Positions 1 through 64,000 of a DNA stretch of 64,000 nucleotides are shown here, piece after piece. The DNA comes from Bilabrum cf. latius. Lineage: Eukaryota. Both the position numbers and the translations under genes were made by a program. Below the pieces are notes generated by a model. That model was given only the letters and a program-made list of their open reading frames with translations, had not been told where the DNA came from and ran no database searches. How positions within the stretch are numbered: the stretch's first letter is position 1; every line of letters begins with the position of its first letter. The stretch is taken from assembly GCA_965178125.1 (NCBI GenBank), contig OZ237743.1, positions 620,001 to 684,000 on the forward strand, in the 5' to 3' direction.

Positions 1-3000
1 TCACACTGTGCCAGGACCAGGGACCGGAGCCTGGGCTGCAGCTCGGCCAGGGCCAGGATCTCGGCCTTGGCGCCCAGCGGGGGCACAGAGGACATGGAGA
101 GCTCCGCCAGCATCCACTTGGGGGCGTGCAGGGGGGAGGGTCCCACCGGCGACATGGCCTCGCTGGGGAACACCATGGCGCGGAGGTCCTTGGATCCGGG
201 TCTCAGCGCCGCATGGTCCCTGTGGCGGCCCCTGCCCCCTGCAGAGCCGTCCCGCCTGGATCCCGTCCATGCCGCCCCCGGGGCATCGGCGCCCGCCCCG
301 CGAGCGGGCCGTGGCGCGGCGTTGGCAGCCGCCTGCCAGTCCGGGTCGAAGCCCCCGGGGCACGACCCCAGGGAACAGCCCTGCTCCATGGACAACAGCC
401 CCGGGCAGCACGTTAGGCCCGCCCACGCCCCCCTCGCGGGGTCGGCGTCCCCCCCCATGGGCACCCCCGAGGGCCCAACCCCTCCCCAGCTGCCGCGGAT
501 GGGGGCGGACGGGGGTCCCAGCGGCGCGTTAGCACCCTGAGGGGCCTCTACCCCCGGGGTGCCGTCCTTGGCCTCGCCGTCTCTCCAGACCTCGGGCTCG
601 GACAGCCAAGCCAGGAGGGCGGGAGGCAGCAGCGGCGCCGACTGCGACCGTCCCAGGGCCACGCCCCAGCCGGCCATGGCACCGACCCCCGCGGCGGCGG
701 GACCCACGGACACGTGCCGCAGCGACCCTCGGCGGATCCCGGCCTGCATGGCCAGCGTGCTGGGCATGCCGTCCACGTGCATGGCGAGGAGCTGCGGCAC
801 CCTCGCTCCGAATGCAAGGGCCGGCCCTTGCGCAGCAGACGGGGACAGCACGGGCAGCCCTACGCACTCGAGCCCGGCCAGCGGGTGCGCCAGCATGAGT
901 GCCACATCGTCCGCGCTGCCGTCCACGATGGACCCGTCGCCCGAAGACACAGACGAAGAAAAGGGTGCTGTCCGACCCGCCGAGGCCCCGCGTCCGTGGT
1001 AGGGAACAACGCTGGGCATGCGGGCCCGCATCAGCTCGCTGACAGCCACCAGATCCACCGGTTCGGCCTCCGTCGCCGTCCCGCCGTCGCAGCGGAAGGC
1101 CCTCAGGTGGGGCGCAGAGGCCAGAGAACACCGCCGCAGCCCGTACCACGACAGCCTCGGGTTGCCGCTAAGGTCCAAGGCAAGCAGCGTTGAGGAGCCC
1201 AGGGAGGACTGCAGCATCTCTTCCGTCAGCATTACGTGCTCGTGCACGGGCGCACCACCCTCGCCATCGTCGTCAACCTCTTCATTGTTGCGGTACTTGA
1301 CCCCGCACGCGAGCGCCAGCGCCTCGGCGGCCCCACTGGGCAGCGAGTTCCGGGCTAGGGACAGCGCCCGCAGCCCCCCGCAGCCGGCCATCACCCCGCA
1401 CCACGCCTCCAGCTCAGGGTGAGTCGCCCGCGCCTCGACCAGCTCTGCGTCGGCCGCTCTCACCTTGAAGGGTGCGGCAACTCCAGCCTGGTCTGCCTTG
1501 TCCCAAGGGGCTCCTTCTTCGCCTGCACCTGTGGCATAGTCCTCCTCGCCTTCCTCTTTCTCCTATTGATGCCGTTCGTCCGCGGCTCGATCGCTGCCGG
1601 GGGCCCCTAGAGCCACAGCCTCCGCCAGGGCGGCTTCCACGCCGGAGCCATCTGCGAGAGAGTGCAGCACACGGTCGTGCGAGGGCGCCGCGGATGCCGC
1701 CACGGCCCCCTTCACACCCCGTGGTGCCGGCAGCAGCCCCGCGAGGTCCAGGGAACGCAGGGACTCCGTTGCGATGCCCCCGTGCCGGAGCGCCTCCGAG
1801 AGCGCGGTCATGGCGCGACCCCACTGCCGGGCACCCTCCGCTCCCGCGCCCCACTGCTTGCAGTCCGTGGGACCCAGCCCGCGACCCCTGGCTGCCTGAA
1901 GTCCCCGCCTGTGCCCCGCTTTGAGCCACAGGCAGAGAGACTCGATCCCAGCCGCGGACAGCCTGCAGTCCCCCGGCCTTGCTATGGACACATCCAGCCA
2001 CGAGGGGCCACCTGGCCCGTAGGACTCGGCACCGCCGCCTTGACCAGCACCAGCAGCCGCAGCCAGCACGGTTCGGAGGCTCTCGTCCGTCGCGCACATG
2101 TTCCTAAGGGCAAGCCGGGTGGGGCAAGCGTCGCCCGCGCAGAGGTCTCGAAGTGCCTCCACCACGCCAGCAGGGGACGCGCTTCCGGTGGCTGCCGTTG
2201 CTTCCCGAGTGCTTGCCCCGGCTCGATCCCCTACGGGGCCTTTCTCTGCAGCCTGACCGCCTGCCATGCAGACCCCCTCTGGGGTGGTGCTACCGCCGCT
2301 GCCGCTGCGCACCTCGAACTCGAGCAGGCGCATCCCGCAGGGAACAAGGTCCCCGTCCTCTGTTCCCTGGCTCAGCTCCTCCGGTGTCAGTGGCCAGGCC
2401 CTCAGGGACCCCTGCAGCACGAGGCCCTGCAGCCTGCCCCCGCCTCTGCCTCTGCCTCTGCCAGCCGCAAAGCAGGACACCAGCCGTCCGACCGCGGCCG
2501 ACTCTTCCTGCAGCCAGCGGCTGGCAGATTCCCGCCCCCTGATTGATGCGGGAGGGCTTCCAATCCCAGCCACCACCAGCTCGGTGAGGTGCGCCATGCT
2601 GCCCGAGAGACGATCCCAACCGCCTGCTCCCTCGATCACGCCGGCGATGCCTCCCTCCGAAAGGCTAGATACGTCCAAGCAAATCGATCGCAGAGACGAA
2701 TGAGCTGATTTTGAGCCATGCTCGCCGGCCGTAGCGGAAGACTCGGAGGCGGCTGCGTGCGGGGACGAGCTGGCTGGTCGCAGGCCCCGCCCTAGCACAA
2801 CGCCGGGCAGCAGCCCGCGCCTGCCGTCTGCCGCAGCACCCGAATCCACGTCTGGGCCGAAATGCACCGAGCCGAGCTCGACGTGCTAGAGCGTGTCCTC
2901 CCGTCGCAACGCCCCCGTTCTCGCTGCGTCCGACCCAGCGGCAGAGTGCAAGAATGACACGGCGTCCAAAACTTCCTGCACAGCCGCGATGGCATCGTCC

Positions 3001-3353
3001 CTGCCCAACCTAGAATCCACGCAAACCCGAGAGAACTGGACTCGCACTGGCCTGAACTTCCGAATCGCTCGTGCCGCGGCTCGAAGATCGCTGGCATCGC
3101 AGCGGGCGCCTCGAACATCAAACGACGACGTGATCCTGGCAGCTAGCCTAGCAAGAGACACTCTACATCCATTTCGAGCCTACCCTGGACGATTCAGAAA
3201 CTTAAAAGCGTCGGATAGAGCAAACGCTTGCTTGCGGTCGCTTGAACTGCTGGCGCTCGACAACCCGCTGCTACTATCGTAATCAAATGCACGGCGACTA
3301 GCGGTGCTACCTTGGTCCTGTGCTGGCGCATTCCAAACTGCCCTTCCTGCCAT
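1..3353 (-). CDS. Host leucine-rich-repeat (RNI-like) protein; 3' end runs off the window
   Basis: Track ORFs 3180..3812, 2886..3161 and 1563..2867 share one frame, separated only by TAG. The frame continues toward position 1 with LRR-like segments (LRSLDLAG, LRALSLARNSL, LLALDLSGNPRLS). Start taken at ATG 3353; 3812 is an alternative. Confidence 0.6.
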
Positions 3354-4114
3354 GAGCGTTGGTAAACTTGGCGAAGAAATAGCCAGAGAGAGGTTCTTGT
3401 CATCATCATCACTCTCGCGGTGCCACAGTGCCACAGTGTGACAAGTTGACTGGTGGAGGCATCCACAGCATGCAGCAGCAACGCCTGTATTGGATCGTCT
3501 GGAGCGCCTCGGCCCATGCCTTCTTACTGGGGGTGTGAAGGAGGGGGCGGCAGGGCACCCGGGTCCTGGGAAGGTGGGCGGGACGGCGGGCGGCACGGGG
3601 GGCACGAGCTCCAGCACAATACATCTTCCCTCTGTGGAGATGGAGGTGATGAACGCGTAAGCGAGAGGCCGAGGAGTGCCAATAGGGTGGAGCAGTTTGG
3701 GGAGAGTGTACCGCAGGAGGCAGACACCGAGCACTGCCAATGCAAGCTGGGCCGCAGCGTCCGGGTGTAGGGCCAAGCAACCAAGTGTCGAGTTGCATGC
3801 TGCCCCCGCCATGATCAGAGTGACAGGGCGTCAGCATGGTCTGTCATATCAACATGCTTAATCATGATAGCGTGCATCGATTGAGTTGAATCACAGACCA
3901 CTTGGTCCCTCCCTGCCTCTGGCGGAGGCGTGCCTGCCGTTGATCCACTCGTACGCTGGGCACTCCGGCTTCCCAGCAGCCAGCGGTCATGGACGACGCA
4001 CCCCAGAGCGTGGGTGCGAGGTTGAGGTTGAGGTTGGGGTTGGGGTTGAGGTTGGGGTTGGGGGGGGGGGCAATCGGTACAAATCGACGCCCGGGACGCT
4101 ATTCGAACCGGCTA

Positions 4115-5100
4115 TCCCGGATCAACACTGGGGTCGGATAAATTTTTCTCCTTTTTTTGTTTTTGTTTTTGTTTTCTTTGTGCTGTTGCTCTGTGCTTCC
4201 AACGCCGATTCGAATGTCAAGGGCCCTCCCTGCCAGCAGTGCTGCGAGTCGATACCCAGTGGCGGGGCACCCGGGCCAAGCTACAGGCCAAGCAGCATCG
4301 CCGTCAGCGGGCGCCGTGTAGGTGTCGGCCGGGCTAGACCATGCATGTGCGCTCCTTGTCGACTCGTCGTGTCGGTGCTGGGGTGAGGGGACCAATGGAC
4401 GGCTAGGGTACGGCGACGAGGTAGATGTCAGTGACCCCTCGTCACGAGCCGACGGTATCACCGTGGGCGTGCGCCAGGACACGAGAGTAGTGCAGATCGC
4501 CGCAGGAGAAGAGCACACGTGCGCAGTCACGATCCACGGGGATGTGCGTTGCTGGGGATTTGGCGACAGAGGTCAGCTTGGTAGTGCAGGAGGCAGCCCG
4601 GCGGACGTGCCCGACCCCTCATTAGAGGTGCTGCCCGTCCAGCTGGATGAGAGGGGGTGCGCCCTCCCTGCTGCGAGTCGATACTCAGTGGCGGGGCACC
4701 CGGGCCGAGTAGCTTGCGAGCACGCCTGGGCTTACGCTCTGGTGCGACGCAATGCCGTGGTTGCGGGCAATATGAGCACAGAGCCTGCACGCGGTGACTC
4801 TGGCCATGCTTTGTCCTCGGAGGAGCCCGAGGCCAGGTGGGCAGCGCTAAGGTCCGACCAGCTCTATGCCTCCAAACCGCGCGTGAGACTGCGAAACACC
4901 ATGATGCAGCCCGCAGTGGTCCGTGCTGCGCCACTGCTGTTCCGATCTAGTTGTCTGACTTGCAGGCCCATCACTCGGCATGGAGGTACGGCACTCCCTC
5001 CACTATTTACGCACCCCAACATTCGAATCGGCGTTGGGAGCACAGAGCAACAGCACAAAGAAAACGAAAAAAAAAGGAGGAAAAAAAGGAGGAAAAAATT
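4115..5100. mobile_element. Foldback/MITE-like repeat, copy A, containing an RCC1 gene fragment
   Basis: Inverted arms ~4140-4217 and ~5018-5100 (TTTTCTTTGTGCTGTTGCTCTGTGCT.CCAACGCCGATTCGAATGT). Internal 4664-5100 is a direct repeat of 12832-13255. Confidence 0.6.
4278..4660 (+). pseudogene. RCC1/BLIP-II beta-propeller fragment (about 2 repeats)
   Basis: V*VSAGLDHACALLVDSSCRCWGEGTNGRLG and VVQIAAGEEHTCAVTIHGDVRCWGFGDRGQLG; no start or stop of its own; flanked by repeat DNA. Confidence 0.8.
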
Positions 5101-5103
5101 CTG

Positions 5104-5313
5104 CAGAGATAAATGAGCTGATTTCGAGCCACGCTCGCCGGCCGTAGCAGAAGACTCGGAGGCGGCTGCCTGCAGGGACGAGCTGGCTGGTCGCAGGCCC
5201 CGCCCTAGCACAACGCCGGGCAGCAGCCCGCGCCTGCCGTCTGCCGCAGCACCCGCATCCACGTCTGGGCCGAAATGCACCGAGCCGAGCTCGACGTGCT
5301 AGAGCGTATCCTC
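5104..5313 (-). repeat. Duplicated ~210-bp internal fragment of the neighbouring LRR gene
   Basis: Near-identical to 2691-2900 (HFGPDVD.GAAADGRRGLLPG...). Confidence 0.9.
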
Positions 5314-5748
5314 AGGTGAAGCCACCTCGAGAAACGATACTCAGTCCACATGACAGCCCTGTCACCTTGCAGTTACGGCGGTGGCAGGGAAGAGACGTGG
5401 TAGGAAGCTGGATGGCAATAGTAGGAGCTTTGGGGGGGGGGGGGGGTAGCTGAAGGAGTCGTTTGGGATGCTGTGGCTCGGGCAGGCTTGCCTGAAGTGG
5501 ACCAGCACCGGCACGCTCGAGACCAGCAGCCAGTATGACCGAGACGAGCGCTGGCGTGCCGGTGGGCCTGATCACCCGCTAGTGGCGCGGCTGTGAACAC
5601 CCCCTCCGCCCCGCTCTGCACTCTGTTGCCGGTTGGCAGGGGTCTTGCCGCCTGTTGGGGCCCATGCCGTGGGGTCACGGTATCGGTTGACCCTCTGCCG
5701 CTATGCACCCAAGTACATGGACGACGCACCCCAGAGCAGGGGGGTGCG
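5311..5748. repeat. Diverged inverted repeat of 13358-13776
   Basis: 5311-5536 matches the reverse complement of 13545-13776; 5670-5748 matches the reverse complement of 13358-13435. Confidence 0.85.
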
Positions 5749-7138
5749 GGGGATGGGGGGAGCAGCAACTACATGGCCGATTTGCACAGGTGAGTGCTGG
5801 GAAGGAGGATCTGCAGTCTCGCTGGCGACGGGGAGCTGTCTTCGGCAACGCTTGGAGCACTTGCTTCATGCTGCGATGAGTCACTGATGACCTTAACGAG
5901 TAGCTTTGTAGGTGTATGCAAAGCGTGTAGTCAGTCCAATCATGCACGACCACCTGCAAGTGCATTCGGGGCATCGAGCCGGAGGCAGCTATGTCGGACG
6001 CCACAGTGAGAACCAATGTAGCGGTGTTGCGCAGCAGCGGCGCAAATAATCGTCCATTGAGACAATCAAGTTTTCTGATAGTGTGTACTTTTGAGTGGCT
6101 CGGTCGACGATCGCGTACGTCAGGTTGGCCGCCTCACTTCGAGGCTAGCTAAACAAGCCACAGCAACCACAGCGAGCGGTACTTTGGTCCTTAGCCAGCC
6201 TACCAGTGACCAACAATGGACAAACATCGTGTGAGTCGAAGCAAAGTGCACAGAATTTGGCAATTTTCGGTCAGCCAGTCCATGCATTCGGTGTTGCGCC
6301 ACGGATGCCGGGACCGAGGCTGGTGCCACGCTGGAAGGCGATATCCCTCCTTCGACCGAACAAGAGCAAAGAACATACGGAAGTTGATTCATTGTAGTCT
6401 TGCGCTCACACGGCGCGCCCAGATCGAGGTGCAAACCCCTCGCACGAGATTCAAACAGGCGGGCGAGCCGTGCGCGCACTGCAACTCGTGCGCCTTTCTG
6501 CTAAATTCGCGAGGGATCTCCTTTCCGCATCCGGTCGTTCGGAATTCATCCTGTCATGTATTGTACAGAGCATGGTATCTCGCCGATTCTATTTCTGCTG
6601 GTGGCTTGTCTCGTCAATTCGACTTTTGGAGCAGGTGCACGGGATCGGCCCGAGCGGCATACGCCACGGACAGACGGTGAGGCATCCACGCTTCACACGT
6701 GGATGCAACATATCATACCTAATTGTGGTATTGATTGTGCCAAGAGATCTACTGACTGTATGGTTCATGAATGCGACCTTCTGCAACATTGGCAACCCTT
6801 GATTGCCGGCGGTGGCATCCTCACCAGAGAGGCTACCGACCAAAACTATCGCTCATCCCCAAAAATACAAGCCTATTTAACTTATTACCGCTTATTAATA
6901 CTTGCAGGGTCCTTTGGGCGGCCATAGGTCGGAATCCGTCCAGAATGGCGCCGAGCCGCAGAGTGGTCGCAACCGCCGGCCTGATGACGAGAAGTCGGTC
7001 GCGCACTCTCCGCGTCCCAGTCCAGCAGATGCACTGCCTGACCTTGACGGATCTCCCCTCGTTCCTGTGAGATAGATTACAGACTACTTCTCTTTGCGCC
7101 ACAGCTAAGAAAATGCGACGTCTTGCCACCCACATGCT

Positions 7139-10100
7139 TTGCCAACCTTCGATCTGCAGCTGCAGCATGGCTCCAAGGCGAAGTCCACTGTTGAGCACCC
7201 GCATCCTCTCGCCAAGGCTTCTGCAAGGGAGCCTTTATCGATCGGTCGTCGCAATGCGAACCAGCAGAAGCAACAAGGAGACGGGAGAGGCCGACGCGAC
7301 GTAAGAGCACCTTTCGGTGCTTCTGACTGGCCATCATCGCCTTTCGGGCAATCCTGCGGACCTTTCTGTAAAGATAAAGGTCCTGATGAAGGCTTGCCTG
7401 GGCAGGCGCCAGCGAGCTCGCTGGCAGCATCGCGAGCATCATCCTCGTCGAGCTCAGCCGCAACGACTGCACCTCCTGCGCCAACTCGAGGCCAAGTCCT
7501 GCGCGGAGCGGGTCAGCATGATGCGCGCAGCGCTGCCATCTGGACGAGCCAGGTGACAGGGTAGCATGGACATCGGGGGTTGGAAAGCTAGCAACCCGCA
7601 CCTGTTCGCGGCGGCCATGCAAGAGCAGGACATCGCGCAGCAGGACGGACGGAGCCTCCCGATGGCGCGAAAGGACGGAGCAGCGTACAGAACGGTATGC
7701 TGAGCTCCGATTCAAGCTCGGGTGTTTCTGTTTCAGAGAGCAGTTGCGCTGGCGACTCGTCCGATTCGGACATCGAGATGATCGTGCACAGCAACCCGCG
7801 CAGGGACCCGCTCGCCGGAGCGGCCGGTGGAAGCGGATCCCTGGAACAGGAGCAAGACTCTCAGTCAATGTCGAAAAAGAGGCGCACTGGTAGTGGTGGT
7901 GTCTTGGCACCCGCCAAGTCAGAAGATGGCTTGCTGCAGGTGAGAGCCGCCCCCCTCCTCCTAGACGTAGGGAAACCGCTTCTTAACCATCTCTGTCCCT
8001 TTCCCTCGTGCAAGATGAACCACAACGCAGAGCGACGGCCAGTCTCGATCCAGCAAGCCGCAAGCCGCACAAGTTTGCCGCCCTGGGCCAGGTAAGGCCG
8101 CACCCGCCCTGCTCACGAAGCACGCCTAGCCCACGCTGCCACCCTGTCGGCTTGCGCACTGCCCACAACGCCACCCACACCGACCCACCCATCTCGCAGA
8201 AGCGTTCATTCGATTTCGTTGCCTCGTAGGCAGCTCGTGGAACAGCGGCTGCGACCGGGTCTCGAGACTCGAAGCAGTCGAGCTAGGCAAGGGGCGCTGC
8301 TGCTGCGGCTGCGGCTGCGGCTGCTGCTGCGAGCACCGTGAGGAGGCCACTTGTCCAGTCGCGTCTGCAATTTGGAGCTCCCGCCCAATCCATGGCCAGC
8401 CAGGGCAGCGCCCGAGTGCCTAGACGCGCGCATCAGCTGTCTGCATCCTCAGCGGCGGCGCAGAGTGCACCGGGCTCGGCGGCGCAGAGTGCACCGGGCT
8501 CGGCACCATCATCCGCGCCCATTTCCGGCATCACCACCGGCGGAGGCGCATCAGGCGGCCTCAGCCCACGCGGGATGGCTCCGACCGAGGCGAGCAGATC
8601 CAGGGCAGCGGCCGTCGGCGGCGGCGAGTCGAACGCGGCTGCCGAGCTGCAGATCGCGGCCCCCGATTCCGAGCTGCAGGACGAGGACGCGGCAATGAGC
8701 GACGTCGTGGAGTACGACGAAGCCATCCTCAGTCAAGACAGCACGGCAGAGGCCGCTGACCCGGGGCGCGGCTCCGCGGAGATGGTGGCTCTCCAGCAGC
8801 TCGCACCGCCGCCGCTGCAGGCCGCTCTGGGCAGCTACCTGACCTTTACCGGGTTCAGCAGGAGCATGACGGAGCAGGAAGGGAACGCAGCTCAGTCCCA
8901 AACGCTTGGTCAGAATGCAGGGAGGCGCACCCGCGCGAGGCAAGACCTGCTCGCAGCGATCGTGCTGGTTGCCATGTCTCGACCCGACGGAGCTGATCCA
9001 GCCGAGGCCGACGAGCACGAGGTCGCAGTCCTCCGCGCAGCTCTGGCGATGGTGTTCTAGTGCGAGGCAGACATGGACGAGGCGGACGGATGGGCAGCGG
9101 CGGTGGACCCCGGGAGCTACCGGTACAACTCGTTCCCCGCGAACGACGATTCGATCATCCGATGGGTGTCCCTGTTCGCCCGAGAGGCAACGATGCAGGA
9201 GCTGGCGTGCCTGGCGGCATGTCACGGCCAAGCCAGGGCTGCAATGGACACCAGACGATCGTTTGCTCCTGCCGAGCACGTGTCCGGTGCTGTGCAGGCG
9301 CTGCTCGCCCACGCAGAAGACCAGTAGGCGGCAGCGTCTTCTAGTTCCAGCGCGGCGAGCGCCATGGAAGAAGAGGAAGACGACGCGACTCAGCCCGCCC
9401 CGTGGCTCGTCGTAGTCCAGGGCCACCACGGGCAGGATTCCGCCTCGGTCGCTAGAGCCCTTCGCACGTCGCCCGACGGGGGCGCCTGCAGTCCGCGCGG
9501 GTAAGCCAGCTTTGTGGACCACGGGCTCGACGTGCTCCTCGCCGCGCTCGACCGAGGAAGGATCGCGCGCATGCCCACGCATCGTCTGGGCGAACAGGAC
9601 CTGCAAGGCGCTGCAGCCGCCAGGCAAGTGCTGCTGGGTCGCGTGCGAGCCAAGCTCCAAGGCTGCAGCAGCGTTGTGGTTGACTGCGCGGCCATCCGAC
9701 GCCTGTCGCCCCACAAAGGTCGTCCGCCGAGCTCCGGTCCCTCGTCGGGCAGCGGATCCTCCGAGTCGCAGCCAGCCAGCATCGACAGCAGCGCGGACGA
9801 GGCGGACCCCGCGCCCGAAGACGCGCGGCTTCAGCCGGCGCGAATGCGCTGCGCGCGAGTCGTGACGGCAATCCACCAGGTCGTCAAGTCCGCGATGGAG
9901 GATGGCCCTGAAGCCGCGGCGCGAGGCCGCGAGGTGCCGCCGATGTGCTTGACGTTGCCCCAGTCTGGCGCTCCCAGCGAGGATGATGCCGCCGGGGAGG
10001 GACGCGATATTCTGCTCCTCGAGACGAGCTCCAGCGAGCTCGAGGCGGACGCGGCCGCCCTTCGAGGCCGTGCGAGACGTCTGGTTGCCGATCACACGGA

Positions 10101-10648
10101 CGAGCAGTCGGCTAGAGGATACATTGTGCGAGCCATCAAAATTCGCATCGCTGACGGCGATGCTGCGGTGCAGACGGTGAGGCGCGACGCACGCATCATC
10201 AACCGCGCCCGGTCCCGCAGGCCGGCATCCCACGCACGCTCTCGCTGCAATTCAATGTCGCACCCTTTTCTTCTCGCAGTCCCGATACAACGGATACGCT
10301 CGATCCTGGCACAGGCCTCCGATCGAGCACGGCGCTACAATCCGGCTAGTGCAGGCCGACCCGGAGGCCGCCAGAGTGCGGCTGCGGGGGACTCACGGAG
10401 GCATGATGCAGGACCGCCTGCAGCGGATGGACATGCCCATCGAGGACTCGACCTTTGTGTTTACGCTGGCAGGCTGCGCGCTCGACGTCTCCGACTACAT
10501 CTGCTCCGAGAGCGACGCGGACGAGGGCGACGGGCACACGTGGGTCCGCATTGCACTGTGCCCAGCAGCTGCCTCGGCGGAGGCGGACGGAGTTGAGGGC
10601 GGGGAGGCGGACGGAGTTGAGGGCGGCGAGGCCGCTCTTCCTCCTCCC

Positions 10649-10691
<43 letters not shown>

Positions 10692-10747
10692 ATGAGGGCG
10701 AGGAGGCGGACGGAGTTGAAGACGAGGAGGCCGCTCTTCTTCCTCCC

Positions 10748-10805
<58 letters not shown>

Positions 10806-12256
10806 ATGAGGGCGAGGAGGCGGACGGAGTTGAAGACGAGGAGGCCGCTCTTCTTCCTCCTCCTGATGCTGCTGGTACTACTGCAGCTGCGCAGGTAGAG
10901 GCAGACGCCTTCAGGCTTGCGCTCGCTCGAGTTCAAGTCGAGCTGGACCCCGAGAGCAGAGGCACCGACTGCATCGTGGCGACAGACTCCGTTCCTGCCG
11001 AACGCAGGGCCGCCACCTGCCGCGAATTGGGGGGCATCTTCAGCCTTTGCCCGAGCTTCAACCAGCAGACGCACGCGCACTGCAACATATCGTCCATTAC
11101 CCTCGGTAGTGCTGGCGCTCTGGCAACGCTCGGCAACGTCGTGCCCATCGGCCACGATGATGCTGTGGCTGGCGCGCACGCGCAGGAGGCGCGCAGGGTC
11201 CAGCGACGCATCGCGAGACTGCTGCAACGGCACAACGTCAACCTGGCCTCGTTGGCTCGAGCCGCGGAGGCGGAAGGCATTTCTGGTCTCACCAGGCGGG
11301 TTCTGGTGTACTACAAGTACGGCCGCACCTCGAGTCCGCGGCAGGCTCGAAGGATGCAGGCCCTGCTCGAGTCACCGGCCGGCACGGCCGTAGTCGAGGA
11401 ATGCAAGCTTGTGTCTGCATCGCTGGCCCAGGTTCAGGAGGCCCGAAGCTTCGTCAGGGCGCGACTGGTGCACGTGCCAATCGAGGTGATCAGAACACGG
11501 GCCTTGCTCGTCCAGCCCCGTGCTGTCCGCCAGCGCCTGCAGCCTCGTGCCTCAAAGCAGTTCGATCGACTGCTTGCGTCCGAGGACTCCAACACGAGGC
11601 TGGAGATCGTTCGCGTCCTCCTGGAATACAAGGCGCACCTCGACCAGGGCAACCCTCCGCCCGATGTCCCTGTGCGGTACGAGAACGAGTACCAGCGGAG
11701 GAAGGCAGTGGCCGAGCAGAACTTCGACCTGGGCTCCGTGGCGCGCCAGGCGCGCTCTGCGTGGTTCTTGGACCAGCTGGTGCAGGCCACCCGAAGAGGT
11801 CGCAGATTTATGGGCCCAATGAACGGGGGACAGGTGCGCAAGCTTGTTGTGGCACACATGCGCAGGGGCGTCCAATACATCAAGGACTGGCGTCAACATG
11901 GCTGGACCGCGAGCCGGTACCGGATCTCGCACCTCGACATCGCCAGGTTGCTTCACGGTGAACCGGGAGGCGGGGTGCCGGGGCAGTACAGGAGGGCGCT
12001 GTTCGACGACATCCGCGGCAGACGACCTAGGATCGCGGACACGGTCATCCCGATGCTGAGAGCCTTCTTCGAGGAGCTGGACCGGAACAGAGAGTTCCAG
12101 CTGGACGCCGCGCTCCCGCGCTCCTTCATTGACGACCCTCACCACGAGGCGGTCCGGATCAGGGGGCGCAATGGCAGGACCTAGCGCCATGCTCAGCTCG
12201 GGGACGACGCCGCTGGGGCTGCGCAAGGAGGCGCCGCCGCAGCGACGCAGGGCTGA
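7139..12256 (+). CDS. Large host protein of unknown function (spliced; 5' end uncertain)
   Basis: ORFs 8338, 9073 and 9514 are one frame joined by TAG. A phase-0 intron at 10177-10279 (GTGAGG...CTCGCAG) joins it to ORF 10349, which reads through TAG 12182 to TGA 12254-12256. Likely further introns near 7940 and 8092-8199. Confidence 0.55.
10578..10870 (+). repeat. Coding tandem repeats (EEADGVEDEEAALLPPP) with (GCT)n poly-Ala tracts
   Basis: Three related units with GCT microsatellites at ~10651-10690 and ~10751-10804. Confidence 0.9.
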
Positions 12257-12668
12257 CCCGCCGCACGCACGCAGCCGCCCCGCCCCGGCCGGGCTGCATG
12301 CAAGGAGGCCGGGGTTTGGAGCCTCGATGGTGATTTGATACGACCAGAATGAATGCTTGTGCGATGCAACTATATTTGCTGCATTTGATGCGATGTCACG
12401 CGATGCTACTCCAACGTGAACCCCCCCTTCTGCTTCTGCAGGCCCCACACTGGAAATGGCGTACTAGGCGGAACAACTTTCACCCTCAAGATATCAATGC
12501 TACAATATAGGGGTATGCAGAACCAGCCTCTGGGCATTGTACCCTGGTACGGCCCAACATTGATATTGATGCATTCAATGATGATGAAGGACAGCTAGGC
12601 AAAATGCAAATCGACTCCTTATAGAATTCATCAATAATATATATTCTTATTTTACTCCATGGTCGCAA

Positions 12669-12740
12669 GTTCGGCTGGCACAATGGTAGCGCGCATCCTT
12701 GACACGGATGAGGTACTGGGATCGATACCCGGGTCGAATA
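12669..12740 (+). tRNA. tRNA-Val(GAC)
   Basis: 72-nt cloverleaf: acceptor GTTCGGC/GTCGAAT, D-loop AATGGTA, anticodon stem CATCC/GGATG with loop TTGACAC (GAC at 12701-12703), T-arm CTGGG-ATCGATA-CCCGG. Oligo-T follows; AT-rich stretch ~30 nt upstream. Confidence 0.85.
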
Positions 12741-13282
12741 GCGAATTTTTCCTTCTTTTTTTTGTTTTTATTTTTCGTTTTCTTTGGGCTGTTGCTCTGT
12801 GCTCCCAACGCCGATTCGAACGTCAAGGGCCCTCCCTGCTGCGAGTCGGTACTCAGTGGCGGGGCACCCGGGCCTAGTAGCTTGCGAACACGCCTGGGCT
12901 TACGCTCTGGTGCGACGCAATGCCGTGGTTGCGGGCAATATGAGCACAGAGCCTGCATGCGGTGACTCTGGCCATGCTTTGTCCTCGGAGGACCCCGAGG
13001 CCAGGTGGGCGGCGCTAAGGTCCGACCAGCTCTATGCCTCCAAACCGCGCGTGAGACTGCGAAACACCATGTAGCCCGCAGTGGTCCGTGCTGCGCCACT
13101 GCTGTTCCGATCTAGTTGTCTGACTTGCAGGCCCATCACTCGGCATGGAGGTAGGGCACTCCCTCCACTATTTACGCACCCCAACATTCGAATCCGCGTT
13201 GGGAGCACAGAGCAACAGCACAAAGAAAACAAAAAAAAAAAGGAGGAAAAAATTCGCTATCCGACCCCGGTGTTGATCCGGG
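12716..13282. mobile_element. Foldback/MITE-like repeat, copy B; the arms include a tRNA 3' half plus trailer
   Basis: Inverted arms ~12716-12823 and ~13184-13282 flank the same core as copy A, without the RCC1 insert. Confidence 0.6.
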
Positions 13283-13985
13283 ATAGCCGGTTCGAATAGC
13301 GTCCCGGGCGTCGATTTGTACCGATTCCCCCCCCAACCTGAACCTCAACCTCAACCTCGCACCCCCCTGCTCTGGGGTGCGTCGTCCATGTACTTGGGTG
13401 CATAGCGGCAGAGGGTCAACCGAGACCGTGACCCCATGGGCACCATTCAGTTGGGGAGACGACCCCTCCCAGCCGGCACGGGCAGGGGTGGATGGGCCAC
13501 GCAGGGCCGAGCGGGGGGAGGGTCACAGCCGCGGATTCCCGGCTATACCGGCTGCTGGCCTCGAGCGTGCCGGTGCTGGTCCACATCAAGCAAGCCTGCC
13601 CGAGCCACAGCATCCCAACAGACTCCTTCCGAGCCGGCTCAGCTACCCCCACCCCCCCCCCCCCACCCCAAGCTCCCACTTCCCTACCGCGTCTCTTCCC
13701 GGCCACCACCGCAGCGGCAAGGCGGCAGGGCTACCAAATGGGCTGAGTGTTGTCTCTGGAGGTGGCTACGCCTGAGCTTCCGCAGCTTCGACCAGTAGTG
13801 TAGCGTGCCCACATCTATTCCGGAATCGGAGCCAGATCACTGATGGCATGATGATCCAGTGCAGGTTAGGTGCAGGACTGCTTCTGCGAGTGCACACACC
13901 GCTCAGCAGCATCAGCGTTTCATCCTTTGCATTCCGGGACACAAGAATGGGCGATAGAGTGTGAGATACCCGCGAAGTAGCCATA

Positions 13986-15129
13986 GTGGCAATTGTACCA
14001 GCGCGTCTGGTAGGTCTGGTGTGCGAGATTTCAGAAGCCTGTTCTCGCAGCAATCGATTGGGCCGGCGCCTGTGGGAGGCGGCCACGGACGGAAGGCTTG
14101 ATATTATGGCCGAAGTGCTTGGTGAAAACGCGGATGCGGCTGTTATCGATTGGGTGGATGCACCACGAAAGAGGCTCCACGCCCGAGAGGTGGCAGAGTA
14201 CACCAGGAGGTGTGGGACGCATCCTGTGACAATGATGGAGATGCCTCAACACATATCCACTCGTGGCCTTGTGAGAATACCATCAGCCTCTTTTGCGATC
14301 TCGTAGCTCCATGCAAGCTTTGGCGTCAAAAATCCAGTAGATGTTGCACCCGAGCTTAGCTGCAGATGGATAGCAGCGTACTGTGCACCGCATGCGAGCA
14401 CAACCAACTCGGTGCCGCAAGAATGCTCATCAAGCACGGTGCGAACGTAAACTACAGAAGCTCGGTGAGATGCGTCCTTTGCTTGCCGCACGTTGGCTTG
14501 CGACCTCTCTGATGCGCGCAGAGGATCGAGGGCGTGATTCACTTTCTTCGCAGAACGGCATGGATCCGTTGCGTCTCGCTTGTCGCCACGGCAATGCACC
14601 TATGGTCTATGCGCTCGTCAAGGGCGGGGCGACGCTGGAAACCAAGCAGAACAAGCAGGCCGTCGGGTCCATCCCGCGGGGGCGAGCAGCCGGGCTGCGT
14701 GAGGCGCTGAGCAAGTGCGGAAGGAGCAAGGATTACTGCCTGCAGCTGCTGAGGAAACACTACGGCAAGTCTGGGATCCTACCACCAAAAACGGAGTGGC
14801 AGGGATGGGCCCTGTCGAGACGAGAGACGGGGCAGGCGGTGAGGGCGGTCGTAGCGGAGGAGGCTGGGGTCAGGGAGCCCCTGGCAGCGGAGGGGGCGGT
14901 TGTAGCGGAGGAGGCTGGGGTCAGAGGAGGGACAGGGCTGGGTGAGGCGGGGGCGGCCACTGGCGGTGCGGCCGATGTCGCGGGGGCGGCGGACCCGCAG
15001 TCTGGGAGAGGGGATGGGGCGGCAGACGCCACTGCCACGACTGCGGCCAGCACTGCGGCCAGCACTGCGGAGAAGGCCAGCCTCGCTGGTGGTGATCCCG
15101 TATCCGGCAAATCAGAACCGGGCAAGTGA
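13986..15129 (+). CDS. Ankyrin-repeat protein (spliced or degenerate)
   Basis: LWEAATDGRLDIMAEVL and NGMDPLRLACRHGNAPMVYALVKGGATLE ankyrin-like segments lie in different frames; low-complexity tail; TGA stop. Confidence 0.5.
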
Positions 15130-16468
15130 GGGCTCGGCGGCTCGCCGCAGGGGCCGAGCAGCCTCGACGCACGCTGCTGGCCTGGACGCGGACCGGTTTA
15201 TTGCCAACAAATGCGGCTCCTATCCACCAGTGAGGATTGATTCGTCCTGGAGCCTTTAGCGCCCTCAGATGAGGCAAAAATTGCAAATGCCACACTATTT
15301 CTTCCCGCAGCACGAAATTTAGCAGTGCGGTGTTCCATGCCGGCAGCGGCGGCGGCGCCCCCCTCCGGCACAATTCACGATTGGCTGAGCTTGCCGCCCG
15401 TGTCGTTTGGTCTGGGGAGCCGGGCGGTGGCCGGGTACATCCGAGGTGGGTCGCGACCGAACACCGCACGCAGAGGTGATTCTCTCCGCACTGCGGGCCG
15501 AGCCCTTCGTCTGACCTCTTACCTCGAGGCCTCCGATTCACGAAGCAAAGCTGGGTAGGCTGCATCCGCCCACAAGAAGCTGGGACCCGAGGGCCCGACC
15601 CCCACTTGAAAGAGTGCACGGCACCTGGGCTGGGCTGGGCAGCCAGGCTGCGTGCATCCAGCCTCTGGCAGCAATGGCGCTTGCACGGTATGCGTCGTAC
15701 CAGGTACGGTCTCGTGTAGTAATGCAGTTGTATGATATTCTAGAACTGTACCATTCCCACAATTTCGCGCTGCGTACCATCATGATTTTGCCGCCAGTAG
15801 TAGTGCCCCCGCATGTGGTCGCCCGTGCCTGGAGCAACCGGGGCAGCTTTCTGTAGCGACTTGTTCGAAAGCAGCGAGCAAACGCGGTATACTCAAGCAA
15901 ACCAACATGATGGACCGCTGCATCGGTTGGCCCTGCGACATTAACTGCTTGCTTGGTTGTGCGACCACTTGGATGCCGAGCAATTGCCCAGCGTGTCGCT
16001 CTCAGCGCTGTCAGATTCGATCGCCAGCGATAAGCTAACACATAAACCCTCTCGACACTCGAGGATACTCTAATTACATGTATCATCAGTGGAGAGACCC
16101 ATCCTCAGCGGGCAGCGGGCACAGGCGGCCCAGGCGGGCGGGCGCGCCTCGCAAGCTCCCTCCCACCCACAGCGCATGCACACAGCGGCGGGTCCGATCC
16201 GGGCACGGACAGCATAACGACTCAAGGTGGATGTAGGGGAAGACGGTAGAAGCAAATGGCCCAGGGGCTTTAAAAAAGATAAACAAAAAAAGAGCTACAA
16301 AAGAGGAAAAAAAAATATTGATCGACCCCGCATGGCCACGAACGACCGCAACCGGTTACCGGGATACCGGATTCCGGAACGCCCGCCTCCTCGGTGGCAA
16401 CGACTGGGCTACATTGGAGCCGTACTGACCGTCGGCAGCTTCCAACGAAGGAAAGGACTTGAGGACCT

Positions 16469-19400
16469 TTACCAGCCCAGCTCGCGCAATGCAGCCGAGC
16501 GATCCAGCACGAACCGTGCAATACGCCTCAACGGTCTCTGCTGGTGCCCACCGAGACCAAATGTCACATCGGTTGCATCTGCAAGCGCCTACCCGCCCTA
16601 GAATGCTCCGGGCCTACAGGCATACAGCCAGTGTCGGTAGTCGAGCTCTGCGCAGCCTGAGCCACTCGCATCCGACTGGCTGTGCTGCCCCTCGTCCATT
16701 TGGGGATGGTTTCGAAGCACGCCTGCCCGTGGGGGTGCTTCCTGCTTCGAGCCTGACGTGGGAGCATCACCACGGTACCGAATCGCGCACCCAGCTCTTT
16801 CGGGCACTGCTGTTGCAGCCCAGTCACGAACCGGCGCGCGGTAGCGGTCACTTTCGCTTTCACTTCCGCTGTCGCTACCCGTGTCGCAATCAGCGCAGGG
16901 TGCACCGTTGCTGAGGCCGTTGGAACTAGACGAGAGCCCACTCCGTACTTGGGTCTGCATCGAATCCCAGGCGCGTAGCAAGAGAGAGCGACCGACGTGC
17001 AGTCTAGGCGTGGGCAATAGCGCCTGCTCCTTGTCCCAGCGCTCGCTGACGATGACGTGGTGCAGGGCATCGGTGACATTCCAGAGCGGCTGCAACCCAT
17101 CAATCACATCAATCGGCAACGTTATCCTCAGGGCTCGGCCCAATAGATCCAGGCTCTTGCATGCATCACAGACAATCCTGTGAGCCTCGGGCTCCAAGTG
17201 CCTTACCGAGGCCCTTCCGCTTGCCGCGCTTAAGTTGCACTGGGTCACGGCTGAGTGAAGTGAGCGAACCGTGAGGGGCGCAGCATCGGTGATAGGCGCC
17301 GCAAGCGTGCCATCGTCACGAATCCCTGCCTCTGGGCACTTGGTCAAACTAGGGTCTCGCATCAGCAGCAAGCCCCCGTACGCATCACCAGCTAGGTTCG
17401 ATGATCCCAGCGCCACCGCTGTCCCATTGTCGCTGAGGCAATTCACAACTGTGCTTTTTTGTGCATTGGCCCTCCTATGCAATTGCAAGAAACCCTATGG
17501 TACCAGAATGGTTCGCAGTGCGTGCGTGGCCAGCACCCCGGCCAGCTCGCACACCCTTGTGAGATCACGCTGTGCGGTCAACTGCTGGGCTGCGCAGGCA
17601 TCGTTGCACTCAACCGGAGGCTCACAGCTGTGCAAAGAGCGGTACGTGCGATGCAAGTGGATTGCAGCTCTACCACCACCACGAAGCGTCTTGAGTTTTA
17701 CCATCGCGTGCTCGTAGGTAGCTATGCCTACGTGCAGCGCCAGCGCGATCATGAATGGAGCCGCGATGGTTGGGCCCGGCACCGGCCCTGTCCTGCACCC
17801 TGCTTGCACCATTAGCAGCACCATGAGCACCACCATTACACAAAACGTGAAATTGTCCATGTTTGTATCGGTTAAAGTACTGCCGATCGGCATGCCAAGC
17901 CGAACAGGCTCTCGCAGCCTCCGACACATGTCGTCCAGAGAATCAACAAGAAATCTGAGCTACTCGAGCGTTTTAATCTGGGACCACAGTTGGTTGAATC
18001 GAACACACCAGGATTGGCGTGCGTCTGTCCACGAAGCCCCCTCGTTGACAACTTGTCTAGCCGTAGCTCTGTGGTGATGCGGGCAGCAAACACACAGAGA
18101 GCATTGCCTTACGGTGTAGTCACCGGGTCCGAGGGCAAAGTGGTTCCCCATGCTCCAGCAAGCGATCAGGGACAGCTCCAGGACATACGAGCCACCGATG
18201 AGGATTACGGCTGTTGCGAAAGACTGCTGCACCCAATCAAACCAGGGTCCGCCCCTGATTCTCCTCGGGTAACCAAAAGGCGTCACGAGGATGGACCACC
18301 ACTGCAAGTGCGAGCCTGCCAACCACGAGGAGGCGCGTCCCAGCGTGACCATAACTATCGCCGCGGTGTACACCTACCGCGCCGCAAAGTACGGCCAGCT
18401 CGACACCTGCTGCCCTTCCCTAGGGCTCTGACCCTGAAGAGTAACTGGGACTGATCTTCCTGATATTGGGTTCCAGAACCTGGGGACTGCCTGCCTGAGC
18501 TCGTACAGCTGGTCGGGCCGAACCGGGTGGGGCAGCAGATCGAACAGGACAGGTACCATCAAACCGATACACGCTGCCAGTGCTCCATCTTCCAGAGCCT
18601 CCGATGCAGCCGCTAGGTCGATGACCCCACGGCGGGCTGCCGCGTCATCCGCAAGGCGAGCGAGCGGATGGAGGCCCCACGCGAGCAAACCAAGGAAGCC
18701 CCAGTACGCGCCTGCCAGCGCGCTCGGAAATCCCAGCAGCAGCCCGTCTGCTTGCTCGGCGTTTGACCATGCATGCATTCCTTCGAAGAGCGCGACTGGG
18801 AGTCTGTCCGTCGCCACGAACGCTTGCGTAGATCCGCCGTCCCTGCCGCAGAGGAAGGCTTGCACACCCAAGGTCCACAGGATGGTCGACAGGCTCCACG
18901 GCCTGCGAGCCCTCGTGCACGAGAACCATACGGCCATGCATAGACTGGCGATACCGAGCAGGAGCACGATATTGAAGATCCCGATGACGCCTCGCTCAGC
19001 TCGGTGATCCGCAAGCACAGCAAACTAGCGCAGCACCGAGCCAGAGGCCGGCCCCCGGAACGGTTGCAGTGCTGGTCTGACGAATGACCAGAAAGAAAAG
19101 TCTGCATTGCAATATCGCAGGGACTTGTATAACATACCCGTGTCCGTGTATCCCCAGGTGCTGTTTGAGTCTTGGCGTCCCGCCGCCATGTCATGCAGCG
19201 TGCGCTCGACCCTTGCCCAATTAGGGTCGTGCATACCGAGCCAGAACCTGGAGTGCAGTTCCTAGTTCTCGGGGTTAAACGCGGATGCAAGGGTCACTTG
19301 CATGCATGAGCGTGGCAGTACAGTGCCTTGCAAAACGAGCAGGAGCACCACCAATGAGAGGGCGAGGCTGCCTCGGTAGAAGCCAAGCAATGTGCCGGAC

Positions 19401-20491
19401 AGGTCGCCGCAGAAGGATTCCCAGTCGGACGCATCCAGGAGCTGCTTGCCTTCTTCTTCTGCACGATCAATTTCGATGAGTGCCTAGCAGTACCATTTTT
19501 CGTACGAGTCGGGTACATCCGACAGCTGCTCTCCCGGCAGCCGTGCCGGAGTAGTACTCGTGCTGCCAGAGGGGATGCGCTCTTGGTTTGGGTCCACCGG
19601 GGTGACTGTGTCGGTGGCCGGCACGGGCTGAATATCTCGACAGCTAAACTCCTTACTGTAGGTTCTATTTAGTGTACTTTCACGCGTTCTGTCTGCTCTT
19701 TGAAGTCTGCTGTCGCGATTGTGTGGCTCTCCGCTTGCGAGGAGAAGCCTCTTGTGGCAGGCTAGCAGGCCCGAGCGCCTTCCTGACCGCAATATCCATA
19801 AGCCCCACGGATCTGGGTGCTGTCCAAGTCGAACAGATCTACCGCACAACTTGCGCACTGCTGTTTTCGCTGCCGTCCCTGCTCGAGTCTTCTGGGCAAG
19901 AGCAAGTGCTCTGCCCGCCGTCGCGGCTTCCGCTGCAAGCATAGCCTGAGTCGCAACAAACTCGCCTAAGCTCCATGCCTCAGCATGTGGTGAACTTGAC
20001 GACGAATCCTTGTGATCAGGAGCCTCTCCTAGCACCCACAGCGACTACCCGAGCAGCAGCAGCCCTCCCAGTGCTTCAGCCGTCTGGCGAGCCTTGTACC
20101 CTTTCTTCTGGAGGAACGAAGTTGCGCTCTATGGTATTTTAAGATTATTCCACGTGTAATTTCGGTCAAACACGGATGCGAATGCGTCTTTGCAAGCCAT
20201 ATGAGCTTGATTGCATGTGCTACGGTCGTCTACATGTGAACGTCTGGAATTGACGAACTCTATCGATCGTCTTGGCATTTCTTGGGTCAGATCAATAGAA
20301 GATGAAGCTGATGATACTACTCGAAACGCAAGGATGGATGGGACATCAAGCATCTCCAGGAGGGTAGACCGGACACCTGCAACAGCAACTGGAGGTTGAA
20401 CAATGGGTAACCAGAAAAATGAGATTTGGTATGCAAGATTTGCAGACGTCATTGCAGGCATCCTACTCACGTCTTTCTTTAAGAAGTGCAA
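16469..20491 (-). CDS. Large multi-pass membrane protein, unknown function (5' end uncertain)
   Basis: Seven track ORFs (20129, 19484, 19025, 18374, 17960, 17495, 16598) are in one frame; the junctions checked are TAG. First true stop is TAA 16469-16471. Several hydrophobic segments at 17750-19020. Confidence 0.65.
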
Positions 20492-21741
20492 GGGCTGCCA
20501 TCTGGTTGCAAAAGTGTTTTTTTTTTCGACATTGCGATCACTTCTAGTTATATCTCATTCTAGCACAAAAGTGCACGCTACTCGAAATTACAAAAGAAGA
20601 CACCTGAAGTACCAAGTGAGACCGCAATTGCGGTACTTCGGACCAGATTGTGAACAATCAAATCCGTGTTGTTACGGGGGTATCTTCCCCTGTCTTTTTC
20701 TGGTTCCCTTCGGGACGGCTGTGTGTTGTTTGGCTGGTGGGCTTGTCCGTTCAGCCAATTTCCGTGTTGAGATTGGTCGTACCACCGTGCTGGTTGGCGT
20801 TGTTTGTAACTGCTAAGTTTTGCTTCCAATGCCGTCGTTCGCGACTAACTTCCGGTGCCGTGTGCGCCGAAGCCCTTGGGTAGTCTTGGACTCCTAGTTG
20901 GGAAGTGGCTCGCCGCGGGCGGCCACAGCCAGCCGGGCTTGCCAGGGGCGGCCATCAAACAAAACTACCCCCTGGGATGATGGGTGGAGGTGGGCAACCA
21001 CCGCCACTTAGTGTAGTAAACTAATGTAACCTAGAATGTGGCCAGCACGGCGCCGCGCGGTAGCCATCATTGATCTGCGGAACCGCAGTCCACGGAAACA
21101 CAATCAAACACGTAACACTCTAGCCAAATTAGCCTGCATTGCGTCAACCAGCCCGCCACTGGCCTGCTTCAATCTTGACAGCCCCAATCCCGATGTTGGA
21201 AAGGAAAAGTTGTCAGTGCTATTGGAGCTCGGTCAGGCCAGCACCAGCACCTCGCCCTTGGTTGGGGTCGGCGGACCCTTTGAACCGCTGAACGCCCCTA
21301 CTGCATGCGGGGTGAAAACAGTAGGTGGTCTAGTGAGCTGGACGAGAGTGCCGTTCAACCATGTGACACTTTCCCACGCCCTTCGATTGGGGCCCCGTCG
21401 ATGCATGGCTCCCCATTCCTGCCAGCGCTAAGGTGCTTACAAACTGCTCCCTGCATCAGCACCTTCGCCCCGATGCTTTCAGCTTGGTCGTATAGGTATT
21501 GGCTGACCTGTCATGCGTCCCGTTCGTCCGCTGGCCTTCTGGCCTGCTGGCCTGCTCTTCGCGCTGCTGGTCGTGCAGCCCGATTCCACTCGTATCTCCC
21601 TTGTGCCTGGCACCTGAAGACCCCTTCCTCCCGTTTTGTGCTCCCACTGACACCGCCCTATTCGCTCGTTCCGAATCATCCGTGCTCCGCATAGCTTTTG
21701 CTCAGAAGGTGCAGCCGGATGTACAAACAAGACGATGAACA

Positions 21742-24105
21742 TTACGTGCCGCCCTTCCCAGCCTGCTGCTACCGAGCATCTGCCATCATCTGCATCTAAT
21801 ACATCTGGTAAAGCCTTCGAGCATACTCACGGCCGCCAAGCCGCATCTGAATCTCTTGCTGCACGCGCAGCAGGTTCATCTTAGCCGATTGCTCCGCCTC
21901 CTGCACCCTGGGATCCGCCTGGAATCTCATTATGGACGCGGCGAAGTGCCCCGCTTTGATGCCCATCTCCTCAAAGGCCTTCTTCGTGGTCTGGGGTGCG
22001 CAACGCAGCGTGAACTACTTGAACTTCTGCACCGTGTCGGGGCTGGGGCTGCTCTCCTTGAGCACCTTGTGCGCCTGCTCCTGCATGATCCGCACAGAAA
22101 TCTCCGTGTTCTGGCGAATAAGCCTTACGAGCTTGTCCACGGTCATGTCCTCTGGAACGACTTGATCTGCTTCCAGTAGGTCGTCGATTTGGCCCAGCAC
22201 CCTGGAGGCCTCCTCGGGCATGAGCGAGTCGCGCATGGAGCGGAGCATCTTCTTGACCTCCGGGTCGCGCTCATATTTCTCGATGGCCTTGTTGATGGCC
22301 TCATCGTCGAAGCCGTGCGCGCTGCACACTTCGCGCTGGATCTCCTCCCCAGCCTTTTCGATCTCCTGTGCGCACTGCTCCTCTATCAGCAGCCCGTCCT
22401 CCACGGCCTGCTTCAGCTCCCCGATCTTGGCCCTCATGGCGTCTCGCATCTCACACATCACCGCCAGCAGCTCGTCGCGGGACACCTAGGCAGGTGCTGA
22501 GGCGGCAGCAACTGCTACCGTCTCCTCTTCATTGTCACGACCATCGCAATCAGCATCCGCGATTGATCTGCTTGCAGCGACTGCCTTGCTTGCACCCGCT
22601 CCAGATGCGGCTTTCAACGTGACAGCTGTGGCTTCCACAGCCTCGACCATGCTCGGTGCTGCAGATTCATCTCCTTCGGTCCCAGCTGTTCCAATGCCAC
22701 TCCCAGTCTAAGCGGCCTTAGCTTGGCTTGATCTTGCAACTCTCAAAGCGCTCCATGCCTCATGCACCCCCAATCGCTCCTGTGGACTGCTGCGCAGCAA
22801 CCCGGCCACCACATCCCGGAGCCAGCCAGGCCGCTCCAACCAACCATCCCCGCCCACCGCAGCGCCTTCGTATCCACGCAACGCAGCCTGCAAGCCCCCT
22901 GATGGTACCACCCGACCGTCAGGCAGCTTCGCCGGATACTCCGCCCCGAATGGGTGCTGTCCACCTGTGGCCAGCTCGTGCAGCAGCACGCCCAGCTCCC
23001 ATGAGGCCTGCTTCCCATACGGCACAGCTGCATCCCGCTCCCCCTTGCAACCCCTGTGCCACCCGTCCAGCACCTCAGGGGCCAGATGCTGCGGGTTGCC
23101 CCCGATGCCATCGCCTCCGTCGTGCAAGTACTCGTACGTCATGCCGTCCAATGCAGCGAGCACGCCACGACTGGCACCTGCAGAATCGCTTGTGCCAGAT
23201 CCAACGCTTGCGCTAGCACCTGCAGGTGCAATACCACCAGATCCAGTCACCACATGTAAGCTTGATGCATCCACACGCAGCGCGCAGCCCAGATCGATCA
23301 GCACCGCACGACCCACGCCACCAGGACCCCCCTTCGAGTCCCACATCACGTTGTCCAGCTTCAGGTCACGGTGCACCACCCCGTGCTGCAGCAGGTGATG
23401 CACGCCCTCCGCGATGTCCCTGGCCAGTACCACCAGCGCTTCGTTGGACAGGCCTTCCCCGTCCTCCTCCAGCACCTGCAGGTGGTCGCACATGCGTCGC
23501 TTCAGCAGCTCAGTGGCCACTATCTGCGCCCTGCGGGGACGAAGCGGAGGGCCAGCGGACGGAGCCTCCGAGTCGCCCTCCTCCTCGTCGCTGTCCGGCT
23601 CGATGCATACCAACTGCGGGCTCGGCAGTAGCTGCACCATCCACAGTGGCGGCTTCGCAACGCACTCGAACACGATCCGCACCAGGTTGCGATGCTCGGG
23701 CAGCCGCGCCAATATGTCGTACTCTTTTTGCGTGTCGATGGTTTCGGCGCGAGACGTGGACAGGCCGTAGTTGAACACGACCTTCAGCGCCAGCTTGCCA
23801 TCGATCCGACTCGATGCATTACCGCTAGCATCGCCAGCGCCCGATGCAGCCTCCGATTCCACGTCCACTTTGTAGACGGCGCCGAAGCTGCCGTTCCCGA
23901 GCATGACGCGCCCCGAGGTGGGCTTGCTGCACCTCGCTAGCGCAAGCTGTGCCTGCTTGCGTCTCTGTATACTTGTGCCGCTCCTGGTGATGGCATAGAC
24001 GCGTAGCATTGAAGCAGGGAGAGGAGGCATTGGGATCGGTGATGGGTCCTCGGATGCTGCAATCTCAGATGCCGTGGCCGCTCCGCCGGTTGCTGCAGAT
24101 GACAT
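21742..24105 (-). CDS. Ser/Thr protein kinase, PINK1-like, with helical C-terminal extension
   Basis: GNGSFGAV, LALKVVFNY, HRDLKLDN, DLGCAL, GGNPQHLAPE, KQASWELG. Reads through TAG 22708, 22486 and 22015 to TAA 21742. Confidence 0.8.
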
Positions 24106-24308
24106 GATAATATGCGCCTAATCAAAAGCAGATCGATTTGCCTAGAGCAGGACTTCTACTCCCAGTAGATGGAGCTTGAGAGTGTCGAAATCGTCAAGGA
24201 TCCTAAATCGGTTTGAGGTTGCAACCGCCATCGCGGCGAACGTCGAACGATTGGCATCGAGCGGTCGCGCGGGGCAACAATCATTTTAAACATTGCCCAA
24301 TGCACCCA

Positions 24309-27300
24309 TCACCGACACACTCCATGCCCCACCCCACCTTCGCCCACCGGCACGTGCACCCGACGCACAGACCCGATGCTGCCCCCAATGCCCCCACCCC
24401 GTCCACCGCTGCTCCCACCTGCCAACTGATGCGCCTCCTCGCCATCCACTCTCACGCAGTCCACCCGCACTGATTCGCCCACCGCTCCCACCACCGACAC
24501 ACCCACGCCATCCAACGCACTCGTCACACCCACGCCCACGAACCGGCCTGCGCTCATCCACTCCACCTTGTCCGTCTCACCCAGCAGCACCCAGCCACCT
24601 GCCAGCATAGGCACAACGCCCCACACCGCGAAGTCGTGCACGCCCTCCGTGGCATTGCCGGCCCCTGTCTGCACGGTGAAGCCCGTCCCATCAGGCCCGC
24701 CCACCACCACCATTCCACACGCGCTGCCCGCCACACCGGGGCTGCACCCTGTTCCTCCATGCGGCACCGCCAGCATCCGTTGCCCTGGCTTGCTGGGCGG
24801 CCACAGATCGCTGGGCCACACCTGCGCGCTGCCTGCCAGATCCACGGCCAGCAGCGTGTAGGAGCGATGCGCGTCAGGCGCGGGAGGTGTGTGCCGGGGC
24901 GGTGCTCGAGTGACTCGAGTGCTGCCAGGGGCATCAGGGGCGTCAGGGGCGTCAGGGGCATCAGGGGCATCAGGGGCATCAGGGTTGGTGTGCCTAGTCC
25001 ATGGCTGGGCAGCTGGAGGCATGGCAATACCAGTACTAGAGACGGATCGGTGCCCAATGCACGCATTGTTTGATGGATCTGCTGGTGTGCAGACCGGCAG
25101 CAATGGCACATCCGTTGAGCTCGCCCACAGCTGCTTGGAGCCGGGAGGTGTACCTAGCGACTCTTGTCTACCTGGATCGGAAGACCCCCGACCATCAGTG
25201 TTCCCTTGCTGCATCTGATTCACGAACATCGCGTCCAGCGGTGTCATCGACCTGCTCGGGCCCAGCAGCAGCCCATCCTGCCTGCACATAGAGTTGGCCA
25301 GCGTTGCGTTCGTGTACCCGGGCCCATCCCCCAGCCACACGGGTCCTCTGGACAGCACTGCTATTGCTGCCTCCAGCTCGACGTTGGGCCGCGTCAGGTT
25401 GTACCAGTTGCCAGGTTGCGTGCCAGTGGTCCAGATGTTGTCAAAGAAAGGCCGCACACCCACCGCATCGAAGAACAGAGACGTCCAGGGCATGATCCAG
25501 TGGTCAGGAATGAGAGGTGTGGCGTCAATGGTGGCCCTCGAGTTTGTCATGGAGGGCCTCTTGAGGCTGTCTAGGGTGTAGGAGGGCAGAGGCATGCACT
25601 GTTGCCACGGTATGCCTCGCTTGGCAAGAGCAGCATCCTGTGCCGCCACCCACAGCTCAAGGAGACTTGAGTTGGCAGCGAACTCATTGATAATCAGCGG
25701 GTAGTAGTTCAGGAAGTCCGTCTCGGCTGCACGCTGCGAGGGGCGGGTCGGAGGGAGAAGGAACGTGGTCTACTTTTCATTGAGAGGAACATTTGCACAC
25801 ATGCAGCTAGAAGGAACCATAGGCGCAGGCTATTGCGGCCTGCACTGGTACAATCATCCTGGGTCCGCGGCCCAGTTGCGGCCACACGGCCCGCTCTTCT
25901 CACCATGACCTTGATGTCGTCGGCATACAGACCGTAGATGTATTCGTAGAACGCGCTTGACGTCACTCCATCGGATTGGCCGAATCGTGCCACGTACGGA
26001 TGCAGCGGGTTTGAGTGCACGTACTTCCTAGAGGTGAGGAACTTGAAGCCCCGCTCCCCGTATGGCGGGTACCGCTCGCTCTCGTTCACATTCCAGTAGC
26101 TGCTGTACAGCAGCAAAGGCATCATCGATTCATTGCTCGCGATCATGGCCTCCTCCGGTCTGGTGCCACTACCGTGCTGCTCCAGACCGGCGTGATATGC
26201 CCGCTGGACTTGCTTTGCAAACGCAGGCAAACCCTGTGGAAAGGTCTCGTTGCTCGTAACCCACCCCGGATTGCCACGGTACCACCAAGGATCGAAGGCA
26301 AGATATGCTACGCCACTAACACCCTGTTCTCCGAGTTTCTGAAATGCTTCCAAGATAAGAGACGCGTTGACAAAGGGCCACTGGTGGTCTGAGATCCAGG
26401 CCCCGTTGTCGGTGCCAAACCCCAGCATGGTAGTCACGTCGTTGGCCAGCTTCTTGGTGCGGTGCTTGGCCTGAAGGAAGGCACCCCACTCGTAAACGGC
26501 TGCCTGTATCCCACTACCCGCCAGCGGTGCCATCACGAAGGAAAATGACCTGCCTGGTTCGATCGACTGCTCGTACCCTTGCACCCCCATGGACAGGTGC
26601 TCATTGTCGCCGCTGCACAGGTAACCGCTCACGTGGCCTTCTATGGTGCGACGGCTCGCCCTGCTGGCCTTCAGGTAGCAGTGGTTCCTGAACTTGGGAT
26701 CGGGCACATCACTGCCTAGGAAGGTGAAACCGGTGCAGAGCTTGTTCTCTCGACACGCCGAGCAGCACTCCGCGCTGCTGTTGGCAGGCAGGCTGGCAAC
26801 GTCGTGGCCCCAATAGTCCGTGTTCTCCTCTAGAGTGCAGCCTAGGTTCGGCGGAATGTCTTGCCGAGGCTTACTTCCGCCGGCCATTCTCTCGCCGAGG
26901 TGAATGGAGCTAGTGGAGTCACCGGCACCACCACAAGAAGTGTGATGAGACGATGATGCCGATTCGAACAACCGGCACGTGGCCTTGCCTAGCGTAGCCG
27001 TGAAGAAGTCATCCGATGCACTCAGCACCACGGCATCGATTGCAGGCCTGCCACCCCGCATGGTGCCAGTGGCAGAGCTTGCTCGGCTCGCGTTGGGAGC
27101 TGGCTCTGCCTCCCTCCACACGACCGTTGGTCCGGTCTCTGTGCCTCCCTGCCAGCCAGCCAGGGCAGACCCGACACTGAATCCCGACCAGCTCCAGGTT
27201 CCTCTCCAAACCGCGTATCCGACATCTTTCGAACGCAGCGGTGTGCCAGCAGATGCGTTAATGGATGGAAGCCCGGCCGAGGTGAAGGTGGCGCTCTGGT

Positions 27301-27844
27301 ACTGGATCTCGCCTAGCTTGCTACCTGACATTGGCTGCTTAGCAGTCGGCGTTTTTGTTGCACCGTCTGTGGCAGTGATGTACCTATCGTCTGGTAGTGC
27401 GGATACATTGAAGTCCTTCTCGCAGCCACTTGGAAAAGCTTGTGTCCATTCGAAGACATCCCAATCGCTGAAGTGCTTGATACCCACCTGCGCCGCGACA
27501 TCGCCCGCATTCAGTCTGGGCGCCCATAGTGAGCCAACTTCGCTGGAAGTCACACTCAGATTGAACTCAATCCTGGTCCACTACCCAAGGATTTCATCGG
27601 TGCCGTTGGACACAGCTGCCCGGCTCGACTAGAGCTACTTGCCGTCCACAAACATGCTTCCATTGCAATGCACGAAGGCTGGAGACCCAGAGAATAACTA
27701 TTTGCCACTAAATGAGAGGCTGAACGACGAAACAGAGTCAACCTGCAGAGTAGCATTTGTTCCAGTCTACCATGGCAGCTGCTTGCTAGCGAGGCCGCAC
27801 CAAACGTTCAATAGAAGAGCAGCAATGCGCGTGAATAGATGCAT
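24309..27844 (-). CDS. Secreted protein with an Apple/PAN domain and a probable glycoside-hydrolase-like domain
   Basis: Signal-peptide-like start at ATG 27844 (via TAG read-through). Apple motif CTLEENTDYWGHD...CCSAC...CTGFTF...CYLK. Intron 25734-25903 joins the two track ORFs in frame; TGA stop. Confidence 0.7.
24926..24983 (-). repeat. 9-bp coding tandem repeat (PDA)n
   Basis: About six GGGGCRTCA units. Confidence 0.9.
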
Positions 27845-28178
27845 GCGACTCAAGTTTGTTGGTTTAAGTTGAACAATGCAATCAGTCCCCGAATACCATC
27901 AGGTAGTGCAGGAGCTCAAGCTCGTCGACGGTCCCAACTGCAACTCGAGCTCCATACTCAACGCATCAGTAATGCTTGAAAACTCATCCATTTCACGAAG
28001 CTGTTCTAACAAAAACGAATCAGGAAAATGCTTCCGATGTATTGCCAGGAGACCTACAAAGCTACGGAGCTGACATTGAATGCATTAAGATGTGCCGCAG
28101 CCTTTACGAAATTAATTGTACCAAAGATTGTCGCCCCTTAACAAGGCCCAGAACCCAACGTCGCAAATCTCAGGCTGC

Positions 28179-30473
28179 TCACGAGCTTCCGACGGGAGCA
28201 AAGCACCCGCCAGTCGGCGCCTTGACGGACCCCGCGCCGGCCTTGCGAGGCACCCGAGGGCTGCGGCCCATGGGCTCGGGAGCAGGCACATGACCCGCCC
28301 TCAGCACCTCACTCACATTGCCTGGCTTGGGCAGCCCTTCGAATCCCTCCAAGTGCACGGAAGGGAGCACCCTCCCAGGCTCCCCTGCTATTGCTGCTGC
28401 CCCTGCAGCCCCACGCCCCTTGCCCCCACCCTTCGCCTCCGCGGCCTCGGAAATCCCAAGCTCCAGATCCGCCGGCATACCAGGGTCAGGGAACACGCCT
28501 TCCGCCACCTCGGCAGCGTTCAAGAGCTCCTCCTCCCTCCAAGGGTACCCCACCATCTGCACCGCCAGCGGGAGACCCTCGGAGCCTTCCATGCACGCGC
28601 GCACACCGGCGGCGTACTCGTCGTGCTGGCCCAATCCACCGGTGTACCCTGGCTCCGCCCCAGATCCCTTCGGCCCGGCCCTGATCCGGCCGCACGGCAG
28701 CACCACGGAGGGCAAGTTGAGGGCGTTGAACATGAACTGGTAGGACATGCCCATGGCCAGCTGCTTGGATCCGCCGTGCGGGAAGGCGGGCACGGCCGCA
28801 ACAGGGCACAGGATGAAGTGAACCTTCGCTTTCTCCATGCAGCGAACCACGTCCTGCCGCAGGAGCTGCAGTCGCCCGTGCGCGATGAGCAGCTCCTTCA
28901 CGGACTTGGGCTTGGAGGCCCGCAGCAGGCTGGCCTTGCGTCCCTGGCCCAGCACAGTCTCAAGTGCCCATGCGATGGGCGGCCGCAGCCAGGCCGGGAT
29001 TGAGGCCACCATCACCAGACCAGAGTACAGGGGGGAAAACGCCTCCCCCCTCAGACCGGACTTGAACAGCTGCATGTTGCCCTCTGACGACATGATCGAC
29101 ACGAAGAGAAGCGCCGCCTCGCGGAAGATGCTCTCGGGGAACACAGAAGACGCCTCCAGCTGCTCGTGTCCCTGGGCCTTTAGCATAGCGGCCGACTATG
29201 ACACCGCGTCCATGACCGACTGAGCAGGGCGGAAGAAACCATCGTCCGTCATCGTGACGAACCGAAGCGAACCTTCGCTCTTCTTGCCAGCAGCCGCGCC
29301 ACCAGCGGAAGAGCCCGCACCAACATCATCCGCTGCACCAGCGTCGCGCCCGTTGTACAGCCCAGCGTCCCATCGGAACGGACGGTACGGCAGGATCGGG
29401 TCCTGCAGTGCTGGAGGGGGCGAGGCCAGGCAGGCAAAGCCGAGCCTCGCATCGGCCACTGTTCTTGCGATTGGACCGCCCACGAACTGGATGATCTCCC
29501 GGCCCGCAAAGCTCCGTCCTTTCTCATCCGCAAACGGAGGCCCGAACGGCTTCGTGAATCCCTGCTTGGTGACCCGCTGGAAGACCGGCTTGATGGTCAC
29601 CAGCCCGTTGTACGCAGCTGGCGACCGCAGGGATCCCCCCACGTCCCCTCCGTACCCCAGGGGGGTACCCCTCGCCCCCACCATGGCACCCTCCCCCCCC
29701 GAGGAACCCCCGGGGGACCTCGCCGGGTCCCACGCGTTCCCGCACACGCCAAAGATCTGGTTGGAGGACTCCGGTACCATCATAGCTTGCGGCAACGTAG
29801 TTTTTGCAATGGGTATGGCACCCGCGGCCCTCACCTGCTGCGCAAAGAGCCCATCCTCCTCCGCCACGTGGTCCGAGAGGCCTCCGAGCCCAGCCGCAGA
29901 CATGGTGTTCTTGTAGTCCATGTGCTCCTTCAGTGATACTGGCACTCCGAGCATCGGTGGCAGGTCGGAGTCGCTGCCACTGGCACTGCTGCCGGTAGAC
30001 GGCGCTTTGGCTGTCTTGGATCGAGCCTTCATAAGCAGTTCGTCAGCCTTCTCCGCGTCCTTGATCGCGCGGCGGAAGCACGTGTCGGTCACGGCATTGG
30101 TTGCAGGCATCACATAAGATACCACCCTGTGCGCATACGAAAGTACCGCCTCAACCGCACTGATATCGCCGCGACGCAGTTCGTCCGCCAACTGAGAGGC
30201 AGTCAGGCCGATGATCTCGGCTCGTCTCGCTCCTGTAAGGCCAATTTCTGCTGCCTTTGCGTTGATTGCTTTGATATCCGCGGTAAGATTGTCGTCCCGG
30301 CGCGCTCTTGCCTTGGCACACTTCCTGGCTACGGCTGCGCGACCCTGCGAAGCTCCGTATGCGGATGCAGCCATTCCTACAACACCAAGCGCCGCAACTG
30401 TAGCGGCAACAAGTGTTGCCGTTTTCCCATCGATCTTGTTGATCAGATCCTGCATCAGCTTTCCAGCCTCCAT
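28179..30473 (-). CDS. Amidase-signature enzyme (fatty acid amide hydrolase-like)
   Basis: GVPVSLKE, PGGSSGGEG, GGDVGGSLRSPA, GLPLAVQMVG; one in-frame TAG at 29196-29198 in mid-domain; N-terminal hydrophobic anchor. Confidence 0.9.
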
Positions 30474-31100
30474 AGAAAGTTTGCCCCAGCTGGATTCTCG
30501 GTGTCCCGGTCGCAACTAACCTTCACGAACGTTCGATTCTACAAGAAAAGGGGCCATCTTTCAGTCGTGCAATCTATCGTGGCACTGGCTGCGGCAGAAC
30601 TGCATGGAGAATACTTTTGGAGAAAAATTAGGGTAGTCTAGCGTTCTGCTCTCTGCAGACCCCCTTAACTTTGAAACGAGCACGCTTGAGCCCGGGACGC
30701 AGCTAGACCTGCTGAGCCTGCTTGAAGAAGCCCATAAAGATATCTCGGTGGGCTGGGCGCACCATCCAGCTCCCCCTGTTACGGTCATAGCCAAAAGGTA
30801 GGTGTTGGCCTCATCGGGCCCCAGCCCAACCCGCAGTGCAAAGCGAGCCCTTGCTGCCAGGAACCAACGGCTGCGAGGCCCTAGGCGCAGAGCGGTTGCC
30901 GATAGCTCCAGATCAAGTGCTGCTGGCGAGGAATCCAGCCGGAGCTAGTGGCGTGAAAGCGGAATTTCTAGCGGGCTGGACACAACTGACGCAAGTGGCG
31001 AAGGTTCGCAAGTGGTCGGGAACGAGGCCATACTGGACGGCTTTGCCGATTCCGGCGCATCAGGATTTCAGTAACTGCCGAGTAAGCGCGTATTATTCTA

Positions 31101-34100
31101 ATGGAATCAACCAATTACGATCGAGCTTGGCGAGGCGTGCTTCGCGGCCTGGGAAGGGCAGCGGCAGACTCGCTCGAGCTTTGTCGCGGCTCGGGCCCCT
31201 CGTTTCAAGCTGCTGCTACCAGTGACGACTCTGCCGTGGCAGGCGCACCGGGCGAAGGTGGTGCCCCACCCTCGGCATGTATCAACCACTGGTGGGTGCT
31301 TGCAGCGAGCAGCAGCCTGTGTGAACAGCTTGCTGCAGACTGCGTGACGGAGCTAGCCGCTTGCGCCCAGGAGCGATCTGGCACTGGCAGCCACAGCTGC
31401 GGTGATGCGGGCGTAGGCAAGGCCCCGAGCGCAAGCCTGGGATCAGTTGATGCAACTCCCACCCAGCCTGCGGAGGACAGCAAGTGCATGGCAGCCGATT
31501 GCGATGCAGTGCTTTCGGTTGCAACCAAGACCGCCCTGTTTGCGAGCATTGCGGGGGCGGGGCACTTGCTCGGATCGGGAAAGCGAGCACTGCGGCAGGA
31601 CGGAGCCGCTTGCCTCGAAACGATTGCAGCCGGCATAGAAGCACAGGTCAGTGGTGATGCGGGCGGAGCACTTGCTCGAAGAGGGCGAGCACGAGCACTT
31701 GCTTCGCACGACCTGCTCGCTCAGGCGATCTCTGCAGCCGCAGTGGCTTCGCTGGGCGATATATCCAGGAACGCTTCGCGTCATGGTGGCTCCATCGATG
31801 GATCTGTGGCCCGTGGCGTATCTCTTCTGCAGTAGTGCGTGGTGAGAAGAGACTCCGGGGCCAGCACGGCAGCTGTGGGCGAGCAGTCGGCAGCACCTGT
31901 ACCAAGGGCTGCTGGCTCGCAATTGATCGAATTCTCGTTGTTTTCGGACGTGTTTCGCGGGGGTAACCTCGTTGTGCTCGCCTCTGAGAGCGCGAGGCAC
32001 TTGCTCGGCCCGGCCTGGATGCGAGCATGGACGAGCATGGCACGTCTGCTCGCACTCGCAAGGAAACAAGGCAGAGACCCGGCGGTCCCTCGAACCGCTT
32101 GGTACCTTGCACTTGCCGCCAGCGTACTTCTGGTGCGCTGCCTCAGCGCGGGAGCGGGACTCGCTCAGAGGCTTGCCTTGCACGTTGCGTTGGTCGCAAC
32201 AAGTAGCCTGGCGCGTGGCATCATCAACCAGCCTGCCGCAGGATCGCATCAAGTTGCAGACCACGTGGCCATGACACGGCTGGTTCAGTCAGTGTGCGTC
32301 CCTGTTACTCTAGACCGCGATCCCGCTGGCAGTGGAGCGACCGCCGCGAGGAGTCTGGAAATAGAAGAAAATATGCCCTTGTGTGATGTGCCATGGCTGT
32401 GGGCGGCGACTGCGTCTAGTAAGCACTGGCGCGAGCAGAGCTCCATGTCTCCTGGTGACGCCTACTGCACCTCGCCGCGAGCACTGCAGTCATTGCTAGC
32501 AAGTGCACTGAGCTCACTGGCTGTGCTTCTGCCTGGGGCAGCGTTTCATTCGATGGTTGGCTTGCCCTTGCTGCAGCGGGCTGTTGCTAGCTTGTCGAAA
32601 TCTTCGCGACCGCTTGCCTCACTAGGCAAGGCAGCTGCGGACACTCCTGCAAGCTTCGAAGCCGTGTTTCGGACGGTGTCTGTCCGACCTACGAACGCGC
32701 CTCACGCGTGCGGGCTCGTCCTTGCACTTGCAGAGGCGCTTGAGGCATCGTGCGAGACACGGGCGCCGAGTCCGAATTGGCTGTAGGATGCCACCAATGC
32801 GCTGACCCATACCGTAGGAGAGGCAGGCGGCTCGGGCAGCTTCGCGCATGGCAGCGTCCCAACTCTCCTCGCATCGGGGTCACTGAGCAACCAGAGCTCC
32901 CAGATACATGGTGCGGTTTCTTTGCAGAGCAGTGGGTTTGTAGCTTTGAGCCGCCTTGCGTTTGCCCTTACATGCGACGCCGGCACGGCAATGGACTGGC
33001 CGGATCTTCCCCAACTTAGGACGCTGGACTGTGCACTCTGTCGCATAGCGTACTGTGGGGCTCAGACCTAGCTGCGGCCAGACAGCCCGCCGCAAAGCGG
33101 GGTCGGGTTCTCTTCACCAGCGGAAGATGGAGAGCGTCTGCCGAGAGGTGCCGATCGTCGTGCAATTTCAGTGTTGAAAGCAGTGGCATTGGACCACCTG
33201 GCTGTTCTAGGCATTGAGTCTAAGTCAGCCGATGCTAGGGCTGCACTGGAAATGATAAGGAATGTTGCAATGCACACAGGGGCTGCCAAGCCGACTGCGA
33301 GCGACTGCGAGATTGTCTTGGACGGCGCATGGGCAGACACCATTGTGCACGCTGCAGTCCAAGGGCTGGCGCTTGGGGCTGGGCTGGACGATGCGGTTGA
33401 AGGGCTGCTTGGAGCAGCGTCCGGCCTATCAGCCCGAATTGGTGAGGTCGCAGCCACTCCAGACAGTTAGGTTACAAGTCAGTTAGCCTGGCTGTGCCGT
33501 GCATGCCTGGCATGCCACCAACTTGCTTGCAGTACGAAGACTTGGGGTCAAAATTCCGCCACTCTTCTGCTTGCTGTCTCTACTTGTGGAGCACCAATCG
33601 TACAGGCAGCAGCCGCCGCGTCAGAGAAGAATCCCGATGAAAGCCAGGGGTGTTTGGACCTTGCACTGCTATGGGTGTGTACCCTGCGTGCATGCGTCGC
33701 GTCTTCTGCCCGAGAAAGTAAAGCATTTGGCACGTGGGAACACGATAAGATTACCGAGGTCTTGCAGTCAGTGGGTAGCACGCTTCGAATTGATGCGCTT
33801 GCTGCGCTGCGCGGCCCATTGGCATGTGGCGATGAAAGCGGGTCTGAAGGCCTCAGCACGTACCTCCGCTGGATTGATAGCATTCTTCAATAGATTAATG
33901 GTCAGATGGCGTCTTGCGACGCCCTACGCAGGCTGTTTGCTGGCTTGCGACCGTTCGAGTGGACAGACTCTGCTGCTGCGGACCGATTCGCAGACGCACT
34001 GGTCGCCTAGTCAGGTCGGCTGCAAGCAGCTCTCCCTCAGGGGGAGAACCACAGCAGAGGAGGGGCCTGTACGATTGCTGAGGTAGCAATCGGGGAGGAA

Positions 34101-36695
34101 GGGGCCTGCCATGCAGCTGGTGCCTGGACGTCGCATCGGTCTGCCTCCGTGCAGCTGCCAAAGGGTCTTGCTAGCGTCATTCAAGAGAGCATACCGTGCC
34201 GGGATTCCGACAGTATCAGATTTTCTCGAGGTCTTTGTATTGCAGTGCACGCAATCGTGAGCAAGTGTGGGAGCGTTCCAGCCCCGTCGAGGAGCTACCT
34301 GTCTCGGTGGTGCGCCCAGCTGTCCCTGCATGCTTGCGCGATGCAGCGGTCTGGATCCAGTGCAGCGATCAAGGTCCGAACAGGAAGCCTGCTAGGCGTT
34401 GGACGCGTTGAACAAAGCGAGTCACGCGCAGCAACAGCAGAATCAGGCACACCTCCACCGGTGTCAGATATCGTGGATAGCACCTGCCGCAACGCCATCG
34501 ATCTTGCTGTGAGCAGCTCTGACCCAGCGGCCAAGACCGCATGGGAAATCGTTGCAGGATGCATGTGGGCGATCCAGATCCTCAGAGAGGAGCCGGAGCA
34601 AGGTGATGATGATCGACACGTGCCCCAATGCTCTACCGGTGTGGAGTCACCCTGTGTAGCAATTGTCCGCCAACGCGGCACAACAGAACTCTCGACTGTA
34701 ATGCAAGCAATCATGGGTGGAATTCTGGATTGCTCTGCGCAGTAGCCATCGGCGGCATGCCGGCCGGCTTAGTCGCAAGAGTCGAGAGCATCCAGCATGG
34801 CAGTAGCAGCACTGATTTCGGCGGGTTTTGGCGCGTCCTTTATTCGTAGTGACTCAATCGGAACTAGTCGTCTTTCTGGGTTGTCAAGGCAGCTTGTGCT
34901 TGACACTGCAGCAGCAGCTGCTCCATTCGCAACCATGCCGGTGGCATCGGTGCAGCATCCTGCCCTGCGCGCGTGCTAGCTGCTCCACTCGCTGCTTGGC
35001 AGTGTGACGGGCGAGTCAAGCCTAGACGCCAGCGAATCTGCAGTGACCGACGATCAATGCTCGGATTCTCGACCCGAGTAGCAAGGTTCCAGGTCAGGAC
35101 TGGCTGCATTCGAGGCTGCAGCACGGCAACCGTGGAGGGACCTACGACGGGCGCCAGCGTGGCTATCAACATCTGCATTGGCAGCGTTTTCTGTGTCCGT
35201 AAATCCCACTGATCCGGAGTGCTTCCGTGCAGCTTGTCGGATGTGCTGGGTCGAGATAGGCGTGGAGGCGCAAGGCAGCTCGAGCAAGGCGTCGCAGCTC
35301 TCGCTGCTTCAAGTGCCATGGTGGCTCTCTCGCAGTTAGCAAGCTGACGGAAGAACTCAAGCGGAAGAATCTGCGGCAGCCGTATCAGTCGGCGGCGACC
35401 AGAGCCTGCCGAGGACAGACGCTGGATGTACTAGCGGACGGCTGTCGCTGGTCCGCATACCCGCCCCTGACCTGTCGTCTTGGCTCCGACAGGTCCCGCC
35501 GGCGGTCCAGGCACTCGTGTGCTCCTTTCAGGCAAAACTTAAACAATGTGCATTTTGCGGATCTTCTGGTCATTTCAGCGATGTTGCATGGATTGCAAGC
35601 CTATCTTTGCTGGCGGCATGGTGCGCGGACGCAGCTGCAGTTCCTCTCACCGCGGCGTCTTGCTAGAGGCCCAGAAAATTTAAGGCCGGCACAAAGATGA
35701 AAGGAAAGGGGAGCCATGGGGCTTCACGCTCACTATCCACTGGAAAGATCTCTTCGATTGGAGCGGGCCAGGCCATTGCCACGGCTGTCGAAGCCGGGGT
35801 GCTGCAGAGGAAGCCAACACGCGTCGCGGTGGGTGGCAGGTCGGTCCATCCGGATGCGCCGCCAGGAGCAGCCGAAGGAATCGGCAATACTAGCAGCCCA
35901 CTCCGCCAAGAAGCCGCGACTGCTTTGCCCAAGGACGCGTCAGCGCCACTCATTGGTCTTGGTCAAGACTTAGAGCATGCCAGGTCTGTTCCAACGACCG
36001 GGGAGATCCCCGCAGCCTTGTCCGACATGCTGGGTCACGCCTCATCGGGGCGCTGCGCCCTGCCTGTCGTTCTGGTTGGCAGCTTGCTTACGGATGCGGC
36101 AAACATCGGGGCGCTCGTCAGGACGTGCGAGGTGCTCGGCGCCGCGGGCATGGTCATCCCGAGCGACGGATCCATGCGCTCGGCTGGTGCTGTAGCCGCT
36201 GCGGTTGGTGCCGGCACGCACCTTCGCACCGCTGTAGTCGGGGCAGACGAACTGCCCGACATATTGTCCAGTCTACGTGCTATGGGCGCTGGCGCTGGTC
36301 CTGCGGTGGCCTCGGGGAGCAAACCACCCCGCAGTGGCGTGTGTGCGAGGCCGCTGCTGGTGGCACTAGAGCAGACCAGCAGCTCTGCCCCCCTTCGGGC
36401 ATGGAGACAGAGCCTGGAAGAGATGTGGTTGTCGAAGCCGCGTGCTGACTGTACTTCTAATGTCTCCAGCGAGGCCGCAGACGAAGGTGGCCCGGCTTGC
36501 AGCGTGACAGCTGGAGGACCCAGGGCGGTGGTCCTGGTGCTGGGGAGCGAATCAAGAGGCATGTCGCCCGCAGTGCTCTTGCAGTGTGATGCTGCCGTGG
36601 AGATTCCCCAAGCTGGCAAAACAGCCAGCCTGAACGTCGCGGCGGCTGCCACGGTCGCCCTGACAGCTGCGCTTGCAGCGGTGGGCCGTGCTTAA
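31101..36695 (+). CDS. Giant SpoU/TrmH-family RNA 2'-O-methyltransferase, Trm3/TARBP1-like architecture
   Basis: Seven track ORFs lie in one frame joined via TAG. C-terminal SPOUT motifs NIGALVRTCE, ALEQT, LVLGSESRG, EIPQAGKTASLNV; TAA stop. True start may lie upstream. Confidence 0.75.
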
Positions 36696-37049
36696 TTTTT
36701 GTGCTGCCTGCCTGAAGCCGCACCAGCTTCGTGCAGTGTCGGCGGTGGGCGGAGCGTACCACATCGACGTACTAGGACCATGTTGGCTCGTGCGGCACTA
36801 TCAAGCGACGTGCTTTATTTCGCTATACATGCCATAGTGTCTGTCGTGACAGGTGGGCAATCACGATGGCAGGCGGAACCGAGCTTTGCACCGGATACGC
36901 TCCGTTGCTCTGGGTTCCGGTTGCAGGTACATAAGGCTACACTGCCTGAGCAGGAATGGTATAGAGGCCTACTCTCCCAGCAGGTCAAGCTCGGGTCCGT
37001 TCGAAGCGTTTGTTACGTGGGGATCCAGGTCTGGTTTGCTGCGTGATGA

Positions 37050-39730
37050 ATGACCGACACCGGATCAAACCCAAGACCTCGCATGGCCTCCCCAGGTATG
37101 TACGATGTAGCATATCTGCGTGCTGATGAAACTGAAATCTATGCTGGTTATTATCTGATCCCTTGCGCCGGTACAAGCTCACGAGCATGCTACTCTCACC
37201 GTTCGCAACTGGAAATGCCATCTCCTCCTCCCATTCTGAGCGCAGGAGCGACCGGTGAAGGCCGGGATATTTTAGATACAATAAGTGCAAGCCAATATTT
37301 GGGTCATGGAGCTGCCGGTCATGTATTCAAGGCTACGTACAATGGCAAGGACGTTGCTGTCAAAGTGATCGCGTGTAACAGCACGGAGAAGCTAGAGCGC
37401 TGCACACAATAGATCATTCGAGAGATCGACTGCTTGAAGAAGGTGCTATCAGGATACGCAACGCAGGTAGAAAGAGATCGGATAGTCGCTCCAATTGCCT
37501 GGGGGCAGACCTAGTACAGGCTGCTCAAGCTTGTGGGCGAGAATAAGGTCGAAAAAGCACCTGCATCGTTGCCGTAGCTCGCTGTTGTGTATCCACTTGT
37601 TGGTGGTTTGGAGCTATATGATGTGGTGCGGCATGGTCGGCTGGAAGAACCTGTTGCGCAGTATTTTTTGCGAAGAATCATCGGCGCTGTGGAAATGCTG
37701 CATAGGGCAGGCGTTGCGCACAGAGACCTCAAGCCCGACAATGTTATGATAAGTAAATCCATTGAAGTTAGGCTCATTGACTTTGGGATGGTGGCCGATG
37801 CTGCCCGAACTCGCGGCGTCAGGTCTACGGTGAGTTCGAGCACGCTTTCCCATGTCCCTTGGATCCTTAGCACAAGCCTATTGTGACAGCTGACATTTTA
37901 TCTCCTGCCGGTGTCGACTATCCCTCAAACGCGCAGTGGTGCGGAACAGACCTGTATAACTCCCCGGAACGCCACGGGAGGGTGGCAGGCATTCCCAAGG
38001 GCAAGTACGACGCATTCAAGGGCGATGTCTGGAGCATAGGCGTCATGGCGTTCATTATGATAACAGGAAAGTTACCTTATTCTGCTACAGGCCCTCATGT
38101 GCACGGCAAGGTGTACCAGCGGAACTTCCGCGATCCCAGGCAGGACTGCACCGCATACAAGCTGATCGAGAAAGAGGACTGGAAGGGCTTTTGGGCATAC
38201 CAAAAGGAGCGTCGTGGGATCGATATGCCTGGTGCAGATGGATTCAAACAGTTCATACAGGGCACTCTCCGGTGGCACCCCAGCAAGCGCGCCTCCGCCT
38301 ATGACCTCACCCGGAACCCTTGGCTCTTCTTTCGCGGGTTTAGAGACGAGGAGATCGAGCCACGATGGATCGCTCCCATTTTAAAAGACAGAGAAAATAG
38401 AACGCTAAGAATCAAGCAGAGAGAGCTGGAGCTGGAGAGGGCAGACCTCGCCCGCAGGATGGGGATGAGGACGGGGCCAACGGCGGGGCCCGCCGGGGGC
38501 TCCAGCAAGGTGGCGGGCGCAGGCCGCGCCCCCGCGCCTGGCACCACGAGCACGACACACGGGGCGGCACCGGGAGGCACTGGCAGCACCGAGGCCAGCA
38601 CCGCCGACGCTGCCCGCATGAGCGAGAGCTCCAGAGGCCCGGCAATGGGGGGCGCTACTATGGGGTCAGGCGAGGCATCAGGGGACCGGGGTGGTGCCGG
38701 AGGGGCGCCCATGGACTCGGGGGAGGGAGCTGGGGACACGGCAGACCTGACTGCTGCGCCTGCACGCGGCGAAGGGGGGGCGCCCATGCGAACAGAGAGT
38801 GAGGGTAGCACGGTGGCGGGGTCCGCATCCGCATCCGAGTCAGGGTCAGGGTTGGGGGGGTCGTGCAAGCCCATGGACTCGGGCTAGGAGGGCACGGCGG
38901 CGGGGGAACACATGGAACATTTTCGCTCCGGGTCGGACGTGCTGCGGAAGCTCACCGATGGCAGCAGCTCGGCGCCTCCTCCGAGCGGGGCATTCCGCGT
39001 GCTGCCCTCACTCAGCCCTGCTGAGCTCGGCCTCCTTCCCCACGTATAGCTTGAGGGTGTGGTGAGTGCGGACGCGCTGTCTCGGTTTCCGGAAGCGATC
39101 AGCCGCGTGTCCCGGATCCGATCGGCACGGCGGCTAGACAACGACAAGCCCATCATGTCGCTCGTGCAGCTGACCGTCGGTGCTCCCGACCTAGGCATCG
39201 AGGTGATGCCAGCACCGGCCGTGGCGGAAGGCATCGACGTTGGCGCCCAAGAAGGCGCGAGTGCGGACGATTATGCAGCGGCACCCAGGGGTTCCCCTGC
39301 AGCGGCCGAGGCGCATGAGACGAGCGAATTAACCAGAAAGCGAAGCACCACCACCACCACAACCGCCGGCGCCGCAGGTGCAGCTGCAGAATCGAGCAAG
39401 TTGAAGCCACCAAGCTCTCCTTCTCCAGCGCCCGTCATGCCAACGTGGTTCGGCGAGATGTCGGAGCTTGAGCAGTTAGATGTGCTGGACCGGGCAGCGG
39501 ATGGCGCCGATTCTCAGATGGAAGTGGAGGTGGTCGAGGTGCGAGCCAGGGCTGGTGCAGAATCCGCCTCGCCGGGGGTTGCACTCGTTGGACGGCTGCT
39601 CGAGGGCAGCGGAAAATCGAGCGTGATGGATGTTCTTTGGGCCGTGAAGTTTGCCATAGAGGCAGAGAATGTCCCCGGGTCTGCTGGTTCCGCTGGGGCA
39701 GGGACGAGCGGCGAACCAGGCTCATCTTGA
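37050..39730 (+). CDS. Ser/Thr protein kinase (CAMK-like) with long C-terminal tail
   Basis: GHGAAGHV, VAVK, HRDLKPDN, DFG, CGTDLYNSPE, DVWSIGV; short intron from 37830 to ~37870; several in-frame TAG; TGA stop. Confidence 0.85.
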
Positions 39731-39960
39731 GACCCTGTCTTTTGCTCCCTCCCATACGAGGCTCATCTTGCGATCAGCCTCGCCCGCCCGGGGAGTTGGT
39801 CGTCACGCGACGCTATCGAATGGTAGTTGTAGTTGTGTGTTAAACATTAGACTCTAGTTGGTTGATCGATTCCTGACCGCTTTGTCGGCCCCCGTGATCT
39901 TTGGGATATGACCACGCAAAAGGACTTGCAGGCAATGGCGCCACTCCGTGTTCACACACT

Positions 39961-40539
39961 TTACGCAGTGTACGACTTACGTAACGCACTTGGCCGATGG
40001 TTTCGCTTTTGCGAGTAGCCCTTGGGCTGTCCGGCAGCTCCAGAACCATACCGATGAGTGGCATCACCATGGGCAGCATGGGCACCACCGTGACGTGTCC
40101 CACGCGCTGCTTCTGCATCGCCATGACTGGCTCCATCGTTGCCTCGCCGTTTACGTGCAGCCCGATTCGACACCGGCGATGGATTCGCACGCAGCGCTTC
40201 GTCCTCGTCTTCGTCCTGATCAGCAGCTGGCTCTTCCCGACCGTTTGCCTCATGTGATCCGACGTATCCCCTTGCGGCCGAACTAGACGCGGCCGCAGCA
40301 GCAGCAGCAGCAGCAGCAGCCATGCGACGACCTCGTATGGCCCGACTGCGCCGGGGCCCTTTTCCAGCGGTTGCTCCTCGCCCTACTCCAGGGGATCGGT
40401 TGGGTGAAAATGACAGGTTCCAACTGGAGGCATCTTCGCTTCCACTGGCTTCGTTGAAGACATCTTCACGCTGCACTGCACGGCCGCTTGAGACAGCAGC
40501 CCCCCCACCACTGCCAAATCCACCTCGCGGCCTGGGCAT
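39961..40539 (-). CDS. Possible host protein immediately next to the viral insertion
   Basis: 192-aa ATG..TAA ORF with host-like composition and poly-Ala; no recognisable domain. Confidence 0.3.
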   Translation of the reverse strand: MPRPRGGFGSGGGAAVSSGRAVQREDVFNEASGSEDASSWNLSFSPNRSPGVGRGATAGKGPRRSRAIRGRRMAAAAAAAAAAASSSAARGYVGSHEANGREEPAADQDEDEDEALRANPSPVSNRAARKRRGNDGASHGDAEAARGTRHGGAHAAHGDATHRYGSGAAGQPKGYSQKRNHRPSALRKSYTA

Positions 40540-40578
40540 ATGTACTGCACTTGACCGGCTATTCGCAGCACCTCGATG

Positions 40579-40634
40579 TCTCGCAGTCCATATGAAACCC
40601 GTAGTATACTACGGGTTTCATATGGACTGCGAGA
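40579..40634. repeat. Perfect 56-bp palindrome at the host/virus junction
   Basis: TCTCGCAGTCCATATGAAACCCGTAGTA|TACTACGGGTTTCATATGGACTGCGAGA, centre between 40606 and 40607. Confidence 0.97.
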
Positions 40635-41343
40635 GTAGAGTATAGGGGATTTTACTTTTGTTAAAAGTAATTACTTTCCATGAATTGTACAAGAGTCGAA
40701 ATTTCTGACTGGGTTATTCTGTACGTGCAGAGATGGATCGGGAGAGAGTGTTGCTGGGCGCGAACAGATTCTCCTGCGAGTTGCTGTGGATTCCGCAATT
40801 CCTTAATGGATATAATTTACTTCTCTAGGGGTTTCAAACGGGCGAGGGGCGGTCGCGGAGCGCACGTGCGCAGCGCGTGGTTCAGGTCCTCGATACCTCT
40901 CTTTGCACCCCTGATTTATGATCTTTCCGCCATGCCCTCCCTTTCCTGCTTAGCACTAGTATGGTTTGATCTCTTACACATGTGTATAATGTTCAAGGAT
41001 CTAATGCTTTGATCCATTCGCCCCTGAATTGGTCGTGAGGCATCAACCGTGAGGCATTGCTCCGTTCCTATGTAGACCGGAGCACTTTCCTTTGTAGATC
41101 GGAGGTGCCTCACCATTTCCTCGTGCCTCTCCTTGCCAATCAAGAGCAACAATTAAACTTCTACCCAGACCATTATATCATTTACTATACTATCCACCTA
41201 TTGTGTTGCACCCTGCTCTCTAACCTCTTTCCTTAACGAGTGATACCCCTCGCAAATTTCTCACAACTACAAGTGCAATCTGTAACCTTTACTTTTTTGC
41301 ATTTCGTAAAATTGAAACCTTTTTTCTACCATTATAATAGTAT

Positions 41344-42576
41344 ATGAGTTCTACTAACACACTAGTACAAGATATCAAGGCATGGTTAGCCACATAGTAC
41401 CACAATCCCAAGACCTTGGGCAACTACAATCGCGAGTGCAACACCGTTCTCCGCGCCCTACTCCAAAAGATTGGATGCAACCAGGACGCCCCTCTATCCC
41501 AAGAACAAATTGATACCGCCATGAAACAACTCAACAGCACCTATGCTTCGATGCGATGCTACTACGCCCTGCACCACCTAACAGCCTACCTCGGATGCCA
41601 AGGCTGCCAGAGCGAGCGCTTTCACCTGCTATGCAAAACCAAAGGCGAATGGGCGCTCAAGTTTCAATCAGATCGCGAAGAGCAACCCAAAAAGGATCTG
41701 CCTCTCACCCTTTAGCAGGCTCAAGAGCGGTTAGGTGCTGTGGATGCCACTGGGCTCAAGCAGCCCGAGCAGGTGGCACTCTTGTTTCTAACCATCCTCT
41801 ACTACATATCTCCTATCAGACCATCTGCTCTGTGCCAACTTGCCATCAGCACAGATCCAACTTTCCCCAATCGAATCGATCTCGATCGCAAGGTGCTGGT
41901 GGTGGGCAGCGACAAGGGGGTGGTCATTGGCACATCCTAGGAGCGAGATATGCCCATCAACGATCGAGTGGTGGAGATTGCCAGTCTACTATCCGATGAT
42001 ACGCCCTTGTGGAATAGCGGTGCAAAGAATTTCACCAGTCGATTGGTTAAACCTTACAGCCTGAAATGGTTGGAGTGCTACGTTTCACCCCAAAATATCC
42101 GCAAAATCTGGAGCAGTCAAATGGCACGTGGGTTATCACTCGATCAACGCAAAGCACTGTGCAGCGCCATGGGGCATTCAAAGAAAACCCAGAAAACCTA
42201 CTACCAAGAGTACAGAACCAGTGAGGAATAGGAGCATCTAGATGGATGCGATCTACCTGTACTGGGATTGAAATCACCTAAACCTAAACCCAAGATCAAG
42301 ATCAAACCCAAGCAGATCTCACTACCTATAGTGGAAACAAAATCGCCTGAACCTATACTTAAGCCTATTAAACCTAAACATAACAAACAATCCACTCTAC
42401 CTGTGATCGAGATTGAAAGCGATGAAAAAATGAAAACTCAATCTCCTAACAAACCTACTCCACCTGAACCTTCGGTTCTCTTATCTAAACAAGATGGGTT
42501 GTACAACCTACAAATCAATTACAAAGGGTTATCTAGAGATCAATACAAAGCAATCATGGATTTACTTGAAATTTAA
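41344..42576 (+). CDS. Tyrosine recombinase (410 aa)
   Basis: Four track ORFs fused via TAG. SPIRPS (Arg), QNIRKIW (second Arg), AMGHSKKTQKTYY (His/Tyr); Lys/Pro-rich tail; TAA stop. Confidence 0.8.
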
Positions 42577-42938
42577 AAGAGTTCCACATTTTGTGTCTCA
42601 CTTTTTACTTGGTTTAGTACGGATTTAATACAGAAGTTCTGTGTTCCATGTTTTTTTCACAATCTCTCTCAATATTTCATTTTTCACATTTTATGGAATT
42701 TCAAATTTATCATAATATCTGTGGTTGCCAGAAAAAAGAAGGAAACATGGAACATTTCTTTTAATTTCTTTTAAATTATGGAACATAACTTAGAACAAAC
42801 TTAGAACAACTCAAAAAAACTGAGAACACACTTATAATATACTAAATATATTGGATTACTAGAGAGCAATACAAAGCTTAGATATTCTCTATGTACTTAC
42901 ACAGAGAATGCGTGATTTACGATTAAATCCCTACCAAT

Positions 42939-43625
42939 TTACTCGCTCTTGGTACAGATTCTGATTTTGATTTTGATTTTGGGTTTTGCTTTGGATTGCT
43001 GTTCGAGCTGTTGCTGGTGTTGTTGGGATCGGCGATGTCTTACTATGTTAGTACGACAAACAACAGCTCCACATTCGCAAGTGATCTTCTCGCGCTGTCG
43101 CTCGTTAATCTTATCGCGATTGGTTTTGCGGTACTATTTTTTCTGCTCTAGAATTTGATCGCGGTTGGCTTGGCGGTATCGTTTTTTCTATTCGGAAATC
43201 TTGTCGCTATTGAGTTGATTATACCTTTTTTTCTATTCAGCAATCTTATCGCTATTGAGTTGATGGTATTGTTTGGTATATTGTCTGCGCCATTCTTTCT
43301 ATGTATGTGCAATAATACCCGATGGAGTACACTAATTTATGCAAGGATTGTTTTTAATGTAGTATGCTTCACGCAGTAGGAGTTCCTGTTTTGTTGAACA
43401 CGGGTAATTTTCTACCAATTTGATCGCTACTTTATCAAATCCACGTTCTAACAACTTGAATGAGGAGTAGTTGTTCGTCTTGCCGTGTTGCCATTGTTTA
43501 AAGTGATCTTTGTGCCCATTCAATCTCCTGTTTAATGTCTTGACGGTACTGCCATAGTATGGCAATAGTACTGGTGATTCGGTACTGTAAATCATATAAA
43601 TTTTTCCTTTTGAATAATCTGGCAT
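42939..43625 (-). CDS. GIY-YIG endonuclease with basic 14-aa repeats and C-terminal Zn finger (228 aa)
   Basis: GKIYMIY...YYGST...RLNGH, ELLLREAYYI; read-through gives repeats and ITCECG...RHRRSQQH. Confidence 0.88.
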
Positions 43626-43671
43626 TACAAATTCAAAAAGTAAATCATTTTTATCTTTGGACTGACTATAG

Positions 43672-44418
43672 ATGAATCTTAAAGATCAACCAAAACTAAA
43701 AATATTGGAGCTGTTTTGCGGGACGAAGTCAATCAGCAAAGCATTGCATAAACTACTTGGTAATAGAGTGGAAATCACATCACTCGATATCGAATCAAAA
43801 TATAAACCCACCATCTGCACTGATATTATGCAATGGGATTATAAACAAGCATTCCCTGTTGGATGCTTCGACTTTCTTTGGGCATCTCCGCCGTGTACCT
43901 TTTACTCACAAGGAAAGCACATGCTCAGAGATAAAAGCAAACTCGAAGCCCAAAGATAGGAATCAGATAAGATCGTACAACGAGTGTTGCATATAATTGA
44001 TTTTTACAAACCCAAATGCTTTCTAATAGAGAACCCCTAGACTGGTGAGCTTAAAAACCGCGATGTAATTCGTGGCATACCTTTTGTTGATGCCACATAC
44101 TGTATGTACGGCTATGTGTACTCAAAGAAAACTAGATTCTGGGGCAATCAGGCTTTGATCGATCAACTTCATCTCAAAGTTTGCAACAAAAACGACCATT
44201 GCCAACACTCATCCATCACCAACAAAGGTAACCTAAAACACCATTACTCAATCGCATCTGGACCATCCAAAGGATACCGATCTCAAAAAGTTATGTGGAA
44301 CCTGATGCGGTAGATTACTCAAATGCACACTCAATCTACCACTGAGATCCTCTTTTCTATACCCCCCGATTTAACCGAAACCCTAATGAAAACTGTTATC
44401 GATTTAGTGAATTCTTAA
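43672..44418 (+). CDS. DNA cytosine-5 methyltransferase (248 aa)
   Basis: ILELFCGT (motif I), WASPPC (IV), LIENP*TG (VI), YCMYG...KKTRFW; three in-frame TAG. Confidence 0.88.
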
Positions 44419-44519
44419 AATAATTCCATTTTTTACCTTTAATCCCGTACTAAATTGATACGGATTAAATGCAAAATAATATCTGGCTAGATACTCACAC
44501 AGAGAAAATCCTGTTTTCA

Positions 44520-44681
44520 TTATCTTAGCCCAAACTTCTTGCATAATCTCTTGATCTCGGTACGGATCGCTTTGGGAGCACTAGTCTCAGCCCACCACTG
44601 GTTCAAGAAGGTTATCTCTTCAGTGTTTAACTTTCCTTTGGTAGTTTTCTTATCAAACAAGGCACTCTACTCTATTGGCAT
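44520..44681 (-). CDS. Small hypothetical protein (53 aa)
   Basis: ATG..TAA with one TAG; start context TAGGGTATATG resembles that of the recombinase. Confidence 0.3.
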
Positions 44682-44728
44682 ATACCCTACTATAGACTAC
44701 CATCCTTAAATCGTTTCTAAAAAATCGA

Positions 44729-45019
44729 TTATGTAGTATGCATAATCATCTTGGATAAAAGGCTTTTGTATTCATCCATTGATACCCATTTCATTGGTTT
44801 GCGAATTGGAAAGTATTCCCCCTCTTCTAGCTTATCCACTTTGTAAATCTTATGCAGTGAACTATTTTTATAGTATTTACCCTATTTAATTGATTTTAGA
44901 GTTGCTACACTAATTTTTAACTCAGGATACTTTTCCTTAATCAACTCAACCCCCATCTGAGCATTTCGAACTATGTATTGATCCCCCTTTATACTCAACT
45001 TAAAATTATGATTTACCAT
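44729..45019 (-). CDS. Hypothetical protein (96 aa)
   Basis: ATG..TAA with one TAG; upstream AAAATGATTTAAA motif. Confidence 0.6.
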
Positions 45020-45228
45020 CTTACTATATAATATCAAAAAATGTTTAAATCATTTTCCGAAATTCGATGATGATTCATTTATTTGGTTATGATCAGAAAA
45101 AAACGAAAAAATGTACAGAATAATCGCAAAATGTCAAAAATGAGAGATTTTGAGATTACCGTTACTGAAAAAAAAAAATTATTAAAAAAAAAACTCCTAA
45201 GGGCAACTCAAAATCTCTAACCAAATAT

Positions 45229-45338
45229 TCCTATCATAAACCAAGTATTTCCTATCATAAAAACTCTAAATTCCTATCATACTTCTGATCATAAAAATTA
45301 CTTACTACCAAATAATCCTATCATAAATCTTATCATAA
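45229..45338. repeat. Iteron-like TCCTATCATA repeats
   Basis: Exact copies start at 45229, 45250, 45272 and 45316, plus variants at ~45285 and ~45329. Confidence 0.85.
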
Positions 45339-45429
45339 CCAAATAAAATAATATAACCAGAATTGATTCTACATTATATATTCGATTTTATAAAAATGAA
45401 TTAAAACAATTTCTATGATTATAATATAA

Positions 45430-47925
45430 ATGAATACGATCCAATCTGATTTGATGTTAAAACAATTAGTGCCTTGCGAAACTACAGGATTCAAAGTAAA
45501 AACCAAGATGAAATTTCCAATGGAAAAGGTCGAACTAGTTAAAAAGTACCTCAAGTTTATCATGCCCAAAATCATTCACACCTCAACCAAACAATAGGAT
45601 GTTCAAGCACAAACAACTATGGTTGCTAACGCATGTAACTAGTGGCTTTCGGGATCAAAAGATAGTTCGATTCCTCTTACTTTCCATGTTAAAAACAACT
45701 TCGGCAGACTGGTCTCCAAAAAAGTAATAACTCCTGTTCAAATTATTCGTGGCATTCGGCACTATTTGTTTGAAAACCTATACACCGATCTCGATATTGC
45801 CAATGCCCACATTGAGTTTGCTTTCCAATTATACCCTGTTTTAATGGGTGGAGTTGTTCCTAAAGGCATTGAGTACATTGTTAAGAATCGCAAAGCCATC
45901 TTTCAACCATTCATGGATGAACACAAACTAACCAAGGATCAATGCAAAACTTTCGTATTTACTGTTTGTTATAAAGGTTCACTGGAAAAAACCCTTAGAA
46001 AACTTGGATTTGGTGGAGTTGCCGATCTCAAAAAAAATAGCCGATGGGCATACAATAGAATTTAGGAAGCGGCTTCCGAGTTTGAAACCCTTGCCAAGGC
46101 GGTTAAACAGCACATGGGTGATACTTGGAAAATTGTTCATTGTTCTGATAAATCCATTCAACAAAATAGATAGGATGTGAGCAAGTTTAGCATTGTGATG
46201 CAACACATTGAACACAAAATCACACTTGTGATTGCCGATTTCTTAAAACGCAAATATAATCTCGATGTTGCGGATTTCCAATTCGATGGTGTGTTTGTTG
46301 ATAGCATGAATCATAAACTAATCGAATCAATTATTCCTGAAATCGAATAGCACATTACCAAAATTACTGGTTTTAAACTCAAATTAACCGTTAAACCAAT
46401 CGATGGCACTATGGTTCGAGAAATCGTAGAAAAACTACAAACCGAAATCAGTGATGATTCCCCCGAGTTATTAGAAGGATCTGAAGTGGATAGCGATTTA
46501 GAGGCATCCGAAGTGTTTTGGAAAATCTACAAGAATCAAGTCGTAATTACCGAATCATCTATCTATTGTCTCGATAAATCCACACATCTCTACCAGCACT
46601 ACAGCAAATTCAATAAATTTCACCCTCTTTTTAATATGGTTCAAACCCTACGCTTAACTCGTAACAACAAACCTTACTCAGCCAACAACACGAACGCCAA
46701 AAACATTGTTGCCACCATTCTGGGAGATACCTCATTAATTGTCAATGATGTTGAATTTATCGATCAGATCAATCAATCCACCAAAGGATTACTGTTTTTT
46801 ACCGATAAAGTATGGAATTTCGCCACTCAAAAATTCGAGGAGTTTGAAAACCGATTTACACTATGTAACACTGGATACCCTGCTCCTATAGATGCATTTA
46901 AACAACTAAATATTGAAAAGGATAACTACCAATCAATCCAGTACCTCAAGAAAACCATTTTTAACGCCTTCGAAACCCAAGAAGAGGTTGATTACAACTT
47001 ATTTATTTTAGCACGAGCTCTTGCCGGACATGTTGAGGATAAATATTTTTCCTGTTGGGTTGGTGAGCGCGATTGTGGTAAGGGCACATTTATGGATATC
47101 ATCAAGTGTGCCATTGGAAACTATGCAAGGGATTCAGTTCCTCCTATTTGCTCTGATGTTTCCAACAGTGATGTTGCCCAACGAAACAGATTTGCTGTAA
47201 CGAGCAAGATAAATACTGGTAGATTGTGTTTTACCAATGAAGCAGGGATTGCCAAAAAATCCAATTCAACCATTACCTTGGATGGTGAGGTAATTAAGAG
47301 TGTGGTTGCAAGTGGCGGTGATGTTTTCTAGACTCGTAGAATGTTTGAAAACGAACAATCAATGAAAAACAACTGCACCTTTTTCATGCTGTTTAACTCT
47401 TATCCAAAAGCCAATCCATACGATGCCTTTCAAACTTGTTTGCCTGTTATTTTTCCAAAGAAATTCAGCAAGAAAGATCCGGATGTGGTTGGATAGGAGG
47501 ATTGCATCACAGATCTAAGAGAAAAAATTAGATAGCCTGAAATCTATATTGCGTTCTTATGGTGTTTGTTACACGCTTACAAACCCATTCCGGCACGTAA
47601 ATATCCTCGACCAGAATCCTTTTCTAAATCGATAATTGAGGTTGATTCTAAACCCTCTACTCGATTTGAAGTGTTTAAAAAATGCTTTCACAGAGATGAA
47701 TCATCCGTCTTGTCTTGGAACGAAATACGGGAAGTATTTGATCAATACATTAAAATCTCTCCATAGGCACTCCGTAAATTCCTAGAAAAACAAAAGTGCT
47801 CTATTCTTAGAACCTCTTACAAAGGTAAAACCCTTAAAATAGTCAAAGGAGTTGAGTTACGGGATCAATCCGAACCACAAGATGAAGTTAAACAGAGTTC
47901 CGCCCCCCGCTACGGTAATAAATAA
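45430..47925 (+). CDS. TVpol (PolA-like primase-polymerase) fused to D5-like SF3 helicase (831 aa)
   Basis: FGRL...IRHYLF...YTDLDIANAH, KTFVFTVCYKG, QHIE, FQFDGVF, then GERDCGKGT, FTNE, GGDVF*TR; at least nine in-frame TAG; TAA stop. Confidence 0.85.
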
Positions 47926-48072
47926 ATTTATTCCCTTCGGTTAAGGAAACAAGTTTCAATAATTACGTTCAGTCAGAGCTAAAGCTCTTCCCTCTCTCCA
48001 TTCCTTTTCTCGCTAGTCGCTCCAAAAGTCAAGGTGAGCCTCTTCATACTGCTACTTCATATAACTGCTTTA

Positions 48073-48265
48073 TCCTTCTAATTATAGAAAATCAATTATA
48101 TATAAAACTCTATACGATGACCATATCCACAAATTGCGTATTAGTATATGTATTATTTAGCAAAACGTGGATGTAGCCCTCTTGTGAAGGTGTTATGGGA
48201 CTCTAGCCATTTTCTAGCCAAAAGTTCCATCACTTTATGGGACTCCATTATTCAACCTTCTAAAC
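48073..48265 (+). repeat. Dispersed non-coding repeat, copy 1
   Basis: Core ATACGATG.C.ATATCCACAAATTGCGTA...TAGCAAAACGTGGATG...AAAAGTTCCATC, shared with ~58696-58910 and (inverted) ~63195-63406. Confidence 0.9.
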
Positions 48266-48346
48266 TACCTTCATTATACCCCCTTATCCTCGCTTATACC
48301 TTCACAAATGGAACAAACGCGCTTTTATTTTTAAAATGTTATAGAG

Positions 48347-48364
48347 CGTTTAAATTGACTTAAA
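48347..48364 (+). promoter_or_regulatory. Putative early promoter GTTTAAAWTGACTTAAA; other copies at 49457, 61941 and 62546
   Basis: Four copies, each ending 29-30 nt before an ATG. Confidence 0.7.
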
Positions 48365-48392
48365 AAATATATTTATTATAGGTATATACAGA

Positions 48393-49412
48393 ATGGAATT
48401 ATTAAAATGGGAAAATGGAACCTTGAAAGCTACACAACCAAAAGAATATTATGAACGAAATGGATTTTAGGTTAATTTTGAAGGGAAAACCTATCATATA
48501 GCAATGGATAAAGATTATATAAGATGGTTTTTGAAGGACTATAAACCTTATGAAATAATAACAACATTCATAACAGATATGAGTGAAGTATTCAATGGAT
48601 AGGATAAATTTAATGAACCTTTGAATACTTGGGATGTTTCAAATGTTAAGGATATGAGTTTAATGTTTCAAAGTTGTAGAAGCTTTAATCAACCATTGAG
48701 CAATTGGGATGTTTCTAAGGTTGAAAAAATGTCGTCTATGTTCTATTTTTGTTCTAAATTCAATCAATCATTGAACGATTGGAATGTTAGTAATGTTAGG
48801 GATATGAGTGGTATGTTTGGTTCTTGTTCAAGATTCAATCAATCATTAACAAACTGGAATGTTTCTAACGTTGAAAATATGTCCTCTATGTTTAATGGAT
48901 GTTGGAACTTCAATCAACCATTAAATAATTGGGATGTTTCTAAGGTTGAAAAAATGTCGTCTATGTTCTATCATTCTGAATTCAATCAATCATTGAACGA
49001 TTGGAATGTTAGTAATGTTAGGGATATGAGTGGTATGTTTGGTTCTTGTTCAAGATTCAATCAACCATTGGGTAATTGGGATGTTTCTAACGTTGAATAT
49101 ATATCCTCTATGTTTAATGGATGTTAGAACTTCAATCAACCATTGGATAATTGGGATGTTTCCAATGTCTAGAGTAAGTTTTAGATGTTAAAAGATTGTG
49201 AAAGTTTCAATCATTTAGAGAACGGTATTAAGGGTATAAGAATTGATTATTCTACAACATTGATACCGTTGTTAGAAAGACGAAAACATAAAACCATTAA
49301 AAAAACAAAGAAATATAGAGAGGAATTAATTGCTAAAGCGTGGCACCCTTCAAGATTAGATTGGGTATTGGATAACGAGGAGCGAGACGAGATAGAGGAT
49401 AATTTTAATTAA
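48393..49412 (+). CDS. DUF285/BspA-like repeat protein 1 (339 aa)
   Basis: About 25-aa repeats WDVSNVxDMSxMFxxCxxFNQPLxx; C-terminal EELIAKAWHPSR; TAG read-through. Confidence 0.9.
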
Positions 49413-49501
49413 TAGAATTTTAATAATATTAATGATTATTTAATATTATAGTGTGAGTTTAAAAAGGCTTAAATAATATATTTATTATAGGTATATACAG
49501 A

Positions 49502-50299
49502 ATGGAAGTTTTAAAATGGGAAAATGGAACCTTGAAAGCTACAAAACCAAAAGAATATTATTTTAGAAAAGATAATTATATTGTGAAATTTGAAGGTAAA
49601 ACATATTACGTAGCTAAAGATACAGATTTTCTTCTTCACGCATTGTAGTTTTTGAAACCTGAATTATTAGTAACAACATTTATTACGAATATGTTAAACC
49701 TATTTGATAATATGATAATTGAATCACCAATAAATTCATGGGATGTTTCAAATGTTAAAGATATGACCGATATGTTTTATGGGTGTCATTCGTTTAATCA
49801 ACCTTTAAATAACTGGGATGTTTCAAATGTTGAAGATATGGGCGGTATGTTTAATGAGTGTCATTCGTTTAACCAACCATTGAATAATTGGAATGTTTCA
49901 AATGTTGAAGATATGAGTGAAATGTTTAATGATTGCCATTCATTTAACCAACCATTGAATAATTGGAACGTTTCAAATGTTAAAGATATGTGCGGAATGT
50001 TTTATGATTGCCATTCACTAAATCAACCTTTAAATAACTGGGATGTTTCAAATGTTGTAGATATGGAATGTATGTTTTCTAATTGTTTTAGTTTTAATCA
50101 TTTGGAGAATGGAATTAAGGATGAACGAATTGATTATTCCACGACATTAATCCCATCATTAGAAGAGCGGAAAGATGAAACAATTGAACAAACTAAAAAA
50201 ATCAAAGAAGAATTAATTTCTAGAGCGTGGCACCCTTCAAGATTAGATTGGGTATTGGATAACGAGGAGCGAGACGAGATAGAGGATAATTTTAATTAA
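49502..50299 (+). CDS. DUF285/BspA-like repeat protein 2 (265 aa), paralogue of the previous gene
   Basis: Same repeats; near-identical N-terminus and identical last ~75 nt. Confidence 0.9.
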
Positions 50300-50340
50300 G
50301 TTTTATTATAATAATTATTTTATTTTTAATTATTATAGAT

Positions 50341-50688
50341 ATGGTTTATATTGTATCATTAGCGTGGGGTAGTGAATGTTATCATACACACTGGGTTAAA
50401 AAGTTTAATAATAAGGAAGAAGCACAAAAGCTTTATACTGACACTTTAAAAGACCAAGCGAAGAGAGTTGTATGGAGTGATAATTGGAAAGAAGAATATA
50501 AAAAGGAAGCAGAAGGTCAAGTTGAAAGTTTTAATGATGACAACGGAACCGATTTCAAACTATTGAAAGAAGAAGAAATTGATAACCTTACTAATAGTGA
50601 ATTAGAAGAGTATATAGAATTATCGTTGATGTATGCTGAAGAATATGATGATTCAAATGAATGGTTTGATATTGAGTTTTTAGAATAA
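50341..50688 (+). CDS. Acidic hypothetical protein (115 aa)
   Basis: Clean ATG..TAA ORF flanked by AT-rich spacers. Confidence 0.75.
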   Translation: MVYIVSLAWGSECYHTHWVKKFNNKEEAQKLYTDTLKDQAKRVVWSDNWKEEYKKEAEGQVESFNDDNGTDFKLLKEEEIDNLTNSELEEYIELSLMYAEEYDDSNEWFDIEFLE

Positions 50689-50735
50689 ATTTTTGAATTT
50701 TAATAATACTATTATTATTATTATTAATATATAGT

Positions 50736-51152
50736 TTAATCCTTGGGTAAGATAAAGTCATCTATAGCCTTTTTGATGATGTCATCCTTCTATTTCTTTA
50801 TTGATTTCTCAATGGCTTCCTTCTCTTTTTTAACCAATAAATCTATGGCTACGGTATCATTTAAGTCTTCACTTAGGCATTCAACATTTTCTTCATTTAG
50901 CTTGTGTATTATTCTAAATGGTTGAACGAAATATGATATATAATCAATTTCTTCAAATTCACTTAATACTCTTTTTTTAAGTCGTTCATTACAATCTGGA
51001 GGGACACGAAGGTCATCAAGTTGAAAATGCTTTAACATTGATGGTTTGTGCTTCTCAACATAAATATATACGATTGACATAAAAGTGGAGATGCTTTTAT
51101 TCTGGAATACCTTTTTAACGTTGACACTTGATAACAGGAACTTAACGAACAT
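50736..51152 (-). CDS. Hypothetical protein (138 aa)
   Basis: Track ORF extended through TAG 50790 to TAA 50736. Confidence 0.7.
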
Positions 51153-51253
51153 ATTATAATGTAGCCCAATATTTTATTTTAATTTATTAAACCCGTTTTA
51201 TAAAATTCTATAGTTTAAAAAAAATAAAAAAAATATCTAGTAATTATATATAA

Positions 51254-51625
51254 ATGGATAAATTACAAAAAGTGATTAATACCCGCTCAAAGTTAAAGAA
51301 TGAATTTCTTGATATTGTAGAAGACTTTAAGAAGACCAATCGTGAATTAGAACAAAAGTTAAAGCAACTAAAAATAAAAGAGACAGAATTAAAAAATAAA
51401 GTGAATAGTAAATTAACCGCTCTTAATGTGGAATATAAAGAGGTGAGCAAAAAGAAAGCAGAAGCTATAGCCCCTTATATGAAAACTTTAAAAGCATTAA
51501 AAGGAAGGATGAACGGACTCACTAAGAAAGAAAAATTAAAGCTGGTTGATATCCATTAGGAGATAAGAGACACCAAGGAGCACATTAAAACGAATGAAGC
51601 TATTAATAGGCTTTTTAATTCGTGA
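51254..51625 (+). CDS. Coiled-coil hypothetical protein (123 aa)
   Basis: Lys/Glu/Leu heptad-like pattern; extends through TAG 51557 to TGA. Confidence 0.7.
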
Positions 51626-51665
51626 ATAATTAATTTATAAATATTAAAATCAATTAATATATATA

Positions 51666-52823
51666 ATGAGTAAGAGAGGAAAGAAAAAAGATAATGATAT
51701 TAATGAATCAAGTTTTGGATTTAATACGAAGTCTATCACGAACGATTTAATGAAGCCGATAAAGAAACCGAAAGGATTGAATTATGTTAAATATTATAAA
51801 CCTACTAAAGAGGGGCTTATCCAATAGGCTGATTTATTGTATCTCCCTTACGCTACCAAGAACGATTCAAAATATTTATTAGTTGTGATAGATACTAGCG
51901 GATTAGCGTTAGATTTTGAAGAGTTAAAGGATAGAGGGGCGGAGGATGTGATAAAAGCTTTTCAAAAAATCTATAAAAGAAATTATTTAATGAAACCTAA
52001 AATGATACGAACAGATAAAGGGGGAGAATTTGATAATGAATCATTTAAAGAATATCTAAAGAAGAATAAGATAGAGCATATATTTTCAAGAGTGAAGCGT
52101 AAATCGTAGATGGCTTTGGTGGAGAGATTGAATGAGGAAATAGGGAGAGCTATATTTTATTATTTGAATTCATAGGAGATAAGAACGGGGACAACTATCA
52201 CGAACTGGAGACATTTAATACCAAAATTGAGGGAGATATTAAACGAGCGTTATAAAACAAGATAGGAAATGTTGAATAAGAAAAGGGAGAATCTACCATA
52301 TATACCGCCTAGATGTTAGGGTGAAGTATGTGATGTATTAAATGAGGGTGAAATGGTAAGAATAGGATTAGATTATCCTAGAAGTATAGAAGGGATAAAG
52401 GAGACCGGAGCATTTAGGGCGGGAGATATTAAATATAGCGTAAAGCCTTATAAAATTGAAAGAGTAATAATAAAACCAGATAACCCCCCATTATATAAAA
52501 TTGAGGGCATACCCTATACATACTTTAATAGAGATTAGTTGTTATTAGCATCTAAACCATACGAGAATAAAGCACAAGATATATTTATAATTGAAAAATT
52601 GATAAGAAAGAATAAAAATAATACATACAGGGTTAAATGGAAAGATTCATATGTTGATGAGGCTACTAAAAGAAAATATTAGAATGATATAGGTAAAATA
52701 ATAAAGAGAAGAAAGAATCAAGAGGGACAAGATGAATATTTAATTCAATGGAAGATAACAACGGAGCCGGCTAAAAATATATCAAAAACTCTAAAGGATA
52801 ATTTTAATAATAAGACTAAATAA
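51666..52823 (+). CDS. Retroviral-type (rve) DDE integrase with C-terminal chromodomain-like region (385 aa)
   Basis: IQ*ADLLYL, YLLVVID, IRTDKGGEF, ALVERLN; tail FIIEKLI...YRVKWK and EYLIQWK...EPAKNI. Confidence 0.92.
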
Positions 52824-52859
52824 ATATTATTAATTTATTATTTAATAATATTCAAATAA

Positions 52860-53477
52860 TTACACTCTGTAGGTCATATTATAGACTGACATAACCATCT
52901 ATGAAAGCCCTTCAAACGTATTATACACGCTATACTCATTAGGGTTAAAACTTTTCAAAAATTCAGCTCGTGAATGTCTTGCTACATCCTTATCTTCATT
53001 ATCTAAATCTTTATGGATTTTGCTATACAGTTTATCGCTGGGTATAGCTACGCATATGCTGGATTTTTTGAATATTTCTTGTGCTAGTTCAAAATCACTT
53101 GTTAAAAAGACTGCTCTATGTTCTGCTTTCTATAACCAATTTTTCTTTACAGACTCAATACTTTTTTTCATAAGTTCAAATTTTAATAATTTAGCCGTTG
53201 ATAAGTCCCCTCTTCGTTCTGCTTCGTTTAGGTATAAAACCTGTTTGGTGTCAGCATTAACTTTAAGGACTTCATCTAAATCAACTAATAGAATATTCGG
53301 GTCTATAGACGTTAAACTTTTGTTAAGTGAACTTTTACCTCCTTTTCGTGGAAGGACTAAACACAATTTTTTACGATTCGCAAGTGAGGAACATAAGTTC
53401 CAAAGGAAGCATCCCGCATATCCTAGAGGAACCAACACCCCACCAACCGTGCTTGCTGTTGCTACTAACTCTGCCAT
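52860..53477 (-). CDS. Protein with N-terminal hydrophobic segment and a divergent P-loop (205 aa)
   Basis: LCLVLPRKGGKSS followed by LLVDLDE; two TAG read through. Confidence 0.65.
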
Positions 53478-53522
53478 TATATATATCTATACAAAACAAA
53501 ATATTATTATCCTATAGACTAA

Positions 53523-55601
53523 TTATTTTAATAATCTTAGTTTTTCAAAGTGTTGATATAAGATTTGTTTTACCTTGTCCTTCACATTATGATTACCTTT
53601 ACCACCGGCTATATTAAAATATTCTTGTTCAATTTGTCCTCCTTTATGCTTGCCACATCCACAACTACCGCCCCTGTTCTATGTTTTTATTTTCTAATCA
53701 ATAATTAAATTAATAGCTTTCATTAACATATTATAAGGGTCTTTATTTCCGAAACCTTGAGCTGGTGGTGAATATGTCCATTGAGGCTTCCCGCTTAATT
53801 CATATCCCGTATCGTTTAGTCTTGATTTTGCTAATGTTCTATCACTTCTGGTTGCTCTTCCTTCTGTATTTGCTCTAGCTACTAAAGACCTAACAGCATC
53901 AGTTGATAAATTAGGTTGTAAGACTCCGGCTTTAAGCCTTCGTATAATATATTTTAAAGTGTTAATTGTTGGGCTGGCGTCTGTTGGATTTATTCCTCTT
54001 GCTTTTAACTATGATAATATTTCATTTTTATTGCCTTTAGCATTTATTGATTGTCCTATTGATTTGGCTATTTCATCATCTGTTTTCTGTGGTTCTTGTG
54101 GTTCTGCTGGTTCTTGTGCTGGTTCTGCTGGTTGTGCTTGTTGTGCTGGTTCTACGGCTTCTCCATCTCTTGGTTCTTCATCTGGGGCTCCCCTCCGTTC
54201 TCTAGCTTGTCTTTCTTTTTCTTCTTGTTGTCTTTGTGCTTCATCTCGTTCTGCCTGTGCTTGTCTTTGTCTGAATTGAACTTCTGTAAGTTGTCTTCCA
54301 AATTCATCTGTAATAGGTTCTCCATCTTCATCTACTGCCATCGCTTCACCTTTTCCTCTGTCTTGACCTGCGGGGGGTGCTTGTGGTTGTGAGCCTGTTT
54401 TTCCTGTTAAATAACTGATACCATCCATAACCGATTGTCCTAAAGAACCAAATGTGCTTTGTTGTTGTTCTGGTGATTGTCCTTGTTCTTGTTCTGGTGA
54501 TTGTCCTTGTGGTTCTGGTGATGCTTGTAAGAATCCACTAGGTGGAACTGGTGCGGGTGATACTTTTGAAAACTAGCCTGATAAATTTCTACTGGCGTTC
54601 TCCCCTTCTTCTTCTTGTCCTGATGATTGTGATGCCTCTTGTTCTTGTGCTTTTTGTTTAAGTTCTGATAATTTCTTCTAAGCACTTTTTATAAAATCAA
54701 CTTTAGACCGTCCTTTTACACCTTTAACATTTGACTCTCTAAGTATTTTTGCTAGTTCGGTTTTCTTTGGTGCTTTTCTACTACTTGAAGGATTGGCGTT
54801 TGCTACTCTTTCAAGTGCTTCAATTTGTTCTTGTAGTTCTGGGCTTAATGCTTCTTGTGGTGTTGGAGGGGGTTTTGGTCTTGGTTCTGGTGGCGGTTGC
54901 GGGTTATCTGGTTCAGGTCTATCAGGTTGCGGGTCATCTCTTTGCTATTGTTGAACGGCTTCAGGAGGATTTAAAACATCCTATAAAGCATTAACAGCGT
55001 CATCAACTTTTGTTAATTGTGAAACATTCTATCCTTGGGGGGTTTTCGTGATTCCAGCTTGTCGTAAAGCGTTTCGTATTTGAACTGCTTTTAATCCTCT
55101 CATATCGCTTGGTAATTGTTCTAATACTGCGTCCCGTTGTGCTTTAGTGGTTGTAAATAATCTCATATTAATATTTTTAATTCCATCAAATACCTTTTTC
55201 TTATCGCTTGCTGGTCCTACTACCTACCTTACATTAATATTATTAATGGTATCTACAACCTATCTTTTTAATTTATCCGGTAAATCTGGATTTCTATTTA
55301 TAAATGATTGTAAATTTTCTATTTGATAAATTGGTAATTCTTTTTTAGCGTTCATAGTCTTAATATTTTTAATAATATTTTCAATTCCTTGTTGTTGTTG
55401 TTGTCTTTCAATTCTAACATCAATAGGAACATAATTAGCACGAAGGAAAGCATCATCTTTTAGGGTTTTTCTTCTGGCTTCTGCTTCATCTTCTTCTTGC
55501 TATATCATTAATCTAACTTGTGGGTCATTTTGTATCCTAAGTTGATTAGACCGTTTCTACATAATACCCTTCAGTAAATCATTAATTGTATTGTTTGACA
55601 T
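53523..55601 (-). CDS. Large low-complexity protein, putative virion core/internal protein (692 aa)
   Basis: ATG 55601 is in frame with track ORF 54009..54428; Pro/Gln/Glu-rich middle; C-terminal RGG, KGG and IAGG motifs; TAA stop. Confidence 0.7.
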
Positions 55602-55678
55602 TGTATATATATATTATTAATGATATAATTAATAATTTATAAACTTAAGAGATAATATGTCAATTGGTAGGCTGTCTT

Positions 55679-56068
55679 TTAAAATGAAATATCCTTATTC
55701 ATAAGGTCGTGTTTCTTTATAAAGGAATTGCTGGCTTTCATAGTCATTCCCTTTTGACGGCACCATTTCATTAATTTATCCCTCTTTAACTATTTAGCAC
55801 TACGGGGCTTTTTAGCTTTAGGGGCTTTCTTTGAACCCTTCTTTTTTCCTCCAGCAAGATAATTGGGACCTCCAGCGAGAACGTTCGGCTATCCACCAAG
55901 AAGGTTCAAAGCTCCCCCTTTTGTCTTTCCTTTTGTGGTTGCGTTTAATATTTGGTTTGCTGTATCTTCAACCATTTTATCAATTTCTTTTTTATAATCA
56001 TTTCTGTTTATTCCAAGATGATGAAGGCTTTTATTTGTCATATCATTTATGCTCTATTTAACGCTCAT
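55679..56068 (-). CDS. Small basic putative DNA-binding core protein (129 aa); absent from the ORF track
   Basis: KGGALNLLGG*PNVLAGGPNYLAGGKKKGSKKAPKAKKPRSAK*LKR...GMTMKASNSFIKKHDL. Confidence 0.75.
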
Positions 56069-56125
56069 ATTATTGTATATATTGGGTATATATAATTTGT
56101 TATTTATCCATACTTATAATATATA

Positions 56126-56941
56126 ATGAAAATTAATGAATTGACACAAGCTTATTTTAATGAATACGAGAACGATATATTTGATGAGGTGAATTTTAAG
56201 AAGGGGGCTAATTTATTTTTAAATGGTTCGTATGCTATTCCTTATTATTCCTTGTTTGCTAGTGATATAGATTTATATTAGAGGGTAGAGCCTGAATTTA
56301 TAAATAGTTTAATAAGATTTGTAAAGGTTTTTATAAGTTAGGTTAATTTTATTGAGGTTAAAGCTGGTAATAAAAAATACAAGACCATAAAAGCATTCAT
56401 ATCTACACCCGTTAAAACCATTTATAAATAGATATTTAGCGGAGATAAACCATACTTAAAAATTGATTTTTGGGCTTTTGATGGAAAATTTATAGATGAA
56501 ATAAGCATAATTTATCATATAAGTGATTATGAAATAGATTAGGACGAGGTAAAAGATGGATTAATAAGAGATGTAGATAAATATTTTGGTTCTAATAATT
56601 TTAAAGTATTAAAACGATTGAAGGATTTATTTAAATTAAGAGGTGAGAAGAGGAATGAAAAAAGAGTCAATGATTTAATTGATAGGGAAGCATTAGGATA
56701 TTTATATTCCATAAGAATGCGATTAGAAAGTATGCTAAGAATAAAAGGACATCAAAGCGAGAAGTCAAAATCATTTCAAAGCCTAAAAGGACTAATGAGA
56801 AAAGCATTAGGAAATGTGGAAATAATAAAACAATTTTCAAAGTATTCTAAAGCAAATATTAATAAGATAATATCGTGGATTGACCAATACATAAATAGGA
56901 AAACACGGGCGGAAATTAAAAATATAATTATGTCTCTATAA
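56126..56941 (+). CDS. Nucleotidyltransferase-fold-like protein upstream of the ATPase (271 aa)
   Basis: LNGSY...ASDIDL (GS..DxD pattern) and LKIDF; N-terminal half visible only with TAG read-through. Confidence 0.65.
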
Positions 56942-57033
56942 CTTTTTTTGTGAGGAAGGATAGAAGAAGGAACCAACTTAATATTTTAAACCCGTGTGAA
57001 TAAATGGTTTATTTTATTTTATTATTATATATA

Positions 57034-58104
57034 ATGCTATCTTTACAATATACGGAAAATAGCCATATTGTAGCTATTCAAAAATACAAAAAAACACAAT
57101 AGAACCGGTTTATTTATTACGACCCGAACGCTAAAGATATTCAACACGTCAAAGCGGAAGAGATAACAGATGATGTTTTAAAATCTTATTACGGAGAAAG
57201 CCGAGTAAGATATAACGTTGATAAGGACAAGAAAAGGGAACAATTACATAAACTATTACAAGATGAATATATACGGTCAGTTTAGGAATTTGCGATTAAA
57301 GATAATAGTCAATATTTACCTTTTCCTATGCTCTTTCCATAGGGGCGTGAATATGTGCGATTATTTGGTAAGAGTGGAAGCGGGAAAAGTCATTTAGCTT
57401 TACATTATATAAGGATGTATAGAGGATTAAAATATAAAAATATGTATGTTATATCACCAATTCAAGACCCTAAATATAAAAGAGAAGGCGCGACCTTCAT
57501 TGATATAGATGATTTGGTTAAAGAGAATGAAAACACTTTATATAAGGAAAAAATGGCTTATTATAAAAAAATGAAATTAGAATTTAAATATAAGAAATCT
57601 TCTTTGATGAAATCTAAACCTTTAGATGTTGTTATTGAAGCTGAAAGAAAGATAGAGGATTTGAAACCTGAGAAAGATTTAATAGAAAAAGGTTTTAAAT
57701 TAAATGTTGAGTTTTTTAAAAAATTGACCGCTGAACCTAATTTATTTATTCTGGATGATTACGAAGGCTTTAAAAAAAGGAACCAGAAAGCAAAGGCTTA
57801 TTTTTTATTGGAAATCCTAGCAACTACAGGAAGGCACACAGCAAGTAGCGTTTTAGACATCACCCACAAAATAAGCGACGGTATGAAGACACGAACCATT
57901 ATGAACGAAATTACAACCCATATCATTTATAAAACAATTACAGCTAAAAGTTTAAAATATATTTTAGAAACAGTCTTAAGTTTTGACGCTCCTACTAGAA
58001 AACGAATTAAAAAAACCCTTCATTCTCTCCCTCTCTTTGGTTATGTTGCTATTAATGTTGATAATAATTATGTAGTTAGCACAAAAAAAATATTTCTCTA
58101 TTGA
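57034..58104 (+). CDS. FtsK-HerA/A32-type genome packaging ATPase (356 aa)
   Basis: GKSGSGKS, FILDDYE, TTGRH, ITH; TGA stop. Confidence 0.92.
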
Positions 58105-58112
58105 ATATATAA

Positions 58113-58688
58113 ATGAACATAAACGACTTAAATAGACTAGTCCAAACACCGTTATCTCCTTTAGAAATTCAAAAATTAGGTGTAGCACATTTGAATTACA
58201 AACCTAGAATAGTTATTTACGATGATATTATTAAATAGACCTCATCTATTGAACATATTTTTGATGGTAATGACGGCGTAATTATTTATTATCCTAATAA
58301 AAAGACGGGACTAAATAGCACATACGGTCATTATTGCGCTCTTACTTAGGACGAAAATAATAAAACTATTTATTTTTTTGATAGCTATGGAGAAAAACCC
58401 GACCAATAGAAACCATTTATTAATAGAAACCAATTGTATCAAGGAGAAGGAGAAGAGAACACACTAGTTAAATATTTATTGACGTAGAAATTACACGGCT
58501 GGAAAATTGACTATAATAATAAACCTATTTAGAGTTATGCTAATTAGAGTGCTACTTGTGGAAGATGGGCATTATTAAGAACTGTTTTCTCATTCTTAAC
58601 TAATGATTAGTTTGTAAATGAAATGTTTAGAATATCCAAAATTATGGCTCTTAGTCCTGATTAGTTAGTGGCGTTGCTTCTACATTGA
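58113..58688 (+). CDS. Adenain-like cysteine maturation protease (191 aa); absent from the ORF track
   Basis: GHYCAL (His), YFFDSYG (Asp), YNNKPI*S (Gln as TAG 58530-58532), ATCGRW (Cys). Confidence 0.93.
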
Positions 58689-58695
58689 ATACCCC

Positions 58696-58910
58696 GCCCT
58701 TCTAATAAAAGGGCTAGAATAAAATAATAAAATATGATTATCTCTAAAATAAAATCCATACGATGGCTATATCCACAAATTGCGTATATATTATAGTGTT
58801 TTCTAGCAAAACGTGGATGTAGGGCCTCTTGTGAAGGTGAAATGAAGATATAAGCCCTTTTATTTAGAAAAGTTCCATCGTTTTAGAAGGGCTATTTTTC
58901 ATCCATCTAA
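58696..58910 (+). repeat. Dispersed non-coding repeat, copy 2
   Basis: See copy 1; contains the 9-bp inverted pair GCCCTTCTA (58696) and TAGAAGGGC (58884). Confidence 0.9.
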
Positions 58911-59024
58911 ATTCAATCAAACTTTTAAATATATTGGTAAAAGTGAAGGGTAAAAATCAAGGTGAAATATTAGATAAGGTTTATTAATAAATATTTATTT
59001 GTATAGCTTTAATATATAAATAAA

Positions 59025-59978
59025 ATGAGTTATAGCGATGAATTTGTAAGATTGAATTTAGTTAGTTCATCTGTCCCCCACAATTAGACGAGATAGGCGG
59101 TAGTGAATGAAACCCGTGAAGGCTTAATATTAAAACAAAGTGAAAATTATTTAACGGCTGTTGAAGAGATGGATTTAAATAAATTTATGCTACCGGTGTT
59201 TAAACCTGAATATTAGGATGACAGCGGTAAAACCTATTTAAAATTTACTCTTGAGAATAAAACATCAGGAGCCAGAGCAGGCGATTATATAGTTCTAGGT
59301 AAAAAAGCTAAATTTTATTATTCATATTAGGATATTGTAAATGAATTTAATGAAGAGTTAAGCCGAATTTGTGATTTGGTAAGCCTTCCAAGTGGTGATA
59401 AACCAGTCTTTAAATTTGAAAATAATAAATGGAGTTTATCAACAACTGAAGATTTTAGAGATAATTATTATTTATTTGTTAATTTTGAAGCTTTTGCTTT
59501 ATTTGATAAATTTGAATATGAAGGAATAACAACCACACCGAGTGATTTATTTGCTAAACTTTCATATAATAATTCCCCTGCTAGTGGTGATTATGTTTTT
59601 ATGGCTAGATAGACGAATTTAAATTCTTGGTGCCCTGTTAAATCTATTATCGTAGAAAGTGATATTCCAGTGAATAAAGAATTGGTGACCACAAAATCAT
59701 CTACTGGTGGCTCTATAGCCGTCAATAAATCCCCTATATTAACCAGCTACCCGTATAATCCTAATGACAGCTCACCAATAGAAAATATATTATATGTTTC
59801 TAATCCTTACCGCTGGTATTCAATGATGAAGGATAGAAGCTTTAAGAGCGTGTCAATGGCGTTCTACTGGGTTGATAAACAAAATGAAAAGTATCCCGTA
59901 ATGAATTTTAACGGGGGTGAAGCTCACATTAAACAAGTATTTAAAAAACAAACCGATAATTTAAGTTTAGATTTTTAA
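59025..59978 (+). CDS. Minor capsid (penton) protein (317 aa)
   Basis: Beta-rich ORF lying between protease and MCP; WCPVKSIIVESDIPV, PYRWYSM, FYWVDK resemble virophage penton segments. Confidence 0.8.
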
Positions 59979-60049
59979 ATAAATTATAGAAGATTATAAA
60001 ATATGTTTAGATATTAAAAAATTTATATCTATAGTGTATATATAAAAAA

Positions 60050-61939
60050 ATGGCTCAACAAATGGTTCAGAATTTACCAGTAAGCATTAAGGCTCCTAAA
60101 AGCCTTCAAATGATAACCCCTGAAGATGCTAGTTTAGGAACAGAACTAGGTGTTCAAAAATATACCCGCCGAGAAATTAGACCATCATCTAATCAATCTA
60201 ATTCTCTTCTTCCCCTTTCTTTCCCCGTTAATCCTACTAGTAAAACCGTATCAAGGTTTATTCGTCTTCGTCATCGTATGACAGTTAGGCTACAACTAGA
60301 GCAAGCAGTACCAGCTCAAACTGCGGGAGGTGATGCTATTACCGCTCAATCTTATCTTAAATCTAGGTTTGGAACTAATTCATTACCTACCTTTAAAATG
60401 CTTCAAGGTGGTGTTTTAACAATTAATGGATAGCCTTTTACAGTAAAAGTTTATGAATGGGCTGAACCTACCGAAGTTATGAACAGTGAAGAAACCTTAT
60501 CCACAATCTCACCCGTTGGACGCCCTGACACTGTTGGTGATTATCGTGAAGTAAGTGATACCCTTAAAAATCCTTTAGCTTGGGGTTAGGATGTTGGATA
60601 TAGTGCCGGTGATAGCTTTAGTTATCGTGGAGCATATGGGAATGCTTTTACGACTGTAAATGCTGATTTCGTTGCGGGTAATAGAGACCAAATTGATTGG
60701 ACTATTGATTTTCAAGAAGCTATACCACTAAAAGGAGCAGATGTTGATGTGAATGCTAAATATTTCACCGGTGTGAGAAGCCTTCAGGTTGATTTAGATT
60801 ATCACGTAAATGCCATTCAAAGACTGTGTAAGGCTAGTTTTACAAAAGATAACGGAGATATTAACAAAATAACGGGTTAGTCAATTATAGGAGAAACAAA
60901 TACGACCCTTCTTGTTGATGAAGTTGAATTTTAGAGTGGATACGCCCCCCCGACTCGTTGTATGTATAATATGCCTACAATTAAATTTTAGTCTTAGGCG
61001 CCTGTCCCTGTACCTAAATCCGCAACTGAAAATTCTTTAACTTCTTTTGATTATCAATTATCCCGTGAGAATGGTATCCCTAGTGCTATTATGGTATGTG
61101 CCCGCCTTGTTGGTTGTGATGATAACCCTAACTGGGCTAATAGAACTTTACCAATTAGAAGAATAGGTTTCTCACTCAATGGAAGCGCTGAGGAATTAGG
61201 GGCTGTAGATAATCCACACGAATTATATAGAATTAGTAGAAAGAACGGATATGCTCTTCCTCCTTCATCCTTTTATGGTTCATCAATTGATGGAAGTGAT
61301 GGAAACCGCGGTACTGGTTGCTATATGATTTTAAAACCTTCAGATGTTGCTACACTTGCTGGTGTTCAATCTAATGTAAATACTGGATTTAATCTTAAAG
61401 TTAATCTTCAGTGCTTCAACCCTTATAATAAATATGCGGATGGTGCGTATGAGGATAAATACGAGATAAAAGTATGGATGTTTTATGATAATGTTCTTGT
61501 GAATGATAACGGTGTCTATACTGAGGCTGGCGCCCTTATTGAGCCTTCTAAAGTGCTTTCTGAACTTGCTAAACGTGGTGATGCTGAAAGTGGTTCTAAA
61601 GGTTTCTAGCCTGTATTTGAGGATTTAGATAATTATGCTAATGTTATGGGTGGAAAAGGTCGTTTCTGGTCTAAGATTGGACGAGCCTTTAAACACGGAT
61701 GGAATCAGGTTAAAGATTGGGCAAAAAGTGATTAGGCTAAAAACCTAGCGAAAACCATTAGGAATATAGGACCACTCAAAAGTCTAACAGGAGACAATAG
61801 CGCTATTGGCAAAGCGGCGGCACATTATGGATATGGAAATAGTGGAGGAGAATTGAATAAGCTTGGTGGAAAACTTACGATGCGTGGTGGCTAGGCTATG
61901 CGTGGGGAAGATCTCGAGGCCCTTTTAAGCACATCTTAA
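60050..61939 (+). CDS. Virophage-type double jelly-roll major capsid protein (629 aa)
   Basis: Length, position after the penton, IPSAIMVCAR, ELYRISRKNG, and a C-terminal amphipathic/GG-rich tail; track ORFs 60050 and 61091 fuse via TAG. Confidence 0.88.
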
Positions 61940-61986
61940 ACGTTTAAAATGACTTAAATATATATTAACTAACTAATATATATCAA

Positions 61987-62277
61987 ATGGAAAAGTTAAA
62001 TAAAATTATTGAGAATCTACCGCCTACACACGATGTCTATATCCAGACAGAAATTGATGGAGTTTTGACCGTAATTTTTACAAACAGTGATTAGGTAAAA
62101 GAAATCACCAATCAATTAAAAAAAGACAGTAGAGAGAAGCTATTATATCTCAAATATTCAACCTATAAATGTATTATATAGACGAGGAATAAGTATAGAG
62201 ATGATGACATTGTACTTCATTATTTGGCTGTTTGTCTATTAGAAAAGAAACCCATTCAATTATATAAGGCAAGATAA
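61987..62277 (+). CDS. Hypothetical protein (96 aa)
   Basis: ATG..TAA with two TAG; preceded by the conserved promoter motif. Confidence 0.65.
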
Positions 62278-62328
62278 TCATTTTATTATTTATTTATACA
62301 TATTAAATAAATATATGACCTGTGAATG

Positions 62329-62441
62329 ATACTTTCCAAAGTAGGTTCATACTTTTCGAAGTTGGTTCACACTTTTCAAAGTAGGTTCATACTTTCCGAA
62401 GTTGGTTCATACTTTTCAAAGTAGGTTCATACTTTCCAAAG
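62329..62441. repeat. Non-coding 20-bp tandem repeat (about 5.6 units)
   Basis: Unit GTWGGTTCAYACTTTYCRAA, with alternating variants giving a 40-bp super-period. Confidence 0.95.
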
Positions 62442-62592
62442 AACTATTTAACCGGTCTAATTAATTAATATTTTAATAATATTAATTATTATAATCACTT
62501 ATATCTATAGTGTCTATTTTTAAGCCCCTAATTTATAATATAACGCGTTTAAAATGACTTAAAGATTATATTATATAGATATTATATAGAGA

Positions 62593-63144
62593 ATGTGTAA
62601 AAAGTGTATTGAACAAATATAGGAACATACCGGTAATATAAAGTGGATGGACATTTAGAAGAAATTAATTCATATTGGCTCAACCGTTATTCAAGGTGAT
62701 AAATTGGGTAATTGTATTTGTGGGCACGAGATACGAACCGAGCACGAAATAGAGCATACCCCTAGTGGATATGTTTTTAAAGTGGGTTCTAGTTGTATAA
62801 AGTAGATGATAAAGGATAAAGAAAATCAAATTCGTAAAAAATGTTTATATTAGTGGTGTGGAATATGTAAAAAAGATGTCGCAAGAGACCGATATAATAA
62901 GCACTGTGAAGGAATAAGACATATTGAGTTAGAAAAGAAATAGAAAAAGTTAGAGGAAAAAAAGAGGAATGAAAAAAGATGTGATGTGTGTCTTTGTAAA
63001 ATGCTTAGAGGTGATTGGAGGACAACCTGTAAGTCTTGTTATACGATTACAAAATATGGAAAAAAGGCGTGTAAAAAATGCGGAGTGTCTAGAATTAAAG
63101 ATATGAAATATTCAATTTGTTATAAATGTCATATTGGTAAATAA
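62593..63144 (+). CDS. Multi-Zn-finger protein (183 aa); absent from the ORF track
   Basis: CICGHEI...VGSSCI, CGIC...KHCEGIRH, four further CxxC pairs; several TAG. Confidence 0.8.
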
Positions 63145-63194
63145 TAATTAGATATTAATGATAAAATTAATATTTAACATATTGATGATGGGAG

Positions 63195-63406
63195 TTAGAA
63201 GGGGCTATATTACAACCTTCTAAAGTGATGGAACTTTTGGGCTAGAAATACGATATCAATCAAATCATCTTCATAAAACTAATCCATCCACGTTTTGCTA
63301 AATAATACATATACTAATACGCAATTTGTGGATATAGCCATCGTATGGATTTTATTATAGAGATAACCATATATATTTTAATATTCTAGCCCTTTTATTA
63401 GATGGT
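63195..63406 (-). repeat. Dispersed non-coding repeat, copy 3 (inverted)
   Basis: Reverse complement of copies 1 and 2. Confidence 0.9.
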
Positions 63407-63466
63407 CAAGGTGTTCAACTATTAATAAAGATATCATATTTAATATTAGTATAAATATTAAATTAT

Positions 63467-64000
63467 TTAGAAATCTTTTAATGCTTCTTGAAGTTGCTCT
63501 CTAAAGGCTTCTTCATCATCATCTTCATCATCTGGTTTCTCAACATTTCTATTATTATCACGTTTTTGTTTCTTCTTGTTCCTCTTCTTAGTCTTTTTCT
63601 TGGGTCTTATTGGTTCTTCTTCTTCTTCTGGTTCCTCTACTTCATCGGGTATAAATTGACCGTATGACAAATTAATATATTTGATGGGTTTGTCCTTCTT
63701 TTTAATTGTCATTATGGGGTCTTTACTCTCAAAATCTCCTGTATAATAAATCGGGGGCTCACTGGAAAACATATAAATGTATGGAACAAATGGATTTTTG
63801 GCGCTGTCGGTCTTCATATCAGGGGTTAGATACAAACCATTCAATTCGTCTTCATCCACCAGTTCAAATTTATCTTCTACGGTATTATTAAAAAATATCC
63901 CTTTAAAAGTTTTAAAGAAGAATTGATTAATATATTTCTTGGCTTTCTTTATGGCTCCCTCTTCTAAAAGTTCCATTAATTCGCTTGGTTCATAACTCTA
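63467..64000 (-). CDS. Hypothetical viral protein, 5' end possibly beyond the window
   Basis: Frame open (via TAG) to the window edge; acidic/basic C-terminus; TAA stop. Confidence 0.65.

What the first reader, a model, noticed from the sequence alone, without database searches (positions are those of the whole stretch)
1..40540. Host nuclear code reassigns UAG alone; UAA and UGA stay stops
Seen: amidase, two kinases, the SpoU methyltransferase, the membrane protein and the LRR gene are broken by TAG and end at TAA or TGA. In the RCC1 fragment, V-TAG-VSAG (4319) parallels V-CAG-IAAG in the next repeat. Known: in most recoded nuclear genomes UAA and UAG are reassigned together; UAG-only reassignment is rare. 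Inference: the host has a tRNA-Gln(CUA) and an eRF1 that discriminates UAG from UAA. Host identity cannot be determined from this window.
Basis: partly seen in the sequence, partly recalled or inferred. Interest (0 to 1): 0.85.

Follow-up and report, generated by a model that had tools for sequence, protein, structure and literature searches.

The report
Eukaryote reading UAG as glutamine
A GC-rich eukaryotic genome, and a virophage integrated in it, use the stop codon TAG as an ordinary glutamine codon while TAA and TGA still end genes: a rare but already known kind of genetic code change.

Summary
Six host gene models (6764 codons) carry 41 in-frame TAG, 0 TAA and 0 TGA. Each ends at TAA or TGA. 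Three have canonical GT..AG introns, two of them seen spliced in public contigs.

TAG behaves as a glutamine codon. In near relatives (74-98% identical), 14 of 17 residues opposite a window TAG are Gln. The same alignments give 59 of 79 for ordinary CAA/CAG codons and 11 of 2432 for all other positions. One paralogue has CAG where the window has TAG. A relative's ORFs stop exactly at three of the window's TAG codons, and homology resumes downstream on the same contig after one of them.

The adjacent low-GC virophage shows the same code more cleanly. Coding density is 29% under the standard code, 81% with TAG as sense, 44% with TAA and 34% with TGA.

The proposed tRNA-Gln(CUA) and altered eRF1 could not be tested, because no genome is held. 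Host identity is unresolved. UAG-only-to-Gln codes are published for Iotanema, Protocruzia and some phyllopharyngean ciliates, so this is a new member of a known kind. The added interest is a virophage fully adapted to the code.

The parts
1..40600 (.). GC-rich (about 54-72%) eukaryotic host DNA with densely packed genes on both strands. The boundary to the low-GC element is gradual, around 40.6-42.5 kb.
   Evidence: Composition profiles; Pfam domains; GT..AG introns.
3..3812 (-). It has 3 in-frame TAG (codons 211, 309, 750) and runs off the window, so its stop is not seen.
   Evidence: No Pfam family at E<=0.001.
4214..5116 (+). RCC1-repeat fragment. The TAG at 4319-4321 sits at the repeat position that is CAG (4493-4495) in the next repeat.
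   Evidence: Pfam RCC1_2 E 6.2e-18; translation; codons. In UVR8 alignments the position pairs with I in one blade and Q in another.
12669..12740 (+). tRNA-Val(GAC), the only tRNA in the window. There is no tRNA with anticodon CTA.
   Evidence: ARAGORN; Rfam RF00005, 45.1 bits.
16469..20376 (-). Large membrane-like protein gene (last exon), ending TAA. It has 10 in-frame TAG, at codons 111-1291 of the ORF numbered from 20461.
   Evidence: Relative P0178 has Q opposite TAG 326 and 400. The relative's ORFs end exactly before TAG 479 and TAG 696.
20377..20470 (-). 94-nt spliceosomal intron (GTGAGT...TTGCAG) of the membrane-protein gene.
   Evidence: Joint 20373->20468 (cut +3) in one contig of run X5; sequence.
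21742..24231 (-). Protein kinase gene, 829 aa, 7 in-frame TAG, ends TAA.
   Evidence: Pfam Pkinase E 4.7e-14. A paralogue 87% identical over 21781-22486 reads G at 22017, which turns TAG codon 739 into CAG.
24309..27844 (-). One gene of 1121 codons: exon 1 27844-25904 (PAN domain, 5 TAG), a 170-nt GT..AG intron at 25734-25903, and exon 2 25733-24309. Ends TGA.
   Evidence: Pfam PAN_4 E 2.4e-10. Spliced 1862-nt contig in X5 with 0 differences. The junction is in frame.
28179..30557 (-). Amidase (fatty-acid amide hydrolase-like), 792 aa, TAG at codons 14 and 454, ends TGA.
   Evidence: Pfam E 2.5e-67. Relative P0001 (95% identical over 500 aligned residues) has Q opposite codon 454 and the same C-terminus.
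31101..36695 (+). 1864-aa protein with a C-terminal SpoU methylase domain ending 10 residues before TAA. It has 12 in-frame TAG.
   Evidence: Pfam. Relatives P0121 and P0122 have Q, Q, L and E opposite TAG 245, 790, 931 and 970. P0121 ends just before TAG 1215.
37050..39730 (+). Second protein kinase gene, 857 aa, with a predicted 107-nt GT..AG intron at 37830-37936. It has 5 in-frame TAG and ends TGA.
   Evidence: Pfam Pkinase E 2.3e-24. Removing the intron keeps the frame and joins the DFG-containing exon to an exon that begins WCGTDLYNSPE and goes on to DVWSIG. The intron is predicted and was not seen spliced.
40600..64000 (.). Integrated low-GC (about 28-38%) virophage that continues past the window end. 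It has 24 ORFs of at least 70 aa covering 85% of the DNA, with 90 in-frame TAG in 6607 codons. 20 ORFs end in TAA and 4 in TGA.
51666..52823 (+). rve-type integrase of the virophage, with 7 TAG. It also has a weak chromodomain match below Pfam's cut-off.
   Evidence: PF00665 E 8.9e-12; Chromo 21.7 bits against a cut-off of 25.1.
59025..59978 (+). Virophage penton (minor capsid) protein, 5 TAG.
   Evidence: PF21507 Sputnik V18/19, 29.2 bits against a cut-off of 27.
60050..61939 (+). Virophage major capsid protein, 629 aa, 9 TAG, ends TAA.
   Evidence: 55 homologues at E<=0.001. The Pfam MCP_V20_C match is below its cut-off. P0123 and P0180 (96-98% identical) have Q at 9 of 10 comparisons opposite TAG 314, 316, 520, 562 and 615, and share the C-terminus.
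45430..47925 (+). Primase-helicase-like protein of the virophage (DUF5906), 9 TAG.
   Evidence: PF19263, 28.5 bits against a cut-off of 27.6.

Best explanation
The GC-rich part of the window is nuclear DNA of a eukaryote whose cytoplasmic translation reads UAG as glutamine and ends proteins only at UAA and UGA. This is the pattern of NCBI table 15.

Shown here:
- UAG is frequent inside expressed, spliced, homology-supported genes. It makes up about 0.6% of codons and about 15% of Gln-type codons.
- UAG sits opposite Gln in near relatives as often as CAA/CAG codons do.
- A related organism has stops at the same in-frame positions.
- UAA and UGA never occur in frame and coincide with conserved C-termini.
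- A virophage integrated next to these genes follows the same rule, as expected for a virus translated by the host's ribosomes.

Inferred, not shown: decoding is by a dedicated tRNA-Gln with anticodon CUA, which pairs with UAG but not UAA, and the host eRF1 has lost recognition of UAG while keeping UAA and UGA.
For: 1. Codon counts. Six host gene models hold 41 in-frame TAG, 0 TAA and 0 TGA in 6764 codons. The off-frame rate predicts 54, 23.5 and 112.5. Terminators are TAA in 3 genes and TGA in 3.

2. Identity of the residue. In 7 pairwise alignments with near relatives (74-98% identical), window TAG pairs with Q in 14 of 17 comparisons (the others are L, E and A). Window CAA/CAG pairs with Q in 59 of 79. 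All other residues pair with Q in 11 of 2432 (details). A paralogue contig has CAG at kinase codon 739.

3. Conserved in-frame stops. The relative's predicted ORFs end exactly before window TAG codons membrane 479 and 696 and SpoU 1215. After membrane codon 479, homology resumes 3 codons later on the same 3151-nt contig.

4. True terminators. The relative's amidase and the related capsid proteins end at the same residue as the window's TGA- and TAA-terminated ORFs. The SpoU domain ends 10 residues before TAA.

5. Nuclear and expressed. A contig of run X5 joins 25733 to 25904 across a 170-nt GT..AG intron with 0 differences, and another skips a 94-nt GT..AG intron. X5 depth is very uneven (3.4-176) against a flatter 15.4-27.4 over most of the stretch in X1 (up to 122 where paralogue contigs pile up). 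X5 contigs covering TAG-bearing exons show 0 differences, for example 30579-36699, which covers the SpoU gene to within the stretch laid.

6. Virophage. ORFs of at least 300 aa number 1 under the standard code, 8 with TAG as sense, 1 with TAA and 1 with TGA. Coding density is 29%, 81%, 44% and 34% respectively. With TAG as sense there are 24 tightly packed ORFs with gaps of 8-410 nt.

7. Mechanism. The CUA-anticodon argument and the eRF1 GTS-motif change in Iotanema come from passages read in PMC5304391 and PMC9161772.
Against: - The sample is only about 30 genes from one window, so genome-wide behaviour is unknown.
- ORFs were delimited by TAA/TGA. A gene that really ends at TAG would be silently extended and not noticed. 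The only check is that TAG is not enriched near ORF ends: among the 26 ORFs tabulated, one virophage ORF and one host ORF have a TAG within the last 10 codons, against about 3 expected by chance for the 24 virophage ORFs.
- Three of 17 comparisons are not Q (L, E, A).
- In distant homologues the TAG columns are variable and say nothing about the residue.
- In the GC-rich part, ORF length and coding density do not separate TAG-sense from TGA-sense (83% against 82%).
- No tRNA(CUA) lies in the window. eRF1 was not seen.
- The tool labels X5 'RNA? (probably DNA)', so its RNA nature rests on the two spliced joints and the uneven depth.
- Contiguity of the host and virophage parts was not checked with reads.
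Confidence: 0.86

Rival explanations
1. UAG is ambiguous. It is read as Gln inside genes but still ends some genes depending on context, as in Condylostoma, karyorelict ciliates or Blastocrithidia's UAA.
For: The window cannot exclude it. ORFs were defined by TAA/TGA, so TAG terminators would go unnoticed. Such codes exist (listing and abstract of bioRxiv 10.1101/2022.04.12.488043 and of PMC4967479).
Against: All gene ends that could be compared with relatives are TAA or TGA. TAG is not enriched in the last 10 codons of ORFs. In-frame TAG occurs at nearly the off-frame frequency (6.1 against 8.0 per 1000), as for an unconstrained sense codon.
Confidence: 0.07
2. UAG is a sense codon for a residue other than Gln (Leu, Glu, Tyr, Ser or Lys, all reported elsewhere), or is decoded as a mixture.
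For: Three of 17 near-relative comparisons are L, E and A. Distant-homologue columns are uninformative. UAG=Leu, Ser and Glu codes exist (passages of PMC11687900).
Against: 14 of 17 comparisons are Q, against 0.45% Q at non-Gln positions in the same alignments. The 82% rate matches the 75% conservation of ordinary Gln codons. Window E, L, K, Y, W and S positions pair with Q in 2, 0, 0, 0, 0 and 0 cases.
Confidence: 0.03
3. The TAGs are not translated: the genes are pseudogenes, the TAGs are assembly or sequencing errors, or the mRNA is edited (UAG to CAG) before translation.
For: Bellas et al. (PMC10120064, passages) and Hackl et al. (PMC8547959, one passage) report that premature stops in endogenous viral elements are often assembly artefacts.
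Against: Only TAG interrupts frames, never TAA or TGA. Contigs from four runs in three studies agree with the window with 0 differences over TAG-bearing exons. A related organism has stops at the same positions. Spliced, RNA-like X5 contigs keep the genomic letters, which argues against editing.
Confidence: 0.02
4. The GC-rich 40 kb is not nuclear DNA but a GC-rich giant-virus genome or another episome that carries the virophage. The code would still be that of the unseen host.
For: Genes are very densely packed, many ORFs have no Pfam family, and a virophage lies alongside. From recall, not tested here: some GC-rich giant viruses have spliceosomal introns.
Against: No giant-virus hallmark gene turned up among the ORFs scanned. 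The domain set is cellular in type (FAAH-like amidase with best named hits in fungi and animals, RCC1, PAN). An rve integrase lies in the adjacent element, as expected for chromosomal integration.
Confidence: 0.03

Closest known systems
UAG-to-Gln with UAA retained as stop in Iotanema spirale (Fornicata); Panek et al. 2017, PMC5304391, and PMC9161772
   Same: Only UAG is reassigned, the residue is Gln, and UAA and UGA remain terminators. The same mechanism is predicted: tRNA-Gln(CUA) derived from tRNA-Gln(CUG), plus an altered eRF1 (passages).
   Different: According to the passages read, Iotanema is known from a transcriptome. Here there is genomic DNA at about 60% GC with introns and an integrated virophage. 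No sequence comparison with Iotanema was possible, so identity with or distance from that lineage is unknown. The eRF1 T32G change could not be looked for.
UAG-only reassignments in ciliates: Protocruzia tuzeti and two phyllopharyngean lineages (UAG=Gln), others UAG=Leu; McGowan et al. 2024, PMC11687900
   Same: The same code table (UAG=Gln, UAA/UGA stop), which arose independently several times (passages).
   Different: The window is GC-rich with 94-170-nt GT..AG introns and long multi-gene contigs. From recall, ciliate macronuclear DNA is AT-rich with very short introns, so a ciliate host is unlikely. This was not tested phylogenetically.
Coupled UAR-to-Gln codes (NCBI table 6: many ciliates, Dasycladales/Cladophorales, Hexamita, Streblomastix, Amoeboaphelidium)
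   Same: A stop codon reassigned to Gln through tRNA-Gln anticodon change.
   Different: In those codes UAA is also Gln. Here UAA ends 20 of 24 virophage ORFs and 3 of 6 host genes and never occurs in frame. Reading TAA as sense does not restore the genes.
Endogenous viral elements that follow the host's variant code: Streblomastix strix EVEs using TAA/TAG=Gln; Bellas et al. 2023, PMC10120064
   Same: An integrated small DNA virus uses the same non-standard code as its host (passage).
   Different: Here the element is a virophage (Sputnik-type penton and capsid, rve integrase) and the code is UAG-only. TAG makes up 1.4% of its codons.

Membership tests
UAG-only-to-Gln nuclear genetic code (NCBI table 15 pattern) | In-frame UAG inside conserved, homology-supported protein-coding genes | tested here: met
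   41 in-frame TAG in six host gene models, of which five have Pfam matches and three have near-relative matches.
UAG-only-to-Gln nuclear genetic code (NCBI table 15 pattern) | UAG positions correspond to Gln in homologues | tested here: met
   14 of 17 near-relative comparisons are Q, against 59 of 79 for CAA/CAG and 11 of 2432 for other positions. One TAG/CAG paralogue difference. Distant homologues are uninformative.
UAG-only-to-Gln nuclear genetic code (NCBI table 15 pattern) | UAA and UGA absent in frame and used as terminators at conserved C-termini | tested here: met
   0 TAA and 0 TGA in 6764 host codons. Virophage ORFs end 20 times in TAA and 4 times in TGA. C-termini are shared with relatives for the amidase (TGA) and the capsid protein (TAA).
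UAG-only-to-Gln nuclear genetic code (NCBI table 15 pattern) | UAG not used as a terminator genome-wide | tested here: inconclusive
   Only an indirect check on about 30 genes: no excess of TAG near ORF ends. No genome is held.
UAG-only-to-Gln nuclear genetic code (NCBI table 15 pattern) | A tRNA-Gln gene with anticodon CUA | not testable with these tools
   The only tRNA in the window is Val(GAC). No genome is held.
UAG-only-to-Gln nuclear genetic code (NCBI table 15 pattern) | eRF1 N-domain altered at the motifs that read the third stop-codon base (GTS, NIKS, YxCxxxF) | not testable with these tools
UAG-only-to-Gln nuclear genetic code (NCBI table 15 pattern) | mRNA keeps UAG (no editing) and protein carries Gln there | tested here: inconclusive
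   Spliced, RNA-like contigs of X5 show 0 differences over TAG-bearing exons, but the run's RNA nature is inferred. No proteomic data.
Virophage integrated in a host genome | Virophage capsid module (major capsid plus penton) with an integrase, inserted in host DNA | tested here: met
   Penton PF21507 above its cut-off and rve PF00665 E 8.9e-12. The capsid protein has 55 homologues. The Pfam V20 match is below its cut-off. The packaging ATPase is suggested only by a Walker A motif in the translation of ORF 57004-58104. No protease was identified. Terminal inverted repeats were not seen because the right end lies outside the window.

The most novel reading that the evidence does not exclude
The host is an undescribed GC-rich, non-ciliate, non-fornicate eukaryote lineage, with at least one sister species sharing the trait, that evolved the UAG-only-to-Gln code independently. 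It also supports a virophage, and therefore presumably a giant virus, whose genes are fully adapted to that code. TAG-bearing virophage relatives are already present in environmental metagenomes (L001, L002). This would be the first virophage-giant virus-host system in a host with a non-standard code.
Probability: 0.35. Interest if true: 0.8.

Novelty: new member of a known kind. Interest (0 to 1): 0.66.

Why it matters
Nuclear codes that separate UAG from UAA are few, and according to the passages read the tRNAs and release-factor changes behind most of them are still unknown. This organism already has genome and RNA-like data in public runs, so the predicted tRNA-Gln(CUA) and eRF1 change become directly checkable.

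The integrated virophage adds a second point. It uses TAG heavily (90 of 6607 codons), so it must replicate in cells with this code. That implies a giant virus adapted to the same code. A 2026 catalogue states that all confirmed giant-virus isolates come from standard-code hosts (PMC13524828, passage).

There is also a practical consequence. Standard-code gene callers cut these genes into pieces, as seen in the database proteins P0001, P0121-P0123, P0178 and P0179.

Tried and rejected
- Whole genome: none is held.
- Distant-homologue columns for the TAG positions of the amidase (120 homologues), the kinase (PDB alignments) and the capsid protein (55 homologues) are too variable to name a residue.
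- The search for related loci with the capsid protein alone found nothing in viral contigs.
- The alignment query in metagenome contigs gave only 3 distant loci. The contig of P0124 was not retrieved.
- An exact 50-nt host stretch was not found in genome contigs.
- The listing of cluster members gave no names for the relatives.
- No RNA holder is listed on record among the 7 runs found.
- Table 3 of read laying was cut (99 rows not shown), so the paralogue's letters at kinase TAG codon 812 were not seen.
Host placement by that route was dropped.
- Seven literature searches found no paper describing a GC-rich protist with UAG=Gln and an integrated virophage. This does not show that none exists.
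The eRF1 alignment of PMC5304391 and the species tables of PMC11687900 and PMC10120064 were therefore not seen, and they could bear on whether this organism is already reported.
- Pfam gave no family for the 'LRR gene' or for nine further host ORFs.

Full report
**What the window is.** The window has two parts. Bases 1 to about 40,600 have 54-72% G+C. From there to 64,000 the G+C falls to 28-38%.

With TAG read as a sense codon, the GC-rich part holds these genes:
- a fatty-acid-amide-hydrolase-like amidase (PF01425, E 2.5e-67);
- two protein kinases;
- a 1864-aa protein ending in a SpoU methylase domain;
- a PAN-domain protein;
- an RCC1-repeat fragment;
- several long ORFs without a Pfam family.

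The low-GC part is a virophage. It has a Sputnik V18/19-type penton (above Pfam's cut-off), a major capsid protein with 55 homologues, an rve integrase, a DUF5906 primase-helicase-like protein, a C5 DNA methylase and two DUF285 repeat proteins.

**The GC-rich part is nuclear and expressed.** Public contigs laid on 16,700-36,699 include one 1862-nt contig of run X5 that matches the window with 0 differences but skips 25,734-25,903. On the coding (minus) strand the skipped piece begins GTGAGA and ends CGCAG.

A second X5 contig skips 94 nt (20,377-20,470; GTGAGT...TTGCAG) in the membrane-protein gene. A third intron (37,830-37,936, 107 nt, GTGAGT...GCGCAG) is predicted. Its removal keeps the frame and joins the DFG-containing exon to an exon beginning WCGTDLYNSPE.

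X5 depth varies from 3.4 to 176 along the stretch. The probable source run X1 is flatter, 15.4-27.4 over most of it, rising to 122 where paralogue contigs pile up. The tool itself labels X5 'RNA? (probably DNA)', so its RNA nature is my inference from the spliced joints and the uneven depth.

**Check of the observation.** In six host gene models (6764 sense codons) there are 41 in-frame TAG, 0 TAA and 0 TGA. The other two frames of the same DNA would predict 54, 23.5 and 112.5. Three genes end in TAA and three in TGA. TAG makes up 15% of TAG+CAG+CAA.

TAG at 4319-4321 stands in 'AV#VSAG' and CAG at 4493-4495 in 'VVQIAAG'. In alignments to UVR8 that repeat position pairs with I in one blade and Q in another, which is consistent but weak.

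Three corrections apply:
- The 'LRR gene' (3-3812) has no Pfam family at E<=0.001, and its stop lies outside the window.
- The only TAG of ORF 24309-25820 lies in the intron.
- Amidase TAG codon 14 lies where none of the 120 homologues aligns and may precede the true start.

In GC-rich DNA, ORF length alone is a poor test. Reading TGA as sense also raises apparent coding density (83% for TAG against 82% for TGA). The host case therefore rests on homology.

**Which residue.** Distant homologues do not help, because the TAG columns are variable. Near relatives do help.

Database searches returned fragments of a related organism on short contigs:
- P0001 (amidase, 95% identical over 500 aligned residues);
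- P0121 and P0122 (SpoU protein, 74% and 83%);
- P0178 and P0179 (membrane protein, 78% and 89%).

They also returned two capsid fragments from other assemblies, P0123 and P0180, at 98% identity.

Opposite window TAG codons these relatives carry:
- Q at amidase 454, SpoU 245 and 790, membrane 326 and 400;
- Q at capsid 314, 316, 520 and 562 in both copies, and at capsid 615 in P0180;
- L at SpoU 931, E at SpoU 970, and A at capsid 615 in P0123.

That is 14 Q of 17 comparisons. In the same alignments, ordinary CAA/CAG codons pair with Q in 59 of 79 cases, and all other positions in 11 of 2432. TAG therefore behaves like a Gln codon, not like E, L, K, Y, W or S.

Independently, a paralogous contig 87% identical over 21,781-22,486 has G at 22,017, which makes kinase codon 739 CAG instead of TAG.

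These fragments appear to have been called under a standard-type code. P0123 and P0180 begin at the first Met after window TAG 295. P0178, P0179 and P0121 end immediately before window TAG codons 479, 696 and 1215. So the Q letters are real CAA/CAG codons, and the relative has stops at the same in-frame places. P0179 resumes 3 codons after the end of P0178 on the same 3151-nt contig. The relative therefore shares the trait.

**UAA and UGA stay stops.** The virophage gives the cleanest test because it is AT-rich and TAA is its commonest stop triplet.
- Stop-to-stop ORFs of at least 300 aa number 1 under the standard code, 8 with TAG as sense, 1 with TAA as sense and 1 with TGA as sense.
- Greedy non-overlapping coding density is 29%, 81%, 44% and 34% respectively.
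- With TAG as sense the element resolves into 24 ORFs covering 85% of the DNA, with gaps of 8-410 nt. 20 end in TAA and 4 in TGA. There are 90 in-frame TAG in 6607 codons.
- The capsid protein's TAA and the amidase's TGA fall where the relatives' proteins also end. The SpoU domain stops 10 residues before TAA.

**What remains open.** ORFs were delimited by TAA/TGA, so a gene that truly ends at TAG would be extended unnoticed. The only check is that TAG is not enriched in the last 10 codons of ORFs. An ambiguous sense/stop use of UAG is therefore not excluded. I give it about 7%.

Pseudogenes, assembly error and RNA editing are unlikely for three reasons. Only TAG interrupts frames. Contigs of four runs from three studies agree with the window. 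The spliced X5 contigs keep the genomic letters.

Only anticodon CUA reads UAG but not UAA, and Iotanema eRF1 carries T32G in the GTS motif (passages). It could not be tested here: no genome is held, and the window's only tRNA is Val(GAC).

**Comparison with what is known.** Passages of PMC11687900 list UAG-only reassignment to Gln in Iotanema spirale, Protocruzia tuzeti and two phyllopharyngean ciliate lineages. They list UAG=Leu in a rhizarian and some ciliates, and UAG=Ser in Scotinosphaera. The code itself is therefore known.

The host here is GC-rich with 94-170-nt introns. From recall, that does not fit ciliates. Nothing in the window allows a phylogenetic placement, and the amidase's best named hits are scattered over fungi and animals.

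An endogenous virus following its host's variant code has a precedent in Streblomastix (PMC10120064, passage). I found no report of a virophage doing so in seven searches. A 2026 catalogue states that all confirmed giant-virus isolates come from standard-code hosts (PMC13524828, passage).

Two metagenome contigs, L001 and L002, carry 99%-identical capsid genes that are 28-29% identical to the window's. They too have in-frame TAG only, 2 in the capsid gene and more in neighbouring ORFs.

**Verdict.** The reading 'UAG alone reassigned, to Gln; UAA and UGA stay stops' is well supported for this locus and a related organism (confidence 0.86). The tRNA and eRF1 mechanism is inferred. The finding is a new member of a known kind of code change. 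It is made more interesting by the code-adapted virophage and by the fact that genome-scale data for the organism evidently exist.

Noticed in passing
window 40600-64000: Integrated low-GC virophage that continues past the window end and uses TAG as a sense codon (90 in 24 ORFs). In most of its genes tabulated, TAG is commoner than CAG. The left boundary is gradual in G+C, and no terminal inverted repeat was found inside the window.
   Followed up: partly
window 48079-48176, 58725-58822, and inverted at 63261-63378: An intergenic element of about 100 nt is repeated three times within the virophage (73-86% alike), upstream of or between genes. It may be a shared promoter or regulatory region.
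   Followed up: no
window 62309-62461: Tandem array of a 20-nt unit (six overlapping 53-nt copies reported) in a virophage intergenic region.
   Followed up: no
window 12669-12740: tRNA-Val with anticodon GAC. From recall, eukaryotic nuclear genomes usually use AAC (inosine) for this box, so GAC is unusual.
   Followed up: no
window 21781-22486: The C-terminal part of the kinase gene has a paralogue elsewhere in the genome (94 differences in 706 nt; on a 15,658-nt contig of X1). Its contigs have far higher depth in X5-X7 (up to 232) than the window copy.
   Followed up: partly
L001 4810-6693 and L002 1048-2931, plus neighbouring ORFs: Two environmental virophage contigs (40-44% G+C, capsid genes 99% identical to each other) also have in-frame TAG and no in-frame TAA or TGA in the capsid, penton-position and other ORFs. 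TAG-recoded virophages therefore occur beyond this genome.
   Followed up: partly
window 10403-12256: ORF with long poly-Ala runs and repeated 'EADGVE...EAALLPPP' units, one TAG near its end, and no Pfam family.
   Followed up: no
proteins P0001 and P0122 (same 4991-nt contig of a relative): The relative keeps the divergent amidase/SpoU gene pair. Both of its predicted proteins start at internal Met residues (amidase 292, SpoU 130). That would fit further in-frame stops in the relative where the window has sense codons, but its DNA could not be read.
   Followed up: no

What the first reader, a model, noticed from the sequence alone, without database searches (positions are those of the whole stretch)
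40579..64000. An endogenous virophage written in its host's non-standard genetic code (UAG=Gln)
Seen: almost every viral gene has in-frame TAGs but no premature TAA/TGA or frameshift in the frames I read. TAG sits at positions where Gln is expected: the oxyanion-hole Gln of the adenain protease (58530), the QADL motif of the rve integrase (51825) and ENP-Q-TG of the methyltransferase (44038). Known: virophages carry ATPase, protease, penton and MCP and depend on host ribosomes and a helper giant virus. Inference: this is an intact, code-adapted virus, not a decayed relic. It would be restricted to UAG-recoding hosts, implies a code-compatible helper virus, and is largely invisible to standard ORF callers (the protease, core protein and Zn-finger gene are missing from the track). 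I cannot establish from here whether it has been described.
Basis: partly seen in the sequence, partly recalled or inferred. Interest (0 to 1): 0.95.

Follow-up and report, generated by a model that had tools for sequence, protein, structure and literature searches.

The report
Integrated virophage using TAG as glutamine
A mavirus-like virophage sits beside GC-rich eukaryotic host DNA, and its genes only make sense if the stop codon TAG is read as glutamine, as in the host, so it shows a virus of giant viruses adapted to a changed genetic code.

Summary
From about 42.9 kb to the window end, a low-GC block (26-39% GC per gene; host about 60%) carries 21 ORFs. One more ORF lies at 41344-42576. 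Together the 22 ORFs hold 90 in-frame TAGs in 6,426 codons, and all end in TAA (19) or TGA (3). Only TAG read-through opens the frames: the longest ORF goes from 326 to 831 aa, with no gain if TAA or TGA is read through.

It is a mavirus-type virophage. Penton, capsid protein and protease match mavirus. ATPase, protease, penton and capsid protein lie in the mavirus order, with an rve integrase.

TAG means Gln. At the 38 TAG sites that could be aligned to standard-code virophages, Gln is enriched 4.6-fold, and 0 of 10,000 random column sets reach this. The protease site at 58530 is Gln in 39 of 39 relatives.

Host genes also carry TAG inside Pfam domains, and one ends in TAA just after its domain.

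Not shown: the junction in reads, the right end, expression, a helper virus. A code-matched endogenous virus is already reported for Streblomastix (PMC10120064). I found no recoded virophage in print. Verdict: real, a new variant of a known kind.

The parts
40579..40634 (.). Perfect 56-bp palindrome at the point where GC starts to fall. Its relation to the element is unknown.
   Evidence: Two 28-nt arms, 100% complementary, no spacer. Sequence read. GC profile.
41344..42576 (+). 410-aa ORF with 4 in-frame TAGs and intermediate GC (0.47). It has no family assignment, and whether it belongs to the virophage is uncertain.
   Evidence: No Pfam, PHROGs or PDB match. No relative in the 45 virophage loci. 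The single-sequence fold was unusable, pLDDT 35.8.
42939..43625 (-). 228-aa protein with 5 TAGs. By motif it looks like a GIY-YIG nuclease (recalled, not confirmed by Pfam). It is the first gene with clear relatives in virophage contigs.
   Evidence: tblastn hits in 12 of 45 virophage loci. 25 ORF hits by iterative HMM. No Pfam family above noise.
43672..44418 (+). C5 cytosine DNA methyltransferase, 3 TAGs
   Evidence: Pfam PF00145, E 9.1e-9, 35.6 bits against a cut-off of 22. PHROGs DNA methyltransferase families.
45430..47925 (+). Primase/helicase-type replication protein, 831 aa, 9 TAGs
   Evidence: Pfam DUF5906, 28.5 bits against a cut-off of 27.6. PHROGs phrog_1156 DNA primase, E 5e-13.
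48393..50299 (+). Two tandem paralogous DUF285 repeat proteins (48393-49412 and 49502-50299), 5 and 1 TAGs
   Evidence: Pfam PF03382, E 2.6e-80 and 8.4e-55. Repeat families D1, D3, D5 and D7.
51666..52823 (+). rve (retroviral-type) integrase with a weak chromodomain-like tail, 7 TAGs
   Evidence: Pfam rve, E 8.9e-12, 45.6 bits against a cut-off of 32.6. Chromo 21.7 bits, below its cut-off of 25.1. The D, D and E positions align to PFV and HTLV-2 integrases.
53523..55601 (-).
   Evidence: No Pfam match. No relative in the loci.
57004..58104 (+). Packaging ATPase with a Walker A motif, 3 TAGs
   Evidence: 23 ORF hits in virophage loci, next to the protease gene. PHROGs terminase-like family phrog_2666, E 1.1e-6.
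58113..58688 (+). Adenain-like (clan CE) cysteine protease, 191 aa, 8 TAGs. One TAG is at 58530, the conserved Gln.
   Evidence: Mavirus PRO, 41% identity, E 4.5e-31. H73, D90, Q140 and C149 are conserved across 26 rows. AlphaFold model pLDDT 87.5. Best fold match is adenovirus 2 proteinase 1nln, E 6.6e-6, followed by Ulp1/SENP.
59025..59978 (+). Penton (minor capsid) protein, 5 TAGs
   Evidence: Mavirus penton 6g41, E 6.5e-24. Pfam Sputnik V18/19, 29.2 bits against a cut-off of 27. 125 relatives at E<=1e-3 among 1.84 billion representatives.
60050..61939 (+). Major capsid protein, 629 aa, 9 TAGs
   Evidence: Mavirus MCP 6g45, E 3.7e-8 over residues 92-620. 29 hits in virophage loci. It groups with the mavirus-like loci L002-L004, support 100/99, on a long branch. 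Pfam MCP_V20_C scores only 17.2 bits, below its cut-off of 27.
62593..63144 (+).
   Evidence: 5 ORF hits in the loci, query included; 3 distinct loci rows in the alignment. No Pfam family.
48079..48263 (+). Copy A of an intergenic repeat of about 190 nt with a conserved hairpin core. Copy B is at 58685-58890 (+) and copy C at 63195-63418 (-). Each lies just downstream of a gene's 3' end.
   Evidence: Consensus hairpin of 18 pairs, -16 kcal/mol, one compensated pair. No Rfam family.
63467..64000 (-). Last ORF in the window. Its reading frame stays open to base 64000, so the window does not show where the element ends.
   Evidence: ORF marked '5open'.

Best explanation
From about 42.9 kb to at least base 64000, the window holds the genome of a mavirus-type virophage. 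A virophage is a small dsDNA virus that replicates in the factory of a giant virus. This one is joined on its left to GC-rich eukaryotic host DNA, most likely as an integrated provirus placed there by its own rve integrase.

Its genes are written in a code where TAG specifies glutamine, while TAA and TGA terminate (the pattern of NCBI table 15). Host genes in the same window use TAG the same way.

Inferred working: host ribosomes translate the virophage mRNAs, so a host tRNA-Gln that reads UAG inserts Gln at 90 positions. One of these is the conserved Gln of the protease active site. The element carries no tRNA of its own.

In the element TAG is three times commoner than CAG. This fits an AT-rich genome that has evolved for a long time under this code, rather than a recent arrival or a decaying copy.

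Shown: gene identities, gene order, TAG as sense, Gln as its meaning, and the host's shared use of TAG. Inferred: integration (from the assembly only), present-day activity, dependence on a giant virus, and the need for that virus to tolerate TAG=Gln.
For: **TAG is read through**
- 90 in-frame TAGs and no other in-frame stop in 22 ORFs. All 22 end in TAA or TGA.
- Only TAG read-through opens the frames. The longest ORF goes from 326 to 831 aa. Coverage by ORFs of 150 aa or more goes from 0.26 to 0.76. Reading TAA or TGA as sense gives no gain in the longest ORF.

**Virophage identity**
- Penton against mavirus 6g41, E 6.5e-24.
- MCP against mavirus 6g45, E 3.7e-8.
- Protease against mavirus PRO, 41% identity, E 4.5e-31, with an adenain-like fold.
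- ATPase, protease, penton and MCP lie on one strand in the same order as in the mavirus-like loci L002, L003 and L004. L003 and L004 also carry rve.
- rve integrase.
- The MCP groups with L002-L004, support 100/99.

**TAG means Gln**
- 38 of the 90 TAG codons fall in alignable columns against standard-code ORFs from 45 IMG/VR virophage loci.
- Gln is the commonest aligned residue, 106 of 594.
- Mean Gln fraction is 0.176 against a background of 0.038, and 0 of 10,000 random column sets reach this.
- The likelihood ranking puts Q first: 88.9, against E 72.5 and K 27.7.
- Protease residue 140 is Q in 39 of 39 relatives, and residue 99 is Q in 24 of 40.

**Host shares the code**
- TAGs lie inside single Pfam domain matches: kinase residues 121, 155 and 176 within 81-263, and amidase residue 455 within 158-680.
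- The host's longest ORF goes from 667 to 1869 aa with TAG as sense.
- The SpoU-domain ORF ends in TAA 10 residues after its domain.

**Codon usage and tRNA**
- Element: TAG 90, CAG 30, CAA 213. Host: TAG 42, CAG 191, CAA 79.
- There is no tRNA in the element.

**Independent holders**
- Six sequencing runs under two study labels hold 82-90% of the sampled words of 54001-64000.
Against: **Limits of the Gln test**
- In 33 of the 38 testable TAG columns, Gln is not the commonest residue.
- Several columns favour unlike residues: penton 24, P 11 of 16; penton 196, F 12 of 20; MCP 277, V 11 of 23; protease 79, R 22 of 39; ATPase 113, K 11 of 18; MCP 316, N 11 of 23.
- Glu is only 16 log units behind Gln. 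The aligned pairs are not independent, and two protease columns carry much of the signal.
- 52 of the 90 TAGs could not be tested.
- In the DUF285 repeats, the conserved FNQ Gln is always CAA, and the TAGs sit at variable sites.
- The 91%-identical full-length relative P0126 has Q at 5 of the 8 protease TAG sites. It is unknown whether its gene caller itself read TAG as Q.

**Integration not verified**
- The right end, terminal repeats and target-site duplication lie outside the window.
- A perfect palindrome sits at the GC transition.

**Other gaps**
- No protein-primed DNA polymerase in the window.
- The MCP is very divergent: at most 23% identity and a branch length of 2.11. It scores below the Pfam cut-off.
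- No tRNA-Gln(CUA) in the window.
Confidence: 0.85

Rival explanations
1. The element is a free (episomal or co-purified) virophage genome that the assembler joined to a host contig. It would not be endogenous.
For: - The junction could not be checked with reads.
- A perfect 56-bp palindrome lies exactly at the GC transition.
- The stretch 40.6-42.6 kb has intermediate GC and holds one unassigned ORF.
- The right junction is outside the window.
Against: - The window is one contiguous sequence with 40 kb of host DNA.
- The element encodes an rve integrase whose catalytic positions align.
- The flanks beyond the palindrome arms are not inverted copies of each other.
- Host and element share the rare TAG reading, so they belong to one biological system either way.
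Confidence: 0.12
2. TAG is a sense codon here but encodes another residue, most plausibly Glu or Lys, rather than Gln.
For: - Glu ranks second and Lys third in the likelihood test (E 72.5, K 27.7, Q 88.9).
- Both are enriched at TAG columns, 1.8-fold and 1.6-fold.
- At protease residue 166, relatives have E in 18 and D in 13 of 37.
Against: - Gln is enriched 4.6-fold.
- It is invariant (39 of 39) at protease residue 140, which sits four columns... it sits nine residues before the catalytic Cys in an adenain-like fold.
- It is the majority (24 of 40) at protease residue 99.
- E and K enrichment is what Gln sites normally show. CAA/CAG-coded Gln sites in the same alignments match Gln in only 10% of pairs.
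Confidence: 0.06
3. The element is a decayed relic whose genes were broken by nonsense mutations.
For: Under the standard code most genes are interrupted.
Against: - All 90 interruptions are TAG and none is TAA or TGA, although off-frame TAA and TGA outnumber TAG in every gene.
- No frameshifts are needed to read the genes.
- ORF lengths and ends match homologues.
- Protease and integrase catalytic positions are kept.
- Coding fraction is 0.86.
- Host genes show the same TAG use.
Confidence: 0.02

Closest known systems
Mavirus (Cafeteriavirus-dependent mavirus), and the endogenous mavirus-like elements of Cafeteria (the latter recalled, not read here)
   Same: - Homologous penton, MCP and protease.
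- The same ATPase-protease-penton-MCP order as the mavirus-like locus L002.
- An rve integrase.
- A low-GC element in a GC-rich, intron-poor host. Cafeteria is about 70% GC (PMC6972860, abstract and passages read).
   Different: - This element is written with TAG=Gln. Cafeteria's nuclear genes were annotated without any nuclear code change; only its mitochondrion uses UGA=Trp (PMC6972860).
- The MCP shares at most 23% identity with the mavirus-like loci.
- The replication gene in the window is a primase/helicase type.
- No protein-primed polymerase was seen in the window.
Endogenous viral elements of Streblomastix strix (Metamonada group of polinton-like virus capsid genes; Bellas et al. 2023, PMC10120064)
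   Same: An endogenous dsDNA virus reported to use its host's non-standard code. The authors take this as a sign of long association (passages read).
   Different: - That host reads both TAA and TAG as Gln. Here TAA is a stop.
- Those elements fall in a polinton-like capsid group seeded by Trichomonas, not among virophages with mavirus-type penton and protease.
- The paper's supplementary tables could not be opened, so I cannot exclude that they list other recoded hosts.
Nuclear codes with UAG=Gln but UAA=stop (Iotanema spirale; Panek et al. 2017, PMC5304391)
   Same: TAG is sense and most likely Gln, while TAA and TGA terminate, in both host and element (abstract read).
   Different: The host lineage here is not identified. 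Nothing links it to Iotanema. The window's host DNA is about 60% GC.
Giant-virus metagenome genomes that annotate better under alternative codes (PMC13524828, 2026)
   Same: The paper points to giant viruses in recoded hosts. One Imitervirales genome rose from 13% to 93% coding density under code 6 (passages read).
   Different: Those are giant viruses from metagenomes with no host attached, and the main text does not mention virophages (0 occurrences). Here a virophage lies next to host DNA that shows the same code.

Membership tests
Virophage, mavirus type | Double jelly-roll major capsid protein homologous to virophage MCPs | tested here: met
   phmmer against mavirus MCP 6g45, E 3.7e-8 over residues 92-620. 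29 ORF hits in virophage loci. Pfam MCP_V20_C scores only 17.2 bits against a cut-off of 27. The fold itself was not modelled.
Virophage, mavirus type | Penton (minor capsid) protein | tested here: met
   Mavirus penton 6g41, E 6.5e-24. Pfam V18-19, 29.2 bits against a cut-off of 27.
Virophage, mavirus type | Adenain-like cysteine protease with His, Asp, Gln and Cys in that order | tested here: met
   Mavirus PRO, E 4.5e-31. H73, D90, Q140 and C149 conserved. Top fold match is adenovirus proteinase. The catalytic roles of these residues are recalled from clan CE knowledge and were not measured.
Virophage, mavirus type | FtsK/HerA-type packaging ATPase next to the protease, in the order ATPase-protease-penton-MCP | tested here: met
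   23 ATPase ORF hits in the loci. Same order and strand as L002, L003 and L004. Pfam gives only sub-threshold P-loop hits.
Virophage, mavirus type | rve-family integrase | tested here: met
   Pfam rve, 45.6 bits against a cut-off of 32.6. The D, D and E positions align to PFV and HTLV-2 integrases.
Virophage, mavirus type | Protein-primed family B DNA polymerase | tested here: not met
   None of the 22 ORFs matched a polymerase family. The element runs off the window at base 64000, so absence from the whole element is not shown.
Virophage, mavirus type | Terminal inverted repeats and a target-site duplication | not testable with these tools
   The right end is outside the window. No convincing inverted copy of the left end lies within it; the best pair is 35 nt at 71%.
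Virophage, mavirus type | Replication depends on a giant virus | not testable with these tools
An 18-nt motif lies upstream of four ORFs (4 matches against 0.06 expected) and may be a promoter, but this was not tested.
Integrated (endogenous) provirus | Both junctions with host DNA supported by reads | tested here: inconclusive
The right junction is outside the window.
Genetic code with TAG=Gln and TAA/TGA as stops (NCBI table 15 pattern) | TAG in frame inside conserved domains of host and element genes | tested here: met
   Element. Host: kinase TAGs at 121, 155 and 176 within Pkinase 81-263, and amidase TAG at 455 within Amidase 158-680.
Genetic code with TAG=Gln and TAA/TGA as stops (NCBI table 15 pattern) | TAG columns align to Gln in standard-code homologues | tested here: met
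   Gln fraction 0.176 against 0.038, with 0 of 10,000 random sets reaching it. Q ranks first in likelihood. This was tested for the element only. The host's TAG meaning is inferred.
Genetic code with TAG=Gln and TAA/TGA as stops (NCBI table 15 pattern) | TAA and TGA still terminate | tested here: met
   - The protease ends in TGA at the same alignment column as mavirus PRO.
- Penton and MCP end in TAA within about 10-20 residues of the mavirus lengths.
- The host SpoU-domain ORF ends in TAA 10 residues after its domain.
Genetic code with TAG=Gln and TAA/TGA as stops (NCBI table 15 pattern) | A tRNA-Gln with anticodon CUA and an altered release factor in the host | not testable with these tools
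   The only tRNA in the window is tRNA-Val(GAC). No whole genome is held for this window.

The most novel reading that the evidence does not exclude
This is a functional member of a virophage lineage that has evolved for a long time inside a UAG=Gln-only eukaryote. If so, a complete host, giant virus and virophage system exists under a changed genetic code, with the code acting as a host-range barrier. The virophage could replicate only in such hosts, and its helper giant virus could not use TAG as a stop codon. The host may also represent an undescribed lineage with the rare code in which UAG and UAA have different meanings.
Probability: 0.45. Interest if true: 0.82.

Novelty: new variant of a known kind. 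Interest (0 to 1): 0.7.

Why it matters
Virophages and giant viruses depend on host ribosomes, so a host's codon reassignment should filter which viruses can infect it. According to a 2026 catalogue, all giant-virus isolates so far come from standard-code hosts (PMC13524828, passages read).

A virophage written throughout in TAG=Gln, lying next to host genes with the same reading, is concrete evidence that this kind of viral system has crossed a code change or co-evolved with one. It also names a host in which a recoded giant virus can be looked for.

There is a practical lesson as well. Standard gene callers break such elements into fragments, so surveys of endogenous virophages will under-count them in recoded hosts.

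In six literature searches I found no paper describing a virophage with reassigned stop codons. The nearest statements are these:
- Endogenous elements in Streblomastix that use the host's code (PMC10120064).
- A virophage tRNA with an ochre anticodon, read by its authors as a hint of host recoding (PMC6905037, passage read).

Tried and rejected
**Searches for close relatives**
- Word-index search with the MCP found nothing.
- The penton as a single query in viral contigs found nothing.
- Penton alignments A1 and A2 were too variable to be used as queries.
- The 3-row penton alignment found nothing in metagenome contigs and one distant locus, L001, in viral contigs.
- P0001 in metagenome contigs and in viral contigs, and P0004 in viral contigs, found nothing.

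**Reads and expression**
- The look-up of sequencing runs listed no RNA holder. This says nothing about expression.

**Host lineage**
- No whole genome is held for this window.
- A word-index search with the SpoU-domain region found nothing.
- The host is therefore left unnamed.

**Ideas that did not hold up**
- Tyrosine recombinase for ORF 41344-42576. This came from recalled motifs and was not supported by Pfam, PHROGs or PDB. The single-sequence fold had pLDDT 35.8 and was not searched.
- A TCTATAG promoter-like motif. It gave 11 matches against 4.9 expected, and 2 of 100 shuffles reached 11, so it is not convincing.
- An RNA family or tRNA in the element: none found.
- The methyltransferase 'ENP-Q-TG' claim: no solved homologue was available to check it.
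- DUF285 paralogue comparison: TAGs fall at variable sites, so it is uninformative on the meaning of TAG.
- Copies of the element in the host part of the window: none by tblastn or blastn.

Full report
**Observation**

The window has two parts. Bases 1 to about 40,500 are 54-72% GC. From about 42.6 kb onward, 200-nt windows read 22-45% GC. A transition zone of 43-54% GC lies at 40.6-42.3 kb.

Reading TAG as sense, the low-GC part and the transition zone hold 22 ORFs of 95 aa or more.
- 20 of the 22 carry in-frame TAGs, 90 in 6,426 codons.
- 19 end in TAA, 3 in TGA and none in TAG.
- Off-frame TAA and TGA triplets are abundant in every gene.

A code control shows the effect is specific to TAG.
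- In 42600-64000, coverage by ORFs of 150 aa or more rises from 0.26 to 0.76 with TAG as sense.
- The longest ORF rises from 326 to 831 aa.
- With TAA or TGA as sense instead, the longest ORF stays at 326 aa.

Under the standard code the protease and the Cys-rich gene give no ORF of 80 aa or more, and the 692-aa gene is reduced to a 139-aa piece.

**What it is**

The morphogenesis genes are those of a mavirus-type virophage.
- The penton matches the solved mavirus penton (6g41, E 6.5e-24). It passes Pfam's Sputnik V18/19 cut-off (29.2 against 27 bits).
- The MCP matches the solved mavirus MCP over residues 92-620 (6g45, E 3.7e-8). Its Pfam MCP_V20_C score is below the cut-off (17.2 against 27).
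- The protease is 41% identical to mavirus PRO (E 4.5e-31).
- An exhaustive HMMER search with the penton found 125 relatives at E<=1e-3 among 1.84 billion representatives. The closest are 42% identical (P0001) and 71% identical over a 95-aa fragment (P0002).

A protease alignment retrieved 44 virophage loci from IMG/VR. With L001 that makes 45 loci.
- Iterative HMM searches of their stop-to-stop ORFs found MCP (29 hits), penton (28), ATPase (23), protease (46) and the 42939-43625 gene (25).
- ATPase, protease, penton and MCP lie on one strand in the same order as in L002 (a close mavirus relative), L003 and L004. L003 and L004 also carry an rve integrase.
- In an MCP tree of 23 distinct rows, the window's MCP joins L002-L004 with support 100/99. 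Its branch length is 2.11 and its best identity is 23%. The loci were chosen by protease similarity, so the sample is biased.

Other genes in the element:
- rve integrase (Pfam 45.6 bits). Its D, D and E positions align to PFV and HTLV-2 integrases.
- C5 DNA methyltransferase.
- Primase/helicase-type protein (DUF5906; phrog_1156).
- Two tandem DUF285 repeat proteins.

The protease model is confident (pLDDT 87.5). Its best solved-structure matches are adenovirus proteinase (1nln, E 6.6e-6), then Ulp1 and SENP proteases.

The coding fraction of 42939-63976 is 0.86. No polymerase gene was found. The last ORF's frame is still open at base 64000, so the element's right end is not in view.

**What TAG encodes**

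I put X at every TAG and aligned the element's proteins to ORFs of the 45 loci translated by the standard code. I then read the residues opposite X.
- Of the 90 TAGs, 41 fell in match columns of nine gene alignments, and 38 of those had data.
- Gln is the commonest aligned residue, 106 of 594. K follows with 67 and E with 62.
- Mean Gln fraction per column is 0.176, against 0.038 in all other columns. For the element's own CAA/CAG Gln columns it is 0.105.
- None of 10,000 random column sets matched per gene reaches 0.176.
- I scored the TAG-aligned residues against the substitution profile of each query amino acid taken from the same alignments. Q ranks first (88.9). E scores 72.5, K 27.7 and R 27.4. 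With columns weighted equally the scores are Q 7.13, E 3.79 and K 3.53.

The clearest sites are in the protease. Residue 140 (58530) is Q in 39 of 39 distinct relatives, and residue 99 is Q in 24 of 40. Residue 140 lies between the conserved Asp (D90) and Cys (C149) in the order His, Asp, Gln, Cys. From my own knowledge of clan CE proteases, this is where the oxyanion-hole Gln sits.

Integrase residue 54 aligns to the Q two residues before the first catalytic Asp of HTLV-2 integrase.

Results that do not point to Gln:
- In 33 of 38 columns another residue is commonest. These include P (penton 24, 11 of 16), F (penton 196, 12 of 20), V (MCP 277, 11 of 23), R (protease 79, 22 of 39), K (ATPase 113, 11 of 18) and N (MCP 316, 11 of 23).
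- In the DUF285 repeats, the conserved FNQ Gln is always CAA.

Most TAGs therefore sit at variable positions, as most Gln codons do. The two conserved-Gln columns carry much of the signal.

Three closer relatives give further hints.
- P0126 (91% identical, full length) has Q, K, Q, Q, Q, N, E, Q at the eight protease TAG sites. I cannot tell whether its gene caller itself read TAG as Q.
- P0127 (73% identical) ends exactly one residue before the TAG at residue 99. That is what a standard-code caller would produce if that copy also has TAG there.
- The methyltransferase claim could not be checked.

**The host reads TAG too**

- With TAG as sense, the longest host ORF rises from 667 to 1869 aa. 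It stays at 667 with TAA as sense and reaches 968 with TGA as sense. Long frames arise easily in GC-rich DNA, so the next point matters more.
- TAGs lie inside single Pfam domain matches. Kinase ORF 37050-37883 has TAGs at residues 121, 155 and 176 within Pkinase 81-263 (E 2.3e-24). The amidase ORF has a TAG at residue 455 within Amidase 158-680 (E 2.5e-67).
- Eight host ORFs hold 42 TAG, 191 CAG and 79 CAA.
- The SpoU-domain ORF ends in TAA 10 residues after the end of its domain. In the element, TAA and TGA end genes at the same places as in homologues.

The code is therefore TAG as sense with TAA and TGA as stops. This is the uncommon pattern reported for Iotanema spirale (PMC5304391, abstract read). 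That TAG means Gln in the host as well is inferred, not tested.

**How it most likely works**

- Shown: the gene set, the gene order, the TAG reading and the host's shared reading.
- Inferred: the virophage entered the chromosome through its rve integrase.
- Inferred: its mRNAs are translated by host ribosomes, where a host tRNA reading UAG inserts Gln. The element has no tRNA of its own and no Rfam match.
- Codon usage: in the element, TAG (90) is three times commoner than CAG (30) and makes up 27% of Gln codons. In the sampled host ORFs it makes up 13%.
- I read this as an AT-rich genome near equilibrium under this code, meaning long residence in such hosts. It is not what random decay would give.
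- If the element is active, it would need a giant virus that is translated by the same apparatus and does not use TAG to terminate. That is inference only.

**Integration**

The element is contiguous with 40 kb of host DNA in the window. Six runs under two study labels hold 82-90% of the sampled words of 54001-64000. The sequence is therefore not unique to one data set, but this says nothing about the junction.

A perfect 56-bp palindrome lies at 40579-40634, where GC begins to fall. The 410-aa ORF at 41344-42576 (GC 0.47, 4 TAGs) has no relatives in the virophage loci and no family. The first gene that is clearly virophage-like starts at 42939. I put integration at about 0.8.

**Comparison with what is known**

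- Endogenous mavirus-like virophages in a GC-rich flagellate are known. I read PMC6972860 in passages. The work on the endogenous elements themselves is recalled, not read.
- A code-matched endogenous virus has been reported: elements in Streblomastix strix use that host's TAA/TAG=Gln table (PMC10120064, passages read).
- A virophage tRNA with an ochre anticodon was read as a hint of host recoding (PMC6905037, passage read).
- Some giant-virus metagenome genomes annotate better under alternative codes, and all isolates come from standard-code hosts (PMC13524828, passages read).
- Six searches found no description of a virophage written in a reassigned code. One search was a search for ciliate elements.

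**Verdict**

It is a new variant of a known kind: a mavirus-type endogenous virophage, new in being written in a TAG=Gln-only code shared with its host. The open points are integration, completeness, activity, the helper virus and the host's identity.

Noticed in passing
window 1-40500 (for example 37050-37883, 28179-30560, 31086-36695): The host uses TAG as a sense codon while TAA still terminates. This is the rare pattern in which UAG and UAA have different meanings. The host is about 60% GC, with uninterrupted frames (TAG read as sense) of up to 1869 codons. I could not identify its lineage.
   Followed up: partly
window 48079-48263 (+), 58685-58890 (+), 63195-63418 (-): Three copies of an intergenic element of about 190 nt with a conserved hairpin core (18 pairs, one compensated). 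Each lies just downstream of a gene's 3' end, in that gene's orientation. It could be a transcript 3'-end signal or a small mobile repeat. No Rfam match.
   Followed up: partly
window 48347-48364, 49456-49473, 61941-61958, 62546-62563: An 18-nt motif lies 29-46 nt upstream of four ATGs (4 matches against 0.06 expected by shuffling). It is a candidate promoter element for a subset of genes.
   Followed up: partly
window 40579-40634: A perfect 56-bp palindrome (28-nt arms, no spacer) sits exactly where GC content begins to fall between host and element. Its meaning is unknown. It could mark an element end or an assembly hazard.
   Followed up: no
window 62309-62461: Six tandem copies of a 20-nt unit lie in the intergenic region before the Cys-rich gene.
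   Followed up: no
window 48393-49412 and 49502-50299: Two DUF285 repeat genes are recent tandem duplicates. Their flanks and 3' parts are 83-89% identical. Each has internal 75-nt repeats.
   Followed up: no
protein P0127 (public ENA-derived protein, 121 aa): This 73%-identical protease relative starts with about 24 residues that carry a precomputed prenyltransferase Pfam hit. It stops one residue before the position of the window's TAG at protease residue 99. This suggests a sister copy with TAG at the same codon, called under the standard code. Its DNA was not seen.
   Followed up: no
window 12669-12740: A tRNA-Val(GAC) gene is the only tRNA in the window.
   Followed up: no

Follow-up and report, generated by a model that had tools for sequence, protein, structure and literature searches.

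The window, a stretch of 64,000 nucleotides from a Bilabrum cf. latius contig, passes from host to viral DNA at a perfect 28+28 bp palindrome that occupies exactly positions 40579-40634. The next-best palindrome in the window reaches only 9+9, and the chance expectation of a perfect 28+28 palindrome is about 1e-12 per window. GC content changes across it from ~0.6 on the host side (left) to 0.3-0.5 on the AT-rich viral side (right). The viral genes to its right (Table 1) belong to an endogenous virophage, family A, into which a second virophage, family C, has inserted; the final codons of the family A primase-helicase gene extend into the nested element, and the capsid and integrase genes visible in the window are those of family C, not family A. 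At its left end, family C carries two tandem DUF285 (BspA-like repeat) genes (48393-50299). The host DNA to the left contains a set of long inverted repeats at 4012-5751 and 12719-13783 (60-108 nt, 77-97%), beside a tRNA-Val-like gene (12669-12740); they possibly represent a transposon family. The host flanks of the family A element, 39961-40573 (-) and G000:C9:713865-714740 (-), are open in matching minus-strand frames with no Pfam hit, so that the element may split a host reading frame.

Table 1. Features of the family A element and its nested insertion, in window positions unless a contig coordinate is given.
Feature	Position	Strand	Detail
5-bp target-site duplication CGATG	40574..40578	.	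again after the element's far end, G000:C9:713860
Left terminal inverted repeat, 303 bp	40579..40881	.	99.7% identical to right, G000:C9:713557-713859
Terminal palindrome, perfect 56 bp, family A; putative opened hairpin terminus	40579..40634	.	10/10 ends
Stem-base motif GAGA/GTAG(A/G)(G/A)TAT; candidate nick site	40631..40643	+	shared with family B
Tyrosine recombinase, 410 aa, 4 TAG read through	41344..42576	+	core-binding and catalytic domain, Xer/phage-integrase type
Subterminal repeat	42571..42831	.	86% like the stretch after the terminal inverted repeat at the other end
GIY-YIG endonuclease gene, 228 aa, 5 TAG	42939..43625	-	
C5 DNA methyltransferase gene, 248 aa, 3 TAG	43672..44418	+	
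Primase/polymerase-SF3 helicase, 831 aa as read, 9 TAG	45430..47925	+	DUF5906, primase PHROGs; PolA-like motifs by eye
Second virophage (family C), nested; has pPolB, C-run ends and a 6-bp duplication (GTTCCG); terminal palindrome absent	47903..64000	.	continues to G000:C9:694012
Virophage major capsid protein	G000:C9:710030-711751		Pfam MCP_V20_C E 7.8e-11, above cut-off

When the source genome was searched with positions 40500-40720, all ten candidates matched, the nine other places only from the palindrome's first base inward. They are the ends of five family A elements (C9:660579-713859, C5:266313-300127, C3:1089237-1142529, C7:1143574-1171651 and C25:306763-332314), with different flanks at each copy; the left flank in the window occurs once in the assembly. 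An earlier, sequence-only reading of the locus had described a flawless 28+28 bp palindrome at the host/virus boundary about 700 bp upstream of the recombinase, and this was accurate in each part: copies match from 40579, GC content drops there, and the recombinase ORF begins 709 bp inward of the palindrome. It had also treated the palindrome as a feature of one insertion junction. The placement at the boundary holds, and the one-sidedness does not, as the palindrome starts the terminal inverted repeat (TIR) at both ends of all five elements. The far end and the genome search, which that reading had proposed to consult, both returned the palindrome, and the adverse outcome that it had envisaged, absence from other copies, did not occur.

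The palindrome keeps its symmetry when its sequence changes. In the C25 copy four positions per arm differ, all four changes are mirrored in the opposite arm and pairing is still perfect; the next 60 bases of the TIR have diverged too. The motif at the stem base has 18 matches in the whole genome, 16 of them at virophage ends and two elsewhere (reversed control, 0), and is common to families A and B, whose palindrome interiors are unrelated. Public short-read contigs lead from the host flank into the palindrome as far as its axis (40607-40608) in three of four runs, the runs with the best match to the window possibly being the source sample. None of these contigs bridges the whole palindrome, and they break at the axis because short-read graphs must break there. 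Contig depth over the TIR is ~9-13x that of the flank, a ratio that does not give copy number and is silent on free virus. No RNA run appeared among the public datasets with matching sequence, a result equally silent on expression.

Family A elements measure 25-28 kb once nested insertions are subtracted. Their TIRs, which open with the palindrome, span approximately 303 bp (627 bp in C25), and a 5-bp target-site duplication (TSD) flanks all five copies, each with its own sequence. They encode an rve integrase (Pfam rve E 2.8e-16; D-D-E residues aligned). By its capsid, TIRs, 5-bp TSD and rve integrase, family A is an endogenous rve-integrated virophage, and its ends have the form known for rve-integrated virophages and Polintons. 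The unusual integration or excision route suggested by the earlier reading thus gives way to an ordinary set of 303-bp TIRs, 5-bp duplications in five of five copies and the element's own integrase. Further ORFs (C9:711777-712688, 703621-704631 and 712712-713233) we take to be penton, packaging ATPase and cysteine protease genes, respectively, from size, order and the motifs of known virophages; a Pfam search of these candidates gave nothing above cut-off. The family also encodes two methyltransferases and GIY-YIG, SET, lipase and TET/JBP-like genes, together with a tRNA-Met(CAT) gene (G000:C9:698618-698688) found in the other four copies as well. No RuvC/A22 resolvase or Rep nickase was found in the subset of ORFs scanned. 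The recombinase block sits between the TIR and the subterminal repeat, and a contig joint from 40881 to 42571 corresponds to the sequence of the other end.

Several features of gene content vary among copies. The primase-helicase gene of the other family A copies is replaced in C3 by a different one (L035:2698-4998), and a family B copy on the same contig carries tRNA-Pro and tRNA-Met (L030:8678-9064) on a block 92% shared with family A. Families A and B encode a TET/JBP oxygenase fused to an FkbM-type methyltransferase, and family B a T4-type RNA ligase (L025:1040-2173; L033:1705-3759; L030:7225-8319), for which base-modification and RNA-repair functions are possible. Several virophages contain GC-rich insertions of 6.6 kb (G000:C5:290835-297494; L093:200-720), which have split repeats and a frame similar to RT/RNase H and resemble the Ngaro retrotransposons of EMALEs. 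Virophage-in-virophage insertion occurs twice, with family C in the end of family A's primase-helicase gene and family B in A's capsid gene on C3 (G000:C3:1092119-1120788).

Reading these genes appears to require a non-standard code, in which TAG is most likely a sense codon for Gln while TAA and TGA stay stops. With TAG alone treated as sense, ORF cover of viral tiles increases from 0.05-0.31 to 0.36-0.84. Among ORF pairs of at least 60% identity, Gln stands opposite TAG in 30 of 59 cases; a public recombinase homologue has Gln at three of the four recombinase TAG positions, and the genome contains a short-armed tRNA with a CTA anticodon (L044; G000:C23:907607-907679). Host genes offer thin evidence, namely two in-frame TAGs in seven HSP70 matches, for one of which three paralogues have Leu. 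Core genes of virophage families A, B, C and E contain 33-46 TAGs per about 2,500 codons and those of family D none in 2,488, as if the TAG-rich and TAG-free families were adapted to hosts of either code.

An integrase search of the genome (68 matches among 71 candidates) located sister families whose ends are also palindromic. The palindromes of families A, B, D and E are mutually unrelated in their interiors and differ in length (65 nt in B, 65-69 in D, 101 in E); the integrase of B is 54% identical to that of A, the integrase of E only 29%. Family B (three elements) has a 32+1+32 palindrome, framed as in A (TCTC...GAGA, then GTAG.GTAT). Its central unpaired base is T at three and A at three of the six ends, and the three elements are T/T, T/A and A/A. 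Family D (four elements) has palindromes of the form TG...CA, full at seven of eight ends; one element is mixed T/A, and two others carry versions that have diverged yet still pair. One further D-like element, on C14, has ends obscured by insertions.

The imperfect palindrome of family E makes the orientation of each end readable. The 28 ends listed divide into 26 full ones and two without the outer arm; two ends have a common flank and may be one event, and one further weak match lies outside the count. The full ends comprise 12 flip and 14 flop isomers, exact reverse complements that differ at 43 positions over about 60 nt, with no intermediates and at most two other differences. This split does not depart from 1:1 (12/26; binomial p 0.85), and the TIRs of these elements are still almost identical. 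Eleven elements have both ends full, ten of them with a clean 5-bp TSD: three are flip/flip, four flop/flop and four mixed. The same isomer thus stands at both ends in 7 of 11 family E elements, as it does in two of three in family B. By analogy with vaccinia and AAV, near-equal isomers that assort independently at the two ends, as in families E, B and D, are the expected signature of hairpin termini. Separately, three ends have lost the outer arm to within about five bases of the axis (G000:C28:120798, C36:491885 and C2:77183); two of the three keep the terminal 2-4 bases and the TSD and are therefore internal deletions.

Terminal palindromes and protein-primed DNA polymerase B (pPolB) were not found together among these families. 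A pPolB profile, built from four of its five positives and with Pfam support for F and I, matches families C, F, G, H and I and finds nothing in the four of five family A copies scanned or in B, D and E (best E 0.33). Lacking pPolB, family A is therefore neither a Polinton nor a mavirus-type element. The five pPolB-bearing elements end in C/G runs (C, F, G, H) or AGTAGT (I), with no terminal palindrome in any, and the nested family C virophage serves as an internal control, pPolB being present and the palindrome absent. In the integrase tree (10 rows, none dropped) A, B, D and E together with I stand apart from C, F, G and H at 100/100, whereas in the capsid tree (8 rows, none dropped) the hairpin-ended D pairs with the pPolB-bearing H, also at 100/100. 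From this conflict we conclude that end type follows the integrase/replicase module and not the capsid. Element I (C12), a nested element, combines pPolB and Polinton-type ends with a nearby integrase of the hairpin clade; an imperfect 51-bp hairpin starts 10 bp inside its end, and gene membership across the nesting is ambiguous.

Outside the source genome, a viral-contig scan with a single integrase query confirmed none of five candidates, and one with an alignment query gave three loci. A metagenome scan kept 80 of 447 loci, of which 20 were examined, making 23 with the viral-contig loci. Palindromic element ends were seen in none of these 23 contigs, nearly all of which are fragments and hence silent on the generality of such ends.

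The recombinase beside the palindrome is apparently intact, judging by its reading frame. We considered that it might be a pseudogene and rejected this, as every internal stop is TAG and read-through restores the frames. Catalytic positions assigned by motif are R159, K192, R254, H278 and Tyr287/288; across five aligned recombinases R, K, R, G-H/N-S and Y are kept and the first His of HxxR is lost. The motif MGHSKKTQKTYY, given as the end of the protein by the sequence-only reading, is followed by about 120 residues. Neither Pfam nor PHROG gives a match, and homologue searches return close kin only (one protein among 3998 candidates; six representatives, mostly fragments). The family A and B enzymes are homologous, at 30%. 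A predicted structure (pLDDT 75, pTM 0.51) matched XerA by Foldseek (E 8.4e-6), and giant-virus recombinases too. In a wider structural search it was closest to the Brujita integrase (Z 11.5; rmsd 14.6, 243 aligned) and XerA (11.0; 16.4, 242), with the protelomerases TelA (Z 6.3; 4.3, 147) and TelK (5.6; 9.7, 215) at ranks 38-49. The modelled fold therefore favours, though not decisively, an ordinary Xer/phage integrase over a protelomerase. This comparison with known enzymes had been proposed by the earlier reading, which judged an ordinary viral tyrosine recombinase to fit at least as well, and the scores agree with it. The gene lies 709 bp from an end in family A and near an end in B, and occurs in three of four hairpin families (A, B and D) but was found in none of the five pPolB elements; it may well act at the ends for this reason. 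A full scan of one family E copy gave no recombinase (best profile match E 0.38; ORFs listed), and genome searches gave none inside any family E interval; these searches have low sensitivity, since Pfam misses these enzymes. The enzyme thus seems dispensable for hairpin ends, and it seems to be an accessory rather than a protelomerase, with a possible role as resolvase.

Taken together, these results make the palindrome probably the end of a linear virophage genome whose replication passes through terminal hairpins. Of the options raised by the sequence-only reading, the opened hairpin terminus is thus the one that gains support, from the position of the palindrome at both ends, its kept symmetry and the flip/flop isomers of the sister families. 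Because the family A palindrome is perfect, flip and flop are invisible there, and the mechanism is carried over from those families. In the free genome a 28-bp hairpin would form at each end, probably a covalently closed one, otherwise the product of a palindromic 3' end snapping back on itself, and the primase/PolA-helicase would copy through the hairpin tip. A nick at the stem base, after ..GAGA in A and B and after ..CA in D and E, would resolve the resulting junction, passing the hairpin to the other strand and so inverting it each round. Opening of the end at the same position would yield a 3'-OH for the rve integrase to join to host DNA, after which gap repair would fix the whole hairpin as a 56-bp palindrome. 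As a 6-bp cut cannot invert asymmetries far from the axis, the opening point should be the stem base, which is also the host-joined end. We infer both the covalent closure of the ends and the identity of the nicking enzyme, most likely the integrase itself or a resolvase from a helper giant virus, rather than the recombinase. The contigs examined contained no free genome, fold-back read or concatemer junction, none of which this type of data can show.

The alternative closest to this mechanism, and compatible with it as a variant, assigns resolution to the tyrosine recombinase, which in A, B and D would give closed hairpins, with no need of a ligase, by cutting and rejoining the Holliday junction of the extruded cruciform base, family E borrowing a resolvase in trans. 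The distribution of the enzyme, its proximity to ends and the catalytic residues kept in all five aligned proteins speak for it. So do the tyrosine recombinase (YR) found beside rve in every pPolB-less mid-GC EMALE covered in the accessible text of PMC8547959 and the end-module idea as outlined in PMC11296320. Against it are the negative searches in family E, low in sensitivity as they are, and the lack of a common interior in the A and B palindromes even though their recombinases are homologous; we consider it rather unlikely. Far less credible is a recombinase that acts as a protelomerase on the 56-mer, with cuts at the axis spaced 6 bp apart in the manner of TelN. The match of 56 bp to the TelN core length in the available part of PMC12624138, the shared YR/topo IB fold and the three sister-family ends truncated within about five bases of the axis point that way. 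However, TelA and TelK score below the Brujita integrase and XerA (in a model of pTM only 0.51), and two of the truncated ends are internal deletions. An axis cut would also integrate as a half-site, whereas integrated ends keep the whole palindrome, and the sister palindromes measure 65, 68-69 and 101. Cuts spaced 6 bp apart, as protelomerases are described to make in the accessible portion of PMC3558466, cannot invert the family E asymmetries, which lie tens of bases away. The fold, the sister family in which no recombinase was found and an inverted segment that far exceeds a 6-bp cut accordingly tell against the protelomerase option of the earlier reading.

Other accounts dispense with hairpin replication altogether. 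Palindromes are unstable in chromosomes, and the isomers could have arisen after integration by template switching or arm recombination, the palindrome being only a protein-binding or excision signal; three ends have indeed lost an arm. The isomers are nevertheless near 1:1 in elements with almost identical TIRs, no end shows partial inversion or conversion to a perfect palindrome, and occurrence tracks the absence of pPolB, so that this account is improbable. A circular free form, with the TIRs joined by a single palindrome that the integrase opens by staggered nicks 56 bases apart, would also place a full palindrome and TSD at both ends. AAV has single-junction circles (PMC11575299, in the text available), and tyrosine recombinases typically make circles (10.64898/2026.10.13.758929, likewise). 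Such a circle predicts one flip and one flop in every element, contrary to the seven of eleven elements in E and two of three in B that have the same isomer twice, and as a sole route it is disfavoured to the point of being very improbable. The isomers frozen in chromosomes thus argue against both a single-junction circle and a protelomerase cut. Panhandle copying of one end from the other was rejected, as it predicts no mixed elements and 4 of 11 in family E are mixed. Least probable of all, and hardly tenable, is that the palindrome is a recombinase attachment site, host sequence or an assembly fold-back artefact, as the adjoining recombinase and the short-read contigs that break at the axis might suggest. 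The boundaries are the same and a 5-bp TSD is present at 10/10 ends amid unrelated flanks, the elements have their own rve integrase and there is no shared att core, which also tells against the attachment site entertained by the earlier reading. Moreover, sister elements that lack the nested family B copy show its insertion site without a palindrome, the C25 variant is copy-specific and compensated, and host-to-palindrome contigs occur in three of four runs.

The preferred reading, replication through hairpin ends, bears on how virophages and Polinton-like viruses that lack pPolB copy their ends and on what form of DNA their integrase acts on. The isomers point to one phosphodiester bond, and the isomer count can be repeated on any long-read protist assembly. 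Termini, integrase and replicase would move as one module between capsid lineages; end modules are discussed in the accessible parts of PMC11296320 and 10.64898/2026.10.13.758929, with general background in those of PMC11788076, PMC11161782 and PMC12624138. More tentatively, and with the odds against it, pPolB-less virophages might include a widespread class with poxvirus-like closed hairpin genomes, in which a single sequence-specific nick by the rve integrase at the stem base both resolves replication dimers, so that flip/flop ends arise, and supplies the 3'-OH for integration. If true, a DDE integrase would act as a telomere-resolving nickase.

Among known systems, TelN, TelK and TelA resemble the present one in the YR/topo IB catalytic fold and in a palindromic target (56 bp in N15). 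They differ in that the recombinase matches them less well than it does Xer proteins and integrases, and in a resolution point that here would lie at the stem base, not 6 bp around the axis. Poxvirus telomeres and AAV rolling-hairpin ITRs are closer. Like the ends described here, they exist as two reverse-complement isomers in equal numbers, with the two ends independent, as the available text on vaccinia (PMC8956199) and AAV (PMC11575299) attributes to hairpin termini. Unlike them, the virophage ends serve a DDE integrase as substrate too, neither an A22-type resolvase nor a Rep nickase was seen among the ORFs scanned, and closure is presumptive. The mid-GC EMALEs of Cafeteria burkhardae (PMC8547959, as far as its accessible text goes) are alike in the absence of pPolB, a long primase/helicase, their own rve version with a YR, short TSDs and GC-rich retrotransposon insertions. 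They are unlike in that hairpins and palindromes are absent from the accessible main text, and the present comparison is by gene set rather than by ends or capsids.

The closest palindrome-ended systems known are virophage subtypes 1, 2, 5 and 6 and PLV subtype 4 of Halocafeteria seosinensis, described in a preprint of July 2026 (10.64898/2026.07.28.741278). Its accessible text reports palindromes at TIR ends beside TSDs, connects them with replicases other than pPolB and with certain integrases, and describes rve together with a YR. It offers hairpin priming as an untested model in which hairpins form after excision, accidental annealing being left open. The feature itself is therefore known, and family A, compared by description only, shares the palindrome in the TIR beside the TSD, the non-pPolB replicase and the distinct rve clade. 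The systems differ in host, in flank GC (about 0.6 here, 0.47 there) and in the use of TAG as a sense codon here. In the main text of the preprint, as accessible, the words flip, orientation, isomer, concatemer and resolvase are absent. When the literature on virophages and Polintons was searched for flip/flop or hairpin termini, with most subscription journals and bioRxiv supplements uncovered, only this preprint came up. The flip/flop isomers are thus new sequence evidence for hairpin-end replication in virophages.

Follow-up and report, generated by a model that had tools for sequence, protein, structure and literature searches.

The 64-kb stretch of DNA analysed here (the window) contains, from ~41.3 kb, an AT-rich element that lies within GC-rich, eukaryote-like DNA and continues beyond the window end (Table 1). 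Element genes and host genes alike open only when TAG is taken as a sense codon, and TAG is glutamine in both the element and the host part of the window (~60% GC). Under the standard code none of the 22 element ORFs is open, with 90 in-frame TAG codons in total; they end in TAA (19) or TGA (3), keep the same code throughout and fill 19.4 of 22.7 kb. This recoding is a point absent from an earlier, sequence-only reading of the window.

Table 1. Features of the AT-rich element, in window coordinates.
Feature	Position	Strand	Basis or remark
Probable tyrosine recombinase, 410 aa, 4 in-frame TAG	41344-42576	+	Motifs only
GIY-YIG nuclease, 228 aa, homing-endonuclease-like	42939-43625	-	Pfam GIY-YIG 6.3e-9, stop-to-stop fragment
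C5 cytosine DNA methyltransferase, 248 aa	43672-44418	+	Pfam DNA_methylase 9.1e-9, 35.6 bits (cut-off 22)
orf102	44729-45037	-	No known family
Iteron array, 5 copies of TCCTATCATAA (2 with one mismatch)	45229-45338	+	Non-coding
Replicase, 831 aa, 9 in-frame TAG	45430-47925	+	SF3-helicase family matches in C-terminal half
Junction spacer between blocks, GC 0.34	47926-48392		Holds dispersed-repeat copy 1
Dispersed repeat (~200 bp), copy 1	~48050-48270		
Two tandem DUF285 (leucine-rich-repeat-like) genes, 339 and 265 aa	48393-50299	+	Pfam DUF285 2.6e-80, 4.6e-56
Three small ORFs, 115, 138 and 123 aa	50341-51625	+, -, +	No known family
rve-family integrase, 385 aa, 7 in-frame TAG	51666-52823	+	Pfam rve 8.9e-12
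Three ORFs, 205, 692 and 129 aa	52860-56068	-	No known family
orf271, packaging ATPase (366 aa), probable cysteine protease (191 aa)	56126-58688	+	
Dispersed repeat, copy 2	58686-58925	+	Begins at protease stop codon
Penton (317 aa), major capsid protein (MCP, 629 aa, 9 TAG)	59025-61939	+	Virophage type
orf96, tandem array, Cys-rich orf183	61987-63144	+	
Dispersed repeat, copy 3	63180-63420	-	Inverted relative to copies 1 and 2
orf169, acidic protein	63467-63976	-	No family

Gene content of the two blocks

The four large genes of the left block (41.3-47.9 kb), which the sequence-only reading had named as a recombinase, a GIY-YIG nuclease, a methyltransferase and a TVpol-SF3 replicase, are intact ORFs once TAG is read as sense. 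For the putative recombinase, the order and spacing of R159..K191..R253..H278..Y287 fit a tyrosine recombinase, and we count the predicted order of helices and hairpins likewise as support; however, the protein matched nothing in Pfam, PHROGs, NCBIfam or PDB sequences, the structure model is unusable (pLDDT 36), and Cre, lambda Int and P2 Int gave a probability of 0.09 when aligned to it with hhalign. Of all genes in the element, the recombinase gene has the highest GC and most resembles host genes (GC3 0.52); one relative was found (82% identity), and from residue 297 on the gene encodes a K/P-rich tail in AT-rich sequence. The GIY-YIG nuclease was matched through a stop-to-stop fragment, the whole ORF having no Pfam match at E<=0.01, and its C-terminal half consists of a run of four coding repeats of 45 nt each (43100-43279) and, after them, a Cys/His cluster.

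The replicase matches DUF5906 of Pfam in its C-terminal half (2.5e-6), a PHROG DNA primase (5e-13) and, below that family's cut-off, NCBIfam primase_Cterm (6.7e-9). These matches mark the C-terminal half as an SF3 helicase of P4/D5 type, which upholds one half of the TVpol-SF3 assignment; the other half fared less well, as the N-terminal 480-490 residues had no significant family match and the structure model of this part is unusable (pLDDT 37). Within the window TCCTATCATAA is confined to its array, 0.84 matches being expected and none of 100 shuffles reaching 5; the array, which adjoins the replicase gene, is a probable origin.

In the right block (48.4 kb onward) an rve integrase is followed by morphogenesis genes, as had been claimed. 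The C-terminus of the integrase has a weak Chromo match (1.9e-4, below the family's cut-off), and 5 of its 11 aligned relatives carry precomputed PF00385. The penton was identified by a V18-19 match (5.3e-7, 29.2 bits; cut-off 27) and the MCP by its family: the direct match to MCP_V20_C is weak (0.0037), and 14 of 16 aligned family members match that model. Among 1.84 billion representatives the MCP has 55 relatives at E<=1e-3, and the best of these at full length is 32% identical. The packaging ATPase matches a PHROG 'terminase large subunit' (1.1e-6) and has the Walker A motif GKSGSGKS, and the 191-aa ORF, with no family match in Pfam or PHROGs, is named a probable cysteine protease from its position and a His/Cys motif. 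Upstream of the ATPase, orf271 (no family) holds the place of MV14 in mavirus-like elements, following the position rule in the excerpted text of PMC8547959.

The remainder of this block is less distinctive: the DUF285 genes consist of 75-nt coding repeats, the 692-aa ORF has a low-complexity, P/Q/E-rich centre with 12 TAG codons, and eleven ORFs between 48.4 and 64 kb have no family at all. The same interval was said to hold no polymerase, and indeed searches that included Pfam and PHROGs assigned none of its ORFs to a polymerase or helicase family. Each half does have its own iteron-like array, also as described earlier, the one on the right being a non-coding 20-nt unit repeated 5.7 times (62329-62441). 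Near-identical public copies exist for 4 of the 17 right-block proteins (the rve integrase, identical, and orf271, exact, on an 8405-bp contig; orf96 and orf183, both exact, on a 12842-bp contig) and for 0 of the 5 left-block proteins, a non-significant contrast that depends on where the assemblies break.

Composition and the sister locus of the replicase

The left block was said to be richer in C-ending codons and the right more AT-rich, and both statements were confirmed. GC3 is 0.41 on the left and 0.25 on the right, and C/(C+T) in two-fold NNY codons is 0.44 (n=457) versus 0.21 (n=1255); the 5 left and 17 right genes differ in per-gene GC3 (Mann-Whitney p=3.8e-5), the four large left genes spanning 0.37-0.52 and the right genes 0.17-0.33. 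The small orf102 has codon usage resembling that of the right block (C/(C+T) 0.24, n=25). In 1-kb steps, GC is 0.30-0.39 over 42-48 kb and 0.28-0.31 over 48-53 kb, and the break coincides exactly with the gap that separates the replicase stop (47925) from the gene after it (48393). The two-module structure of the element is real.

A sister locus, formed by two TAG-recoded metagenome contigs (L001 and L002) that overlap by 441 bp at 100%, contains the replicase gene, the 46 bp upstream of it and TCCTATCATAA iterons again, at ~79% DNA identity. With blastn, the replicase region aligned to L001 at 78.8% identity over 2546 columns, and only 45384-47886 of the window is similar to the sister locus. 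There, the sister gene is followed directly on its 3' side by two TCCTATCATAA copies on the opposite strand (L001 2734-2792), and the neighbours on these compact, AT-rich contigs are TFIIS, ubiquitin-E2 (UBC-E2) and phosphodiesterase (PDEase), with no recombinase, nuclease, methylase, DUF285 or rve among them. The sister replicase has a GC3 of 0.38 and a C/(C+T) of 0.38, compared with 0.23 and 0.165 for its neighbours. The composition island therefore goes with the replicase gene, the same contrast being seen in the window and in the sister locus, while right-block codon usage matches that of giant-virus-like relatives.

Because composition differs and the replicase relative sits in quite another setting, these comparisons support different histories for the two modules, and to that extent the claim of two elements or modules in the sequence-only reading stands. 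Since the sister locus shares just the replicase gene, the 46 bp upstream and the iterons, the left block as a whole is, at the level of sequence, not a conserved unit, and we propose that the replicase gene acts as a semi-autonomous cassette, present also in a giant-virus-like genome.

That setting is one ground for an improbable alternative, namely that a giant-virus fragment with a provirophage in it has integrated here and the AT-rich region is its edge, the left block then belonging to the giant-virus mobilome. The closest replicase relative does lie among TFIIS, UBC-E2 and phosphodiesterase genes on recoded contigs, the AT-rich DNA extends off the window, and giant viruses commonly encode DUF285-type repeat proteins and GIY-YIG nucleases. 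However, no giant-virus hallmark gene was found in 41.3-48 kb or 63.4-64 kb, host-type DNA directly adjoins the block at ~41.3 kb, and the left block differs in composition from the giant-virus-like contig's own genes.

Arrangement of the blocks

We read the observed gene content, compositional break and shared replicase cassette as those of one endogenous mosaic virophage that runs from 41.3 kb to beyond 64 kb and has a separately acquired replication/recombination block, a reading we hold with as much doubt as conviction. Such a virophage would reside in nuclear DNA, its protist host decoding UAG as glutamine. The right part would be the virophage proper (rve with chromodomain, packaging ATPase, protease, penton and capsid protein), its chromodomain-bearing rve serving entry into host chromatin. 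The left 6.6 kb would be a replication/recombination block of separate descent, comprising the replicase with its upstream region and iterons, the GIY-YIG nuclease, the C5 methyltransferase and the probable recombinase. No replicase is recognisable in 48.4-64 kb, and the left replicase would therefore fill the place of the replication module; as the sole one visible it would replicate the virophage, presumably from the TCCTATCATAA iterons as its origin. The homing-type GIY-YIG nuclease may have aided movement of the left block, and the two integrases could have separate targets, the host chromosome and giant-virus DNA, as is proposed in excerpted parts of the papers cited below. The continuous coding layout, an unbroken junction (no gene is broken at 47.9-48.4 kb), the single code, the lack of ends of the block's own and the precedents among EMALEs and Halocafeteria virophages all speak for a single mosaic.

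Other observations speak against it. The compositional shift affects all four large left genes, beyond the replicase alone, and this suits a block that came in, or persists to this day, as a separate element. The right terminus of the AT-rich element falls outside the window, along with TIRs and target duplication. The array of the right part could be a second origin, with a replicase past 64 kb, and the near-identical public copies are limited to right-block proteins. Together with the exact position of the break, the replicase cassette found without virophage genes in the sister locus, and tandem and nested integrations of such elements on record (in excerpts of 10.64898/2026.07.28.741278 and 10.64898/2026.10.13.758929), these points favour a possible though rather unlikely alternative of two adjacent, separable elements: a capsid-less integrative replicon of ~6.6-7.4 kb and a complete virophage with its left end at ~48.0-48.1 kb and its own replicase beyond 64 kb, with an integrase for each. 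Yet no bounding terminal or att-like repeats were found for 41.3-48.0 kb, the left block is not conserved as a unit, no replicase is visible across 15.6 kb of the right part, and the 4-versus-0 count of public copies lacks significance.

The dispersed ~200-bp repeat bears on this alternative as well as on a further one. Copy 3 is 79% complementary to copy 1 over 118 nt and 86% to copy 2 over 88 nt, so that the inverted pair at 48.08 and 63.38 kb, which brackets the right part and might be taken as its ends, matches at only 79%, has poorly defined ends and is less close than the third, internal copy is to the right one. The arms flank 15.1 kb containing rve and all four capsid-module genes, and the AT-rich DNA goes on past 63.42 kb; both facts suit a nested arrangement, in which a virophage (~48.08-63.42 kb) interrupts a larger element of the left type, which picks up again after the repeat. 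We regard this as very improbable. The codon usage of orf169, which lies beyond the repeat, is of the right type (GC3 0.32, C/(C+T) 0.22, n=50), the arms are 74-79% alike with a third, direct copy inside at 58.7 kb, and a target duplication is not definable because the repeat ends are fuzzy. All three copies lie directly 3' of a gene and in that gene's orientation, and the repeat looks more like a dispersed intergenic element than like termini. Moreover, no inverted or direct repeat of at least 11 nt joins 40.6-41.42 kb to 47.9-48.42, 58.65-59.03 or 63.1-64.0 kb. Thus, of the earlier claim of two elements, insertion inside the left one is disfavoured by orf169 and the lack of linking repeats.

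Comparison with known virophages and mobile modules

Sputnik-type virophages reportedly combine a tyrosine integrase with a TVpol-S3H protein. Like them, the element has a penton matching the V18/19 model, a capsid family matching V20 models, an SF3 helicase at the replicase C-terminus and a putative tyrosine recombinase; unlike them, it additionally has an rve integrase, and its TVpol and recombinase assignments are below significance in every test. Transpovirons are said to be ~7-kb plasmid-like companions of mimiviruses. As capsid-less ~7-kb replication/integration units able to reside in giant-virus DNA they are similar to the left block, which differs in having no bounding terminal inverted repeats. 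They are also described, in excerpts of 10.64898/2026.10.13.758929, as carrying pPolB and a DDE transposase, whereas the left block has the probable recombinase, GIY-YIG nuclease, methylase and SF3-type replicase.

The premise of the sequence-only reading that tyrosine recombinases go with TVpol and rve with PolB is out of date, because mid-GC EMALEs (PMC8547959) and some Halocafeteria virophages (10.64898/2026.07.28.741278) mix them and carry both integrases, according to the excerpted text of each. The mid-GC EMALEs (types 5-7) of Cafeteria burkhardae are all described there as having rve, a tyrosine recombinase and a long primase/helicase, with no pPolB in the account given (Hackl et al. 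2021, PMC8547959). As in the present element, these are integrated virophages, AT-richer than the host, in which a chromodomain rve and a tyrosine recombinase occur together, a long primase/helicase ORF replaces pPolB, one type has a DNA methylase, and the order is ATPase-PRO-PEN-MCP with an unassigned gene directly upstream of the ATPase (PMC8547959, as excerpted). Conversely, the MCP here is very distant from its relatives among the database representatives; rve is mid-element rather than near an end, as the excerpt places it in EMALEs; the left block is a composition island; and all genes use TAG as glutamine.

Among the virophages of Halocafeteria seosinensis, a subset encodes both rve and a tyrosine recombinase, some have two replication genes, interpreted as ongoing replacement, and nested and tandem arrangements were identified through GC content (Haro et al., 10.64898/2026.07.28.741278, excerpted). 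Compared by description, that host has 47% GC and the excerpt mentions no code change, whereas the host part here is GC-richer and recoded.

Replication modules are reported to be mobile, to lie often near endonuclease genes and to enter giant-virus genomes (Barth, Ha, Aylward, 10.64898/2026.10.13.758929, excerpted). The replicase modules of Polisuviricotina and the extra AEP-SF3 genes of Bodo saltans virus parallel the present case of a replicase-SF3 gene apparently moving alone; the movement described is between small DNA viruses and giant-virus genomes, sometimes with no flanking repeats in the excerpted account (10.64898/2026.10.13.758929). What differs here is a concrete, recent pair at 79% DNA identity, with the promoter-proximal 46 bp, the iteron and the composition island in both settings.

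An architecture of rve, tyrosine recombinase and primase-helicase is not new, because virophages combining them are already published. A patchwork virophage is thus of a known kind, and what is unusual here is that host and viruses all decode the stop codon TAG as glutamine.

Genetic code and gene content

GC content per kb is about 0.55-0.75 to roughly 41 kb and then 0.26-0.41 to the end of the window, and in this AT-rich part the standard code yields short ORFs only. The gene of a 410-aa protein at its left end (see table) is one frame broken by four TAG codons and nothing else. When TAG is read as sense, the stretch resolves into 22 compact ORFs covering 19.4 of its 22.7 kb, which together contain 90 in-frame TAG codons and end on TAA in 19 cases and on TGA in 3. 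ORFs of 729-1869 residues on the host side also need TAG readthrough to be open; among these recoded host genes, with 2-12 in-frame TAG codons each, are those of an amidase (Pfam 2.5e-67), a protein kinase, a SpoU methylase and a protein with a PAN domain. TAA and TGA stay stops in host and element genes throughout the window. Since the genes of both are open only with TAG read through, host and element have a common code that treats TAG as sense.

As to its meaning, 3 of the 7 TAG codons of the rve integrase fall on conserved glutamine columns in an alignment with 11 relatives whose own codes are not established (TAG54 lies opposite Q in 10 of the 11, TAG148 in 9 and TAG291 in all). No assumption on any code is needed when the 831-aa replicase is compared with its relative on two metagenome contigs (L001 and L002; hereafter the sister): at the 13 aligned sites with TAG in one gene only, the partner codon is CAA/CAG nine times and AAG, AGT, GAG and TTA once each. 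TAG thus swaps with the glutamine codons at 9 of 13 sites and therefore stands for glutamine. On this codon evidence, TAG is predicted to be glutamine in the host, the virophage and the giant-virus-like contigs alike. The sole tRNA gene detected in the window is a tRNA-Val(GAC), and no TAG-reading tRNA is present there.

We found no description of virophage genes with a reassigned stop codon in the main texts of the papers searched. In the available portion of a metagenomic virophage survey, possible reassignment is inferred just from an ochre-suppressor tRNA (PMC6905037), while a giant-virus catalogue, in the part accessible, reports that alternative codes improve gene calls for some metagenomic genomes and that every isolate to date comes from standard-code hosts (PMC13524828). 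The virophage genes presented here do use a reassigned stop codon. In such elements, gene callers set to the standard code would break up all genes, so surveys may miss them.

Coordinates of features in the window
Feature	Position	Strand	Remarks
tRNA-Val(GAC)	12669-12740	+	
Palindrome	40579-40634		perfect, 56 bp; 28-nt arms, no spacer; in intermediate-GC DNA
410-aa protein, putative recombinase	41344-42576	+	
GIY-YIG nuclease	42939-43625	-	contains 45-nt coding repeats
C5 DNA methyltransferase	43672-44418	+	
ORF without assigned family	44729-45037	-	
DNA similarity to sister	45384-47886		78.8% over 2546 columns
Replicase, 831 aa	45430-47925	+	C-terminal half a P4/D5-type SF3 helicase
~200-bp repeat	48050-48270	+	
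~200-bp repeat	58686-58925	+	
~200-bp repeat	63180-63420	-	
CGTTTAAA(A/T)TGACTTAAA	48347-48367		promoter-like
CGTTTAAA(A/T)TGACTTAAA	49456-49476		promoter-like
CGTTTAAA(A/T)TGACTTAAA	61941-61961		promoter-like
CGTTTAAA(A/T)TGACTTAAA	62546-62566		promoter-like
692-aa ORF	53523-55601	-	Pro/Gln/Glu-rich low-complexity centre; 12 TAG codons; no family
Tandem array	62329-62441		non-coding, between orf96 and orf183; 20-nt unit x 5.7, alternatively 40-nt x 2.8 at 94% matches

The five genes from the 410-aa protein to the replicase form a left block (41.3-47.9 kb). The right block, from 48.4 kb onward, carries in order two DUF285 repeat proteins, three small ORFs, the rve integrase, three familyless minus-strand ORFs, orf271, a putative packaging ATPase, a probable protease, a penton protein and a 629-aa major capsid protein (MCP). 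By itself the MCP matches MCP_V20_C under the cut-off (E 0.0037); with 15 relatives it forms an end-to-end alignment, of whose 16 members 14 match MCP_V20_C (best 1.5e-17) and 4 match Sputnik_MCP_1st, so that through its aligned family it is a virophage-type double jelly-roll MCP. The gene directly upstream encodes the penton, which matches Sputnik V18/19 (Pfam V18-19, 5.3e-7, 29.2 bits, cut-off 27). The putative FtsK/HerA-type ATPase combines a PHROG 'terminase large subunit' match (1.1e-6) with a Walker A motif and is without a Pfam match, and the putative cysteine protease, also without a family match, is named from its position and a His/Cys motif. The integrase (Pfam rve, 8.9e-12, 45.6 bits, cut-off 32.6) has a weak C-terminal Chromo match under the cut-off (1.9e-4), and a precomputed PF00385 assignment exists for 5 of the 11 relatives aligned with it; we take it as an rve integrase with chromodomain, such as belongs to integration-replication modules of the mavirus/Polinton type. 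The low-complexity centre of the 692-aa ORF is the GC-richest stretch of the right block (0.41, 54-55 kb).

Just 55 relatives of the MCP were found among 1.84 billion representative proteins, the best full-length one at 32% identity. The GenBank phage collection held no match to it, and IMG/VR gave no confirmed locus for the MCP, the replicase or two MCP relatives (P0024 and P0023). Judging from these protein matches, the element is a virophage from a sparsely sampled lineage. No ORF of 41.3-64 kb matched a polymerase family, and Rfam returned two chance-level matches over 40-64 kb and nothing else.

Composition, repeats and the number of elements

The left and right blocks differ in pooled GC3 (0.41 over 5 genes vs 0.25 over 17; host, 0.66), in C/(C+T) at two-fold NNY codons (0.44, n=457, vs 0.21, n=1255; host, 0.67) and in the TAG share of glutamine codons (0.19 vs 0.31; host, 0.15), so that the left block leans toward the host on all three measures. 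Per-gene GC3 separates the blocks (Mann-Whitney p=3.8e-5), and among the large left genes the shift is greatest in the putative recombinase and smallest in the replicase. For the right block and the giant-virus-like contigs, GC3 is 0.25 vs 0.23 and the TAG share of glutamine 0.31 vs 0.31; this match in codon usage is indirect evidence that the virophage may need a co-infecting giant virus to replicate. That the stretch is a giant-virus fragment carrying a provirophage we consider very improbable.

The 110 bp that precede the replicase gene contain five copies of the iteron TCCTATCATAA, which is absent from the rest of the 64 kb, and the non-coding tandem array between orf96 and orf183 is a possible second origin-like site. 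The remaining repeats of this range are coding, in the nuclease gene and, with a 75-nt unit, in the DUF285 genes. The sequence-only reading had described a two-module break in composition, an iteron-like repeat in each half and a right block devoid of polymerase; the break is real and sharp in codon usage, GC3 and GC, both arrays are there, and none of the 15.6 kb of right block in the window encodes a recognisable polymerase.

What these modules amount to is less settled, and we give about an even chance to the AT-rich stretch being a single mosaic virophage. A tandem pair of elements is a possible but weaker reading. It would account for the composition shift of all four large left genes, for the right block having a tandem array of its own and for the exact public copies of rve, orf271, orf96 and orf183 as against none of the five left proteins, though the last difference (4/17 vs 0/5) is not significant and too small to weigh. 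Exact look-ups in a public protein collection found 3 of 21 window proteins, and a homology search added rve; the public contigs bearing right-block copies are 8405 bp (rve and orf271) and 12842 bp long, and since the latter begins inside the capsid gene, these assemblies are clearly fragmented. If colinear, the 12842-bp contig would reach about 9.8 kb past the window. Against two elements, no inverted or direct repeats bound the left block, the sister locus does not conserve it as one unit, and a stand-alone right virophage would be left with neither a recognisable polymerase nor a helicase in its 15.6 kb. The right end lies beyond the window, within which the left 740 bp have no inverted copy.

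The three dispersed copies of a ~200-bp repeat bear on whether a virophage is nested inside a left-type element, as had also been suggested. The copies flanking 48.08-63.38 kb are just 79% alike, the third lies internally at 58.7 kb and is nearer the right copy (86%), each lies just past the stop codon of a gene and points the same way as that gene, and the gene past 63.42 kb has right-type codon usage, all of which makes nesting very improbable. Some blocks of the repeat are invariant, among them an imperfect hairpin (ATCCAC...GTGGAT); it could act as a 3'-end signal or a hotspot of recombination, or be a small mobile insert. As an RNA it was uninformative, with a compensatory change in 1 of 40 consensus-fold pairs across the three copies. 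Whatever probability these four readings leave falls to assembly error. Four sequencing runs of one study contained 87-90% of words sampled from 43.5-53.5 kb; they perhaps derive from the source sample itself and do not count as independent.

Two further motifs were noted. Four right-block genes have the promoter-like CGTTTAAA(A/T)TGACTTAAA 37-45 nt ahead of them, with a variant before the second DUF285 gene (DUF285b), and the motif is absent from the left block; CTATAG or TATA-rich gene starts were rejected as a promoter link between the blocks, being too frequent in such AT-rich DNA. The palindrome precedes the first gene of the element by 710 bp and could mark its true left boundary.

The putative recombinase, the replicase and its sister locus

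The 410-aa protein has R159, K191, R253, H278 and Y287 in tyrosine-recombinase order, with an order and spacing that we take to be Cre-like. It matched nothing in Pfam, PHROGs, NCBIfam or PDB sequences, its AlphaFold model was unusable (pLDDT 36), and its hhalign probability with a Cre/lambda Int/P2 Int profile was 0.09. In the replicase, the SF3 helicase is recognised by DUF5906 (2.5e-6, 28.5 bits, cut-off 27.6), residues 508-823 match a PHROG DNA primase (5e-13), and tblastn against GenBank phages retrieved Staphylococcus phage primase/helicases alone (25-26% identity). The single Pfam match of residues 1-490 is non-significant (MCPsignal, E 0.032, 14.5 bits, cut-off 34.6); the N-terminal 480-490 residues have no significant family match and an unusable model (pLDDT 37). 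The names recombinase and, for the replicase N-terminus, TVpol, given from the sequence at the outset, are therefore guesses at the level of motifs. The putative recombinase (relatives P0084-P0092) has a relative at 82% identity, on contigs of up to 5025 bp, whose standard-code fragments turn up repeatedly in public assemblies: a 97-aa piece is found on 9 contigs from JGI and another piece on 6 from ENA. Such recurrence across many contigs suggests an abundant or multi-copy element.

The replicase has one relative, at 78% identity, in a collection of 5.8 billion clusters, and the cluster's members lie on JGI contigs; a public contig of 15004 bp carries the sister replicase. L001 (1-4417) and L002 (1-4817) share a 441-bp overlap at 100% and jointly span about 8.8 kb of compact, TAG-recoded, AT-rich DNA (0.30-0.36 GC). 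Upstream of the sister gene are a 436-aa familyless protein, TFIIS (1.7e-9), a ubiquitin-conjugating enzyme (1.6e-48), a familyless ORF and a cyclic-nucleotide phosphodiesterase (2e-29), and downstream are three familyless ORFs; no recombinase, nuclease, methylase, DUF285, rve or capsid gene was found on the two contigs. From this gene content the locus looks like a giant-virus setting rather than a virophage. DNA similarity between the two loci is limited to the replicase ORF and the 46 bp upstream of it. Two copies of TCCTATCATAA also lie directly 3' of the sister gene, on the opposite strand, and the sister stands out from its neighbours in GC3 (0.38 vs 0.23) and C/(C+T) (0.38 vs 0.165). 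It is thus the same composition island as in the window, and the foreign composition therefore belongs to the cassette in both homes.

With 79% DNA identity, the same 46 bp upstream, the iteron and the foreign codon usage in common, the virophage and giant-virus-like replicases provide a dated, concrete case of how a mosaic arises. We tentatively propose, as a possibility short of the probable, that protist, virophage and giant virus make up a system of three tiers, with UAG read as glutamine in all of them, and that the replicase cassette shuttles between both viral genomes as a fourth-tier parasite, the GIY-YIG nuclease perhaps helping. The cassette would comprise the upstream region, the primase/SF3-helicase gene and the TCCTATCATAA iterons and would be self-contained, with a composition unlike that of either virus and closer to that of the host. 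What makes the element worth following up is the shared cassette, together with the reading of TAG as glutamine that host, virophage and giant-virus-like DNA have in common.

Comparison with known virophages and mobile modules

The sequence-only reading had relied on a rule that pairs a tyrosine recombinase with TVpol and rve with PolB, and this rule is contradicted by the endogenous mavirus-like virophages of Cafeteria (EMALEs) and by Halocafeteria virophages. In the sections available of the EMALE paper, all mid-GC EMALEs have rve, a tyrosine recombinase and a long primase/helicase and lack pPolB, and its authors suggest that the recombinase may serve integration into giant-virus DNA (PMC8547959). 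Among Halocafeteria virophages, as far as the accessible text describes them, some encode both integrases or two replicases, and nesting occurs (10.64898/2026.07.28.741278), and integrase/recombinase, methylase and primase/helicase are listed among the common virophage families in the available part of the metagenomic survey (PMC6905037). The architecture of two integrases, with a primase-helicase in place of PolB, is of a known kind and already in print, and the picture of virophage mosaicism is therefore unchanged. What that earlier reading observed was largely right; its interpretation was partly right, in that two modules of different history are supported and the integrase-polymerase rule falls.

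Transpovirons offer a precedent for a capsid-less unit of ~7 kb, but they have terminal inverted repeats of their own, whereas none bracket 41.3-48.0 kb here. Replication modules are proposed from phylogeny, in the available text of a recent preprint, to move alone and often beside endonuclease genes and to enter giant-virus genomes (10.64898/2026.10.13.758929). The element in the window fits these mobile modules and adds to them a recent replicase pair, which makes the idea testable.
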